64,000 nucleotides of DNA, from IMG/VR virus record IMGVR_UViG_3300022936_000008. One strand, given 5' to 3'. The notes under the pieces were generated by a model that was not told where the DNA came from, did no database searches, and saw nothing but the letters and a program-made list of their open reading frames with translations. Positions 1-64,000 of the stretch are shown here, piece after piece. Both the position numbers and the translations under genes were made by a program. This DNA comes from an uncultured virus (IMG/VR IMGVR_UViG_3300022936_000008). Lineage: Duplodnaviria > Heunggongvirae > Uroviricota > Caudoviricetes. Positions within the stretch are counted from its first letter, which is position 1; every line of letters begins with the position of its first letter.

Positions 1-1
1 T

Positions 2-2104
2 GATTGCTGTGTCTGAAGTACGTCCTAATCCTTGTGAGTATCCGTTGTCTCCTACTTCTACAAGATAGGCTACATATTGAGTTCTATTTTCCAAAACTGA
101 CTCTTCTCCAAGAAGTGCTTTTGCTACATTGTTACCTCTGTGGCGTTGTGTTCCATCGAAATATGTACGTGACATATCTTCTTGAAATTTAAGCTGTGCA
201 CCCAAGTGATCTCTGTCTTGTTTGCGGTCTAAAACTTTCACTGCAAAAATGTCTGAGTAAACAGGTTCAAAAGACCAGTTTGGTTCTTCTACATACCCAC
301 CCGCAACTTTGATTTCGACAGATGTTTCATAGAATGGCATCTCATCATAAAGGTACTCTTCCGGTGATAAAATAAATGGTTTACCTGTTAAACGGATTCC
401 CATTAAAGCGTCTGGGTCTGAACCTGCTTCAACTTTTTGCCAAGGGATAAAATCAAAATCTGCCGGAGCTTCTGAAGTAAAACCTTCTACGAACATTGGA
501 GAACACTCATCACATACAATGTTAGTGATAACAGTTGTATTGTAAACTCTTTGACATCCACCTGCTGATGCTGCAAAATCTGCTGCTGCCACTGTTCCAG
601 ATAAGTTTCCTGATACATTAGCCACTGAAATATTTGGCAAATCCTCTGCATCAGATACAGTGAGTACTCCTGTATTTGCAGTAACTGTTGCTCCTGTTGC
701 TGTTGTGATGGCTGCTCCGTGTGCAGTTACAAAGTTGGCTGCTGTAGTTGTAAGATTTGTCGCGAAAGTTGCGAGATAATTTACTCCACCAATGTTAATA
801 TTTGCAGTTCCTGAAGTGCCTGTTAAAGTTACAGCCTGTGTTCCTGCTCCTGCTGGATTACCTTCTTCAATTACTAAATTAGGATAGGCTGCCTGTAATT
901 CTGCCAAACGGCTTCCATCACAATTATCGTCTTTCAATTGAATTGAGTATCTTTCAGATGATGCATAACAAACTTCTCCTGCAACCCACGCAACTGTTGT
1001 AGTTGTAGCGTTAGCACAAAGGGCTGTTACATCTCCAAGAAGTGTAATTTTAGCTGTTGTTTTTACTCCGGCGGTTGTTACATATGTGGTGATTTCAGCA
1101 TCTGTAAGTTCATTATCCAAAACAATTGAATAAGTGCCTACGCCATTTTTCTGACCTGTTTTTCTAACTGAACCTGCAACAAAACCCGGAAGGTCATCGA
1201 CAGTTGTTGTTAAATCTACTCCATCATCCTCAATCTGTACTGAATAAACTACCCCTGCCGGAATTTCTGTATATCCTGCCGCGCAATCCTCACATCCTTT
1301 AATTTGCGCAGCTAATGATTGAACATATGCTGGTAAAGTTACCGACTGTGGGTGTAAGATTGTATATTCAGAGGAAACACCTGTTCGGTCAGTTTGTTCC
1401 ACTTTATACGCAGGGTACTGAGCTTGAATGTTACCTTGTTCGTTAGAACCTCCTAAATCATTTAATGTCAAGGTTGAGAATACATATGGTACACCTGTAA
1501 GTGCTAAGGTGGTATCGTCAACAATTGAAACATTAATTACTTCTGATAGTGGAATCCCTTCTGGAAGTTTTTCGTCTTTAAGACGTTCTACAACTCTGCG
1601 GATTACTTGTTGGTCTGTTTCGCCTACTTCTTTTCCAAAATGAATTTTAAATCTGTACTCGGTGTCACCTGTCAAGAAACCAATTTGATCTCCTTTGAGG
1701 ATAACATCTAAAACTGTTGAAATCCCTTCTTCAAAAGTAAGAGCCGTATCTTCGTTGATACCGTCATACCCTACAATGATGTCATCAAAACGCTGTACGG
1801 TTGTTTTGGGAGCTGTTACGCTTACATTTCGTACGTCTTTGAGTTTAAATGGGTGCGATGCGTAAGGTTTAGAGTTTTGAGCTGTTCTTGTAGATGCCAC
1901 TGGTGTTTTACCAACGCGCAACTCGTAAGTTGTTTTGTCAGAAAGTCCGGCGAAACTGCCTACAATTTGCGCTCCATTTGCTGTGGCTTTGGTCTTGTTT
2001 ACAATTGCAAACTGCCCTTTACCTAAATTATTACTTCCGCCTGATGTTGCTGTATTTCCGTTAAGGGTGAATAAGTGGCGGGAAAAAGGTCTGTGAATAC
2101 TCAT
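2..2104 (-). CDS. Virion structural protein (crAss-like auxiliary capsid/structural protein), >700 aa, runs off the window start
   Basis: Absent from the ORF track because it has no stop inside the window. Hand translation from ATG 2104 gives MSIHRPFSRHLFTLNGNTATSGG..., open to the edge. Thr/Ala/Gly-rich with CxxC motifs; lies downstream of the MCP in the capsid operon. Confidence 0.75.
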   Translation of the reverse strand, partial: MSIHRPFSRHLFTLNGNTATSGGSNNLGKGQFAIVNKTKATANGAQIVGSFAGLSDKTTYELRVGKTPVASTRTAQNSKPYASHPFKLKDVRNVSVTAPKTTVQRFDDIIVGYDGINEDTALTFEEGISTVLDVILKGDQIGFLTGDTEYRFKIHFGKEVGETDQQVIRRVVERLKDEKLPEGIPLSEVINVSIVDDTTLALTGVPYVFSTLTLNDLGGSNEQGNIQAQYPAYKVEQTDRTGVSSEYTILHPQSVTLPAYVQSLAAQIKGCEDCAAGYTEIPAGVVYSVQIEDDGVDLTTTVDDLPGFVAGSVRKTGQKNGVGTYSIVLDNELTDAEITTYVTTAGVKTTAKITLLGDVTALCANATTTTVAWVAGEVCYASSERYSIQLKDDNCDGSRLAELQAAYPNLVIEEGNPAGAGTQAVTLTGTSGTANINIGGVNYLATFATNLTTTAANFVTAHGAAITTATGATVTANTGVLTVSDAEDLPNISVANVSGNLSGTVAAADFAASAGGCQRVYNTTVITNIVCDECSPMFVEGFTSEAPADFDFIPWQKVEAGSDPDALMGIRLTGKPFILSPEEYLYDEMPFYETSVEIKVAGGYVEEPNWSFEPVYSDIFAVKVLDRKQDRDHLGAQLKFQEDMSRTYFDGTQRHRGNNVAKALLGEESVLENRTQYVAYLVEVGDNGYSQGLGRTSDTAI

Positions 2105-2114
2105 TTTCTTTTAT

Positions 2115-2780
2115 TTATTGTTTATTAATTACTTGTTGTTTTTGTATTTGAAATGCTGGGTTTTGTTCCGAAACTAAAAAATTAGCAGTCATCAAGGAGA
2201 TGATTCTATCCAAGGCTTTGTCATCCCATTCAATAATTGAAGTTTCATTGAATTTGCTTTCAGGATCTGATGGATTTACTTGAGAAATCCTTTTTGGATA
2301 GCGGTAATAAGAGAGGAGAGCTTTTTCTATTAAGAAATCATCATAGTAGATGCTTATTGTGTCACTATTAATTGTGTAACAACTTTCTCTCCATTTAAAA
2401 GAAGGTTTGTTAAAAGGGTCTTGCAATATCTCATTTTTATTTTCATCCTTTATTTCAAAAAGATAAATTTTATCTGAGCATTCTCCCTTTTTTGCAATTG
2501 CTTGGGCATTACTTAAATCTAAATAGTCCAGCGGCAATTTAAAAGAATACCTGTCTGGGTATTTAGTGGAAGAAGAAAGGTTTTTGTTCAACACCAAAAA
2601 GTTCTGGATGTACCTGATATCATCTTCCCCTCTTCTATCCAATAAATTTTCTAAGAACTTGTTTTGAGCTTCGTTAAACAAAAATACAAATCTTTGTTTG
2701 TCAGTTGAGAGTGCATCATTGGTAGCATTCTTTTCAACCTTAGCTATGTATCTTTGATAAGTTTCTGCTATTGTAGCCAT
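2115..2780 (-). CDS. Putative head-tail connector/ring protein
   Basis: 221 aa; FLFNEAQ...LPLDYL...YYRYP pattern and position resemble crAss-like ring proteins. Confidence 0.55.
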   Translation of the reverse strand: MATIAETYQRYIAKVEKNATNDALSTDKQRFVFLFNEAQNKFLENLLDRRGEDDIRYIQNFLVLNKNLSSSTKYPDRYSFKLPLDYLDLSNAQAIAKKGECSDKIYLFEIKDENKNEILQDPFNKPSFKWRESCYTINSDTISIYYDDFLIEKALLSYYRYPKRISQVNPSDPESKFNETSIIEWDDKALDRIISLMTANFLVSEQNPAFQIQKQQVINKQ

Positions 2781-2783
2781 TTG

Positions 2784-3749
2784 TTATGCTAACGCGGGCT
2801 GTATAGTTTCATAAGCTTCCGCTATATTTTTCATTAGTTCTGGATTACTTAAGGCTCTTTTTGCAATGTCTTTTGGGCTATTTCCAATCGATTCGTCATT
2901 CAGGTAGTACTCTTTACGTTTGTAAGCAATTTTCCGTTTTGAAATTAGTTTCATCACCATTGCGAATAATTCCATTTCTTCTTTTCCGGCCTCCGATTGA
3001 GATTTTTTATATGCCTCTAGGAAGTTGTCTACGTGTTGAGGGTCTTTTTCTAAGTAAGCCATCATTGTGCGGGTAAGTGTTTTTTCATCAGAAGTTCTAA
3101 CACTTGTGAACTGCAACCACTCCAATACTGTCAACAAAGTTTCCTTATCTCCTTTGTTTAAATTCATATAAGTGAAAATTGCTTCTGCTTTATTTTCATT
3201 TCTTTGGTCTGCAACAGACATTACTTTTTCTTTGTTTGTAACGTTATAGGCGGCTGTTCTGGCTAAATATGATTTCTCACCTTTTTCACAAATTTTATAG
3301 TGTTTCAAGGCCATATAAAGGTCTAACAAATCTTTAACATTGTTAGTGTCAAATGTTTTACCATTATAAACTTCAAATCTGTATTTTTTCCAAAAACTGT
3401 TCTCAGTGTCTGCTGATGACAAATCTTTCTTAAATTGTTCTTCGTATTTCTCTTTAATTTGTTTTTTAAAGATGTTTACCAGAGATGTTTTTTCTGCTTC
3501 TGGTATTTCGGTATTACAAAGCGAAATCAAATCAAATCCTGTGTCCCAAATTTCTAAACTGTCATCAAATGGGATTCCATGACTTTCGCCAATTCCTTCC
3601 ATCAGAAGCTTGGTAGTTCCAAATTTTTGGAATCCGTCTGGTGCATCTGCATCAAATTTAGGGACTACTTCATAAGTTTGTCCGAGAATAATTTCAGTGT
3701 TAGCAACTTTAAAACTTGTTACCTCTGCTGTTTTTTTAGTTAACGCCAT
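2784..3749 (-). CDS. Conserved virion-module protein following the MCP (crAss-like gene 75-type)
   Basis: Start moved to ATG 3749 (MALTKK), which has an A-rich initiation region and its own promoter; synteny with the MCP. Confidence 0.55.
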   Translation of the reverse strand: MALTKKTAEVTSFKVANTEIILGQTYEVVPKFDADAPDGFQKFGTTKLLMEGIGESHGIPFDDSLEIWDTGFDLISLCNTEIPEAEKTSLVNIFKKQIKEKYEEQFKKDLSSADTENSFWKKYRFEVYNGKTFDTNNVKDLLDLYMALKHYKICEKGEKSYLARTAAYNVTNKEKVMSVADQRNENKAEAIFTYMNLNKGDKETLLTVLEWLQFTSVRTSDEKTLTRTMMAYLEKDPQHVDNFLEAYKKSQSEAGKEEMELFAMVMKLISKRKIAYKRKEYYLNDESIGNSPKDIAKRALSNPELMKNIAEAYETIQPALA

Positions 3750-3781
3750 TTTTATTTTTTGGTTTATTTTTACTTTTATTT

Positions 3782-3823
3782 CCCGGTAAGCGGAGCTCAG
3801 GTAATTAGTCCTGAGCAACCGGG
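3782..3823 (-). promoter_or_regulatory. Two-helix stem-loop in the 5' leader of the 3749 gene
   Basis: CCCGGT 3782-87/ACCGGG 3818-23 and GCTCAGG 3795-3801/CCTGAGC 3810-16. Confidence 0.6.
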
Positions 3824-3846
3824 GATTTAAACTTTTCTGTTGAGTG

Positions 3847-3888
3847 TAAAAGTAACACTCTATTCACATTCCACCAAATTGGTGAAAA
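3847..3888 (-). promoter_or_regulatory. Late-type promoter (TTCACCAA-TTTG-N20-TACTTTTA)
   Basis: Bacteroidota -33/-7 layout with 20-nt spacer plus upstream ACCAA box. Confidence 0.65.
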
Positions 3889-3902
3889 TTTTTATAACCA
3901 AT

Positions 3903-5591
3903 TTATCTGTATCCTTTACGAACGCTTTCTTGAAGCTCTACGCAAACAAATTTAGATGGGTCTTTCATCCAAAGTGCCATCGCACCGTAAACGAAGAAAG
4001 ATGTATGCATTGTTTTAGCTGAAGCGATGATTCCTGTAGCTCTAGTATTGTCATAACGACCATTCTCTTTACCCCAGTAAATCTTATCACCTTCCGGCAT
4101 AACTGCGTAGATGTTTGCATCTCGTTTTCCGCCGTCTACTAAGGTTGTTCCGCGTGGAACATCTTGGTTGTTAGAATACTGTGTATCCATCGCATCCCAA
4201 ATAAAAAGACTATAGGCTGTAAAATCGTAACCATTAGGGTGCATACCTCTAAGGTTTCTGTCTGTAATATTCATGTAATTCAAAGAAGTGTCTTCCTCGA
4301 TTTCCACCATTCCAATACCCGGTAAGTTTACTTTTGTAAAACGGATAGGGTTTAATTGAAGATTGTAAATATCAGTACCTTGTACAATTTTCTTTGGGTC
4401 AACTAGAGCTTCTGCCCCCACAAGGATTCCATTAGCTGTAAGCTGTGCATTTACTTCATCTTTGAAAATTTCAAGTACGTTGTTAAATGCTTCAGAACCT
4501 GCTTTGAATTTTACTCTACGTTCGATTGCTTTTTTATTCGGGTTGATTTTGAATACATAATCAACGGCTTCTTTAATTACCTCGCGTGTAATTCCACCTC
4601 GTTTTCCGTAAGAGATAACTTTACCTCTGCGCATTTGATGCCAAAGTCCCTCATTGTATCGAGTAGTCCCTTTTGTTGATTTAATAGTTGCACCTCTCTG
4701 GAACATCAATGAAGTTGACATATTCTCATTGAACTTTCTGAGAGTAAGCATTTCCATCATAGTTCCTACTCTTGTAGGACTTCCCATAGAACGATTTTTG
4801 TCTTTCAACAAAACAACTTCTTTTCCACTTTGTTTGAAATTTTCGATTTCTTTTAAGTAATCTTTAGTTGCGGCGATTCCCCCACCAAGATTAACAGAGT
4901 CTGCTTTACCTGTTACATAAGATTCAGCTCCCTGAATAGATCCTAGTTGAAACTCACAAGTCATATAGGTAGAACCCTTTGGCATACGTGTAATAGCCAA
5001 TTTTTCTCCAAACTCTGAAGTACCGTGACCTGTTTCAAAATACTCAATATCTTTTCTTAGCAAGAAGTTAGGATATGATTTTGTTACATCGTTGGTCATA
5101 AGTAAAACTGTGTGTTCAAAACCAAAACCTAAATCTCTAACAGGTTCTACATCTGAAACTACGATAGAATCCCCAAACAGTCCATCACAAGTAAGTGTAG
5201 TGCCGGGAGCAAATTCGTAATTAAGCGTGATTTTGAAAGTTGTTTCGTCAGCACCAGCATACTCCTGATCTGAATTGTCCGCAACAGTTTTAACGCTATT
5301 GTCTGTTTCAACTGGGCGGTCGTACGTAAACTTACCTTCCCAGCCATTCACTTCAATTACAGCATTGTGATTCAATACATCCTCAAAGATTGGATAACGT
5401 GTTAGTGATTGTTCCCCGAAGTACGATTGTAGCTTCATGTGATTCTTTAAAGGCTCGGCCTCAAACCACGATTGTAAACTTGTATAGTCCTGAAAGCCGT
5501 TATTGGCAATTCCAGCAAACTCTTTTGTTGTTGCAAATCCTATAACTTGGTCATTTGAACGAAGCGGGATTGAAGAATTATAAAAACTCAT
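3903..5591 (-). CDS. Major capsid protein (crAss-like HK97 fold)
   Basis: 562 aa; position after portal and scaffold; GLWHQMRRG and C-terminal WMKDPSK resemble crAss-like MCPs. Confidence 0.8.
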   Translation of the reverse strand: MSFYNSSIPLRSNDQVIGFATTKEFAGIANNGFQDYTSLQSWFEAEPLKNHMKLQSYFGEQSLTRYPIFEDVLNHNAVIEVNGWEGKFTYDRPVETDNSVKTVADNSDQEYAGADETTFKITLNYEFAPGTTLTCDGLFGDSIVVSDVEPVRDLGFGFEHTVLLMTNDVTKSYPNFLLRKDIEYFETGHGTSEFGEKLAITRMPKGSTYMTCEFQLGSIQGAESYVTGKADSVNLGGGIAATKDYLKEIENFKQSGKEVVLLKDKNRSMGSPTRVGTMMEMLTLRKFNENMSTSLMFQRGATIKSTKGTTRYNEGLWHQMRRGKVISYGKRGGITREVIKEAVDYVFKINPNKKAIERRVKFKAGSEAFNNVLEIFKDEVNAQLTANGILVGAEALVDPKKIVQGTDIYNLQLNPIRFTKVNLPGIGMVEIEEDTSLNYMNITDRNLRGMHPNGYDFTAYSLFIWDAMDTQYSNNQDVPRGTTLVDGGKRDANIYAVMPEGDKIYWGKENGRYDNTRATGIIASAKTMHTSFFVYGAMALWMKDPSKFVCVELQESVRKGYR

Positions 5592-5623
5592 TTGTTTATT
5601 TTTATTTAGTTGATATTTATTTT

Positions 5624-6526
5624 TTATTCTATAGTTAGAAAAGTTGTATTATTTGTTTTTCTTCCGTTAAGCATTGATACTAAATGCTGTTTTGATTTAT
5701 GATAATTTGGACTTTCAGATGCTAACTTTATACTGTCATATATGATATTGGTTGCAGTATCTAAAACTCTAACCTTACCTGTTTTCATAAGTTTTTCAAC
5801 TTTATGTTCATAGCCCTCACTATAATTTTCATAAAAAATTAAATCTGTATCATTTTTACTTTCTCCGCTTAACTTTTTACGAAGAGTTTCATAGACAATA
5901 TTCAGCTCTCTTGCCGCTTCTCTAGCGGAGGGATATATTTCTTTAGTTGAAACATTGTAAACCTTCTTACGTGTCCCTACTAATTCTATTTTTTCATAAA
6001 CCTCTTCCCCCGTATACTCTTTTAGCAATTTTAGAGGTGTATCGTTTTTTACTTTCCCGGTGAGTTTATCACATAAATTCCAAGAAGATTTTATACCATT
6101 CATTTTTGCTGCAAAACTTATACTCCGATAGATTTCCTTTGTCAGTATGTTTATAACTTCTTTAGTGGTGGGTGGTAAATTTTTTAATCTTGTAACTAAA
6201 GTTTTGTCCAAGGTTTCTTGAGTTATTTTTCTTCCAGAACTTCCTTCTCCTCCTGCTGTCATATTAACCAACCTACCTAATCCTAAATCTGCCCGTCCAT
6301 ATTCTTGTATAAGAAATTCTTCAAGTTCACAAGCATCTTCTTTAGTCAAGTCGGAATATATTATCTCTATGCTGTACCCAGCTTTAGCAACTATATTTTT
6401 CCACCAATCACTCCTATTTTTTGTAACACGAGACCTTCTAAAATTTTTCTCACTGCCTAATCCCACATAAAAAATTGAATTGTCATCAAGTCTTCTATGT
6501 CTGTAGATGTAATAAGGTTTACTCAT
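5624..6526 (-). CDS. Free-standing GIY-YIG homing endonuclease with three NUMOD1/IENR1-like repeats
   Basis: YYIYRH...FYVGLG...R...E...LVNMTAGGEG nuclease domain; repeats IYRSISFAAK, IYPSAREAAREL, IYDSIKLAS. Confidence 0.85.
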   Translation of the reverse strand: MSKPYYIYRHRRLDDNSIFYVGLGSEKNFRRSRVTKNRSDWWKNIVAKAGYSIEIIYSDLTKEDACELEEFLIQEYGRADLGLGRLVNMTAGGEGSSGRKITQETLDKTLVTRLKNLPPTTKEVINILTKEIYRSISFAAKMNGIKSSWNLCDKLTGKVKNDTPLKLLKEYTGEEVYEKIELVGTRKKVYNVSTKEIYPSAREAARELNIVYETLRKKLSGESKNDTDLIFYENYSEGYEHKVEKLMKTGKVRVLDTATNIIYDSIKLASESPNYHKSKQHLVSMLNGRKTNNTTFLTIE

Positions 6527-7624
6527 TTATATTGTCTGTGTGAAGAATTTTTCTAATGGGTCAATAGTTTCTTCCTCTGTTTTTTTTGTCGGGGCAGAAC
6601 TTGCATTTTTAGGGATACGGCTGATTTTTAGAATTGTTTCTTTTGCCACCGCATTTTTAATCTTTACCCCTTTAAATTCATCAAATCCTTTTTGGTCAAT
6701 AATGTGGAATGCTATTTCAGCGAATAATTCTGGATTTTTCTTTGCTTCGAAATAAAGTCTATCCACTTGCGTGAGCCCTGTTTCGTCAAATTTTGCAGAA
6801 TTATCTACAAGTGTTTTGATTGTATTTTCATTTAATTTCCAATTCTTATAAGTTTCAGATATGGATTTTTTAAATGTCTTTTGGGATTCAAGAGCTTCTG
6901 CATTTGCCTTTTTTTGTTCTTCTAAAGCAGTGGTTACTTTATGGTCGTATTCTTCATTTATCGTTTTTACGATTTTTCCGGCCTCAGAATCTAAAGTGAA
7001 ATTCTTTTTGTATTTTTGTATTTTATATTCGATGTCATCTGCCTCTTCCCCTTTATTCTGCAAACTCCAACGGATTATTTGTTCTTGGATTTTAGGGTCA
7101 TCTACATCAACTTCTTTTAAAGGGTGGATTAAGTTTGCATCTGTTTCAATTAACTGTGAAATATCTGCTCCTGCTCTTTTTGCCTCAATCAGTTTTTTTG
7201 TAGTTTCATCAAGTCCCTCTACAGAAATAAATTTTGTTTTTAATTCCTGTTCTTTCAGTTCTTTTTGCGCCGCTTTTAATTGTTTGAAAGTGTCAGCATC
7301 AATTTCCGATAATTCTGAAAGTTTAACTGTTGTAGGGTTTCCCTGTTCGTCTTCAATTTCAATTTGAACATCATCCCAATCTCCTTCTTCAAGATACTCT
7401 TTTACTCGTTCTGTGTATTTTGAATTTATTTCTTTTGGCTTGGGTTTTGGTGCGCCAATGTCCTCTTTTGGTTCTTCTGGTAGCGGAGGCGGTGGTGGAT
7501 TATCTCCTGCGACTTGTTCTTCTTCCTCTTCTTTTAAGAAATCCTGTAAAGGTGTAACTTCTTGTGCTGCTACTGGTTCTTCAATTTCTAAGAACGCTGC
7601 TAATGATTGGTTTTGGTTTTCCAT
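6527..7624 (-). CDS. Capsid scaffolding-type protein
   Basis: Acidic, Pro-rich N-terminus and coiled coil; lies between portal and MCP. Confidence 0.65.
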   Translation of the reverse strand: MENQNQSLAAFLEIEEPVAAQEVTPLQDFLKEEEEEQVAGDNPPPPPLPEEPKEDIGAPKPKPKEINSKYTERVKEYLEEGDWDDVQIEIEDEQGNPTTVKLSELSEIDADTFKQLKAAQKELKEQELKTKFISVEGLDETTKKLIEAKRAGADISQLIETDANLIHPLKEVDVDDPKIQEQIIRWSLQNKGEEADDIEYKIQKYKKNFTLDSEAGKIVKTINEEYDHKVTTALEEQKKANAEALESQKTFKKSISETYKNWKLNENTIKTLVDNSAKFDETGLTQVDRLYFEAKKNPELFAEIAFHIIDQKGFDEFKGVKIKNAVAKETILKISRIPKNASSAPTKKTEEETIDPLEKFFTQTI

Positions 7625-7632
7625 TATCTGTG

Positions 7633-7673
7633 CAAATATATAATTGTTATTGTTATTTAAAAAATTGGTAAAA
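7633..7673 (-). promoter_or_regulatory. Late-type promoter (TTTTACCAA-TTTT-N20-TATATTTG)
   Basis: Same geometry as the other ACCAA promoters; directly upstream of the scaffold ATG. Confidence 0.65.
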
Positions 7674-7726
7674 TGTAGATTAATCGATGAAAGTTTTCTT
7701 TAATTATTATAAAATTTTATAACCGA

Positions 7727-10552
7727 TTAATTTTTGTTGATTATCGATGTAAATTTTTGGGTTTCGAGTGCCTGTTGTTTAAGTGCTAATTCTCTTGACC
7801 TTAGCCCTAGTTCTTGCATCTTAACTTTATTTGACTCAATATCTGATTTTGATTTTCTGTCGATTTCTTGCTGTCTTAAATCTACATCTGATATTTGCTT
7901 ATTCTGTGCTAAGAGATTCGTAACCTCAGTTTTGTAAATTGCAAGCTCATCTGGAGTTGCATTTGAGTCTACAGCAGAACCTAAGTGCGCTATGTAGGTT
8001 TGTCTTTCTTTAGAAGTATTTGTGAGGATTAGGTTTTCTCTCTCGAATTGTCTTTCTTCTAATAGCTGTTGATTTGTAGATTCTATTTGTTTGTTTAATT
8101 GGTCATCTTGAAATTGTCTTGCCTCTTGCTGTTCTTGTTGAAATCTTTTTCTGTTATCTGCGGCGGCTTGTTTAATTTCTATTAAAGTAGGGTTGGTTAA
8201 AATTTCTATTGAAGACTGAAGATCCCTCTGTATTGTATTGTCATTTAACATTAAGTTTCTAATTTGCTCAATCGACTTTCTATCTCTGGCACTCAAAACA
8301 GAAACTACACCCATATGGCGTAGTGGAAAGAGTTCACCGTCTTCTGCCATAATATCTAATAAATAATGTGCACCATCATCTTTTCTAAACATTACAGACG
8401 CATCTTTTCCATTTGATTGACAGTATTGTGCTATAGCTATGTGGATGTCTTTTTCCTTAGCCTTAGCTGTATTCATCTTTTCAAATAAAGGTGTTATGAG
8501 AGCGTATGAAGCATTTTGTCCTTGCTTTACACCCTCTGATGTGGTGTAGGTGTTTGGTTGGCCTAAAAGTTGTGGAGTGATTCCAATTTGAGAGAGTGCT
8601 TGCTCTTTGTATTGCATTGCCATCTGCCATCTGTACTGTACTTGAGATGCGTATGTAATGTCCTGTCTTTGGAAAGAGTTTGTTAATGCTTGGTTTCCCT
8701 CGGTGTTTTGCTTAGACATATCAACGGCAAATAATCCTGTTGATTTAATCATATCTCGCATATCGTAAATGGCGTCTTCGGTTGTGCCGTCTTTATATTC
8801 CGCCGGAAGATACATTAAGTCAAATGTGAAGAATATACCTAACTCTTTCTCAAGAAGCTCTGTAATTTGATTCATACAGATGTTATGCAATACTTGGTAG
8901 GGTTCTAGTTTTTTTGCTATACCTACAGATATAATCCCTGCGACAGGGAGTTTTACATCATATATATTACTTCGACTACCCTTTATTTGATAATCTAATG
9001 GTCTTACATCTAAATATAAATCTTCTTTTAGGGTGTTTCCATTCCCGCGAATTTTTATACCTTTCCAAATTTCAGGAGTGTATGCGTACACTATAGTGTT
9101 TACATACTCATCCATCTTATTATTCTTTAAAGCTATTTGGAATTCCTCTAAAGAGATGTTTCTTATTTTTTTTATTTCATTTTCCGCCAAAAAATCGGCA
9201 AGTAAATCGTCAGTGGTAATTTCTTGTGATAGTACTCCGACACTATTCTCATAAGTGAGTACTCCAACTCTTTTATATGATCTCCAATAAGCTTCCGTAA
9301 CTTGTATTGTGTCACTTCTTACTTCAATGTCATCCCTTAAATATTTTGAAAATATGTTGCTGTCTGTTGTTTGTTGTCCCCCTAATCTTGGAAGCCAGTC
9401 TTCAATCTGCCTTTCCTCGCCGTCTTTATCTAAGAATGTTCTTATACCTAATGGTTCACCAAGAGCATCTTCCATTTGAGTGGCTAAATCGTGTTCATAG
9501 TAGTTGGTAAATGGTACAATGTGTGCTTCTGGGAATGCTCTCTCCATCACAGACAAACTATTTGTCTTGCCGTTTTGCCAGTAGTCGTTCTGATTCCAAT
9601 AGTTTGAAATTGCCTCTTGTTCTTTGGACGAAAGTAAATGTCCAAACGTATTTATAATTGCAGATGGGCTTAGATTGGTTATGCGTCCTACAAACTCTCC
9701 GTCCTGTGGGTATTTTGCATCAACATCCTGACTGAAAAAAGTTTCTTCAGGTTTCCATCTTTCAATTGAATAACTGTCATATCCTACTCGGAAGTGTCTA
9801 AAATATCTGCCCGATAATAAATAATCTATAAACTCTTCTCTGTCTAATTCGTGAAGATGGAATTCTTTATTGTCTTCATCTAAAGTATTTTGTGCCCATT
9901 CAGTAGCTAAAACTTTGAAGTTTTTCTGCATGAACACTTCTATCTCTTCGGGAGTGAGTGCTTTGACCTGTTGGTCTATTTCCTGTTGGTATTGTTGTGC
10001 TTCTTCTTCTGATTGAAAGTCGCTTTTATTTACATCTATACCTCTTTGTAAGAGCAGTCTATTAACTTCGTTGTTAAATGTTTCTGCGGCGTATTTGTGA
10101 AGTAGTTCTGTTTTTTGCCGTATGTATTCATTTGTGAAATACTCATCTAAAGAGTCAATTCTAAATATATCTTCAAATTCGTTATAGATTCCAGACAATG
10201 CATTACAAACAATACCTATGAAATCAAAATGTTTTATATGTGTTGGGATACCTCTGTCTTGTCTTAATCGTCTTACTTGCTTACTGAAAAAACTATTGTT
10301 TCCCTCTAATTCTCCAAAACCTGTACCTAAATATGTAAACTCTCCGTCAACCATTTTTTTATAGTCGCGGAATTTTAGAGAGTCTTGGTTTTGCCTTTCA
10401 CCTATTCTGTGAAGCGCATCCATTGTGGCTTTTTTCCAAGCTTTTGTTTTTTTTGCTGTTGGGATTGCCTGTGGTGGCATTAGCCCGCTTATAGAAAAAT
10501 CAGCACCGTGTATATTGCCATTTAAAGAGGCGTGAGAGTTTGCGTAGTCCAT
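7727..10552 (-). CDS. Portal protein
   Basis: ~940 aa; PPQAIPTAKKTKAWKKATMD N-terminus, IGITPQLLGQ motif and C-terminal coiled coil as in crAss-like portals; follows the terminase. Start taken at ATG 10552. Confidence 0.85.
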   Translation of the reverse strand: MDYANSHASLNGNIHGADFSISGLMPPQAIPTAKKTKAWKKATMDALHRIGERQNQDSLKFRDYKKMVDGEFTYLGTGFGELEGNNSFFSKQVRRLRQDRGIPTHIKHFDFIGIVCNALSGIYNEFEDIFRIDSLDEYFTNEYIRQKTELLHKYAAETFNNEVNRLLLQRGIDVNKSDFQSEEEAQQYQQEIDQQVKALTPEEIEVFMQKNFKVLATEWAQNTLDEDNKEFHLHELDREEFIDYLLSGRYFRHFRVGYDSYSIERWKPEETFFSQDVDAKYPQDGEFVGRITNLSPSAIINTFGHLLSSKEQEAISNYWNQNDYWQNGKTNSLSVMERAFPEAHIVPFTNYYEHDLATQMEDALGEPLGIRTFLDKDGEERQIEDWLPRLGGQQTTDSNIFSKYLRDDIEVRSDTIQVTEAYWRSYKRVGVLTYENSVGVLSQEITTDDLLADFLAENEIKKIRNISLEEFQIALKNNKMDEYVNTIVYAYTPEIWKGIKIRGNGNTLKEDLYLDVRPLDYQIKGSRSNIYDVKLPVAGIISVGIAKKLEPYQVLHNICMNQITELLEKELGIFFTFDLMYLPAEYKDGTTEDAIYDMRDMIKSTGLFAVDMSKQNTEGNQALTNSFQRQDITYASQVQYRWQMAMQYKEQALSQIGITPQLLGQPNTYTTSEGVKQGQNASYALITPLFEKMNTAKAKEKDIHIAIAQYCQSNGKDASVMFRKDDGAHYLLDIMAEDGELFPLRHMGVVSVLSARDRKSIEQIRNLMLNDNTIQRDLQSSIEILTNPTLIEIKQAAADNRKRFQQEQQEARQFQDDQLNKQIESTNQQLLEERQFERENLILTNTSKERQTYIAHLGSAVDSNATPDELAIYKTEVTNLLAQNKQISDVDLRQQEIDRKSKSDIESNKVKMQELGLRSRELALKQQALETQKFTSIINKN

Positions 10553-10558
10553 AGTATG

Positions 10559-10599
10559 CAAAAATACTACGTACTGATGAATACACCAAATTGGTAAAA
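10559..10599 (-). promoter_or_regulatory. Late-type promoter (TTTTACCAA-TTTG-N20-TATTTTTG)
   Basis: Exact Bacteroidota -33/-7 elements with 20-nt spacer, upstream of the portal. Confidence 0.75.
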
Positions 10600-10611
10600 T
10601 TTATTCTAACC

Positions 10612-13377
10612 TTATCTGCGGGGGCGATTGTAAAAACTTACATTTCTTTTGTTTTGAGCATAAAAAGTTTTAGGCCTTTCTTTTGACTCTTTGGGTTTTT
10701 CATTTTGTGAGTCTGGTTTTACGTAATTCAGGGGTTTCCATTTATAAGAGCTTCTCATATAGTGTGCGTGAGCAACTGCTCCCATTGCACTCGTAATTCT
10801 ATCCACGTTTAAGTTTTCTGACCATTGAATAATTTCATCTAGCAATCCAATGTCATCTATTAGCTGCACTCCTTTAAGAATTAATAAAGTGCCATCTTCT
10901 TGTTCTATTTCAAAAGTTTCATTACAATAATCAACAAACAAATCGAATAAAAACTTCTTGCTTGTGCTAGGATTCCACCCCGTTTTTCTCCGGCCATTAT
11001 TAGGGATACTAAAACTAGCTGAGAAATCTAAACTAGATGCTAGGTATTTTGTATCAAGGTGTCTTATCTCTAAAAAGTCTTTAATAGCATAGTTAAAGTT
11101 TTCTCCAAAACAAGTGTCTTCTAAATTATAAGCTTCCATTAACATTAGCCACTTCTCATAAACTTCTTTATGCTTATTTGGCCTGAATGAAATAGAAGCT
11201 ACAATTTTATTTGAAAATGGATCCCCTATAACAGAATTTTTTATGATATAAAAACTCGCAAGTGAAGCCGTATCTGAAGATTCAGCGGCATAATCATCAA
11301 ATCCCGCAGAATACATTCCATATTTAGGCTTTTCTTTAGGAATGTCTTCAAAAATTAAGAAAGGTGCATCGATGTTACCTCCTCTGTGTGGAAACGGAGC
11401 AAGTGGTTTGGTAGATACTTCCACCTGAATATTTCCTTGACTATCTCTATAGAGCTCTCTGCGTCTATCCCATTTACCTGTTTCTAGTAAATACTGTTTG
11501 TGTGCCTTAGCCTCTGCCACAGGAAACCTAGTCCCTTTTCCTGACATAAAAATTTGAGATGGTGACAAAGGTGCATAGACAATTTCTTTTTGGTATTTAA
11601 TCTTATCTTTGATTACTTTATCTCTTCTTTCCTCTATTATCTCTACTGATTTTTTCCAGTCAGTTATGTTTATCTTTATCTTTTTTAGTGCGGCGGATTC
11701 TGGTTTACCTAAGTAATCTGCAAGAGTGCTTTCTATTTTAGGCATATCCACTCTACATTGTCCCGGTATAAAAGTTCCAAACGGTTTTAACCTGTCTTCA
11801 TACCAAGTCCATTGATCTTCGGGTACGCCTCTCTCAAGTATATCCCATTGCATTGGAAGTATATCATAGGTTTCAGGATCCCCTAAAACCTTTAGTCCAT
11901 CTGCACTAAGTGCGTCCGTACCCCCTGTACCTGATAACATACCAAAACATCTAATCATTCCATCAGCCCCTTTCATAGCGGGTAAAAGACCCTCTAACGC
12001 CTCTAGGAATTTTTCTTTCATGGCTTCATCAAGTACAACTATGTCAGGGGTAAATCCAGCATAGACCTCCTTGGAGTTCCCATTATCAGTGTTAATTATG
12101 AATAATTTAGATAGTGGAATTGTCTTACCATTTTTTCTTTTTATCCCCATTTCTACCTCTTTATCCCAATCATTTGTCACATTGTAAACTGCGAATGCCG
12201 GATTTTTATGAAGTATGTCTGTTTTAAAATTTTTGGCTAATTGTCCTAAATCTTTTCCACTTGCTCCGGCGCATAAAAGTTCAGCTTTTCCAATTGTTGC
12301 GGCATGTCCTAACATTGAGGCTTCTGCTGTTGTTTTTGCGGCACGCCTTGTTGCAGCCACAAACATAAATAGTATTTGGAGTTTTTCTTGTAATGCCCTG
12401 TTTTCAAATAACATCCAATCTGAGTCCCTTAATGGTGGATTTGTAATTCTATCTTTAGATTGATATTCTTTCTTTACTTCATTCCAAACTTTATGGGGAA
12501 TTGGTGTAACAAAAACATTCATGTGGTAATATGCCCATCCTGAAATATAAACTCCATCTATGTCAATGCCGTTCTCTAATTTTTTAAATTCATCAACATA
12601 AAATTGTAATGTATTTTTATCTTGTTCCCAATAGTGTTTATCTGGATTCCATTCGGGCACTTTATCCATATAGATTAACATCTCATTATTAGGAGGGCTG
12701 TCAAAATCTATTTTCAGTTCTTTTAGGCGGCGATTTATTTCCGGGAATAGTGGTTTATCTCCGCCCGCCAAAACTTTGTGCATACTAAGTGGTGCTTTTA
12801 CTCCATCTCTAAATTCAATACTGTTTGCTGCCTCAGCCTCATCTTTAATATTTAAATTTGAAACGTCATCATTGATTTTAGAAACTCCAGCGAATACGTC
12901 TTTTAAAAATTTAACCTCTTCTCCTCGTATTTCCTGATTTTCAATATCTGAAATGTCTACAGTATTAACATAAAAATCCACACGGTCGGTATGGATTGAT
13001 ATTATTTGCATACATTCTTTTATAAATGTCTTGAATTCTTTAAGATGATGATCTGATTCTGAGCGTTTTACGAAGTACTTGACACGATCAACAATATTAG
13101 ATATTAGTTCATTTTGCAGTTTGAATTCGTCTGATTTATATTTGATGTTGTTTTTTTGTGCGGCGAGTTTTTCCTTTACATATTTTGAAATTTCAGACTT
13201 GATTATCTTCTTATCTGTGTGTTCTTTTTCAATGTATTCAACAAATAAGTTTTCAGATAGGTTTTCATCTATGCTAATTTTACTCCAATCGTTCTGTAAA
13301 ATGTATTTTTTATACTTCTCAAACTGCGGTTTACTTTTCTTGATAAACCCGGTGATGAAGTTTTCAATTTTTGCCAT
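10612..13377 (-). CDS. terL: Terminase large subunit
   Basis: Walker A-like ATRRAAKTT, Walker B IVVLDEA, GTGG coupling motif, nuclease GFDDY and NVDRITS. Confidence 0.9.
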   Translation of the reverse strand: MAKIENFITGFIKKSKPQFEKYKKYILQNDWSKISIDENLSENLFVEYIEKEHTDKKIIKSEISKYVKEKLAAQKNNIKYKSDEFKLQNELISNIVDRVKYFVKRSESDHHLKEFKTFIKECMQIISIHTDRVDFYVNTVDISDIENQEIRGEEVKFLKDVFAGVSKINDDVSNLNIKDEAEAANSIEFRDGVKAPLSMHKVLAGGDKPLFPEINRRLKELKIDFDSPPNNEMLIYMDKVPEWNPDKHYWEQDKNTLQFYVDEFKKLENGIDIDGVYISGWAYYHMNVFVTPIPHKVWNEVKKEYQSKDRITNPPLRDSDWMLFENRALQEKLQILFMFVAATRRAAKTTAEASMLGHAATIGKAELLCAGASGKDLGQLAKNFKTDILHKNPAFAVYNVTNDWDKEVEMGIKRKNGKTIPLSKLFIINTDNGNSKEVYAGFTPDIVVLDEAMKEKFLEALEGLLPAMKGADGMIRCFGMLSGTGGTDALSADGLKVLGDPETYDILPMQWDILERGVPEDQWTWYEDRLKPFGTFIPGQCRVDMPKIESTLADYLGKPESAALKKIKINITDWKKSVEIIEERRDKVIKDKIKYQKEIVYAPLSPSQIFMSGKGTRFPVAEAKAHKQYLLETGKWDRRRELYRDSQGNIQVEVSTKPLAPFPHRGGNIDAPFLIFEDIPKEKPKYGMYSAGFDDYAAESSDTASLASFYIIKNSVIGDPFSNKIVASISFRPNKHKEVYEKWLMLMEAYNLEDTCFGENFNYAIKDFLEIRHLDTKYLASSLDFSASFSIPNNGRRKTGWNPSTSKKFLFDLFVDYCNETFEIEQEDGTLLILKGVQLIDDIGLLDEIIQWSENLNVDRITSAMGAVAHAHYMRSSYKWKPLNYVKPDSQNEKPKESKERPKTFYAQNKRNVSFYNRPRR

Positions 13378-13803
13378 CTACCTTTTATTTATCTTATCCA
13401 AACTCTCTCGGGTTCTTCTTTTTAAATCTTCTAAAACTTGTTCATCCACTGGAATTGGTTCTCCTGCTACGATTTTGAAAATTATGGGGTTTTTCTTTTT
13501 TATAATTTCTGCCATTTCTGTTTTTATCTCCACCGGAATTTCTACAACATCTTGGATGGTTTCATAAACTGTTATAAGTCTTTCCTTGTGTCTTTCTAAA
13601 TCTTTGGCGTAATAAGTTGGTGTAACTGTGGCTTCGTAGATGTATTCTGAAATTAATTTTTCATCTTCTATGTTTGCCAATACAAACTCATCTCTTTCTT
13701 TTTGTTTCTCTTTATACTCTTTTGCAAATTTAAAGTAGAATGTCCCGTATTCACGAAACTCTTTAAAATTTGTCTCTAATTTACTTAATAATGTTTCTTG
13801 CAT
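13378..13803 (-). CDS. Hypothetical protein directly upstream of terL
   Basis: 141 aa ORF abutting terL. Confidence 0.6.
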   Translation of the reverse strand: MQETLLSKLETNFKEFREYGTFYFKFAKEYKEKQKERDEFVLANIEDEKLISEYIYEATVTPTYYAKDLERHKERLITVYETIQDVVEIPVEIKTEMAEIIKKKNPIIFKIVAGEPIPVDEQVLEDLKRRTRESLDKINKR

Positions 13804-13890
13804 ATTTTTGTTTTTTCTTTTCGGCGATTTTGTATATTATGTTATACATTTTTGACTATTTTGTCCAGAATAACGAACATTCTATTTGCT

Positions 13891-14202
13891 TTATGTCAAA
13901 TGTTTTAGTAATAAATTATAAGTTTTTTTATTTATTGCTTCGGCAGATAAAAGATAATCTAAAGTTTGGAGGTTTTCTTCTTTGTGCCACCTGTCCTGAT
14001 ATTCATCTGAAACTTGTATTACAGTCTCTGCTTTGTAATTTAGCTTACTTAAAATATTTCCTGTAATATGACAATAAATTTTAGGAACTTGATCCATTAG
14101 AAAACTGAAATCTTCCAGCTCTTTTTTGAGCTGTTCTTTGTTTATTGTTCCGTCGGGATTTTCAACAATCTCTTTCCAAAATTCATCGTAGTTGTCTTTC
14201 AT
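13891..14202 (-). CDS. Hypothetical phage protein
   Basis: ORF track; likely start MKDNYDEFW overlapping the upstream stop. Confidence 0.6.
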   Translation of the reverse strand: MKDNYDEFWKEIVENPDGTINKEQLKKELEDFSFLMDQVPKIYCHITGNILSKLNYKAETVIQVSDEYQDRWHKEENLQTLDYLLSAEAINKKTYNLLLKHLT

Positions 14203-14435
14203 CCCAAAACCCTCTCTCTCCAAGCTTCAAAGTCTGCCTCATTCATTGGTTCGTCAGCGTCATTGTCTTTCAATCTTTCTTCGATTATTTGATAGAGCCT
14301 TTCATCAGTTACCTCGCACAGTTTAATACCTCTTGAGATTGTGTGGAATATTTGTCCGGCCGTATATGTTGGATTTTGTTTTGCCAAATCATATAAAGAT
14401 TGGAATATTGAGCCTTTGTAATTTATTTCTTTCAT
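14199..14435 (-). CDS. Hypothetical phage protein
   Basis: 78 aa, tightly packed in operon. Confidence 0.6.
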   Translation of the reverse strand: MKEINYKGSIFQSLYDLAKQNPTYTAGQIFHTISRGIKLCEVTDERLYQIIEERLKDNDADEPMNEADFEAWRERVLG

Positions 14436-14437
14436 TT

Positions 14438-14755
14438 TTATACAATTATACCGTTAAATTTTATTGCCACTTGTGTTCCATTTTTTAAAGTTTCTGTAAC
14501 TGTTTTTGTAAATGGTCTGTCTTTTGCATCTACAGCTTTATACGTGATTTCAATTTCTACGTCTTTTTCTTTTTGCGCCGCTTTTCCTGTTGTACAACTT
14601 GGGCATCCAAACTTTACAGATGAATGTTCTACGTCTTTTAAGAGTAATTTAAAGGTTACAGGGACATTCTTTTTAACTTTACCTAAATTGTATTGCCATA
14701 GGTTATTTTCACCTGTCAGGACTCCTTTTTCTTTTGTTAAGTTTTCTATTTGCAT
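14438..14755 (-). CDS. DUF1573-like Ig-fold protein
   Basis: VKFGCPSCTT...FTKTVT pattern. Confidence 0.6.
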   Translation of the reverse strand: MQIENLTKEKGVLTGENNLWQYNLGKVKKNVPVTFKLLLKDVEHSSVKFGCPSCTTGKAAQKEKDVEIEITYKAVDAKDRPFTKTVTETLKNGTQVAIKFNGIIV

Positions 14756-14988
14756 AATAATTCTAAAAAGTTTTTTGCCGCATTATTTGATATTTCATGT
14801 ATGTCTAGTTTTCCCAAATCAATATAGTCTCTTTCTTGTGCTCCATTTCTCCATTCATCGTAAAAACTCATAGCAATATTGGCTTGCCACCCAATCCTAT
14901 ATCCCTCATCTGTTCTTAAAGCGTCAATTAATACTTCAACTGCGTTTTTTAAGTTATTGTCCATTTGTGGTGTTATTTTGTTGCCCAT
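14746..14988 (-). CDS. Hypothetical protein, paralog of 30968-31222
   Basis: DEGYRxxWxANIAMSF shared with the paralog. Confidence 0.7.
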   Translation of the reverse strand: MGNKITPQMDNNLKNAVEVLIDALRTDEGYRIGWQANIAMSFYDEWRNGAQERDYIDLGKLDIHEISNNAAKNFLELLCK

Positions 14989-15256
14989 ACAAATCTTTTA
15001 ATTTAGGTTGATTGTCTATTTTTTCTATGCGGATATTTATTGCTTCAGGGTATTGCCCTTTCACTAAAATAGAAGTTAATCCTAAAACCTCGTTATCAAT
15101 GTAGTGCCTGAAAACCCCTACTTGTCTTACTATTTCGTGATCCATTGAAACAGTATTCCAATCTTCTGCAACTATCTCACTACCACCCTCAAAGTCGTAT
15201 ACTAGCCTTACGATGTTATTATGACTAAATTGTTTTATAAATTCACCTAATTTCAT
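14954..15256 (-). CDS. Hypothetical phage protein
   Basis: 100 aa in operon. Confidence 0.6.
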   Translation of the reverse strand: MKLGEFIKQFSHNNIVRLVYDFEGGSEIVAEDWNTVSMDHEIVRQVGVFRHYIDNEVLGLTSILVKGQYPEAINIRIEKIDNQPKLKDLYGQQNNTTNGQ

Positions 15257-15376
15257 AATATATTTTGTAAGTATTTAATTAAGTCTTGTTTATTATCAAA
15301 AACTTCTTTTGCGTCTCCATCAATGTCAATAAAAATTAAACTGCTATTCTTTGGGGTTTTTAATCTAATTATAATC

Positions 15377-15736
15377 TCAGTCATATTGTCTCAAATAATT
15401 ATTAAATTTATTTTCTAACCAATCCTGATGTTCTCTATCTCCATGTTTACATTCCTCAAATAGTTCTTCTAATGCAAGCTTAATTGCAGATTTGAAAGAT
15501 GGTATGTAAATTTTATATTGTGTGGCTGGATAGACTTGACCATCGCAACCTCTTAATTCTTTAATATTATCACCCTCACAACAACAAAAATCAACTGTAC
15601 ACTCATTAGAAAAATGATTGTGTGCCGCAATTCCTAATTTTCCCATATCACTTTGATACTTCAAACTTATTTGGTAAGCCTCCTTATTTTCAAACCTTCT
15701 TTTCCCTTCTTCTGTTTTTGTGTAATTAAATTTCAT
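15377..15736 (-). CDS. Hypothetical protein with KHGDxEHQDWL module
   Basis: C-terminus shared with 31206-31472. Confidence 0.65.
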   Translation of the reverse strand: MKFNYTKTEEGKRRFENKEAYQISLKYQSDMGKLGIAAHNHFSNECTVDFCCCEGDNIKELRGCDGQVYPATQYKIYIPSFKSAIKLALEELFEECKHGDREHQDWLENKFNNYLRQYD

Positions 15737-16037
15737 GCTTATTTTCTATATGAATTGATTTCCATTTATTTTTATCACAATTTTCTTCTTTTTCGCGGGT
15801 TTTATAAAACAAGGGACAGGTACATATCGAACATTCTCCTAAATCTTCGTTCTCTGAAAAAGTTATTGCGGAATATATTTTTGAAAAAAAGTTTACTATT
15901 TTTTGTTTGCGCGAAATGCTTTCGAGGTTTTTTGTATTATATGGACAGACTTTGCAAATTTGTCTCCTGTCCTGAACCCACTGCTCATTTTTTTCTTTTT
16001 TAAACCTGCTCAGCAAAAGCATTTTGATGTTGTTCAT
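15726..16037 (-). CDS. Cys-rich zinc-finger protein
   Basis: RRQICKVCP...CSICTCPLFYKT...CDKNKW. Confidence 0.7.
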   Translation of the reverse strand: MNNIKMLLLSRFKKEKNEQWVQDRRQICKVCPYNTKNLESISRKQKIVNFFSKIYSAITFSENEDLGECSICTCPLFYKTREKEENCDKNKWKSIHIENKHEI

Positions 16038-16347
16038 ATTCTTGAATGTCTATACCTCTTTTTTTTAATATTGGCATTTTTGTTATTACAGGTACTCGGT
16101 CTTCAGATTGACACCAATCCCACACCATATTAATCTGTCTTTTGGAGGGCGTTGTTGTAGGTTCAAACCTTTTAAATATTTTTCCAAGCCCGGGAAGTTC
16201 AAAAACAAAATCTTCATTTGAGTTATCTGCCATACATTCTCTGAAATATCGCATTGTACATTCATACAAATCGGCTACATCTTTTTCAGAGAGGGCTTTT
16301 CTTTTTGCGGCGTATGCTTTTATTATGTCCTCTTTTACGACTATCAT
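16000..16347 (-). CDS. HU/IHF-like DNA-binding protein
   Basis: Helix-helix followed by FELPGLGKIF, an HU/IHF signature; IHF-like genes near terminase are typical of crAss-like phages. Confidence 0.6.
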   Translation of the reverse strand: MIVVKEDIIKAYAAKRKALSEKDVADLYECTMRYFRECMADNSNEDFVFELPGLGKIFKRFEPTTTPSKRQINMVWDWCQSEDRVPVITKMPILKKRGIDIQEYEQHQNAFAEQV

Positions 16348-16730
16348 TTTTTATTAAACCCTATTACGTATAATTTTTTAATGTCTTGCCCATTTAGAAA
16401 ACAGTTTTTTAAATCTATTAGCTGTTTGTTCACTTCTTTTAAACGGTAATTTTTACTGTGGGGGATTAGGCATCTTTTTTTTTGAAGTTGATGGTTTATT
16501 TGATCCAGATTTTTTTTAGATATATTTAAATCAAGGGTAATAGTGAGTTTTGTTTCAGGTTTGTATCCGTTTTTTAGATAGTATCTAAGTATTTCTATTT
16601 CTCTGTTGGAAAGGCTGTTTTTGAGTACCACCGCAGCAAATATATTTATAACAACATCCAATAACTCTAAATCATTAGCGTAGGTGTAGGTTGAAAAAAA
16701 ATGCGGTAATTCTAAAAGTTTATCTATCAT
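16344..16730 (-). CDS. Putative HTH DNA-binding protein
   Basis: LSNREIEIL...LNISKKNLDQINHQLQKK. Confidence 0.55.
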   Translation of the reverse strand: MIDKLLELPHFFSTYTYANDLELLDVVINIFAAVVLKNSLSNREIEILRYYLKNGYKPETKLTITLDLNISKKNLDQINHQLQKKRCLIPHSKNYRLKEVNKQLIDLKNCFLNGQDIKKLYVIGFNKK

Positions 16731-17007
16731 TAATAAATTCTGTAAATTCTTCTAATGCAAGGTCAAGGGATACTCTTGTGGATATAAAAACAGCGTCTTC
16801 AAAAAACACCGTATAAAAATATCTGTGGTAATGTGGTATTGTTACTTTTTTATTTCGCCATAAAAGCTCTGTCCGTCTTAAGGCTTTAAATTTAAAATTA
16901 CCTTCTTTATGTACAAAATTTAAAGTTCTGTGTGGTAGTTGTTCCGCGCCTCGTTCTCTTAATATTTCGGCAGCTTTTTCTACAAAAGGTTTATACTGTC
17001 TTCCCAT
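16720..17007 (-). CDS. Hypothetical protein, first gene of the leftward unit
   Basis: 95 aa ORF. Confidence 0.55.
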   Translation of the reverse strand: MGRQYKPFVEKAAEILRERGAEQLPHRTLNFVHKEGNFKFKALRRTELLWRNKKVTIPHYHRYFYTVFFEDAVFISTRVSLDLALEEFTEFINDR

Positions 17008-17081
17008 CAGGGCGTAAATATAATCATTTAATTAATACATCAGTGTTAAAATTATGTTAAAGTTGTGTATTATTTTTTCTC

Positions 17082-17120
17082 TTACCAATTTGCAGATTAG
17101 TTTTGTTTGTTGTACCTTTG
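17082..17120 (+). promoter_or_regulatory. Late-type promoter (TTACCAA-TTTG-N20-TACCTTTG)
   Basis: Exact motif and spacing. Confidence 0.7.
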
Positions 17121-17136
17121 GCGAAAACCAAATAAA

Positions 17137-17385
17137 ATGCAAGAACTTGGGTATGAAGAATTCAGCGGTGAACTTATTGACCGTATTTCCAGAAAGATTG
17201 TCAGCCGCACTTATCTAAAAGAACATTCGGAGTTTGTGAATGCTATGACTTTTGATTTGTTTGAGCTATATGTAGAGGGATGGAGCCTTAATTCTTTATC
17301 GGGGATGGCTGAGGCTTTCTTTTACAATTTATTCGCTTATAAGCCCTCAAATGAGAATATGGAAGAAATTATTGATATACCGTGA
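17137..17385 (+). CDS. Hypothetical acidic protein
   Basis: ATG 17137 after an A-rich initiation region, downstream of the promoter. Confidence 0.65.
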   Translation: MQELGYEEFSGELIDRISRKIVSRTYLKEHSEFVNAMTFDLFELYVEGWSLNSLSGMAEAFFYNLFAYKPSNENMEEIIDIP

Positions 17386-17509
17386 GAAATGATCTTGTGA
17401 TTGGCTGTCTTTTTTGAGGCGGCAGTGATATTTAATTTTATCGGAAAATAGTGTATAGTTGTGATTACCTATATAGTGTTGTAATAAAAAGTAAGCCTTT
17501 TTAATAAGA

Positions 17510-17539
17510 GTCCCTGTAATCACAATTAGGGATTTTTTA
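17510..17539 (+). terminator. Intrinsic terminator
   Basis: TCCCT...AGGGA stem followed by a T tract. Confidence 0.6.
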
Positions 17540-17654
17540 TTTCTAAGGCTTAATTTTTAATTAAAAATAGCGCAAACTGCGCAGAATTGATACCCTAAAA
17601 AACGCTGCTAGACATTGCTGTTACTGGGCTGATTGAGATAGTCCGCTTAGTAAC

Positions 17655-17743
17655 ATAAGTGAGGGATAGGGAATAGAGAGATAGGTTGGTAGGATAGGTA
17701 GTGGAGATAGTAGGAAATAATAGAGATAAATGGAGGAAATTGG
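17655..17743 (+). repeat. C-less purine-rich tract with GATAG(G) repeats; candidate origin
   Basis: No C in 89 nt; GATAGG at 17665, 17680 and 17693, GATAG at 17706. Confidence 0.6.
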
Positions 17744-19067
17744 CAAAACTGGGTTGAATTTTGATTTTGAATTTTTAGATTTAAACGATTTAGATACTCA
17801 AGGATTACACCTGCTTAAATTTGATTGCGCTACAATTTTAATACCTAAAAAATCTGAGTACGTTATTAAAAAATATTTCCCGGCGACAACTCTGAATAAA
17901 ATAGATTCTGATAAAGAAGTGGCTGTTGAAAAATGTCTAATTGTTTTAAGTGATTTAGTTTCTACATACTATACAGATAACAAGTGGAAAAGTCTAAATT
18001 CTGAAATTCTCAATAACCAAACTAAGAAACAGAATGATAACACATTTGTTTACAAATACATTATTGAAGCATTGAAAAAAGGATCTAGTAACGGTTCTCT
18101 TATCGAAGTGTTGAAAAATGAATTAGGAAAAGAAGTGTTTATAAAAGGAGAACAATCAAAACAGTATAAAATATCAGATAAATACACCAAATCAAAGCTG
18201 ATAAGATACAAATTAAAAACCGAATACTTAATAGAAAGGAGAAGGATGCATTTTTTTGACATACTTTCAACTGCTGTTGAGAATACAATTGGTAAAAATT
18301 TGATAAATATTTATAGTTTAATATCCATACCAACAGTGGAATATCTACTTGCTAAAGGAAAATCACTTTCAAAAGACAACTACACAACCAAAAAAGGTAA
18401 ATTACTAACTGTTAGAAATAAGCATAAAAATAATTATTGGACAGATAACCAAAGACGCTCTTTTGTTGAAGATAATATAGAACTTTTCAAGTACCTAACA
18501 GTTGACGGTTTCATAATTCCGAATGTAGGCGGTCAAAGAAGTGGCGGCAGAGTGGTGGACTCTTTTACATTAATGCCCTCTTGGATTAGAAATGAAATTA
18601 AAATATCAGGAGAAGAAACAGTTGAAATTGATTTTAAATGCTTGCACCCAAATATTGCTGCGAGTTTGTACGGGGGCAATAAGAACTACATTAATCATAA
18701 AGAAGTTTCTGAAAAATTAAAAGTAGATATAAAAACAGTTAAAATTGAACATCTATCTTTTTTTAATAAAGAGCCAAATGAAATGAAAAAGTCTGTCCTT
18801 TTTGATTATTACAACCAGTTTGAAAAATGGATGTTGGATAATATACTAAAAGACAAATATGAAAACGGATATAAAATCACTTCTTATAAAATGTTTGCAA
18901 AAGAAACTGAAATAATGACAGAGGTTATAAAACAGCTAAATCTGAGAGGTATTTACGTTGTATATGTATATGATGCCTTATTATGTAAAAAAAGTGATTA
19001 TAAAGTAGTCAAGGACGTAATGAACAGAGTTGTAATAGATAAAAATGTATACACTTTAGCCGAATAA
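17730..19067 (+). CDS. Family-A/T7-RNAP-like palm-domain protein (putative replication initiator or primase-polymerase)
   Basis: GGRV, motif A-like VEIDFKCLHP, KETEIM and motif C-like YVYDALL; no exonuclease domain. Confidence 0.6.
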   Translation: MEEIGKTGLNFDFEFLDLNDLDTQGLHLLKFDCATILIPKKSEYVIKKYFPATTLNKIDSDKEVAVEKCLIVLSDLVSTYYTDNKWKSLNSEILNNQTKKQNDNTFVYKYIIEALKKGSSNGSLIEVLKNELGKEVFIKGEQSKQYKISDKYTKSKLIRYKLKTEYLIERRRMHFFDILSTAVENTIGKNLINIYSLISIPTVEYLLAKGKSLSKDNYTTKKGKLLTVRNKHKNNYWTDNQRRSFVEDNIELFKYLTVDGFIIPNVGGQRSGGRVVDSFTLMPSWIRNEIKISGEETVEIDFKCLHPNIAASLYGGNKNYINHKEVSEKLKVDIKTVKIEHLSFFNKEPNEMKKSVLFDYYNQFEKWMLDNILKDKYENGYKITSYKMFAKETEIMTEVIKQLNLRGIYVVYVYDALLCKKSDYKVVKDVMNRVVIDKNVYTLAE

Positions 19068-19119
19068 ATTAGTATATATCAAAAATTTTCAGTAAATTTA
19101 CAGCTAATAAAAAGTAATA

Positions 19120-20658
19120 ATGAGTTATTTACCAAGAGAGAGGCAACAGCAAGCAATTGATAAAATGGTAGAATTTGTAAATAGCAAAACTACGAAGAAA
19201 GGTTTATTTATTTACCCTACGAGTTTTGGAAAAAGCATCGTAATCGCTAATGTTGCTTCAAAATTTCCAGATAAATATTTTATAAATGTAACCACAAGTA
19301 AAGAACTTCTGAAACAAAATTACGAAAAGTTCTCATCTTACGGTTTTGAGGCTTCAGTGTGTTCTGCTTCTCTTAATTCGAAAGATGTAGGTAAGATTAC
19401 TTTTGCAACTGCTGGAACCTTAATAAAACAAGCAGAATTCTTTAAAGATAAAGATGTTGTTATTTTGTCAGATGAAGCACACGTAGGCTCAAAGAAAGGT
19501 TCTCAACTGTTCAAATTTGTAAGTAAAGTCAAAAACAGTAAATTGATTGGAACCACAGCTACCCCCTTAAGATTAAAGGCAGGGATGAGTGGCACAGAGT
19601 TAAAAATGATGAACCGCGACAGAGATTGTTTTTATTCTTCCATCGAGGATGTTGTTCAAATTTCAGAAGTTGTTAAAGACAAATATTGGTCTGAGTTAGT
19701 ATATGATATTAGGAGTACCGATGAAAAAAGTTTAAAACTTAACACATCTGGGACAGATTATACATTAGAATCCCTTAAAAAATATTCAGATGAAAACGAT
19801 ATTGTAAAAAAATGTGTTGATTCAGTTAATGAGCTAATAAAAGAAGGACGAAAATCAATCTTAGTTTTTTTACCATTTATTGAGGATGCAAAAAAAGTTC
19901 AAGAGGAGTTAGATAGTTGTGCTGCCATTTATAGTGGAATGGATGATAAATTAAGGGACGCGTCTATTTCTGATTTCAAAAATCTGAAACTGAAGGTCAT
20001 ATCTCAGGTCAACATTCTAAGTTATGGTTTTGACCATCCTGAACTTGATGCTATTGTTTTTGCCCGGCCAACAAATTCAATTACAATTTGGTATCAAGGA
20101 TTGGGTAGAGGTGTTAGAATACACTCAAACAAATCAAATTGCAAAATAATTGATTTAAGTGGAAATTTTCAAAAGTTTGGAAAAATTGAAGATATTAATT
20201 TTGAAGATAAAAAAGAATACGGAGGATGGGCTGCATTTAGTGGAGATAGATTACTAACTAATTACCCATTAGGTATGGAAAACGTACCTACTAAAACTTC
20301 ATTAAAAGAGGCCTACGATAGGGAACAAAGTTACAAGAATAATCAATTATTAAAACCAAACCCTGAATTTTATTTTGGTAAATATAAAGGTAAGAAATTG
20401 ACAGAAGTTTTAAAAGATAAGGACGGAAAAAGTTATTTAGCTTGGATAGTAGAACCAAAAACAGATTTTAATTTCCACGGAGAGAAAGGAAATATATTAA
20501 AAATAGGTATTTATGAAGAGCTTAAACTACCCATACCAAAAGAAAAAACGCCACCTAAGCAGAATTACCAACCCACTGTAAAAAAGGAACATAAAGAACT
20601 TCTGAATAATTTCACAAATAACATAAAAACATTTAAGGATTTGGAAGGAATATTTTAG
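19120..20658 (+). CDS. SF2 DEAH helicase (RadD/UvsW-like) with C-terminal FGKYKG motif
   Basis: PTSFGKS, DEAH, TATP, GFDHP, QGLGRGVR. Confidence 0.9.
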   Translation: MSYLPRERQQQAIDKMVEFVNSKTTKKGLFIYPTSFGKSIVIANVASKFPDKYFINVTTSKELLKQNYEKFSSYGFEASVCSASLNSKDVGKITFATAGTLIKQAEFFKDKDVVILSDEAHVGSKKGSQLFKFVSKVKNSKLIGTTATPLRLKAGMSGTELKMMNRDRDCFYSSIEDVVQISEVVKDKYWSELVYDIRSTDEKSLKLNTSGTDYTLESLKKYSDENDIVKKCVDSVNELIKEGRKSILVFLPFIEDAKKVQEELDSCAAIYSGMDDKLRDASISDFKNLKLKVISQVNILSYGFDHPELDAIVFARPTNSITIWYQGLGRGVRIHSNKSNCKIIDLSGNFQKFGKIEDINFEDKKEYGGWAAFSGDRLLTNYPLGMENVPTKTSLKEAYDREQSYKNNQLLKPNPEFYFGKYKGKKLTEVLKDKDGKSYLAWIVEPKTDFNFHGEKGNILKIGIYEELKLPIPKEKTPPKQNYQPTVKKEHKELLNNFTNNIKTFKDLEGIF

Positions 20659-20702
20659 GATATTTAAATATAAAAGCGTACATTTGTAAAAAAGAAATAA
20701 AC

Positions 20703-21129
20703 ATGAAAAGGTATTATTTTATAAGTTATACAGGAACTTCAAATGGATGTCTAGTTAATGGCTCTTGCAGCTTTACTTCTGAGGGCGGACACGTACAACA
20801 GAAAGATATTATTGCATACATAAATAGAGAGGGTGCTGCAAACCCCGTTATAAACAATATAATTGAAATGACAGAGCAGGATTGGAGAGATTATTTTGAT
20901 AAAAACTAGTATGAAACTAACAACCACAGAAGATGATGAACTTATATTGTGCTACCAACAAGGTTTTAAAGATGAGTTAAATGGTAGTGGTTCTATAGAA
21001 TACCCGACGTTTATTAAAAATAGAGCTTATAAAATCGGTGCAAATCACGCTTTATTAGGTGATGATAACAGAAACTTTGACAATTTAAGCAATGAACAAA
21101 TATTAATGATTATAAAAGTACTGAGATGA
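20703..21129 (+). CDS. Two small hypothetical proteins (20703-20909; ~20896-21129)
   Basis: ORF track; TACATTTG promoter element at ~20679. Confidence 0.55.
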
Positions 21130-21521
21130 AATTAAAACAAACATTTATTAAACAATTAGGATTCCTACACAATCCAGCAGGAGCATTATTCCTAACAATT
21201 ATCTTATCATTCATACCTAAAGAGTATATTGAGTTTGATACGGTTGAACATATTATTGGAGCTGTTCTTTTTTGTGCCGCGACATATACAGCAGGATTTT
21301 TATTTGGATGGCTTGGTATCGAAGAGCCGCAGAAAGCTATTTTTGGAAGTGAGATTAGTTGGAATGATGCACATTGGACGGCTTCTGGCTGTGTTTTGGC
21401 TTTGATTTACTATTTTTCTGTACCGCAGGAATATATGAAAGTTTCTGCCATTGTTAGTGCAGTTTTACTTGTGTTGATGGGTGTGGGGTATGTAGTTTAT
21501 AGAAAGGTGAAAAATGTTTGA
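21126..21521 (+). CDS. Membrane protein with about 4 TM helices
   Basis: Four hydrophobic segments and a basic C-terminus. Confidence 0.65.
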   Translation: MKLKQTFIKQLGFLHNPAGALFLTIILSFIPKEYIEFDTVEHIIGAVLFCAATYTAGFLFGWLGIEEPQKAIFGSEISWNDAHWTASGCVLALIYYFSVPQEYMKVSAIVSAVLLVLMGVGYVVYRKVKNV

Positions 21522-21605
21522 GGTATATCAGACAGTTTAGACATATATTGTTTATTTGGATATTTAGTAGCACACGATTTAGTAAACAGAAATTTTAAAA
21601 TATAA

Positions 21606-22592
21606 ATGGCAAAAGTAAAAGCAGAAGAAAATAAAAAAGAGGGGTTAGATTTATTTTTAGCAGAAATGAATAAAACCTATGGAAAAGAAATTTTTGTAAA
21701 AGATTTAAAGAATATTACAGTTACTAAAATTAAGACAGGCTCCTTAGCACTGGATATCGCTTTGGACGGTGGAATCCCAAAGGGGAAGATGGCAGAGATA
21801 TTTGGCATAAATCAGTCTGGAAAGAGTAGTTTGTGTTATGAAACGGCAGCAAATTTTCAAAAACAGTTTCCCGGTGAAGAAATATTAATGATTGATTTAG
21901 AAGATACATTCACAGACGAATATGTCAAATCTCTTGGAATTGATACTACTAAGAACTTTAGAGTGATGAAACCTAAAACAGGGGAACACACTTACGAAAT
22001 TTTAATTAGCTTCGCCAAAAACATTAAGGGGGGCTTAATTATACTTGATAGTTTTGCATTACTCTTACCAACGAAAGAAGATGAAGGAGATGTGGGGGCT
22101 GCACAAATGGGTTCGGCTGCTAGGTTGAATTCACAGGGGCTTAGAAAACTGTTCCCCCACAGTGCTGAAAATGGTACTACTATTCTCTTTATCAATCAGG
22201 TGCGCAGCACGTTTGACATGTACGCACCTGTAGCAACTTCCGGCGGAAAATCATTACCATTCTATGCCCGTACAAGACTGCACCTATCAAAAGTTAAAGG
22301 TGAAGAGGGTGTATCAAACGGCTGCAACATTAAACTTGAAAAAGCCACATATGGAAAAGAAGGAACTAAAGTTAATACTTTTCGCCTTAAAAAAGGAAAA
22401 TTTGACATTATTGCAGAAGTAATGACTCTAGCCGAAGAGGTAGGAATCGTAGAGAGAAGTGGGTCTTACTATTCATATGAAGGTACAGCTTTAGGGCAGG
22501 GAAAAGGACAGCTTAAACAGCTATTAGAAGACAACCCGGAATTATTATTAGATATAGAAAACAGAATCAGAAAACATTATGGAATTATATAA
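21606..22592 (+). CDS. recA: RecA recombinase (phage-encoded)
   Basis: TGSLALDIALDGGIPKG, GINQSGKS, IILDS, FINQVR, SGGKSLPFYA, LGQGK. Confidence 0.95.
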   Translation: MAKVKAEENKKEGLDLFLAEMNKTYGKEIFVKDLKNITVTKIKTGSLALDIALDGGIPKGKMAEIFGINQSGKSSLCYETAANFQKQFPGEEILMIDLEDTFTDEYVKSLGIDTTKNFRVMKPKTGEHTYEILISFAKNIKGGLIILDSFALLLPTKEDEGDVGAAQMGSAARLNSQGLRKLFPHSAENGTTILFINQVRSTFDMYAPVATSGGKSLPFYARTRLHLSKVKGEEGVSNGCNIKLEKATYGKEGTKVNTFRLKKGKFDIIAEVMTLAEEVGIVERSGSYYSYEGTALGQGKGQLKQLLEDNPELLLDIENRIRKHYGII

Positions 22593-22872
22593 AGTAGAAT
22601 TTTACAAAAAGTATTTAAAGTGGAGGTGGCGCGCTAAATCTCCAAGTAACGGAAAAATTACAGGAGCTTCAAGCGAGAGTTATTGGAATAAAAGTGATTG
22701 TGAATTTAACGCTGAAAGATTAGGACAGAGTTTGTATCAGAGAGATTATTCAGATGTAAAACAACAGTTAGATGAATTGGTGTTAGAAGTCTCAGAGTTT
22801 TCTGCCGGGAAAAAGGCTTTTAATTTTACAGAGTGGAGGCAGAGAGTTGAAGATATAAAGAATCAATTATGA
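22579..22872 (+). CDS. YegP/DUF1508-like protein
   Basis: WRWRAKSPSNGKITGASSESY. Confidence 0.7.
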   Translation: MELYKVEFYKKYLKWRWRAKSPSNGKITGASSESYWNKSDCEFNAERLGQSLYQRDYSDVKQQLDELVLEVSEFSAGKKAFNFTEWRQRVEDIKNQL

Positions 22873-23419
22873 TTTTTAAAAAAATATATTACTACTTATT
22901 TCCCGGAACAGTATATGAACAGGAAAAAAGATATATAGAAAATTTTGGATACCCTGAAAATTCTGTAGTGTTTACAGATGGTCAAGGAAGAATGAGTCAA
23001 ATTGTGGGGTCGAAAACTTTTTTAGAGACTATTAAAAAATTTGAAAACTCTGGAATAATAAAAAATAAATTATGATTTACGCAATTTTAGTTTACCTTAT
23101 ATGTTCTAGCTTTTTTGTTGGCCAGTATTGGGGAGATGTGTTTGAGAATGAATCTGTTTGGTATAAAATTAGATTTTCTTTTTTGCTGTTTGTTTTTGCT
23201 CCCGCGATTTTTATTTTAAAATACTTATTTATCGGAGTAGGAAAAATAGTACCTGAAAGGATTAAGTTCTATTATAAGTTTTATATTTTGAAAGAGTTTG
23301 ATAACTTGGGATTGGATATGTTAAGATATCTTAATAAAACAGTTGAATTGGGAAAATGTACCAAATTTTATAAAAAAGAAGTGGGAATGATAAACAAACG
23401 AAATAATTACACGCCATAA
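22869..23419 (+). CDS. Two hypothetical proteins (22869-23075; membrane protein 23072-23419)
   Basis: ORF track, ATGA overlaps. Confidence 0.55.
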
Positions 23420-23812
23420 ATGCCAACTAAACCAACCAAACAAAAAGTACCAAGAACAAGAAATAATAATACATTAACCGAATCAGCTTTTTGGGGATTT
23501 ATCAGATCGACCCTCCGAAACGCCTCGAGATGGTGGAAACCTATTTCTCAATGTAAATTAAATTCTCGCCGTCCATATAAAGGATTAAAACCTTTACAAA
23601 AATGGGAATATAAATGTAACCACTGTAAAAGTTGGTTTATGGAAAAGGAGATTCAAATCGACCATATAATTGACTGCGGCACACTAACTTGTGCGGATGA
23701 TATGAAAGGGTTTGTGGAGCGATTATTCTGTGAAGTAGGCGGTTTTCAATGTTTATGTAAACCTTGCCACCAAATAAAAACTAATTTAGCCCGAGAAAAT
23801 AAAAAGAAATAG
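23420..23812 (+). CDS. HNH endonuclease
   Basis: CNHC...IDHII...CLCKPCHQIKT. Confidence 0.85.
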   Translation: MPTKPTKQKVPRTRNNNTLTESAFWGFIRSTLRNASRWWKPISQCKLNSRRPYKGLKPLQKWEYKCNHCKSWFMEKEIQIDHIIDCGTLTCADDMKGFVERLFCEVGGFQCLCKPCHQIKTNLARENKKK

Positions 23813-23866
23813 TTGCAATTAAGATATTAAATTATTACATTTACACCCTAAAACAAAATTATATTT

Positions 23867-24871
23867 ATGGCAATATTTTTTATTGACGGTAAGCAAGTTA
23901 CTCCAGATCAATTTTCTCAAGTAGTTCCTAATTTCTCTTTAGAAGATGTTTCTTTTTCTGTACCCGAAAACAAAGTTTCAGGACATTTAGCTACTCGACA
24001 TAAAAAACCGTCAGAAAGGTATTTGAAATTTCCAACTTTAACAGAGGACTTATTAAAAATGGCCGAAAATAGTCAAGCTCAAAATGGTGGACGAATTAGT
24101 AGAGAATTTCCAGATGAACAATTAGAAAATCAAGTTTATCTATTAAGAGCAATTAATAACGATTTTATTTATGACTTAGATGGTACAAAACTGTTGAAAC
24201 TGCCTGTCTATCACGTCACAAAAACTATTTCTAAGGAAAGACTTGAGATTATTTTAAATTTAAACGCCGCGCATAAAAATCCTCTATCATTTGAAGATAT
24301 AACAGCGACAGTTAATAAAATTGTAGAAGAAGCAAATAAAAAATTACCCCCATCCTTTAGAGAACCACTATACACTTTAAATGAAGAATATAAAGATTGG
24401 ATAGAAATAGACTTAGAAAGATGGCTTAAAACACTTGTAGGAGAAAATCCATTAAAAGCCGTTCAAGACTTTGCTAAGAAAAAGAAGATGAAACGACAAT
24501 TTGCCGAAGCAGGAGCGAAAGCAGGAGTAAAACACAATCAACACAAACTTCCAATGTCAAAGCTATTTGAACAGTTTCCTAATGCACTTCAAGCTGTTGT
24601 ACTTTCTTCTTTTTACGGAGCAAACAAATACAATGAAACAGGTAAATGGGATAATTTTTCAAAGGTTGAGGGCGGCTCTAAAACTTATATAGATGCACTA
24701 TTCAGACACGCTTTAGATATTGAAAATCAGGACGAAGAGTCAGGTCTACCACATCTATTTTTAACTGCTTGGAACTCATTGGCAGCTTTGGAGTTATTTT
24801 GCCGCGAAAAAGAAATAGATTTAAAAACTTTTTCAGAAAATTACATTAAAAACTTGCACATCAAAGAATAA
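23867..24871 (+). CDS. Protein with C-terminal DUF5664 dATP/dGTP diphosphohydrolase domain
   Basis: GVKHNQHK...YGANKY...YIDALFRH...ESGLPHL...AWNSLA. Confidence 0.8.
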   Translation: MAIFFIDGKQVTPDQFSQVVPNFSLEDVSFSVPENKVSGHLATRHKKPSERYLKFPTLTEDLLKMAENSQAQNGGRISREFPDEQLENQVYLLRAINNDFIYDLDGTKLLKLPVYHVTKTISKERLEIILNLNAAHKNPLSFEDITATVNKIVEEANKKLPPSFREPLYTLNEEYKDWIEIDLERWLKTLVGENPLKAVQDFAKKKKMKRQFAEAGAKAGVKHNQHKLPMSKLFEQFPNALQAVVLSSFYGANKYNETGKWDNFSKVEGGSKTYIDALFRHALDIENQDEESGLPHLFLTAWNSLAALELFCREKEIDLKTFSENYIKNLHIKE

Positions 24872-24888
24872 AGTATTATATTTACACA

Positions 24889-25750
24889 ATGATTAAACTC
24901 AAACTTACATCTGAAATAATTACAAAACAGGCTCAGGAAAAGCTTGATAAATTCCGGGAAGAAAACAAGAACCCGGGCGAAGAACCCAAAGATGAGCACA
25001 ACAGATCAGCCGAAAACTATCGCGATCTTGGTTTGAAAGTGCCTGAGGATTTATTAGCAGCTGAGACAAGGTGGATTAAAAGCCAAGAAGGAGAGTCTCC
25101 AATTGAGTTATTAGATGAAGACTTTGAATTAATATTGAGAGATGTTTGGGTTAGACCTGAGAGAATATTATTTGTTACAGATGATTTTGAAAGAGGCTCA
25201 ACAGTTTATTTAGATACAGATCAAATTTTAGATGTAGCAGAAACAGCAAGACAAGTTTATAATAAAATAGAAAAATACAATGGAAACACAATTAAATGAA
25301 GATTTAAAAATTGCTATTGACAAACATCTCTCAAAAGAGGTCGGTACAAGGCTACAGGAAAGGTTTACAGAATTAGAAAGAAAAGAGATTGAGTTAAAAA
25401 ATACTTCCGAAGATTTAAGACTTTTAAGGGTAAGTTTTTCAAAGTTAGAAGAAGATATTAAAAAGAAAGAACGTATTGAAACCTTAATTTCTGAATCTGA
25501 CAGAAAAATAGCAGATATTGAAAAAAGAGAACGAGATTTAGAATTAGAAAAACTAAAAATTAAATTAGAGGAGTCTGAAAAACGAGCAGAAATGGTCAAA
25601 GAATTTACTTCTGGACTTGTAAGAAACACTTCATTTAGAAAAACAATTTTTGATAGTGAGAATCAGCAACCTTATACAGACTCTAACGGTGTTTACCACT
25701 ACCCTATGGCTACAAGTAAACATCACGAAGAAAATAATATAATAGAATAA
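24889..25750 (+). CDS. Two hypothetical proteins (24889-25299; coiled-coil 25280-25750)
   Basis: ORF track. Confidence 0.6.
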
Positions 25751-25771
25751 ATAAAAACAAATTAATTAAAA

Positions 25772-26506
25772 ATGACAAAGAATTATTTGCAGATTGAGTT
25801 CAGCTCAGGGAATTTCTTCCAGTGGAGCGGCACAGAAAAAGAAGGTTTTGAAAAGCACGTGTCGCCAAAAGACTCTTCTAAAATTTCATACAGAAAATAT
25901 TTCAAAGATGGAATTAAGGGTACATTAGAAAGTGTAAACGTAAGAGAGTCTGATTTTGGAGAGCAGTTATCAATGACTGTTAAAGATGGTGATAATATTT
26001 TCTATATTCCGATTAATATTTTCGACGGTCAAAAACACGTGGATAATAATTATGCAGAGAGCTTAATCAAGCTTCTACCTGTTTTACAAAAAGATAAAGA
26101 AGTTTTGGTTAGAGGTTATAATTTCACTCCAGAGGGAGATAAATATGCCAAAATTGGAATTAGTATTACACAAGACGGTGTAAAACTTAAATCACCTTTA
26201 ACCCACGCCTATTATAAAGACGGCGTAAAAACTGAAGGAGATATTCCTGCTATTGAGTGGGAAGAAAAGAAAGTATTAAAAACTGTTAAACGAATGCCTA
26301 CCGCAGCTTCATTGGAAAAAAGAGATGCTTACCTTTTAGGTGTTATTGAACAAAATGAGGATCGTTTAAAATGGGTAGCTACAGGAGAACAGCAAGCACC
26401 AAAATCAACCACGACCACTAAGGCAGTTCAACCAGCAAGTCCTCAACAAGCGTTTGAGTCTGCAAATTCCTTTATCCCAGACGCTAAAAATGACCTTCCG
26501 TTTTAG
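25772..26506 (+). CDS. Single-stranded DNA-binding protein
   Basis: Low-complexity linker and C-terminal DLPF tail. Confidence 0.75.
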   Translation: MTKNYLQIEFSSGNFFQWSGTEKEGFEKHVSPKDSSKISYRKYFKDGIKGTLESVNVRESDFGEQLSMTVKDGDNIFYIPINIFDGQKHVDNNYAESLIKLLPVLQKDKEVLVRGYNFTPEGDKYAKIGISITQDGVKLKSPLTHAYYKDGVKTEGDIPAIEWEEKKVLKTVKRMPTAASLEKRDAYLLGVIEQNEDRLKWVATGEQQAPKSTTTTKAVQPASPQQAFESANSFIPDAKNDLPF

Positions 26507-26533
26507 AAATTAACTAATTACAACTAAAATAAA

Positions 26534-27104
26534 ATGACAGAACAAATTAACATTGCAGAATACGGATACAAACTTGAAACAGATGTAGAAATCTCAGGAA
26601 GACTTGTAGATGAGCTCATTGATGCCCTAGATATTGTAGAAAAACAGGAAACACATATGGCATTTTTAGATGCTGTTCCAGAGGCTGTAAAAAAAGGAGA
26701 GATTCAATGGAATCAACATCCTAGCCAAGAGGCTTTCTTTTCTCAAACACCTCAAAAAATCATTACATATTTCGGTGGACGAATTATGGATTTAAAATTT
26801 CTTTTGATGGCTATTAAGCATAAAGACATTGAAGACGGAGTTGCTGTGAAAAAATCAGAATTAGGACAATTTAAAGAAACAGCAAATGCAGAGCTTAAAC
26901 TTACATAGTGTTTGGCAAAAGAAATTCCGTCACGATTTAAAAGCATCGTTTGTCGGATTTATAAAAGAAAAGAATACACTGTTTTTGAGAGTAACTATTG
27001 ATAAGAATCCTGTTGACTACGAAGTTCAGGGTGGATTTGAAGATATGAATTATAGTTCTTATCAGAATCTTTACGATTTAATTAAAAGAAATGACACGGT
27101 ATAA
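26534..27104 (+). CDS. Two hypothetical proteins (26534-26908; 26886-27104)
   Basis: ORF track. Confidence 0.55.
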
Positions 27105-27247
27105 AAAACTATATAAAACATTTTTAGAAAACGGGGAATTGTTTGAGCTTTTCCCCGAACTAGAAAAAGAAAGTAATTCTTGGGAGCAAGACCAAAAAGA
27201 ATTCAAAATGTTAATGGACTTAATGGAACATCCACAAATATCAGATA

Positions 27248-28768
27248 ATGACATATACGAATAAAGAGGCACAGGATATTATTTTAAAAGGTTTTAACTT
27301 AGTGGCGAACGCTGTTAAGTTAAGTTTGGGTGCTGAGGGTTCTTATGGCTTCACTGAAGATTCAAATGGCGTATTTTTTCCGACAAAAGACGGTTATAAA
27401 TTGGGTAAGTACGTTTATGCCAAGAGAAAATCTGAACAAATCGGCTGCAACATAGCAAAACAGTTGCAATACAGACAGATGAAATCCTCGGGCGACAACA
27501 CCACAACGGTCCTTGTTTTGGCACAAACTATTTTGAATAGTGGTATGGAGCTTATAAGAACTAAAAACTTATCAGCCGTAGATTTTAGAGCCGGATTAAA
27601 AAAAGCCTCCCAAGAAGCCCAGAAAGCAGTTAAAAAACTATCCAAAGTTGCAACAGAAGATGATATTTTATCCATAGCAAGAGTTTCGGCTAATAATGAT
27701 CCTGAAATTGCTAGAATCATATCAGAAATCTATCAAAAATTAGGAGCTAAGTCTTTAGTTAATATTGAGAAAACCTCGCAGGAAAAAACAACAGTTAAAT
27801 ACTCTGAGGGACTTACTATTGAAAGGGGTTACAAGAGTCCTTTATTCTGCAACACTGAAAAAATGACAGTTGAGTTTGAGAGCCCTTATGTTTTATTATT
27901 TGAGGGGCAAATCCAGAACTTGCAAATGTTTAAAGAAGTGGTTGAGAAAATCGCGGGAGAAAAAAAACCATTGGTATTAATTGCAGATGCCATTAGTGAA
28001 GATGCTTTAGATATTTTAATTGATAACAGTCAGAGGGGGGCATTTGAAGTGGTGTTTGTACAAAGCCCTGATTATGGAGATAAAAAGAAACTTCTTAGTT
28101 CGGATATTGCCGTTTTTACAGATGGGGAAGTGTTTGTACAAGGTGTTTCCGCCGATTTTAAGTTAGGAAAAGCCGATAAAGTTGTTGTTGATTCAGAGTT
28201 TACAACTTTTATTGCGGAACAGTCCGATGCGGTAAAAGAAAGAATAGCATTCCTTCAAACTTCTTTGGAAAATGCGACAGACCCTGAGTTTACCCAACAA
28301 AGAATTGCAGGATTGTCAGGTAAGACAGCAACTATTTATGTCGGCTCAAAAAACCCTAGTGAAACTGATGAAATTGCAGATAGGATTGAAGACGCCAAGT
28401 GCGCTGTTGTTTCAGCAAGTGAAGGAGGATTTTGTGCTGGAGGTGGAGTCACTTATTTACATATCTCCGGTCAACTAAGGAGTAAAATGAAAAATGACAG
28501 TGAGCAACAGGGTTACAACTGTTTTAGAGAAGCCTTAAAATCACCTTTTAAACAAATCCTAGTGAATGGTGATAAAGATCCTGCGGAAATAGAGCCTAAT
28601 CTAAAAAAATACGGACAAGGGTATGATGTGTCTTCAAAAAAATTCGTTGATATGTTTGATTGTAAAATAATTGACAGCTCAAAAAGCCTTATTTCAGCAA
28701 TTGAAGAGGCTACTTCCACCTGCGATTTAATATTAAACACTAAAATCTTAACAGTTGTAGGACAATGA
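27248..28768 (+). CDS. groEL: Phage chaperonin GroEL (Cpn60)
   Basis: AVKLSLG, TKDG, GDNTTT, SANND, ERGYKSPLF, RIEDA, AGGGV; no GGM tail. Confidence 0.95.
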   Translation: MTYTNKEAQDIILKGFNLVANAVKLSLGAEGSYGFTEDSNGVFFPTKDGYKLGKYVYAKRKSEQIGCNIAKQLQYRQMKSSGDNTTTVLVLAQTILNSGMELIRTKNLSAVDFRAGLKKASQEAQKAVKKLSKVATEDDILSIARVSANNDPEIARIISEIYQKLGAKSLVNIEKTSQEKTTVKYSEGLTIERGYKSPLFCNTEKMTVEFESPYVLLFEGQIQNLQMFKEVVEKIAGEKKPLVLIADAISEDALDILIDNSQRGAFEVVFVQSPDYGDKKKLLSSDIAVFTDGEVFVQGVSADFKLGKADKVVVDSEFTTFIAEQSDAVKERIAFLQTSLENATDPEFTQQRIAGLSGKTATIYVGSKNPSETDEIADRIEDAKCAVVSASEGGFCAGGGVTYLHISGQLRSKMKNDSEQQGYNCFREALKSPFKQILVNGDKDPAEIEPNLKKYGQGYDVSSKKFVDMFDCKIIDSSKSLISAIEEATSTCDLILNTKILTVVGQ

Positions 28769-29025
28769 AACCAGTATTCAAACAAGACGAAATAGTTATT
28801 GAAAATCCTTATAAAAGAGGTACAGGGGTGGATTTAGGAGAGGGTAAACTCATTAAAGGAGAGATTCTTTATGTGGGAGAAAATTGTACACTTTCTTATA
28901 AAATTGGAGATACTATTTTAGTGGAGTCCGCTCGAAAAAAAGAATTAAAGCACCCTGACTTAGAAAAAGAGTTGTTAATATTCCCTGAGAAATACATAAT
29001 GTGCACGTTAGATGTTAGTCCGTAA
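28765..29025 (+). CDS. groES: Co-chaperonin GroES-like
   Basis: MKP...GTG...KGEILYVG...KIGDTIL...LLIFPEKYI; 86 aa; ATGA-coupled to groEL. Confidence 0.7.
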   Translation: MKPVFKQDEIVIENPYKRGTGVDLGEGKLIKGEILYVGENCTLSYKIGDTILVESARKKELKHPDLEKELLIFPEKYIMCTLDVSP

Positions 29026-29421
29026 AGAAACCATCTATAAAACCAGCTACGTTTTGGTTATCGATGAACTTGATAAATGTTTGGGAGAAATTTACGATTT
29101 ACATTTTTTCAAACTCTGCAAGAACCCACAAATAATTGACGAGTATGAATTTTACACTGTCAATAAAGACAAACTTTTAAAATATCTCAAATGATACAGT
29201 ATATTGTAAATTCCGCCGAAAATAAAATAGAAATTACAAGTTCTTCAGGTTCAATGCAGGAATTGAAAGATTTGTACGAGTTGTTTAAGGATTACAGTTT
29301 TTCTTTTGGTGGGAGTTATATTGATTTTAAAAGAGCCTCGGAAATTATAAAAAGAACAGCTTCAGAACAGAAACATTTCGGCATACAAAAAGGAAATGAA
29401 TATACTAATTTACATAAATGA
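29012..29421 (+). CDS. Two small hypothetical proteins (29012-29194; 29191-29421)
   Basis: ORF track, overlapping starts and stops. Confidence 0.5.
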
Positions 29422-29774
29422 AAGTAGAAATAGAATCAACAACAGTTGTTAATAATTATTACACTAGAGATGGGTACTCTTGGGCAGCGTTGAATTTAAT
29501 AGAAGAGTCCAAAAAGTATGAAACTTTTGATTACCCTTTAGCCGGAGCAGACTTAAGTTATTGTTGGCCTATTAAAAATATGAAAGAGTTTCTTGAACAC
29601 GTAAAAAGAGTTAAGGAAACTGACGAAAAATACCCTATTCTACTAGATGATTTTGGATTTGTCTGCGACGGACGCCACAGAATATGTAAAGCTATCCTCG
29701 CTGGGAAAGAGACAATAAAAGCGATACGGTTTCCAAAAATGCCAAATTATGACTCATATGATCCACCAAAATAA
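29418..29774 (+). CDS. ParB/Srx-like N-terminal domain protein
   Basis: YPILLD...DGRHRICKA. Confidence 0.7.
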   Translation: MKVEIESTTVVNNYYTRDGYSWAALNLIEESKKYETFDYPLAGADLSYCWPIKNMKEFLEHVKRVKETDEKYPILLDDFGFVCDGRHRICKAILAGKETIKAIRFPKMPNYDSYDPPK

Positions 29775-32124
29775 GTGCACTTGCAACCCAAATGAAAATT
29801 ATTTCGGCACATATAAAATCTGTGTTCAGAGGGTATTTCCTTTTAAAACAGAGCGTTATTCAAAAATAGGCACTAAGACTGTTGACATCGATGGATGTAT
29901 TTTGGAAGAGGTAGAGAATTTATGGGCACTAGGAATACAAACAGTTGAAAGTTGTTGTGGTCATAACAGAGAACAAGGGTATATATCAGTGGTTGATAAA
30001 GATATTGAAAAAATGAAACAGCTTGGATATGAAGAAATAAAATATGGAGAATTTAGAACAATTTCTATTGGAGCTAAAGTATAGCTACCACAAGAATGAA
30101 TTAATTTACACTGAAGGAAGCTGTTTTAGACTATACAAAATGCTAAAAGCCTTATTTCCAAAAGCAAAACCGTTTTATTCTCATTTAGATGGACATTGGA
30201 TCACAGAAATAGACGGTCAATATTGGGACATAAACGGCAAAATTTATCCAAGTTATGTTGACGATAAAAACTATGAACACATCACTTCAGAAATAACTTT
30301 AAAATCGGCTTACATACCTACTTATAAAAGGCAATGTGCAAGTTATAATAAATACATTTAATAATGGGAAAAGTTGAAAAAACACTTATTGTTGCAGCCA
30401 TATGTTTCTTGTCTATGTTTTTCAACGTACCTGAAACAGTAAAATACATTGCTAGCGGAATAATTTTATTATGTTTTCTGTATCTCGTTAAAATTGTGAT
30501 ATGGAAAAAGTAATTAAAAAAGGTAATCATAGGAGTAGTCGGTGGCCTGAATTTACTTTTAAAAATTCATTGTCAGGGGAAGTTAAGTTTGTTGGAGATT
30601 TTAGTTATTCAATCGCCGCAGAAAAACAAAAAGACACAAACAAGTTAATTGGCCTTTCAGACGGGCTTAACCATCAACGAAATTCAATTAGGCTCGGTTG
30701 GAGGTGGAGTGAAAAAGATAATAAGATTGAGATTATGTCAATTCGATATAATAACGGTTTAAGAATTATTGACCACATAACCTACGCAGAATCCGATAAA
30801 TTTTATGAATACAGTATAAATATTTGGGAGGGTGTTTATTACGTAAAATTTGGTGGTACAGGAAAAGGACTTACACGCACTTCTAAATGGAATTTCCTAC
30901 GTGTAAAATTAGGCTTTTATTTTGGCGGGACAGAGAAAGCATCAAAAGATTTTAAAATTGAAATGGCTTGAATATGAAAGATAAAATAACACTTACCCAA
31001 GCAATAGAGACACTTTATAAAACATTACAAAAAGATGAAGGGTATAGACAGGCATGGGTGGCAAACATAGCAATGAGTTTTAAAGATGAATGTCAAAAAA
31101 AGTTTGAAAGAACTTTATATACAGAGTACAAAGATACCCCAGATATAATTCATAAAATAGCAAATACATCGGCTCAAAATTTTATTAACCTTTTATGTTT
31201 ATATAATGAAAATAATAGCTAATAAATCCATATTGCATAATAATGTAACTAACTGTACTTATATTGCGGGAAAGCTGGATGAAAAAGTACAAACAGGCAC
31301 AAGAGAAAACGATCAACATATCGAATGGATGGGTGACTTGGATATCCCAACTAAACCACAAGCCGACACTTTTAGAATGTTATATGAACAAATTAAGCAC
31401 GGAGACCAAGAACATCAGGACTGGCTTAAAGATAAGATTGAATATTTTATTAAACAACAAGGATTAGAATGATAAAATTCACTACAACAAAAACAGTTGA
31501 AACAGAAGACGAACACGAAGTAAAAGACGGTACTTATTATTTTTACAGCGAAGATGAGGGCAGAGAGCCAGATTTTTATTTTAAATTAAACGTTAAACAA
31601 CACCCAAAACTTAGCAGTTTAAGTGAAATAGAAATTGAAAAAGTAGGAGTACAAGAAGATAGACTATCTATTGTTAAAATAAAAGAAACTGACAGTAATT
31701 TACCGTATTACCTACAAAAGTTATTTTCCGGCGCAGAAAAACGAACAGACATAACAAAAGAACAGTTTTACGAAATTAAAAACCAAATAATAGACAGATT
31801 AAAATTATGAATTACACATTAGAAAATTTAAACGAAAGATTAGGACAGTTAGTTGAAGATTTTTACCGAAATAATACTCACCACGAAGACGCCTTAAGAG
31901 CATTGGAAAACTTACCTGAACCAACTACCGACCAAAAATGTGTAGAAAAAGTATCTTTAGGGCTAATGGGAGGACTTTTTACAAAACTAACAGCTTTGCA
32001 AGCTCACTGTGATTGGCAAAGAGGTTTGGTGGCAAAAACAGAGCAGTTTATTTTTGCGCCAAGTGTAGTTGTAGATACAGAAGATTATAGACACCAAAAA
32101 GCGTGCAACCATACACAAGTATAA
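29749..32124 (+). CDS. Run of hypothetical proteins (29749-30084, 30044-30361, 30501-30971, 30968-31222, 31206-31472, 31469-31810, 31807-32124)
   Basis: Contiguous, translationally coupled plus-strand ORFs. Confidence 0.6.
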
Positions 32125-32159
32125 TTATTAGTAAAAAGTGTCTTAGAACGTCTAAAACA

Positions 32160-32196
32160 AACCTCATTATTCATTTAGTGAGGTTTTGTTGTTTTT
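32160..32196 (+). terminator. Intrinsic terminator
   Basis: AACCTCATTA...TAGTGAGGTT followed by a T-rich tail. Confidence 0.65.
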
Positions 32197-32265
32197 ACGC
32201 CGGACTAAATAAAAATAAACCGATAAAAATTAGTGTAATTCAAAATAATTATTTAAATTTGTATT

Positions 32266-33651
32266 ATGATAACAAATAAAGAACATCACATTAAAAGTTT
32301 CGAGCAACTTGTGAATATAGTTACAAAAGATAATATAGAAAACCTCACCGTAGACTTTATGATGTGGCTTGGTGTTGTTTTAAATGTGGACGAAACACTT
32401 AGAAGTGGGAATACATTATCCGCCGCGCAGAAAAAACAAACAAGGTGGAAACTACTAAAACCTACATTCATTTGGACAGATGACGGTAAGAATGAAGTTT
32501 CTAAAATAATATGTCAAGACCCCACAACAGGAGAGCAAACAATAATTGAAGCTAAAATACCTAAAGAATGAAAAAAGGAGATATATTAATCCGGGGTACA
32601 GTTGAGAGAGTTGTAAACAAAGTTTATACGCATCATTACACTTGGTATTACCCAGAGCTACCTCAACAAATTTTTGACAGTAAGGATAGTAATGATCCGT
32701 CAGGTATTTGGTGGGAAATAAAAGTAGATGAAAATGACTGATTGCGGCAGGAAAGAGTGTAAAAATAAAGATTGTGATACATGTTTTGAAATAGCAAACA
32801 AAATATGGTGGGATAACGAAAAAGCAGTTTCAGACCTGTCTAAATACGGAGAAATTGTAGAGTTTAAAGAAAACCTTGACAACGGAGAATTTGAATTCCA
32901 CATAGGTGAGGGATTTAGCGGTTCAATGGATGATGTTTTATCTTTGATGGAGTTATGTAAGAAAATCGCGGGAGCAAAAACAAACAGCATAAAACTTTTT
33001 AAAACAGACGTAAACTTATTTCACTTAATATTAAAATAATGAAAATAACTGAACGAAGAATAGTTGTACAGGAGTGGTATGAAACTGAAAACACAAAAAC
33101 AGGTTGGGATTCTAACGGATGGGTGTTCGAGGATGATTATCAAGGATTGATCTCTAACTGGACAGTAGTTTTGTACATAGATTTTGATAAACATAACAAG
33201 CCAACACGAGGAATCGCGGAAAAAGAAACAGAAATATGAAAATAGAAAGAAAATTCCACAAAGGAGCACAATTTAACAAACCGTGTAACATGCATCTTGT
33301 ACTGCGTGTAGATGATTTAAAAAAAGTAAAAGATTGGCCGGAAGAAGACCTCCGATACGCACTTGATCTGTTAGAGATATTTAAGAAAGACATTGACAGA
33401 CAAGTGAAGCACATGAAAGAATGTAGAATTAAAAACTAATGGAACACACACCACACAAATCTGAAGTTTTAGCGGAAAGAGAAAAAATCCGCCGAGAAGA
33501 ACAACAAAAACAAGGGAAATCAGAATGGGATAAAAACCAATTTGAAAAAGAAATATTCGCATTAATCAACAGCTATACAAAACAAGGGCTGTCAAAACCA
33601 GAATTAGTAGCAGCAATGGAATACGTAACGCAATCCTGTAAAATGTCCTAA
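32266..33651 (+). CDS. Run of small hypothetical proteins (32266-32571, 32728-33039, 33039-33239, 33236-33439, 33439-33651)
   Basis: ORF track, coupled starts and stops. Confidence 0.6.
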
Positions 33652-33910
33652 CCTTGTTCATTAAAAACTAATGTTCACTTAAACTGAACAAGCAATAAAA
33701 GTGAACAAAAATTTCCGGCAAGAAAAACTCAAGTGTAAAAAATGAGATTCAAACAGCTAAAAATAGGAGAACTGTTCCAATGCTGGCATAAAGATAAATG
33801 GAGAGAGTTAATGAAAATAAGTTACGGTTCAGCAAAAGACACACACGCAGATCAGTATTGTATAGAGGAGGATAAACTATTTTTCTAAAATACTACCCCC
33901 TCTTTAAAAC

Positions 33911-33951
33911 AAGCCCCCCGGTCTTAAGTGATTGAGGGGTTTTTGTTTTTT
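33911..33951 (+). terminator. Intrinsic terminator closing the middle-gene unit
   Basis: AAGCCCCCCGGTC...GATTGAGGGGTTT followed by T tracts. Confidence 0.65.
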
Positions 33952-34289
33952 ATGGGTGAAATATCCTTATTTTGAGATTTACTGCCCGTGTTAGAGGGAG
34001 TGTGTAGACCTCTGAGCAAAGCCACCCACCCACAGACCGTTTCTTCCCCGCACCGCCCTGTTCCTAATCCAAACCATTTTTGATCCTGCAAATCAATCCA
34101 AAATCGATTTTGAAATTTAGAGTTTTTTATTATTACTTTTCTAACTTTATCTTATTTATTTTTTGCTGTTAGTTTCTTTTGCGGCGATTTTTAGATGCAT
34201 TCACATAAAATAAGAATGCGCACGCGTGTTATACAACAATCTTTCGACATAAAAAAATTTATTTTGCTTTTTTATTCAATTTGTTGCCG

Positions 34290-34297
34290 TATCTTTG
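34290..34297 (+). promoter_or_regulatory. Bacteroidota -7 promoter element TATCTTTG, bracketed by a 12-bp inverted repeat
   Basis: CTTTCGACATAA 34241-52 / TTATGTCGAAAG 34298-309. Confidence 0.55.
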
Positions 34298-34299
34298 TT

Positions 34300-34710
34300 A
34301 TGTCGAAAGGGGGTAAAGATTGAAAGCATCAATATTCTTTAGTAAGTGGCTGAGTGTAGCAGTCTGGATTAATTGCCGAATTACACCGTTAAAACTAAAT
34401 AAGTTAGTAGCGTTTGTTAGAGTGTTTAAAAACATTATCTAACGGTTTTCAATTTGTAAAGGTTGGGCTAACTAAATATGCGCGGTTACTTTTCCGCGCG
34501 GAATTAAAAAAAGAAATAACCTTATAATCGTGTGCGTTGGTAACGCTTATGTAAATCGATGAAATATAAATAACTAAGCCGCAATTAAAGAGTTTCTTTG
34601 CGGGGTATAAATTGAAGCCTCTATAAAATATTAAGCCGTTGTAAATTAGTGTTAAGATTGTTTTTTCTTTGCGCGGAATTTAATGCAATTCGATATTGCC
34701 AACGGTTACA
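34300..34710 (+). ncRNA. Candidate ~400-nt structured RNA or long leader
   Basis: No ORF of 60 aa or more; nested helices (see findings). Confidence 0.55.
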
Positions 34711-36643
34711 AATTAACCTTTAAAACTTTATTGTTATGTTAAAATCTATCTTTAAAAACCCAAATTATAAATTTTTATCTATTAACGATAAAATTCAGGC
34801 AAAAGTCTATTTCTTAATTGGCTATACATCATGAAAATACTTGTACACAATTCAAACGGCCTTAAATATTTTGAGGCACAGGGTAAAGACTTTAACTTGT
34901 TATCGTTTAGTATGACAGGGTTAATAAATGAACTGTTTTCTTTATATTCTATTGATTATAGGGTTTATTTGTTTCCTTGTTTCTTTCCCGCCGATTTTGG
35001 CGTAATTAATCACTCACAATTAAATTAACTGTTATGCGAGTTATAAAAACAATTACCAAAAGTTACGATTACGGAAGTATGTTAGGAATTTTAAAAACTT
35101 CTGATGATTCCGAATGGCGCAAAGTATATTTAAGTTATTATTGGGTTTCACCTGATGGGATTTTAAGAGAGGAAAAATTAGCCGGTAAAGAAACTCGTCA
35201 AATAGAAAAAATGGCACGAACTTTTATAAACAATCAAAAAGATTATTTTCTTTGGAGTTATTAATTAATTAAAAGTTATGTTAAAAATAATACAATCTAT
35301 GGAGCAAATAACAGCTAAAGAAATCGATTTTAACGATAGTGAAGCAATAGCCGAATTTAAAAAATACAACAACCTTTAAATTAAAATATTATGTACACAC
35401 AAGCACAATTTGACGCGGAATTTAAAGCAAACGATTTACAAACAATTGCACAACAATACGAACGTGACGGAATCCCAGACAGGCCAGCAAGGCGCGAAGC
35501 CTATAACAATAAAATGGACGCTTACCACCGTGAGGGATTAATTAGTGATGACGCTGTTAACGAGTGGTTTATTTCGGATAGTTTAGAAACAACTTTATAC
35601 TGGCTATAATGGAAAAGCCTAAATTATATACTATTATTTGGCGGGATAAAAAACAAAACAGTAAATTCTTTTATACCAACGATGAAGAAACAGCAGAAAG
35701 AAAAGCCGCAATTAATGACGGCGAGATTTATATTGATACAAGATACAAAGCAAAAGTAAGACTTTACAACCACATAAACCGAATAAGATGAACCTAACAA
35801 TAAAACGCCCAACATTAAGAGCGTCTTTAAATAAGACGTTCAGACAGCCACAAAGAACCGAAGTAACTAAACTTACCACCAAAATAATTACAGCCCGCAG
35901 CGTGTTTAAAAACAAGCAAATAATCGAAGTTGTAGGAAGTTTTGAGGGTAGATTTGAAAGCCCTATTTAAATTATGAAGTGTATTATATATCGACAGTCA
36001 AAAGGCAGTAAGCCTGTGATTTTTTCGCGGGAGAAAAACCTCAAAACAGCAAAGAAAATTTTATCTGATAAATATATGTTAAGCATAGAACTAATGTTTG
36101 ACGAAATTGTTGAGGGCAGAGACAAATTGAGCAAAGACGGCAAGACGCTGGAACTATTCAACAACCGTTATTTTATTCAACAAGATCAAACTTTATAGCT
36201 ATGGAAGCAAAGCCAAAAAACCCAACTTATAAATATTGGAGTAAAACATATAAAGGTATTTTAAAGCAAATAGCAAGGCAACAAAATAAACCTGCTGTTG
36301 CAAAAGTTATAGTATATCCAATAATAGAGTCTTACAGTTCAAAGCATAATAAATATTTACCACTTAGAAGAAAATATTATAATAATACCTACAGAGGCGG
36401 GAAAGGTTTAGACACCTTGCACAGTGATAAATATTTTAATACGGTTAGAAGCGTTAATGGAATGTACACACGCTGTTTAGTTGATAGGGTAACAGGAAAA
36501 TATAAACTTTCAACGCACGGTAAAAGTCTGTTAAGAAAACGCCGCGAGAAAAAACAACAGCTATAATAAAAAATTTCCGGATAAAAAAATAAAATACAAA
36601 AAACTTTCTCTTTACATTTGTAAGGAATTAAAACAACAACATT

Positions 36644-37063
36644 ATGAAAACTTCATTAAAAGCATTCAAACAAAATACACACATTCCACACGCTTTAATT
36701 GATGCGGTATTGGAACAAATGGGAATTTCATTTACAGAGTTCAAAGACAATGCGCGGGATTACAGGGATGCAAGAGCAGGCGTTTCAGGCTTTATTTATT
36801 ACGATGATACGCATCAATTTGCAATTGAAAACCGTGAGGCTATTGTTGAGCTGTTAGAGGAATCAGCGGAACAAATGGGCGAGGACGTTGTGGAAATGGT
36901 TAAGGGCTTCGGGGTTTTTGGCGGGGAAATGGACAAAGACGAGAAAAAAGATTTATACAGATTTTTAGGCGGTGGAGAAGTTGAGCAGGGAGCGGTTACA
37001 AATGTAATGGCTTGGTTTGCTTTAGAGGAATTAGCTAATGCGGTTGAGAATTTCGCCGAATAA
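36644..37063 (+). CDS. Acidic early protein (GVSGFIYYxDT...WFALE family), possible anti-defence/DNA mimic
   Basis: Recurrent phage early-protein motif; acidic; has its own promoter. Confidence 0.55.
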   Translation: MKTSLKAFKQNTHIPHALIDAVLEQMGISFTEFKDNARDYRDARAGVSGFIYYDDTHQFAIENREAIVELLEESAEQMGEDVVEMVKGFGVFGGEMDKDEKKDLYRFLGGGEVEQGAVTNVMAWFALEELANAVENFAE

Positions 37064-40000
37064 AAACCTGAAATCAAATGACAACATTATATGCAACACG
37101 ACAGGTAAACAGTTGGGCAAATACATCAACAATTTTGCGGGACAAAAACAACAAAGTAAAAAAGATAATTTCAGGATTACTACAACCCAGAAAAGGCAAG
37201 CCAACGTTAACTGTTAACGGTAAAGAATTTTTAATTGATTGGTCGAAATGTGAGAAACTAAAAACAAGGAACTTATGAAAACAGAACAAAATACAGTAAG
37301 GTGTAACAATTGTATGTGGGAGGGTGTAGAAGATGATTTAAAAACCTTTACCGATTTGGGAGATAATTTAGGGCATAACGTTGAATATTTTAAGGGTTGC
37401 CCAGATTGCCAAACAGATAGTTATTTAATGGATTTAGAAATTTCGCCGGAACAAAAAACAACATGAAAACAGAGGCAATAATAAAACTACTTAACGATAA
37501 CAGTTTTTGTATAACAGACCAAGACGGTTGTGATTTTATAGTTATTGAGCAACCAAGTTTTAGAGAATTGGCAGAGGAAATTTCGCGGGAAGAAAAAACA
37601 GAGGCTAAAAACATATTTTCCCAAACAATGGAACAGCTAATTGACGAAAACCAACAGTTAAGAGAAGCACTAACAGATTTATTAAAATGGTCTTCTGTAA
37701 AGGGTGGTAAAATGATAGCAACGACAAGCACACAACGATTTGAAGAGCTTTCTTTATTAGTGGGCTATCAGAGAAATTCCGGCGCAGAAAAATAACAAAC
37801 AGCCATGAAAGATAGACAGTATTTAGAATCATTAGGTTATAAGTTCATAAATGGATACATTCAGCAATACATTGACAGTGAAACAGAACCTAAAAAATAT
37901 TGGCCAAATCGCCCTCAAACTTTTGAATATCAAATTTGTGGGTGGCAGATTGTAGCACATGAACATAAAACAAAAATGTTCGCAGATAAAATCCGGAAAG
38001 AAAAACAAAACAGTTAAAAATAAAAGTTAACAGCTATGAACAATATAAAAAACATAATAGAAGAAGCAAACAATCAAACACTAACAGAAACTAAAAGATA
38101 CATTAACAACTTAGTGGGTAAAAGGTTTGAAAATTTAAACAAACTACGCAATGATATTGTAAGCGTTACAGGTATGCAAATAAACCTTTGTAAGGCAGAA
38201 ACTCTAAACGAAGATGCAGACTATCATTTGGACGGAGAAATTGTCTTAGGAGAGCAAGATTTCCATGAGTTTACAATATTCTATTTAATGCCAAGCAATA
38301 AAAGTTTATACATTACAGAGGTAAGTGTTTAATCTGTTTGGCGGTTTAGAATAAATATTGTACTTTTGCTATATTTAACAACTTAAACGTAGCGTTATGT
38401 ATATGATTATAAACAAAAATACAGGTAAAACTATTGCAATTAAGGAGACAACAGCAACCGCAAACTACTTAGACGTAGAAAGAAGTACAATTTATCGCAG
38501 ATTTGAACATTCAAACAAGTGGGAGGACAGCGATTGGGTGGTTTATAAAGCCGATAAAACCATTTTAAGGAGTGGCAGAGCCGGAAATAATAAGAAATGC
38601 AATATCTGACGAGTCAAACGTGGCGTAAAATCGCCGGAAAGAAAACAAAAACAGCTAAAAATGATAGATAACCAACAGTTAATAACAGATTTAATACAAG
38701 TAATAGAAGCAGTACATAACAACGATAAAGCAGATGCAATTAAACTACTCTATGACATCATAGAAGATTTAAAAATCAATTCACTTTTAGGACAATAAAG
38801 ACACCGCTTTTGCTAATCCCTTTATTTATAAGGGTTAACAGTGTGATTATCAGGACATTAAAGGTAAGGACAACCCCCACCAACCCATAGTTTTAATACA
38901 AAAACCTTGTAAAAACACTAATTGATATATCAAAGAAACCACCCACCTAAACATTTTAATAAGTATTGTTATGAAAATATTCATCTATTCAACAGAATAC
39001 AAAAAAGCCTCTTATTGCTCTAACGTAACGGTAAATATCTACCAAATTAAAAGAAATAAACCACTATCTTGTGGACAAGTGTTTTTTAACACCGGTTCAT
39101 GTATGGGTGTTGAACATGAAATTAACCTTCATTTGATTAAAGAGGGTTTTATTCCTAAGTCTTATGGTGTTAGGGGTGGTTATATTAACTATGATAAATT
39201 TGGAGAAAATAAGGCTTATTGTTTTTATTCTATTTAGCTATCGTTTTTTGTACCCGCGGAATTATTAATACTTAAATTTTAAAATTATGAAAGTAAGTAG
39301 TATTTATATCGTTTTATTAAGCACTGAAATTGGCAGTCAAAACAGTTTTATGACCACTGAGGGAGAAGTTTTCCTTAGTAAAGAGGCTGTAATTGAGAAG
39401 TTTGGAAATCACAAGTACCCAGACTTTCTGATGTATAAATTATCTGATTTTACCCAAGCGGTAAATGATGACGATATTAAGATAAACAATTATTTTATCG
39501 GATATGTTGAAATACAATAACGTACGTTATTTTAGTAATGCTGATGAATATCTTTCAAATAATTAGGGAATTGCTGTTCTTTTCCCGCCGATTTTTAACC
39601 ATTAAAAAGACCTAAAATGAAAAAAGTAAATTTTGATATTAGTATTACAAAACAACAAGCCAAATTTTTAGCAGACGGACTTTATGATGAAATTTTAAAT
39701 TTCAGCATTATGTGTAAAGAATATGGGCAGGACGATGATTGGGTAGGAATGACCTTTGGTGACGATTTTGAGGACGAAGAATATAACACTTTTGAAATTT
39801 GGCTTGGCACAGCAGACAGACAAAAAGTTGAAACAGTTTTAAACCATATTAAAGACGCTCTTAATTTAATTCAATAATTATGCTGTTTACAATTAAAAGT
39901 GTCCCGACAGGTGGTGTTATCACAAATATTAATGAGAGACAATTTAACGTTTTAAAAGAATTAGGTTTAATTTGGGAATATTTGGGAGAATGGGTTTACG

Positions 40001-40452
40001 ATAAAGAAAATAAAGACGTTTCAAAACATTTAAATTTAATTAAAACACAAAACCATGAAAATTAAAGTAACAAACCAAAATATAAAACACGTTGCAGGAC
40101 TATTGAGAAAGGCACTAAGAAACGGCTTTTCAGATAGAATGTATTATCCGGCAAGTAAAAGGCAAAACACAGCATATAAAACCCTTAACCTAAAAAACAG
40201 TGTTATTGAAAAGTCAGGTAAGAGTGTTTTTCATCAAACAGTTGTTGAATCAGATTATATGCATGGTAGACGCTTTATAAGAATTCATAACAATTTAGAT
40301 GTTTATGGAACTGATGATGAATGGAGTAGTCGTTATAGAGCGTTTTTAGTAGATATTGACGATGTTGTCGATTTTTTATCCGGCGAAATTCACATTAGAT
40401 GTACACACCCTACTAGAAAAGAACAAAAAGCCAATCAAATAATAAAATTACT

Positions 40453-40644
40453 ATGAATAAAAAACAGATCAAAGAGCGTATCAATGAAATATTAAATGAT
40501 TCGAGAACTACAGCTAAAACAGCAACAGTATTTGAAAATGCACCACTAGCTTTAATTCAATATGGACTTACAACGGAACTACACACTTTGCAGAAAGTGT
40601 TAGGATTACCACTAACGAAAATTTCAGAATTGAGGGGTGAATAA
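40453..40644 (+). CDS. Hypothetical protein, paralog of 51296-51493
   Basis: ATVFENAPLALIQYGL identical in both. Confidence 0.75.
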   Translation: MNKKQIKERINEILNDSRTTAKTATVFENAPLALIQYGLTTELHTLQKVLGLPLTKISELRGE

Positions 40645-43600
40645 CTTTTAACTAAAACAAATGGACTACTATAAACTATTATCTGACTACCTCAACGCAA
40701 CAGGTAAGTATGAAAATTATGAAGTATTAACTTTTCAGGATGAAATTACACATATTCACGTGTACTACCAATTTGGTAAAACGAGTAAGAAGGTACAAAA
40801 TGATAAAGAAATTTCTTTGTTTGAATTACTTACATTTGTTTACAGTAAAATAGCTGTCTAACTGTCGGTTTTTAATGCCGGAAATTTATGAAATACAAAA
40901 TATACCAACTAACAGAGCCGAAAGTTTTATCTGAAATTGATACCTCAGATTATTATCCGGCAGAGAAAAAGAAAACGGTTTTAGAAGAACTATCTTCAAT
41001 GCCTTATGATTTTTCAGACGAGCACACAACCGTCGAAGATGCTTATGCTGAGGTTGTAAAATACAAAGAGAAATTCAAACACTTAACACTAACTATCATC
41101 CCTGTTATCAATATTCATTGGGACGGAGAAATTAGCTAAAATAATATGCGGGAACTTATGAAAGACCTATTCGAAAATATTTCAGCATTACCTGCATACG
41201 TTTCAGATATTTTAGCTACCTTTGAGGACGGAGAAAGTGATTATGAAACTTGTAAAGTATTAGTTACACAATTAGAAGCTGTTGGTTACACCTGTGATTG
41301 CGGTTTAGATGGTGTTCCTTTTAATCTTAGGAGATTGTGGTTTTTAACCGCCGGATTTTAAACACTGGCACATTAACAGGCTTTTTGCCGAAACTTAATT
41401 ATTATGAAAATCCTTATATCAGCATCAAGTAAAGAAGCAGCAGAGGTTAGTTTGAACGCTTATTTCTACTCAACTACTTACCGAATTAGAGAAGATGGAG
41501 CTGTCTGTTTTACTCCGGCGGGAAAAGACGAGAAGCAAAACACAAATCTTAAATACAAAGTAGTTAAAAACAGACATAAAATTTACATATTATGAAGTTT
41601 AAAAGAATAACACCACTAAAATACAAAGTTATTGAAAACTTGAAGATCATCTATTTAAATGAATTAGAAGTTAGGCAATTGCAAGTTGATATTAAGAACG
41701 AAGAAATTCCAGCAGGGATAATTATTACTGATGAAAAAGGTAATTTTTGCACAATCAACAAAGATGGGAAGTTTGATAAAGTCCCTTACGGATTTTCTAA
41801 GAGTTATGAATTAAGCAGGCAATTACTCAACTAACAACAATCTAAATAATAGGAATTATGACTACGACTGGAAATATAGTAACTAAAACATTCGGGCAAA
41901 ACACTTTTAATTTTAATGTTGGAGAAATCTTGACAAATAAAGGCAGTAAAAAATTTGTATTCGTAGAGCAAATAACGGAATGGACTTCTGAAGATAACGA
42001 AATATTCGGATTTATAATGCCAAATACGGTTACAAGTTGGAAGTTTTATTTTGATATTCTTACAACTGAATTTGGGGCTATTAATTTGGCGGGGAGAAAA
42101 CTAATTAAAAACTGGAAAAACATACAGTAAGATGATAATAATACTAGCAATAATGGTTTTTATACTATATGTATTTGGAGCTATATTAACCACTCTTTTA
42201 ACAGGGTGGGAATATAAAACAAAAGATTTGTTTAAAATTATGACATGGCCAATAAGCCTGTTTATAGCAAAGAGATAATTAAAATGGGAATAGGATGTTC
42301 GGCAATAATTTTATTTATTGCTTTTATAATAGGTTGTTTAATTTCACATAAAAATAGATCATAAATATGAAATCAGAAGAAGAAAAGTATGCAGAATTGA
42401 TAATATCCATGTCGACAGATTTTTTGATTGGAAAAATAAACTTTGACCTTTATGCGAGTAACTTAAATGTTATTAATAAAAATATTCAAAAAATGAATTA
42501 TGAAGACAATCAAAGAATGGCAGATGACATTTTAGATAAATTTTTAGAATAATTAACAATCAAACCAGGGGCTCGGCTGTAACGCGCAATAAAAATGAAA
42601 ACATTCTCACTCAATCCAATAAACGGTAGGAAATCCTTCGGCTCAAAAATGCATGTAACCGAGGACAAAAACACGGCAAAACTATACAGTTATAACACAC
42701 ACGTAGCAACTTATGATTTGGCCGAGGGAAAAATGACAATCAACGGAAAATATTCCGCAACAACAAACACTCACATCAACGCATTTCTCCATCATTATGG
42801 ATTTGACACTTGCACAGCTAAAGAACTTGAAAAATATATGTTATGATAAAACTAGAAGAAAATTTTGACGGACACATCATTTTATATTGCAAAGGACATT
42901 ACACAGCAAAAGATGTAGATTTTATTTCAGGTTTACAGAGGATTTGGGCAGTTAGATGTGGTTTACAAATTGAACACATCAGTGATAATATAAAAGAATA
43001 CATAGCAGATCATTTACATACAATATTTGTTAAATGTAACCCTAAAAAACAAGAATATTTTTACCAGATTTTAAATAAAGGACTTTGTGACGAATGGAAA
43101 TACGAAGGTTTAAATGCAATTGAAAGGGTTATAATGATTTATTCTAACGAACTTGGGCAATTACAAATCAAGAATCGTACAGCATCAGGGTGGCATACAT
43201 TAATTAAACTACCAAAACCTCAAAAAAGACTGTTTAAAAGGATTGTAAATGGTAAGGGTAACTACAACGACTATAAACTTGTAAGGTAATGAATAGCATT
43301 TTGATTTTTTCGTCCGGCGAATTGGTAGGACAGTTAAATTTCCGCACAAAGAAAACAACAGAAAAAAATTATAAACACATCAAAAAACACGGATTTGTTA
43401 ACGCACAAACAGGAACAGTTTATCCTGATTTAAAAATAGAGAAATTATGAACACAGAAACTTGGCAACTAACAGATGGAAGTCTTTATCAATATGGGAGA
43501 AAAATTTCCGAGGGTCATTATGAGTTCAGAGAATTTGATCGTAACAACTATTTAATCCCCGAAGGTAGGAATGATGATGAATTTATTGACTCTGTATGGG

Positions 43601-44502
43601 ATGATTCTGAATTTTGGGTAGAGCAGACTATCATTATGTCTGACTATACCGAAAAGCAAATTGATAACTATATCAGCGGTTATTATGATAACGTCGATGA
43701 GGTAAAGGGACAATACGATGATGATTGGGAATGCGTTGTCGCAGAATGTATTTTTGAACAAGAAAGTGGTCTTTATTGATTTATAAAACAATATAAGAAA
43801 TGAGACTATTTATTACAAAGCTGTTTTTAATCACATTAGTGGTTACTATTTTTACAACAATGTTGGTAGGGATTGCTTGGCTATTTAATTCTCAACCTGA
43901 AAATTTACACAGAGTTTGGCACTTTTTAGGAAATTGCTGTTTATTAACTTCTGTGTTTTGGATTTTATTCGGCGCGAAAATAACTTTTAAATAAGACTTT
44001 ATGACAACTGAAAATAACTTTGTAAAGATTTTGATAGCTTGTGGTGTAACACTTGAATTGTTAAAAGATTATGAGTGGTATATTCAAGCACTTGCGCCGC
44101 ATAAATACCACTGTACAGGTTTTCATCCGGTTGCTGCAAGAATTGATATTATTAAAGATAATATTGTAATACATTAAATTATGAACATAGAAAGCAGATT
44201 GATTTGGTTATTAGTGGCATATTTGTTTGGGATTTTTGTTGGGTATTTAGCCTTTGATTATTTTCCGGCGAAAAAACAAACAGTACCAGAAGAATATAAG
44301 CTAATTGATAAAACAGACGTTTTAAGAGGCTATTTTGACCGTGACAGTACTTTGGTTATAGAATTTGAGAACGTTGTTGTAAACCCTGAATACACTCTTG
44401 AAATCATTAATATAGACTCTGTGGCTATAAATACTGGAACTGAAGTTTATAAATGTAGGATGGATGAGATTGAAGAGGTTTTATTGAGGGATAATTTGTA
44501 GA

Positions 44503-44570
44503 GCGTTTTAACACGCTTTTCCTACAATAGATTTTTTCAAAATCTGATTTTCGTACAATCGTTAACGCAA
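44503..44570 (+). repeat. ~68-bp element, inverted copy of 50306-50374
   Basis: Identical 19-nt and 15-nt terminal blocks. Confidence 0.85.
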
Positions 44571-44577
44571 AAATAAA

Positions 44578-45366
44578 ATGAAAAAAGTAAAAGTTAGATA
44601 TATAAATCTTGGCATCGAGAACGATGAAGTCGTAGAAGGAATACTCTTTGAAGATATTTCAGACATCAAACTAATAAGAAAGGAGTTGGATAGAGCTGAA
44701 AGAGGTGTAATGGTTAAGTTTATTAAATCGGGCGAAACAGAAAACAGGCTCGATCACATAATTAGTGGATTCAGACCACTTGAAAAAAGCATTGCAAAAT
44801 TAGCCATAACTTACTCTAACACAAGACAACAAAATCCGATCTACCTACTTGGAGAATGCAGCGAAATGTATTTGAAAACACTTACAAGTCAATTAATTAA
44901 AGGTGAGCAAATGTTTATGAATGCGGTAGGGGGTTTATGTCCAGTAGAGGGAAGTCTTGAAATCGTTGAAATGGAAGATTTTACAGAATTCCCAAACCCG
45001 CCGAAATATTACATATCAAACAATTCAGAAGTAATTAACCTTGAAAATGACTTTGAGTTGGAAAAAACAGCTTGCGAGTATATGAACAAAAACTTTAAAG
45101 GTTATTCATATATAACAGATATGAAGTCTTATTCTGACAGAGATTTTGAAGGGGTTTTCAAAAAATTTAAAGAGCAAGGTGGCACAAAAGTTTATGTTTA
45201 TACCACAGGAATTGACCATGAACAAATGTACGAATACTCAAAACATGCACTAAAAGCCGGGTTAAAAGACTTTATATTTGATTTTAATTGTGGAATGGAT
45301 GATAAAATCACTACTTTTGTAGAGTGGTTAGAACAAAGGGGGAACGTAAAACTTTTAAATAATTAA
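44578..45366 (+). CDS. Hypothetical protein (262 aa)
   Basis: ORF track. Confidence 0.7.
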   Translation: MKKVKVRYINLGIENDEVVEGILFEDISDIKLIRKELDRAERGVMVKFIKSGETENRLDHIISGFRPLEKSIAKLAITYSNTRQQNPIYLLGECSEMYLKTLTSQLIKGEQMFMNAVGGLCPVEGSLEIVEMEDFTEFPNPPKYYISNNSEVINLENDFELEKTACEYMNKNFKGYSYITDMKSYSDRDFEGVFKKFKEQGGTKVYVYTTGIDHEQMYEYSKHALKAGLKDFIFDFNCGMDDKITTFVEWLEQRGNVKLLNN

Positions 45367-45511
45367 AAATGGACAATACAAAACTACCGGATATATCTAC
45401 ATACAGGAAATATTTAAACATAGCTTCTCTGAGATTTAATTTATCTTTAGATGAGTGCAGAAACAAATACGGATTATTCACAAACCAACAATGGTTAAAT
45501 TTATTTGAACA

Positions 45512-45772
45512 ATGAAAAAATTATTAATTATATTGGCAGCAATTACTCTCACATCATGTGCAGACAGTAAAGAATTTGAAATTGACGGTAAAACAGTTAC
45601 AGTAGAGCCTTATGGATGGTTTAATCCCGAAATGAAAAATGACAGTATCATATACAAAGTTAATGTAGGGAATGTAGTTTGGAGTGTAATAGGGTTTGAA
45701 ACTATTGTGCTCCCTATTGTATTAACCGGAGATCAATTGTATGAACCTGTTGCTAAAAGAGAGAAAAAATGA
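45512..45772 (+). CDS. Lipoprotein
   Basis: MKKLLIILAAITLTS-C lipobox; hydrophobic C-terminal segment. Confidence 0.75.
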   Translation: MKKLLIILAAITLTSCADSKEFEIDGKTVTVEPYGWFNPEMKNDSIIYKVNVGNVVWSVIGFETIVLPIVLTGDQLYEPVAKREKK

Positions 45773-48700
45773 AAAGCGTATTAGTGTACATTTTATGTGT
45801 ATTATTCACCATTTTGCTCTTAGGTGGTATTTTTGCGGCGGTTTTATTTCCCGAAAAACTTCCAGATTGGATGGGATGGATAGTTGGTGTAGAACTATAT
45901 TTTGTATTTATGATAGTTTTAAACAGGCTACAATTTTGGATTTTAAAAGTATTAGGTATTAAACAACACGAATTATGACAATAAAAGTAATTATCAGAGA
46001 ATTTGAAAGAGGTTGGGGAAACAAAATTGATGAAATAAAAGAGTTTGACAACGTAGCTCAAGCTAATGAATTTGTCAAAAATTTCAACAGCAAAAACAAT
46101 TTAACAACTGTGCCTGATTGGTATATGACGGCAGAAATAGCATAAAAATCATGGAAATAACAGTAATAAAAAGAGGCTACAACATAGAACAAGTGTTTTT
46201 TGGAAAGCCATCAAACCAAATGGAAGAGTGGGTTGAACAGTTAAATAATAATCCATTAAATTCAGAACGTTATTCAATTGAAGAAAAATACACTCAAAAA
46301 AGTATTTATGAAATCGTTAACTTCTTAGAAATAGAGTAATGAAAAAACTAACCATACTCGTAGAAATCCGCGACCAACAAAACCAAGTCATAACTGACAG
46401 CGAAGGGAACAAGGTTTCCGACTTCAAATTCAATGAAGAATGGAACGAGATAACAGATGAACTTGCAGAGAGGTCTTTAAAGCGTTACTATAAGCAGTTT
46501 AAGGCAATTTCTCCCGAAAGTAATATCAACATATCACTTTTACAATTAAACACTTACAGTCAAACATATCCTTGCTTGTATTCTTTTTATGGCTCGGAAA
46601 GTAAATTCATAAAACACACTTAAAATGAAAACAATTAATATTAACGGCGAAAATTACACAATTGAAGAATTAACAGCTATCTTGGAAAAAGCGAAACAAT
46701 TATCACCAATGGATGAAGTTTATGCCTATCACAAAACAACTGAAAAAGAATTTGAAGAACTTTATAAAAATGTTTCTCAATTTTCAAAGTTTCAGGAAAG
46801 AGAGAGAATGATTGTAGATTTTTATAATAAGGGTGTTGTTCCGACCTTGAAAGATAAAAAATGGGTTTTATATTTAAATGAAGACAATACACTCGGTGTC
46901 GCCTACTCTGGTTGGACTTCTTACGTTTCCGCGCGCCTCTGCTTTTTAAGAGAAAGTGACGCAAAAAATGCTAAGGAGAGATTTTTAAAAGAGTATAAAG
47001 AAAGTAGATTATAATTATGGAAACAGCAAAATCTTTAGATAAGTCAAAATATTCAGACTCAGAAGTTGATAGAAAATGTGCAAGAAGTTGGAATTCATTT
47101 TACACAGTTATAGATCAACTATTTGAGGGTAAAGAAAAGCCAATCGGCTACAAAATTGAACAAGGAGGTATAACTTATATTTGGGAATAATTATGAACAT
47201 CAAAAAACAAAACCGCGAACAATTCCGTAAAGAAACCTGCTCTCACATAGAGAAAATCGGCGGAGAAAAACAGAACAGCTACGATAAAGACAGCACTCAA
47301 TATATCTTGAAAACACCAACAGGAAATTTACTTCTAACAGTGAGACATGAACCGTCAGAACTTCATTTTATTGCCGGAAATTTTGTAGGCAGCGAAGAAA
47401 AAGCAAAAGCTAAGTTTGGTCATTGGAAGTCGAATTACATCGTTAGTGAAGATAGGATGGATACACAGGATTGTATTTTAGGGTTTAAGAAGCATATTGA
47501 ATACTTAATGAGCTAATATTATGAAAGAATTTGAAAGCTTTGATGGAACAATAGAGAATCAATTCAGAGGAGATAAGTTATTTTTCTCAGATGCGGAGAC
47601 TTATAGTTCAGATTTTAAGTTGTTTGAAGAATTAGGCATGAAAAGATTTAAAACAGCGTACAAAGATCCACTTTACGTAGGTACTGTTGTTACTGAAGAC
47701 TACAAAGTAAAGTTAACAGTTGAATGTTGGCCTGCTCAATTTTGGACTTTTGAAATTTATAATAAAGATGCCGATTTAATGACATACAAAGGAAATACAG
47801 GAAGCGGGGCACTTTCAGATTTTTGGCCAACTATAAAACTTCTGGCAGAGGGTATGATTGATATTAAAATAGTAAATAACATAGAAATATGAAAACAAAT
47901 CAAGTAGCAAGAGGAGTAAGAGTTAAGCTAAATGAAAAATGGGAAGAAAAGTGTTTAGGAGATAAGCATCTTGCAGCAGAACCTGTAATATTTATTTCAG
48001 ATAATCATATTTATAACGATCAAAAGGGAGAGTATGTACATCTTCAAGGTGGAAGCGGGACAATAGGTGGATACGCTTATCTTGACCAATTAGAGTTGGA
48101 ATTTCCTTTACCTGAAGGCTCTCTATACCCATACGATCAATATTCAGGAGATGGATACGGTTGGAAAAAAGGAGCAATTGAATATTTTCTTAAAGAGCGG
48201 GAGAGAATTGAAGATATTATTAGAAATTTGGATGACAAAGCTCTACTTAATCACGAAATTAAAAAAATAGATGAACAGAGTTTATAAAATTACAACAGTT
48301 GTGTTTTTCATGTCATATTTTTTCATAGTTTTGTGGAATAATACAATCAACCCCTTTAACTTTAGCAAAGATTCAATTATCGTTTGGGCTATTGTTACGG
48401 GAGCTGCTTTTTGCGGAACTACTATTGCCAACTATTTAGAAGAAAACAGATGAAAACAAGAACGGAACTAGTAAACCTAATCATAAAAAAGGTAGGTGAA
48501 AGCAAAGACAACTTATTAGTGTTTGCTTGTATGGAGTATGATGATTTGGAATCAATTTATAATACGCTTTATAATGTTGCATAAACCCTGTCCATTTTGC
48601 TGTGTTGCGAATAGCGAGGATGTTGGAGGAGCCTGCTGTTTTTGTGATTATGGAGGAGATATAACAATTGGTAAAGGTGGACATTTTGACACTTTAGAAC

Positions 48701-50321
48701 AGTATAACCGTGTTGCTTTTTCTTCGCCGGAAAATAAAATCCGAGAGATAGAAAAATCAGAAATTAAAAAAGAGTATTTATGAAGACAATTTACATGGCA
48801 CAAACACTACAACTTTTGCTGCCAGAAAAACAAAAACAGCTAATAGCCTCATGAGCAGTTAAAGATTCAGAAGTAGGACAATATCTAATAATTAAAGAAG
48901 ATGAAAACAACGCTTAGAAAATTAGCATCAGAGATAAACTTTGAAGATAAGAAAATACAAAGCTATGTAGATTGGGAAGAATTGGCTAGAATTTTTGATA
49001 TCTCTGATTTAGATTGGAGTGAAGATAAAAGATTACAAGCTTACCACATGAGGACTTGGTACTGTACTGATTCGTATGTAGGGTGGAGAGCTTATTTTTT
49101 AGACGGCGAATTAGTTGCTTTTTCTAGCCAAATGGGGAGAAAATTTGATGAAGATTTTGAATTTATTTCTAAAGAATCTGCTCTAAAAGTTAGAGATTAT
49201 TTACATTCTTTAGTGCAGGAATCAGAGCAATTCGACCGATTTTCAATTGTAACAGGTTTAGATGAAGAAATTGACGATACATACAAAATTGATTTTAACA
49301 GCCAAATTTTACAGTCTAAGGCTTTATTAGACGGCGAAGAAGTAGAAATAATCAAAGAACGATACGATTATAAAGACATGCACTCAGTTAAAATCAAAAA
49401 TTCCGCCGGAAAAGAAAAAACGGTAAATTGTAGAGAATTAGACTTCAAATATAACACTTTAGACTAATGGATAAATTTTTTAAAAAAACAATAGAGAAAA
49501 CATTCAACCGCTGCATAGGACTTCAAAGTGCTTTACAAACCGCCGTGCGTAGCGAAGACAGCCGCCTAAAAGAAGGAGCACTAAGCAGTCTAGCCCATCA
49601 ATCAGGACTTAGAAGATTATTCATTGAAGAACATTTAACAGAAATATTAGCGTTATGACAGAAAATAGAAAAGTACAGGTGGTTATGTTAAATAGTGATA
49701 AAAACCAATTCGAAGGACTAGATGTCCACCAAGCGATAGAAAAAGTAGAAACTTTAAGAAAGATTTCGCCGCAAATAAAAAACAAACCCACTCTAAAATA
49801 CAACCCAACTTCAAAAGAAGTAAAAGAATACGGTGAGACTTTAGAGAAGTACGAACAAGAACTAGAAAGTTACAAAAACAAAAAAGAAACTGTTGACCAA
49901 TACAACAGAGAGCTTTACAACAACCTTGAACAGCATTTAAAGACAGAAGCAGGTTTATATAACATTCCAAAACAATCACAACAAAAAGTTTGGGAACTGG
50001 CTTGGAGAGAGGGACATTCATCAGGGTATAGCAGCGTCTATTATTGGTTGGAAGAATTAATTGAATTATTTTAAAATTATGGACAAAAAAGAACAGTTAA
50101 TAGAAAATCTTTGGAAAGAAAGGCATATGTTGGCCTATAAAGGTCGGGACACATTAGATCACGAATTGGCAATTGAGTATCTTAAAAATAATGATTTACA
50201 AAGTATGAAAGCCAATCTAAATATTTCTGATGAGGAATTTATAGGAGGGTTCGAGCTTTTGTCTGCCGCAGTAAATGATATAGAAACACTATATTTAGAT
50301 TATGATTGCGTTAACGATTGA
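45769..50321 (+). other. Run of short hypothetical ORFs (including 46339-46623, 46625-47014, 47521-47892, 47889-48287, 48901-49467, 49655-50074)
   Basis: ORF track, co-directional and tightly packed. Confidence 0.65.
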
Positions 50322-50374
50322 AACGGAAATCAGATTCGTAGAATTTATTGGGAGTGAAAAGCGTGTTAAAACGC
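50306..50374 (-). repeat. ~69-bp element, inverted copy of 44503-44570
   Basis: TTGCGTTAACGATTG...GAAAAGCGTGTTAAAACGC. Confidence 0.85.
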
Positions 50375-50417
50375 CACAAAAACTAAAAACCAATGCATCA
50401 CAAAAACAATAGGGGAT

Positions 50418-50837
50418 ATGGAAAATAATTTAGAGAATAAAGCAAAGTTTTTCGCTGCTTATTGGGGGCAATTAGTGTTGATGCAAAAAGACGGCTTAGG
50501 TGTAAAAAAATGCATTCAGGCTTATTGGGAAAAAACATTAGGTTCAAGATTTTTAGAATTAAAATCCCTTTCAGATATATCAGATGAAGATGCGAGACAA
50601 TTATCATCTAGGATTGGTAGAGTTGTAAGTTTAGATAGAATCATTCAAGAAAGTTGCATTGACCTAGTTAAAGAAGTAGTTTCAAACTATTCAAAAGTAA
50701 ATATGCTTTGGTCTTTGCCTGCGCAATTTACTGACAAGGCACGAGAATTGGGATACCTGATTGATTTCAACGGACTATCAACAGAAGAACTCATAAATCG
50801 CGGCTGGGCTGTAACAACTAATTTGAAAACTGAATAG
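50418..50837 (+). CDS. Hypothetical Bacteroidota-phage protein
   Basis: ENKAKFFAAYWGQ...LKSLSDISDEDA. Confidence 0.65.
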   Translation: MENNLENKAKFFAAYWGQLVLMQKDGLGVKKCIQAYWEKTLGSRFLELKSLSDISDEDARQLSSRIGRVVSLDRIIQESCIDLVKEVVSNYSKVNMLWSLPAQFTDKARELGYLIDFNGLSTEELINRGWAVTTNLKTE

Positions 50838-50839
50838 GG

Positions 50840-51289
50840 ATGAAAAATAGAGACGGCTTAGAAAATAGCAACCATTGGGCTACACCACCAGAATTTTACG
50901 AGGTTTTAAATAAAGAATTTAATTTTGACTTCGACCCTTGTCCATTGAATGGGGAACTTCAATTTGACGGTTTGTCCATTGAATGGGGAACTTCTAACTT
51001 TTGCAATCCGCCTTACGATAGGGTTAATAAACCTTTATTTATCAAAAAAGGCTTTGAAGAATGGAAAAAGGGAAAAACAGTAGTTTTCTTAATTCCAACA
51101 TCGACAGGAACGAAACAATTTCACGAATTAATTTTACCCAATGCTGAAATAAGATTTGTAAAAGGTAGAATATCATTTCACGGTTATAACACAAAAGGCG
51201 AGTTTTCAACAAAAAACAAAGGAAAGCACGACAGCATGATTGTAATTTTTAGAGGCTCCAACCACACAGTTAACACCACTAACAAATAA
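50840..51289 (+). CDS. Phage DNA N6-adenine methyltransferase (Dam, PF05869-type)
   Basis: WATPP, FDFDPCP, NPPY, EIRFVKGRISF. Confidence 0.9.
   Translation: MKNRDGLENSNHWATPPEFYEVLNKEFNFDFDPCPLNGELQFDGLSIEWGTSNFCNPPYDRVNKPLFIKKGFEEWKKGKTVVFLIPTSTGTKQFHELILPNAEIRFVKGRISFHGYNTKGEFSTKNKGKHDSMIVIFRGSNHTVNTTNK
50938..50994 (+). repeat. 23-bp perfect direct repeat inside the methylase gene
   Basis: TTGTCCATTGAATGGGGAACTTC at 50938-60 and 50972-94. Confidence 0.95.
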
Positions 51290-51295
51290 GAAATT

Positions 51296-52891
51296 ATGAA
51301 AATAGAAGAAATACAAGCAAGAATACAAGAAATTCTTAGCGATGAGCGTCTTTTTTATCCCGCAGCTACAGTATTTGAAAATGCACCACTAGCTTTAATT
51401 CAATACGGACTAGAAGTTGAATTGCGCACATTAGAAAATGTAATTGGTCGAGAGCTAACTAACGTAAATAAAATCCGAAAATCTAAATCATAACATAATG
51501 GAGAATACAACGAAAGAAGCAGCAAAGAAATACGCTGAACAAAATGTAACGCAAGTTTACAAATACCAAACCTTAGACGGTCAAAGAGACGATGTAGAAA
51601 AAGATTTCATTGCCGGCGCAAATTGGAAAGAGCAACAAAAGTTATCACAATTTGAGCAAATGAAAACGGCTTTGGAGCAAATCGCAAACGCTCCTTATCC
51701 ATACAACGAATATGAACGTTATTCATGGATTTCAACGGCTAGTACGTTAGCTAAAAAAACCCTCGCCCCACTCACAGAAACCAATGAAAAACCTTAACCA
51801 ATGAACACAAACAAAACGGTATTACACCACTATTTACCCGAAAAATTACAAGTCGTTTTAACTCATGATTTAACCGACGATTACTCTTGGCAAGACTGGA
51901 CGGAAAGCGTTAATGAAGATTCATTTAAACAAGGCGCTATTTGGACTCTTTCAGGCTTTACCGATCCGAAATTAAATATTTCTGCCGGAGAAGGAGAACT
52001 TAGCGAGTACATTCTGCAACGCGAAGACAGAACCTGGATTTCAGTCGATTCAAAATCATTCAAACCCGCGCTTCACAGTATGAACCGCCTAACTATGCCG
52101 CTTGAAAATGGGGAGATTCCGATTTTGCAACTTGCTAAGATTGGATACGAGGGGTATGATTCACAGGTTTGGGAACTTGACGTAGATAATTATTGCGTTT
52201 CGGGAAGCCTTGTTTTTGCTTATGATGAAAAAGGATTCAATGTTGCTTGTTATTACAACGGATCGCAGCCAGTAAAAAACCAACTCCAGCTTTTCCAATA
52301 CCTAATAAATAACCACTTTAATTGCTTCGGACTTTCGGAATCGGAGTACATCGAAAAATCAACTTTAAAAATTTAATTATGAGAAATAACGAGTTTTTAA
52401 ACAAATCTAAGAAAATATCAAAAGAGCTAAAAGAGCTTTCTTCTAACATGGAATTGGACGGCGTTAAGGGATTTCACGATAAAGCACGTGCCGAAATAAA
52501 TAAAAAGTACGGGAAATTCTGGCGGGAAAATCTAAGAATTGAAGATATCAACGCAAATGGAGAAAGTTTTGGTAAAATGAGTTATTATTAAATTAACCAA
52601 CCTTATGCTACATAAATGAGCATTTAAAATTAACCAACCTAGTGGCGTTTAGTCACTTTAAATTTAGAAATCATGAAATACTTAGAATTAGCAAAAAAAC
52701 AGTTCTTTAATTTAAAAGACGAAATATTAAATGAAGACCCTAATTCTATAGGAGCTGAAAGTGAGGAACATTACGAATTAGACGGTCGTAAATTAACAAT
52801 AAAAGTTGATGGATTCTGGGAAAAATCCACATGGTTTGGTTATAAAGTTTATGACGAATTCCTTGAAGAAATAGAATCGGGTAGTTACTAA
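51296..52891 (+). CDS. Hypothetical proteins (51296-51493, 51498-51797, 51801-52376, ~52379-52591, 52673-52891)
   Basis: ORF track. Confidence 0.6.
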
Positions 52892-52930
52892 CCACTCCCT
52901 TAACGGGTAAAATTAAATAGAACAGTTGTA

Positions 52931-52991
52931 GGGCGTTACCGCAAGGGTCGGGCTTTCGGCTGCACACGGTGCCTGCCTCTATCCCTAACGC
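52931..52991 (+). ncRNA. Flavo-1-like structured RNA/repeat element
   Basis: GGGCGTTACCGCAAGGGTCGGGCTTTC...CTATCCCTAACGC; GCGTTA/TAACGC closing helix; matches my recollection of the Flavobacterium element, not searched. Confidence 0.6.
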
Positions 52992-53045
52992 AAAAAAATT
53001 GAAATAAACCAAGCATTTTTAAAATATTAATTGTATATTTGCATT

Positions 53046-54704
53046 ATGAGCGACAAAAAGAAATCAGCAGCACTATTACCAAAAATAATTGCAGCTACAA
53101 CAGATGAAGAGGCTATACAGGTTTTAAATGACACTTTAGAACTGCTTTATCTTGGAGATGACTACCTAGAACTTTTAAAGTTAAAAAACCGTTTAAATGA
53201 GTTGAAATTAGACTTTAAAGAGATTGAAGATAGTTATAGAGCTGTTTCTTTTCCCCGCGAATATTCACAACTTGCCGAAATCAGAGATGAAATTGCTTTT
53301 CTTTACAGGACAACTAATGATGAATTAAGTTATGAAATCAACAGATGTAAACTCAGATGGTCGGACGAGGGAAAAACAGCAGTTAGAGCGCAATCAATTA
53401 TCGACGCTAAATGGAACGAAGAGTTAATAAAAGTAAACAATAACAAAGCTCTGTCTCTATCATCATTAGAAAGTGTTTACGGTATTACAGACGGCTATAA
53501 AGAGTATTTAGCACTAGCAAGTTCAAGTTATGGTTTGTTTCAAGAACTTATAGCGTTTTTTGCATCTATGAATAAGCTGTCTGATTCTGTGGCCTCACAA
53601 GCATCACACGCATTACAAATTTTAAATAGAGACGTGAAATAATGGGAACAATCGAAGAAGAAATAGAGTTTTCAAAAAGGCTTCTTGCTTTTGAAGATGA
53701 TTGGGATGACGATGGAGCATTAGCCTGTAATCCCGAAATATATCACAAATCTATAAAACTACTTAGGAATTATACCAACGGATTAAAGAGTTGTCAACCT
53801 CCTATGATAAATTTATGTAGGGATGGTTCAATAGATTTAGAATGGCAAGGAGAGGGAAATAAAGTTTTAATTGTTAACATTGTTAATCAAGCGGAGTTCG
53901 AGTATTGTTTTTATGGCCGCGAAAAAGACAAAGAAATAAAAGGGACTATAAAAAACTGGGAATTAGATAGTAAACTTAGGAAAATGATAAGAGAATGGAA
54001 GACTTAGTAACAATTGAAACAGGAAAATTAGCTAAGGAAAAAGGGTTTGATGAGCCTTGTGTAGCTTTTTATGATAGTTATAATGGAGCAAATCATTTAT
54101 TTTTAACTACAAGAGTGAAATCAACGTTTTTAGGAAAAATGTTAAACATAATCCCAGAAAGAATATTTGTAAATCATTCTCATTTAGAATATGTTGAAGG
54201 TAATAACACTACATTAGCCCCAACACAAGCCCAACTTCAAAAATGGCTCCGAGATGAACATAAATTAAGGGTGTTTGTTACTCAAGGAATATCGGGAAAC
54301 TTTAATTTTGAAATTTACAAGTGGAATTACGATAACCAAATTGGAAAATGGGAGAGAATTGGAAACATATCTTCAGTCGCAACATATGAAGATGCTTTAG
54401 AAAAAGGATTAATTAATGCGCTTAATCTAATTGAATTATGAAAATACAAAATTTAACAGCGGAACAATGCATCCACATAGCTAAAATTGCCGAGCCAACT
54501 ATTGATTGGAACTTTGTAGAGAATCAGCCAAATAAATGGGACGGTTTTGATTTGCTTGGAGAGAAGCAAGAAGATGGATCTTATGACGGAATATTTCAGA
54601 TTTCTTTTTCCGGCCATTTTTCATTTTTTGATGAGGGTTTGAATGAATATAAAGTTTCCGGGCAAGAAAAACAACAAATTATAAAATACTTAGAAAGTTT
54701 ATGA
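53046..54704 (+). CDS. Hypothetical proteins (53046-53642, 53642-54007, 53995-54441, 54438-54704)
   Basis: ORF track; TATATTTG promoter element at ~53034. Confidence 0.6.
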
Positions 54705-54876
54705 CACACAAAGAAGAAATGAAATGGCTCAAGGAGAACGACCCTATCACCTATTCGGAATTAACTTCTGACCCTACAGGAGTTGGCGATAGTGATGATA
54801 TAGGATGTAGTATGTTCTTTTTTATTATAGCTGTTGTTTTTGCTGCCGGATTTTTAATATATAAATAATAATAACC

Positions 54877-55668
54877 ATGACTGAAAAATTTGGATATAAA
54901 GGGACAGACAAAAACATGCAATGTAGAGGTGTGCAGTTTGAAATAGGAAAAACCTACTATTTGGATGAAAACAATAAAGTAATTGAATTACCTGAAAATT
55001 TAACCATCATCAAAAGTGGTAAAGTAGAATTGTGTAGTAAACACGCCATTCATTATTGTAATGAATTGGATCAAGTTTTTGCTCATTACTCTGAAAATGG
55101 TTCAAATAGATTTTTTAAAGTGGAAATTTTTGGTACTTTTGAAGATAGAAAAGACAAGTCAGGTACAAGATGTTTAAAATTTATTGAGGAAATTCCGCAA
55201 GAAACAATTACACAACTAAAAAAAGAAAAAGAAGAATTAGCCTTAGATGGAAGTATGAATCTAGCTCTAGTACAGAAGCTTCAAATAAAATATCCAAATC
55301 TAATTATAGGCGGTTCGATTAGTTTGTATTTACAAGGTACAAGGCTTAAAAGATTTGGAAAACAAGCTGTAGATTTAGATATAACACTTCCCTACTTTCA
55401 ACAGTTAGTTTCTTTTGATGATGTGGATGTAAGCGATGAAACTGAAGATAGACCTTATGGAAGTGACTATAGGGAAACTCTTTCTATTTGCAACGTAAAA
55501 GCTGATGTTAGGATTGACCCGGCACAAAAATACGAAACTGTAAAATATAAAGAATTCACTTACAAGGTAATTCCTATGACTACAATTATAAAAGCTAAAG
55601 TTGAATACTCTTTAACTAAGTGGGGAGAAAAGCATTTGAACGATTTAAAAGAATTAATATTAAGATAA
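54877..55668 (+). CDS. Fusion of a phage GYKG..CRG..FEIG domain with a nucleotidyltransferase-like domain
   Basis: IIGGSISLYLQG...DLDI...KADV, a pol-beta NTase signature. Confidence 0.6.
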   Translation: MTEKFGYKGTDKNMQCRGVQFEIGKTYYLDENNKVIELPENLTIIKSGKVELCSKHAIHYCNELDQVFAHYSENGSNRFFKVEIFGTFEDRKDKSGTRCLKFIEEIPQETITQLKKEKEELALDGSMNLALVQKLQIKYPNLIIGGSISLYLQGTRLKRFGKQAVDLDITLPYFQQLVSFDDVDVSDETEDRPYGSDYRETLSICNVKADVRIDPAQKYETVKYKEFTYKVIPMTTIIKAKVEYSLTKWGEKHLNDLKELILR

Positions 55669-56603
55669 TGAATCAAACAATTAAAAAGATTAACGAAGAA
55701 AGAGTATTATTTTTTGACATCGAAGATGTGCGCAGAAGTAAGGAATTAGACATAGATTCCAGAGAGTTTGAACTTTTTCGAAAGAAAACAAGAAAACGTG
55801 ATACTGATGAGTATTTATCAAATGATGAAGTTCTATCCGAGTATTCAAAAAAGGCGGCACTGAAAATGGGATATACAAAAATTGTATCCATCGGTGTAGG
55901 CTTTATTAAGGACGGCGAGTTGCACATCAAAGCATTAGATGGTGAGGAGGGGGATATTGTTAGGCAGTTTTGTGTAATTGCACAATCATTTGATTATGTA
56001 TGCGGTGCAAATATTGTAGCGTTTGATCTTCCCATGCTGTCTTTAAATGGCCTTAGATATTTCGATGTATCAGAAATATTACCAGATAGGTTTATCACAA
56101 ACGGTAAAAAACCTTGGGATTTAAAAGCAGTGATTGACCTAACCGATATTTTTAAGGGCACTCATTATGCCAATTCTACACTAGATGAAATGTGCTATCA
56201 CTTTGGGCTTCCGTCACCAAAAACTAATTTAGAGGGGAGTCAGGTTAGTGAAGAATATTGGACAAATGGTGTTGAGAAAATCAGTGAATATGTGAAAGAA
56301 GACGTATTAGCCTCGGTTAATGTATTTCGCAAAATGAGGTTTCAAGAGCCGTTTTTAAACTTTATAGATAAGAATAGCTCCCCTAAAGAAGTTCCACTCT
56401 TAGAACGCCTATATCAAAGTAATCTTTTTACGCCGGAAATAAAGGAACAACTACAACAAGAATTAGCTAAACAAGATTTAACGCCAGAAGATAAAAATAA
56501 TATTAAAAAAATCATTCTAGCCCACTATCAAACCAAGAAAGACAAGGTTGCAGTTAAGAAAGAAAAAGAGTCAGAAGTTGATAAATTCATACAAACTTTA
56601 TAA
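55668..56603 (+). CDS. DEDD 3'-5' exonuclease (PolB-proofreading-like, stand-alone)
   Basis: FFDIE, GANIVAFDLP, KPWD..IDL, YVKEDV. Confidence 0.85.
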   Translation: MNQTIKKINEERVLFFDIEDVRRSKELDIDSREFELFRKKTRKRDTDEYLSNDEVLSEYSKKAALKMGYTKIVSIGVGFIKDGELHIKALDGEEGDIVRQFCVIAQSFDYVCGANIVAFDLPMLSLNGLRYFDVSEILPDRFITNGKKPWDLKAVIDLTDIFKGTHYANSTLDEMCYHFGLPSPKTNLEGSQVSEEYWTNGVEKISEYVKEDVLASVNVFRKMRFQEPFLNFIDKNSSPKEVPLLERLYQSNLFTPEIKEQLQQELAKQDLTPEDKNNIKKIILAHYQTKKDKVAVKKEKESEVDKFIQTL

Positions 56604-57385
56604 TGATAAAATTACCACAAATATATACCGAAGAGGTTTGGGCAAGAACTAAAAATGAATTTAACAAACAGTATATTGGAAAATATTATCTTTCTTGGTC
56701 ACAGGTAGAATCTTTTAATGACAAATCAGGTTTTAATACTGGGCTTTTGGGGGAATATGAATATCTTTTAAAGTATTTCTGTGGGTATAAGTTTCCAGAC
56801 TTAGGATGGGGACAATTCGGCCAAGAGGCAGAGTGTTATATCACATTGAGGGATTCAGATCCCAAGTTGTTAGATGAAAAAACATGCACTGATTTACTAA
56901 ACTCATTTAATAATTTTTCACAGCCAGAAAAAAATAAACTTGAGGAAATTACTCCACTTGGAGTTTTTCAAGATGAGATTTGCTTTTACATTAAAGAGCT
57001 TGATATTATTGTTCTAGGTTATATAGATGACAGAAGTCCAGAAATAGATGGAAAAATTGAAATGCTCCGGGATTTTAAAACTAAGTCTGAAGCATCAAAG
57101 AAAGATTTACACGATGATAAAAAACATCAAATTGAACTCTATATTCTAGGACTAAGACAAAGAGGGTTAGAAGTCCAGAAAGCTGAGTATTGCATCATAG
57201 AAAGGCTTGGTGGAAAAGAGTGTATGAACGGTGGTGGTAGAGAATCGCTGTCAATAGGCAGTAGAATATGGTATGAGCCTTATAGTTGGACAGAAGAAAG
57301 ATTACTTAAAACTGAGCAGATGATCGTAGATACAGCCTTAAAGATTTCGAGTTTATTTTCTACATATGAAAAATATTTCAAATAA
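56603..57385 (+). CDS. PD-(D/E)xK (Cas4-like) exonuclease
   Basis: LSWSQ, GYID, DFKT, QIELY. Confidence 0.8.
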   Translation: MIKLPQIYTEEVWARTKNEFNKQYIGKYYLSWSQVESFNDKSGFNTGLLGEYEYLLKYFCGYKFPDLGWGQFGQEAECYITLRDSDPKLLDEKTCTDLLNSFNNFSQPEKNKLEEITPLGVFQDEICFYIKELDIIVLGYIDDRSPEIDGKIEMLRDFKTKSEASKKDLHDDKKHQIELYILGLRQRGLEVQKAEYCIIERLGGKECMNGGGRESLSIGSRIWYEPYSWTEERLLKTEQMIVDTALKISSLFSTYEKYFK

Positions 57386-57388
57386 TTC

Positions 57389-57419
57389 TTGCACACCTAA
57401 TAAATAAAACATATATTTG
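57389..57419 (+). promoter_or_regulatory. Host-type promoter TTG-N20-TATATTTG for the tRNA
   Basis: Bacteroidota consensus. Confidence 0.65.
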
Positions 57420-57439
57420 TGAGGTAGAAACCCATACCT

Positions 57440-57512
57440 TTCCACATATCTCAATTGGCAGAGAAGCAAGCTCATAACTTGAAGGTTGCAGGTTCGAGTC
57501 CTGTTGTGGAAA
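57440..57512 (+). tRNA. tRNA with CAT anticodon (elongator Met or Ile2)
   Basis: TTCCACA/TGTGGAA acceptor, TCTC/GAGA D arm, CAAG-CTCATAA-CTTG anticodon arm, GCAGG-TTCGAGT-CCTGT T arm; no encoded CCA. Confidence 0.92.
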
Positions 57513-57533
57513 CTAACAATTAAAATTAAAAAT

Positions 57534-58421
57534 ATGTTCGCAGAAAATCAAGAAGTAGAAGTTATTAAAGTTGATAAATTGCCGGGTAAAGAGTATGCAC
57601 CTAAATTAGTATTAGGGGATAAAAAACAAGTTAAGGCTATTTGTACAGACAGTAAAGGAAATCAACATTTAGATGTGGGACTACGTACAGAGTTAAACTA
57701 TGTAACTTCTCACGAAACAGGGGAAGAGTTACCTAAGAATTTAAAAGTAGAGAATGGTATTCAAACAATAACTCATTGGTGTCACCCATCAAGATTTAAA
57801 GCTTTATGAAACGATATAGTATAATTGAACAAGATGATGTTTATTACATCTTAAAAGAACGTGGTTTTTCTTTATTTGGCTGTTTCTTTTCCATTTCCGG
57901 CGAATTAATCCCAGACTACACAACCAAGTGGTCACAAATTCCATTCTACAATTTAATTGACGCTGAGAATCGATTGGAAGAATTTATTAACCCCAAACCA
58001 ATAGAATTATTATGAAAATAATGGTAGACAGGCCAATAGAAGATTATATAAGAGAAGTATCTGCTCAAAACTTTCTCTTAAAAGAAGAGCTTGAAAAGGC
58101 TTATGAGATTATCGAAGAAAAAGATAAAATTATAAAGGAATACGAAACATTAATAATTGTAGAATGATTACACTCACAGAAAAATATTCAATAGAAACAG
58201 ACGGAGCAGGATGCACTTTATTATTTCAGGAATCGCGGGAAAGAAAAAAGAAAGACTCAGAAGATAAAGAGCAATATACTTTTAAAGACGAATGGTATTT
58301 TTTAAGTGTCCCTCAAGCACTTAACAAATTTACAGACATATCCTTAGAAGAATGTTCAGACGTAAAAGAAATGATGGTGAAATTAGACGAAGTTAAAGCA
58401 ATCATTAACCGATTAAAATAA
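57534..58421 (+). CDS. Hypothetical proteins (57534-57809, 57806-58015, 58164-58421)
   Basis: ORF track; first start moved out of the tRNA. Confidence 0.6.
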
Positions 58422-58422
58422 G

Positions 58423-58463
58423 TTTTACCAATTTGCACAGTGCGTATTAAAGAGGTATATTCG
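58423..58463 (+). promoter_or_regulatory. Late-type promoter (TTTTACCAA-TTTG-N20-TATATTCG)
   Basis: Same motif and spacing as the capsid-module promoters. Confidence 0.65.
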
Positions 58464-58467
58464 CACT

Positions 58468-58576
58468 CAGGTAATACATTTACAGAAACGCTGCCCGAGG
58501 TAGTGAGAATGGAAGCACTTTTAAGTAAGACTGTTCATTCAGAAATTTGCCCTCTAACTTTTTAGGGGGCTTTTTT
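58468..58576 (+). ncRNA. Candidate ~110-nt small RNA
   Basis: Bounded by a promoter and a terminator; internal hairpins. Confidence 0.5.
58549..58576 (+). terminator. Intrinsic terminator
   Basis: GCCCTCTAA-CTTT-TTAGGGGGC followed by T6. Confidence 0.8.
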
Positions 58577-58616
58577 ACGCTTACACTTTGCCTTGCGGTG
58601 AAATTAAATTAAAAAT

Positions 58617-59749
58617 ATGAAAAAATTATATAAGAAATTCAAAGGGTTTAAAGTGCTATGTGGAGAGTATGGCGGTGTGGTTTGTGGTTATTGTGAAAAT
58701 CATTTTTTAGTTGCCACTTTAGATAGACCTGCCTGCTCTTTCCGCCGGACAAAACCCGACACATTCATTGAAGAAGAGTACGTAGACAGCCAATACCGTT
58801 ACTTCTACGCAGATGAAAGTATGTTAGAGAAACAAACTAAATCAGGACGAAAAAGGTGACTTATAAAGAAATATCGCAGAAGTATGATATCCCCGAAAGA
58901 AACTTACTCGCCAGGGTTTACCGACTTTGTTTGTACGGAAAAGGCAAACCAAAACAGTTTACTCAGGAGCAGGTTAGTCAGATTATAGCTTGTCAGCCTT
59001 ATGGTGTGGATTATAAAAATGATCGCCGGAAAATAAAACTCATAGAACTATATCAAGCAACAGGCAATGTAAAAAAAGCGACAAGAGAACTGAAAATGCA
59101 CGAACGTATTGCCTATGAAGCTGTAAAGGAATATAAGGAGACAGAAATGATAACTATTGAGTCTTCTATGAATAAGGGGTTAAAACTTTGCAGAGAAGAT
59201 GTGGGGTGGGTTTTATATGATGAAGATGGTGAGCCATTTGCATCGACTGAGCAGGGATTTGACTTTTTCCTTTCGCCGGAAAATATTAAAAGACAGCTAA
59301 AAAATTTCAAGAAAAAGTACAGCTATCACGTAAAATTATGTGAAGATTTAAACGGTCAAATCTCTGTAAAACATAAAACCTTAAAAATAAGTGCTGTAAG
59401 AGACGAAAGTTAAAAGAATTTATTGTATATTTGTATCGGCAATAAAGCCAAAACGTAAAACCAATTTAAAATGAAAAGACAATCTTTATTAGAAGCAGGG
59501 TTAACAGAAAACCAAAACACAGAAGCAGTAGTAAAAACTACATTAGCTAAAGATTTAAAAGCAATTAAAAAGTTAAAAAGGGACGTAGAAGACCGTCTTG
59601 AAGAAGCGGAGGAAGCACTTGAAGATAGACTTTCAACTAACACTCCAATTGACAAGTCTGTTGTAGAAGTATTATTTAGTAAAGTTAAAGACCTTAAAGC
59701 AGAGCAAGTTCTTTACAAAGAGTTTGAAACTGAATTTCTTGGAGAATAA
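58617..59749 (+). CDS. Hypothetical proteins (58617-58859; HTH-like 58856-59413; coiled-coil 59471-59749)
   Basis: ORF track. Confidence 0.6.
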
Positions 59750-61104
59750 TGAAAGTTCATCTAATAACTCCTACACAAATCTCCCTGCTTGACATCACAA
59801 GTATGGGAGATTCTGTTAAGAGAGGAAATGATAATTTGATCGGGGCATTTGACAGCGGCCTTAAATATTCCATTGCGTTACTACTTAGGAATGATGTTGA
59901 TATATCAATAAGAGTTCCCGGGGAAATGCTTCACCATGAAAATTGGGAAGAACCGTCAGTGGATATTATCAATTTCTCTTCTTACATAGAAACAAGCTCC
60001 ACGGGAAAAGAAAAAGAACTCATTCAATTAGAAATTTCAACTGAGTTTCTAGGAGGAGGTGCTATGAGTCAGCACGATATGAGAGAGCCGTCTAATGGCC
60101 ATTTTGGAATCTTAAAAACAGGTTTTGCTAAAGCACTAGGGCATAATTGGGAGCTTTGGATGGCACTTAGAGAGCTATGGAGTAATATGCTTGATGAGGG
60201 TGGGTATTGTAGTCCGAACGATGAGGATTATGATTTCCAAGGTACAGTTATTACCTTAACATTTGATGAAGATTCTGAATTTGGAAAAATTTGGGAAAAC
60301 AAGCATTTATACATAAATGAAGCAGAGCCTTTATTTGTTTTAGACAACCGGACAGAAGTTTTAGATAATGCAGAGGGTTTTCTTAGGATTTATAAACAAA
60401 ACATCTTAGTTTTTTCAGATGAAAAAAGACCATCAAGATATGCCTATAACATTAAATTCGGACAATTAGATGAAAAAAGGGTGTTGTCTAACATCTATTC
60501 AATTGAGGGAGAAATTTTAAATTCAATTAGAAACACTAAAAACGAAACTTTTCTAAGAACTATTATCACACCTGATTTTTCTACCTCTGAAAAAGAGTTT
60601 CTATCTGAATACTCAACTTATTATGAAGCCTCAGATTTAGTTCACAATTTAGCTGTTGAAATATTTGAAGAGTTTGGAGAAGTTAGATCTTACGCTTGGC
60701 TTATCAGTTCAATTAAGAAGAGAAGGGATTGCCGTATTGCAGGCAAAGTGATTAAATCGGTTGATGACTCTATTTGGACATACTCAACAGAGGTTAAGGT
60801 TGAATCTAAACCGGAAACTATTTCTGAGCCTGATATGGAAGTTGACGATGTTGTTTACAGTTCTTCTTTTTCGGCGGAAATAAAGAAACACTACAACTTT
60901 AACCTAGATGTAGAGATCAAAACAGCTAAACTTAAAGGTTCGCGGGTTATTGCGGATAAGTTTGAAAAATGTATAATTGTAAGTGAAGACTTCTCGGTTG
61001 AAAATGATTTTGCTGAATTTATTGTACAGTATTTAGACTTGACACAAGACGGAAATGTCGTAACTAATTTAAGTAAATACATTGTAGATTTAATCAGAAA
61101 ATAA
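59749..61104 (+). CDS. GHKL-type ATPase-like protein with permuted motif order
   Basis: IGAFDSGLKY precedes WMALRELWSNMLDEG. Confidence 0.6.
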   Translation: MKVHLITPTQISLLDITSMGDSVKRGNDNLIGAFDSGLKYSIALLLRNDVDISIRVPGEMLHHENWEEPSVDIINFSSYIETSSTGKEKELIQLEISTEFLGGGAMSQHDMREPSNGHFGILKTGFAKALGHNWELWMALRELWSNMLDEGGYCSPNDEDYDFQGTVITLTFDEDSEFGKIWENKHLYINEAEPLFVLDNRTEVLDNAEGFLRIYKQNILVFSDEKRPSRYAYNIKFGQLDEKRVLSNIYSIEGEILNSIRNTKNETFLRTIITPDFSTSEKEFLSEYSTYYEASDLVHNLAVEIFEEFGEVRSYAWLISSIKKRRDCRIAGKVIKSVDDSIWTYSTEVKVESKPETISEPDMEVDDVVYSSSFSAEIKKHYNFNLDVEIKTAKLKGSRVIADKFEKCIIVSEDFSVENDFAEFIVQYLDLTQDGNVVTNLSKYIVDLIRK

Positions 61105-61249
61105 TTATGGAAACAATAGAACAAATTGAATATGGAATTAAACTAAGAGAGCTACAAAGAAAGCTGTCACAAGCAGGAGATTATCACGATTTTGATTGGC
61201 CTTCGTTTTTATTGGCGGCGGATGAATTAAGAATTTTACACGGGAAATT

Positions 61250-61813
61250 ATGACTTTTAAAGAAAAAATATATCACCAACACGATGTAGTTTGCAATCAA
61301 AAATATGCAAATGTGCATCCCTACAGTTTTCATTTAGAATGTGTTTTAGCACAGGGTAGAAAATTTCAACATTTAATTGAAAATGAGCTAGTCGTCAACC
61401 CTAACAATTATAAAAGTGTGTCTACCACTACATGGAAAATTGTTGAATTGATATTGAGTAGTCATGACGTATGCGAAGATGGACGCTTAACGTACAATGA
61501 TTTACTTGATTTAGTCGGAGAAGATTTAGGTAATTTTGTAGCCGCTAAAATAGTTGCGGATGCTGTTTATTGCGTTACAGATGAAAAAGGTAAAACTAGG
61601 GCGGAAAGAAAAAATGAAAGCTACTATCTTGAATTATATGAAAATCATTTAGCTATTTTTGTGAAGTTGGCAGATATTGCCGCAAATACATTATACAGTA
61701 AATTGACAGGCTCACCAATGTATGAAAAATATAAAGCAGAATTTCCTAGTTTTAAAAAGAAAGTGTATTTAGATAAGTATGAAGAATTCTTTGATTATGT
61801 AGCAAACCTATAA
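61250..61813 (+). CDS. HD-domain hydrolase, RelA/SpoT-hydrolase (Mesh1/SAH)-like
   Basis: PYSFHL, HDVCED, VTDEK, VKLADIAAN. Confidence 0.8.
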   Translation: MTFKEKIYHQHDVVCNQKYANVHPYSFHLECVLAQGRKFQHLIENELVVNPNNYKSVSTTTWKIVELILSSHDVCEDGRLTYNDLLDLVGEDLGNFVAAKIVADAVYCVTDEKGKTRAERKNESYYLELYENHLAIFVKLADIAANTLYSKLTGSPMYEKYKAEFPSFKKKVYLDKYEEFFDYVANL

Positions 61814-61824
61814 AACAGTGAATT

Positions 61825-62326
61825 TTGAAATACCACCACAAACATAAAATCAAAGGAGAAGTCCCCATTTGTCCTCTAACAAAAAAGGTGGCTCTCTCAG
61901 AAGCGCAGGCAAGTCGAAAGCTAAATTTGCATAATGATATTGTACGTTACTACCAATGCAAGTCTATTGAGGACGGCGGATGTGGTGGTGTACATTTGAC
62001 CTCAACCCCTGCAAAAAAAGTTTTAGACGAGAAAAACTTAGAACCAAAAGAAAGAAACAGACTTCTTAACATCCGCATTCAGGAATTAGAAAAAGAAGTT
62101 GAAAAATTAACAATGCAACTTAATGAACTCGAGCAATCAAATCCTTGATGAGTTTTACCGCTTGTCCGGCGCAGAAAATGACCACCAATTTGCCCAACTC
62201 TCTCACCAATCCCCCGCAGCAGTTTGTATGTGGCGCAGAGCTAAAAATCCTGTAGAGCCAACACTCAGAAAGCTGTTTGAAATAGCACAAGAATTAAATC
62301 TAAAATTAAATATATCAATACAATGA
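61825..62326 (+). CDS. Zn-finger-like protein (61825-62148) and small HTH protein (62123-62326)
   Basis: CP...YQC...CGGVHLTS; FAQLSHQSPAAVCMW...PTLRKLFEIA. Confidence 0.55.
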
Positions 62327-63999
62327 AAAAATTATTAAGTTTATTAACCTTACTGTTATTTAGCGGCGGTTTTGCACAAAATATTACAAATCTGAAGGAA
62401 TATGACATAGTAATGTCTTCACCAACAGAATTCAGTGCTTATTATGGTAATACAAAACAAAGTGTATTACAGCAATTTGAGAAAATGATTGCGGCAGCAA
62501 ATATCGTATTTGAAAGAGATGGTGGTTTCAGATTAAAACTGTCTCCTGAATCTGAAAAATTAATATTTATTGGATCAGACCCTTATTCAAGTTTTGTAAA
62601 TTACGCAACAGAATTAAGTAGTGCTGTAAGAAGTAGAGTTAGTAGAGACAAATACCATTTAGCACATTTAGTAAATGTTGGCTCAAATACTGCAAGTGCT
62701 TTTTCAATAGGGAATGTGTGTAGTGAAAATAATGATAAAGCTTTTAGTCAAGGCTATCAAAACGAGTGGTTTCTATATAATTATTTCCTCCACGAGATAG
62801 GCCACCAATTTGGTACTACACATTCATTTACTAACAAGTTAGAAGCAGGTGGCATTAACACCGAAGCTAATATGGGGTCAACTATTATGGCCAATAATAT
62901 CAAAAACCTGCCAATGTTTAGTGCCGGGGCAATTAATCAAATGATTCAATACACTAATAGGCTAACGTGCGGAAGAGATACAGGTATTGCTAAATCTAAC
63001 ATCACTATTAATCCACAACAAAAATCTTACAAGTTTCCTTATGGGACTGCATTTATGTTAACTGTTGATGGAAATGGAGACTATTACAGCATTGAACAAA
63101 ATGATATCGGCATTGTAGCTAATTCAAATCCGCAGTTAAATAATACATCATCGGGGCCAAAATTTACAACATATATGATTACAGACACCCCTAACAGATA
63201 TTTTCCAAGATTGAGTAATATTAAATTAGGAATTAATTGTGACAGAGAAGAATGTTTAGTTACAAGAGCAAGAGATTTAAAATTCTACTACTCAGTTAGG
63301 GGTAAATACGGTTCTAAACTAGCCACTGTCACACATAAAATATCAGGACTAGCGGGAAACTTTAATATATTATCACAAAATAGCAGTGTTGGGTATGCAG
63401 CTAATGATAGAGTGTTGGTTGAATGGAATGTCGGCGGAACAAATGCAAATGATATAAACGAAAAAACAGTTGATATATTTTTAGCGACAGATGGTATTAA
63501 TTTCAATAACACACTGTTGAAAGGTACGCCAAATGATGGATCTGAATACATCACTATTCCTAATTTAGTTGGAAACACTAACAGAATTATGGTTAAAGGT
63601 AGTACTATTCCGTTTTTAGATATTAATAATGCTGATTTTTCAATAACACAATCTAAACCTACAAACTTAGTTGCAACGCAAATTAAGACGACTTCTGCCA
63701 TCCTTAGTTGGGTTGGAAGCGGCAATTTTGAAATTTATAAGGATGGTAGGCTTCTTGTAACTACACCGAATAGTAATTATACAGTTTCAGGACTTACTTT
63801 AAACACAGTTTATAGATTTTATGTAAAAGCTGTTGGGGGCGAATCTACAGAAACTATTTCGATTACAACTCTCAATAGGGCTGTTGGGGATGTTATTCAG
63901 CCAACAATTCCTCAGTCTTTATCTGCGGTTTCTGCTACATCTTCCATCAGGTTATCTTGGCTACCGTCCACTGATAATGTAGGTATTTTGAACTATTCG
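62323..63999 (+). CDS. Secreted reprolysin-like (M12B/metzincin) zinc metalloprotease with FN3 domains, truncated by the window end
   Basis: Absent from the ORF track. Hand translation gives signal peptide MKKLLSLLTLLLFSGGFA, HEIGHQFGTTH at 62791-62823, Met-turn STIM, and FN3 repeats (PTNLVAT..AILSW; PQSLSA..IRLSW). Confidence 0.88.
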   Translation, partial: MKKLLSLLTLLLFSGGFAQNITNLKEYDIVMSSPTEFSAYYGNTKQSVLQQFEKMIAAANIVFERDGGFRLKLSPESEKLIFIGSDPYSSFVNYATELSSAVRSRVSRDKYHLAHLVNVGSNTASAFSIGNVCSENNDKAFSQGYQNEWFLYNYFLHEIGHQFGTTHSFTNKLEAGGINTEANMGSTIMANNIKNLPMFSAGAINQMIQYTNRLTCGRDTGIAKSNITINPQQKSYKFPYGTAFMLTVDGNGDYYSIEQNDIGIVANSNPQLNNTSSGPKFTTYMITDTPNRYFPRLSNIKLGINCDREECLVTRARDLKFYYSVRGKYGSKLATVTHKISGLAGNFNILSQNSSVGYAANDRVLVEWNVGGTNANDINEKTVDIFLATDGINFNNTLLKGTPNDGSEYITIPNLVGNTNRIMVKGSTIPFLDINNADFSITQSKPTNLVATQIKTTSAILSWVGSGNFEIYKDGRLLVTTPNSNYTVSGLTLNTVYRFYVKAVGGESTETISITTLNRAVGDVIQPTIPQSLSAVSATSSIRLSWLPSTDNVGILNYS

Positions 64000-64000
64000 G

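Follow-up and report, generated by a model that had tools for sequence, protein, structure and literature searches.

Short DNA words overprinted on genes are known in competent bacteria and in a few chromosome-organising systems, and have hardly been described in phages. Chi is a host word that the host genome carries in excess and in the orientation of replication, and the virion DNA of phage T5 carries fixed nicks, on one strand only. The uptake sequences of Pasteurellaceae (USS) and Neisseriaceae (DUS) are words read by the uptake machinery; one account places 65% of them inside ORFs, where they lie in genes and at positions of low conservation, and describes related lineages as maintaining dialects (PMC2817400). 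Among ParB-family proteins, Noc is described as nucleating at 16-bp sites dispersed over the chromosome (PMC8429893). A limited literature search found no published description of the motif reported here.

The DNA analyzed (the window) is a stretch of 64,000 nucleotides from an uncultured phage of leaf litter that is kin of the Cellulophaga phages. In the DNA run the phage contig is covered to a depth of about 13 and is interrupted at repeats; a variant of low depth lies at 35383-35590. Dispersed through the window is a motif made of a T, a CpG-rich core and an A-tract, with an ACAGC(T) tail in about 19 copies. The top families from a repeat finder are this motif, found independently, and a pattern scan of the window gives 19 full bipartite copies (8 on the + strand, 11 on the −). 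These are the 18 tail-bearing sites listed by a sequence-only reading of the window, all of which show the CpG-rich core, A-rich spacer and ACAGC, plus one at 40147. Its 12 core-only sites all have the core and A tract (at 13817, a T tract). The A-rich spacer it described is also there, at 6-16 nt from the core end and not the proposed 8-16 nt or so, and its copies at 12326, 1053 and 17404 are present with weak flanks. The core is degenerate, with several S6 words in use; its sharpest form is TCGSSGGA, with 23 sites in the 64 kb (13 on +, 10 on −).

The full copies below come from the scan unless another source is named. The copy at 1053..1075 (−; nhmmer E 3.7e-5) lies sense in the structural gene 1-2104, and other weak copies lie sense in TerL (12326..12343, −), between genes (17404..17424, −) and, with the core CCGGC, at 40147..40173 (+). 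Antisense copies are found in ORFs 21126-21521 (21261..21282, −), 23072-23419 (23185..23207, −; repeat family I3, 33 nt, 97%), 41404-41595 (41500..41523, −), 53031-53642 (53241..53260, −) and 57806-58015 (57879..57903, −). Sense copies are found in ORFs 35974-36198 (36025..36050, +), 47181-47516 (47257..47279, +) and 58856-59413 (59273..59297, +), close to the end of ORF 32728-33039 (32966..32988, +; scan and repeat finder; a near-identical twin of the copy at 23185) and at the end of ORF 36201-36566 (36539..36561, +; repeat family I2). One copy sits within a 950-nt non-coding stretch (34165..34187, −). Close to gene starts, the ACAGC of 37778..37803 (+) is 1 nt upstream of ATG 37805, the intergenic copy 38631..38655 (+) ends 5 nt upstream of ATG 38661, the intergenic copy 39573..39591 (−) has its core 26 nt upstream of ATG 39617 on the opposite strand, and 54830..54850 (−; repeat family I2) is directly upstream of gene 54877, where an overlapping 55-aa ORF is doubtful.

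A word scan for TCGSSGGA further gives core-only sites at 1946..1953 (−), 9043..9050 (−, portal gene) and 63431..63438 (+), a core with A-tract in GroEL that codes KIAGEKKP (27951..27958, +), and a core antisense in the same gene (28148..28155, −). The cores at 29212..29219 and 33488..33495 (both −) have the A-tract on the + reading. Core and A-tract occur together at 37443..37450 (+, 13 nt upstream of ATG 37463), 37583..37590, 58233..58240 and 59023..59030 (all +) and, antisense, at 40379..40386 and 43313..43320 (both −), and a T-tract/core/A-tract arrangement is seen at 44264..44271 (−, reading both ways), 48724..48731 and 60871..60878 (both +).

The motif was compared with two null models that keep the encoded proteins, a synonymous shuffle (200 runs) and a dicodon-Markov model (300 runs), with intergenic copies held fixed. 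Runs of at least five S with at least two CpG number 110, against 54.6±5.6 (maximum 70) in the synonymous shuffle and 72.5±8.0 (maximum 96) in the dicodon-Markov model; when flanked by T and A, they number 64 against 19.8±3.4 and 31.8±5.0. The core followed by A at seven of nine positions is found 48 times on both strands (null 13.1±2.2), and the core with ACAGC 17 times (null 5.1±1.4). TCGSSGGA itself exceeds the protein-preserving, codon-pair-aware expectation of 5.6±2.1 (300 runs, maximum 12), with its 23 sites. The proposed link between core and tail was borne out as well: ACAGC occurs 8 times on each strand at 10-14 nt past an S-run, and the other 51 offsets, with 15 and 24 occurrences, give an expectation of about 3.8 against these 16. 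The motif thus exceeds synonymous, codon-order and dicodon-aware nulls, and neither outcome set beforehand as refuting it (no enrichment over dicodon-preserving shuffles, or no link between core and ACAGC) was seen; these results support a DNA-level signal and speak against a coding by-product.

The word appears, from the alignments available, to be overprinted through the choice of rare codons on existing codons, insertion not being its source. In the exonuclease, TTT ACG CCG GAA aligns with ACT GCT GAT or CCT AAA GAA of the relatives, so that codons are swapped one for one against the homologues; conserved genes alone permit this check. Overprinted copies occur on conserved protein positions, and each CpG cluster in the window is a cluster of rare codons. 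The motif lies in different frames, as the sequence-only reading had observed, and in all three of them (24/38/38 among 100 coding cores), and the peptide tails that it quoted (RNSGAEK, RREKKQQL, ISPEQKTT, GIAEKETEI) are correct on translation. Its observation of both orientations and of intergenic copies likewise stands: of 79 readings of core plus A-tract, 47 are sense, 23 are antisense and 9 fall between genes; intergenic copies bear the same long consensus as the others. Where all genes are on the + strand, full copies run forward 8 times and in reverse 9 times, mostly within ORFs. There is no polarity of sites across the window, and the spacing of TCGSSGGA sites is near-random (CV 0.89), by which a regular array was rejected. 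The sites are sparser in structural genes, and 21 of the 23 TCGSSGGA sites lie past 23 kb. The word is asymmetric: the window has 23 sites for TCGSSGGA and 4 for the reversed word, six neighbouring words are found 0-5 times each, and palindromic S6 is absent from the 40 commonest flanked hexamers.

Relatives of the phage are few. Megablast against phages gave no match to the window, a GroEL query found no relative among viral contigs, GroEL and RecA queries found none among metagenome contigs, and the TerL query yielded a single relative locus (59%), on which a seed HMM has one weak match (E 0.6). The phage phi4:1 of Cellulophaga has no motif copies, and the seed HMM has no match to it at E<1. 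A distant relative (a 143-kb IMG/VR record; exonuclease identity 62%, 13 of 142 proteins alignable) has a dialect of its own, T-CGCG(G)-A-tract-ACAGT; 7 of its 14 copies have a spacer of 14-16 nt, and core and tail change together between the two phages. Core plus A-tract is in excess there (51 against 18.9±2.1 expected), the tail excess is not significant (13 against 10.5±1.2), and the 11 TCGSSGGA sites of this record are confined to its non-structural part. Viral contigs scanned with ATCGSSGGAGMAAAAAC gave 32 loci with a single match each and no clustered copies; these are chance matches. Among 306 Bacteroidota genomes, the highest count of TCGSSGGAAA is 172 per 3.2 Mb, against 9 in the 64 kb here, and that of the bipartite form is 20 per 3.2 Mb, there with GC-rich spacers; a comparable motif density is absent from this sample, which may not include the host of the phage. 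A host search with the metallopeptidase ORF against genome contigs matched none.

The reading we prefer, at a probability of roughly 40%, is that a DNA-binding factor particular to this lineage, and probably a phage product, docks at the dispersed copies. We infer the protein reader, its phage origin and its task. A single sequence-specific factor would have two contact points, core and tail, and would act on the double-stranded genome irrespective of gene direction; its role could be global regulation, genome organisation or the marking of the phage's own DNA. The word would be kept by selection, or possibly by a copying bias, in the early/replication half of the genome. The asymmetry of the word fits a single oriented reader better than a symmetric dimer, and the variety of S6 cores together with a spacer of 6-16 nt is more latitude than a rigid protein site would usually show. 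The reader or the word may also come from the host.

Candidate readers had been proposed among HU/IHF-like, HTH and ParB-like proteins of the phage. The Atlas gives leads for the first and the last of these, and Pfam lends no support. The protein 16000-16347 has a lead to an HU/IHF-like fold (TM 0.60), with PF00216 in 33% of its nearest cluster, and a cluster near 29418-29774 bears the automatic name 'ParB family'; no Pfam family is common to that cluster. Neither protein has a Pfam match at E<=0.001 (29418-29774 none even at E<=5) or a BLAST match at 1e-5 in 71 kb of the motif-sharing relative. ORF 58856-59413 has a sub-threshold match to HTH_28 (20.9 bits, cut-off 25). Likenesses to the IHF consensus and to sigma-54, ECF and MotA-box sites were dropped after inspection by eye.

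It is possible, though unlikely, that the word is a lineage self-tag, by which a phage factor would tell phage from host DNA by sequence and not by base modification. The bipartite mark, with its lineage dialects, would be written through the early/replication half, and its reader could be a controller of a nuclease, a starter of recombination or replication, or a silencer. The word is about 3 to 100 times denser in the phage than in any sampled Bacteroidota genome.

Doubtful, too, is drive or copying, in which a DNA-handling step favours the word and spreads it into tolerant positions with no job for each copy, perhaps through recombination starts, gene conversion between copies or a small mobile unit. 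Two copies, 23179-23211 and 32962-32994, are inverted twins of 33 nt (97%) in unrelated ORFs; they agree in 35 of 36 columns, a likeness that none of 3000 simulated runs reached (maximum 29.2±1.2). Some copies, at least, therefore arose by copying, which goes beyond what selection for binding requires. The phage also encodes a RecA/UvsX-like recombinase, density is lower in structural genes, and copies occur at tolerant places such as ORF ends, small ORFs of unassigned function and helix-start-like peptides, the same behaviour that uptake sequences show (PMC2817400). However, only 1 of 120 pairs exceeds the motif model, and the checked copies in conserved genes are overprints with no insertion. 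By eye, no target or flanking duplication was seen at the twins, and an inserted mini-element (MITE/REP-like) was rejected on this and, for the conserved genes that permit the check, on the one-for-one codon replacement. Drive would itself need a reader and so overlaps with the docking-site reading.

Distinctly unlikely is a transcription signal, whether as a promoter of two boxes used by a phage-directed RNA polymerase or as a sequence-specific pause or stop in the GCTGTT-T-rich orientation. The two boxes of the relative, with their 14-16 nt spacer, resemble a -35/-10 layout, and the tail read in reverse, (A/T)GCTGTT and then T's, may resemble the T7 class II stop signal. Host-type TTTG...TAnnTTTG promoters are few (8; 5 on +, 3 on −), three reversed copies lie 26-27 nt and several forward copies 1-23 nt before an ATG, and core density is about twofold at 19-30 nt upstream of start codons. 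Yet the core precedes few of the ATGs in 124 upstream regions examined, and a gene-start signal was rejected as the main role. A gene-oriented promoter was rejected on the balance of forward and reverse copies given above and because, of 16 forward copies in the two phages, only 3 come as close as 12 nt to an ORF start; the window showed no phage RNA polymerase or sigma factor. An intrinsic terminator was rejected for lack of a stem (mean MFE -4.56 against -3.23, sd 2.2, in shuffles). Over 30-42 kb, a terminator scan gave 6 matches (shuffle mean 6.5), none on a full copy, and sigma-70 counts equalled those of shuffles.

Sites for a nicking or cutting, priming or replication enzyme, comparable to the T5-type nicks, are improbable. 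The phage has genes for an HNH endonuclease (23420-23812) and for one of the homing type (5624-6526), and an asymmetric GC-rich word about once per 3 kb on both strands of AT-rich DNA would suit such an enzyme, but the T5 nicks are confined to one strand and a bipartite site of 25-30 nt looks too long for a primase. Little probability also attaches to the absence of any function, in which case CpG would be gathered between T and A by a mutation or repair bias that depends on context, or by a higher-order codon-context bias. The definition of the core is loose, the dicodon model accounts for 72.5 of the 110 clusters, and CpG content differs strongly between relatives (rho 0.34 in phi4:1, 0.80 in the window); however, the dicodon null falls short of the 8-mer, the A-tract and the linked tail alike, intergenic copies share the long consensus, and a local repair bias would not give a word that is asymmetric, lies on both strands and has a second box at a distance. 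An RNA-level signal in the messenger (a rare-codon pause, a processing site or an aid to translation start) is very improbable: sense copies do outnumber antisense ones, several forward copies lie directly upstream of starts in A-rich leaders and the CpG clusters are all rare-codon clusters, but one third of copies are antisense, full copies are 8:9, the folding energies indicate no conserved fold, and Rfam on the window yields tRNA-Met alone.

If the reader exists, it would represent a new phage DNA-protein recognition system in the poorly studied large phages of Bacteroidota, and the word would be a signature by which members of the lineage could be recognised and early regions separated from structural ones. 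Among known systems, Chi is similar in being an asymmetric, over-represented G-rich octamer, there read by a moving enzyme. The motif differs in its lack of polarity and its added A-tract and tail, and the sampled Bacteroidota, which may not include the host, do not have it at phage-like density. The ParB-family sites (NBS of Noc, KorB operators and parS) are also many, scattered over genic and intergenic DNA and blind to direction on the duplex, and NBS has the same T-tract/GC core/A-tract shape. These sites are palindromes for dimers, whereas the core here is asymmetric, and a parS-like site was rejected on the counts in the window (TCG..GGA 23, palindrome-type TCG..CGA 4, TCC..GGA 0). Uptake sequences are likewise short words that recur on both strands at intervals of about one to a few kb, and the motif shares their high density, use of all frames and excess over what coding would require. 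They belong to competent bacteria, whereas the carrier here is a lytic-type phage and the 306 sampled Bacteroidota genomes have no such density, so that a word carried by a competent bacterium was rejected. The motif also has a second box, and its two boxes co-vary in lineage dialects.

The motif, a T followed by a CpG-rich core, an A-tract and, in its full (bipartite) copies, an ACAGC tail, emerged as the same family from three independent looks at the window: a listing of G/C runs with ACAGC, a k-mer excess analysis and a repeat finder. All of the sites that a sequence-only reading had listed for such a dispersed word are present. CGCCGGA occurs 11 times on the + strand and its complement 12 times, against about 0.4 expected under a first-order model, and the leading direct repeat families (D1, D3 and D6-D11) as well as the inverted pairs I2, I3, I7, I10, I11 and I23 all proved to be this motif. 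The core is sharpest as TCGSSGGA (S = G or C), with 23 sites in the window (13 on the + strand, 10 on the -); the reversed word gave 4, six neighbouring words 0-5, and TCGSSGGA itself 0 in the related Cellulophaga phage phi4:1. A pattern scan of the window found 19 full copies with an A-rich spacer of 6-16 nt between core and ACAGC, 8 on the + and 11 on the - strand.

These counts were compared with two nulls that preserve all protein sequences, a synonymous shuffle (200 runs) and a dicodon model (300 runs) in which the choice of each codon depends on the amino acid and on the codon before it; the latter is conservative because it was trained on these same window genes. CpG-rich runs (at least 5 S and at least 2 CpG) number 110, against 54.6±5.6 in the synonymous and 72.5±8.0 in the dicodon null, and those flanked by T...A number 64 (19.8±3.4 and 31.8±5.0). 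Cores with 7/9 A downstream were found 48 times on both strands (24 + 24), the synonymous shuffle giving 6.0±1.7 and 7.1±1.3 per strand and the dicodon model 13.1±2.2, while cores followed by ACAGC were found 17 times on both strands (synonymous 1.6±0.7 on the + and 2.9±0.8 on the - strand; dicodon 5.1±1.4, maximum 9). For the 23 TCGSSGGA sites, counted against the dicodon model only, the expectation was 5.6±2.1 (maximum 12). A codon-order shuffle gave figures similar to the synonymous shuffle. The sequence-only reading had staked its claim of a word beyond coding needs on an excess over a dicodon-aware null, and the excess survives. Its link between core and tail holds as well: ACAGC lies 10-14 nt past a G/C run 16 times, against about 3.8 expected from the other offsets in the same tabulation. 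We conclude that the word exists and that pressure acts on it at the level of DNA.

Where genes could be checked, the copies are not inserted elements. The exonuclease copy overprints aligned codons: those of the window are TTT ACG CCG GAA, which encode F T P E, where phi4:1 has TTT ACT GCT GAT and the IMG/VR relatives have TTT/TTC CCT AAA GAA (L006, L008) or TTA GAT ATT AAA (L005). In GroEL the word encodes KIAGEKKP; sense copies mostly yield helix-start-like peptides (S-P/A/G-E-x-K, I-A-G-E-K), and antisense copies F/L/A-rich coded stretches. Two copies, at 23179-23211 and 32962-32994, are inverted relative to each other in unrelated ORFs and 97% identical over 33 nt. Their alignment matches in 35 of 36 columns, against 29.2±1.2 in sets drawn from the motif model, where 35 was reached in 0 of 3000; some copying or conversion therefore occurs. 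The remaining 119 copy pairs lie within the motif model, and we consider it unlikely that drive or gene conversion accounts for the word as a whole, the twin copies speaking for it and the ordinary pairs against. Separately, a 3949-nt contig (depth 24) from the same sample shares 38 nt of the window (39261-39298) with 3 differences. These 38 nt take in a reversed core together with the leader sequence of gene 39287, and a second phage in the sample may carry the element as well.

The window has a G+C content of 33.5%, and the one public sequencing run found to contain this DNA, a leaf-litter metagenome, is probably where it came from. The - strand carries the genes of the first ~17 kb, which encode structural proteins, the portal and the large terminase; from 17.1 kb onward the genes are on the + strand and include those for a helicase, a RecA/UvsX-like protein, GroEL, a Dam-type methylase and a 3'-5' exonuclease as well as ~100 small unknown ORFs. 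Its terminase shares 39.5-39.7% identity with the enzymes of two Cellulophaga phages, phi4:1 and phi17:2 (Lightbulbvirus), whose gene order also agrees with that of the window. The 64 flanked cores are spaced near-randomly (CV 0.89), and the part of the window past 23 kb, which excludes the structural module, holds 21 of the 23 TCGSSGGA sites. Among 100 cores within ORFs, the core starts at codon position 1, 2 or 3 in 24, 38 and 38 cases, and 79 core-plus-A-tract readings divide into 47 sense, 23 antisense and 9 intergenic. Many sites have the form T-tract/core/A-tract and are thus readable both ways.

A role as a transcription signal would fit the core density 19-30 nt before start codons, which is about twice the average, and the copies just upstream of ATG. 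The latter occur in either orientation and most copies are not so placed: of 16 full copies in forward orientation in the window and the distant relative G001 together, only 3 come within 12 nt of the start of an ORF. A gene-oriented promoter is rejected because, where all genes are on the + strand, full copies run 8 forward and 9 reverse, and a transcription signal of any kind seems rather doubtful. For a different Cellulophaga phage, phi14:2, the available part of a preprint reports a tripartite middle promoter but not its sequence. That the copies serve as nick or priming sites is improbable.

Several other features of the window deserve mention. About 950 nt at 33880-34830 contain no convincing ORF. 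This stretch has inverted repeats that are GC-rich, a single full copy of the motif in reversed orientation (34165-34187) and, running the same way, 3 or 4 more TTTCTTTGCGSGG-type cores (about 34484, 34590 and 34660), as well as a promoter of host type, TTTG...TATCTTTG, at 34263-34297. Rfam found nothing here, and the stretch may represent an origin or a locus for a non-coding RNA. A AAATTGGTAAAAT-type segment recurs at 7662-7703 and 10587-10609, in the gaps ahead of the portal gene and of its downstream neighbour, and, inverted, at 58393-58435. A host-type promoter match (10590-10559) overlaps it, and the segment is a possible upstream element of late promoters. Two small ORFs (40453-40644, 51296-51493), probably paralogues, contain a direct repeat of 100 nt (74%) at 40520-40619 and 51363-51462, where source-assembly contigs break. 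The 334-aa protein of 23867-24871 has an N-terminal dATP/dGTP diphosphohydrolase domain (PF18909, 2.3e-16); in some phages such enzymes go along with non-standard nucleotide pathways, and no partner genes were seen within the window. Structural genes flank a homing-type endonuclease (5624-6526), and an HNH endonuclease (23420-23812) adjoins the antisense twin copy. The window end truncates a reprolysin-like M12B metallopeptidase with a fibronectin type III domain (62323-64000), an unusual cargo for a phage, for which a peptide-pattern scan of genome contigs found no relatives.

In phi4:1 the motif model found no match, and CpG clusters occur at 0.2 per 10 kb. CpG handling differs greatly among these related phages: CpG rho is 0.34, a strong depletion, in phi4:1, 0.80 in the window and 0.72 in L001, a TerL-relative locus. 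G001, a complete 143-kb IMG/VR record, has an exonuclease 62% identical to that of the window, and 71 kb of it match 13 of 142 window proteins at 1e-5. Small proteins that the window has in common with G001 are encoded at 15726-16037, 17107-17385, 24889-25299, 46625-47014, 50418-50837, 53995-54441 and 58164-58421. In the G001 dialect a T precedes CGCG(G) or a related core, which may be palindromic, and an A-tract leads on to ACAGT(T); 7 of 14 copies have a 14-16 nt spacer. Over the 71 kb its CpG clusters (77 vs 45.1±4.5), flanked clusters (46 vs 23.3±2.6) and cores with A-tract (51 vs 18.9±2.1) are in excess, and its tails are not significantly so (13 vs 10.5±1.2). All 11 of its TCGSSGGA sites fall at 5.7-26 kb and 115-139 kb of the full record, with 0 between. 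The type of word, and not its individual places, is thus common across deep divergence. A functionless context bias is improbable.

Among Bacteroidota genomes gathered with a 16S probe, TCGSSGGAAA occurs 9-52 times per genome in Flavobacterium, Chryseobacterium, Pedobacter, Mucilaginibacter and Sphingobacterium, not above the reversed control; the maximum over 301 genomes across the phylum is 172 in 3.2 Mb (control 11), compared with 9 in the 64 kb of the window. The five genomes richest in the word have 5-20 bipartite copies, in which the spacers are GC-rich. These counts, taken over the sampled genomes, make a host-borne word less likely. The motif is neither a hairpin terminator nor a known RNA, and an RNA-level signal is very improbable.

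Our tentative reading, at a probability of roughly 0.4, is that the word provides dispersed docking sites for a lineage-specific factor that would recognise both core and tail in double-stranded DNA. The sequence-only reading had proposed HU/IHF-like, HTH and ParB-like proteins as readers. Pfam found nothing in these ORFs except a sub-threshold HTH_28 in 58856-59413; Atlas leads give an HU/IHF-like fold for 16000-16347 and the label 'ParB family', without a common Pfam family, for 29418-29774, which contains a DGRHR stretch, typical of the ParB/sulfiredoxin fold. None of these leads links a candidate protein to the motif.

A limited literature search found no earlier description of the word. 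A palindromic parS-like site is rejected, since the core is asymmetric: TCG..GGA occurs 23 times and the two palindrome-type combinations 4 (both-strand counts) and 0 times. Where testable, the phage word fails the defining features of the uptake-sequence and Noc/KorB families; in genomic behaviour, as far as the available portions of the two articles describe it, uptake sequences (PMC2817400) and scattered Noc or KorB sites (PMC8429893) are nonetheless the known systems that come closest to it.
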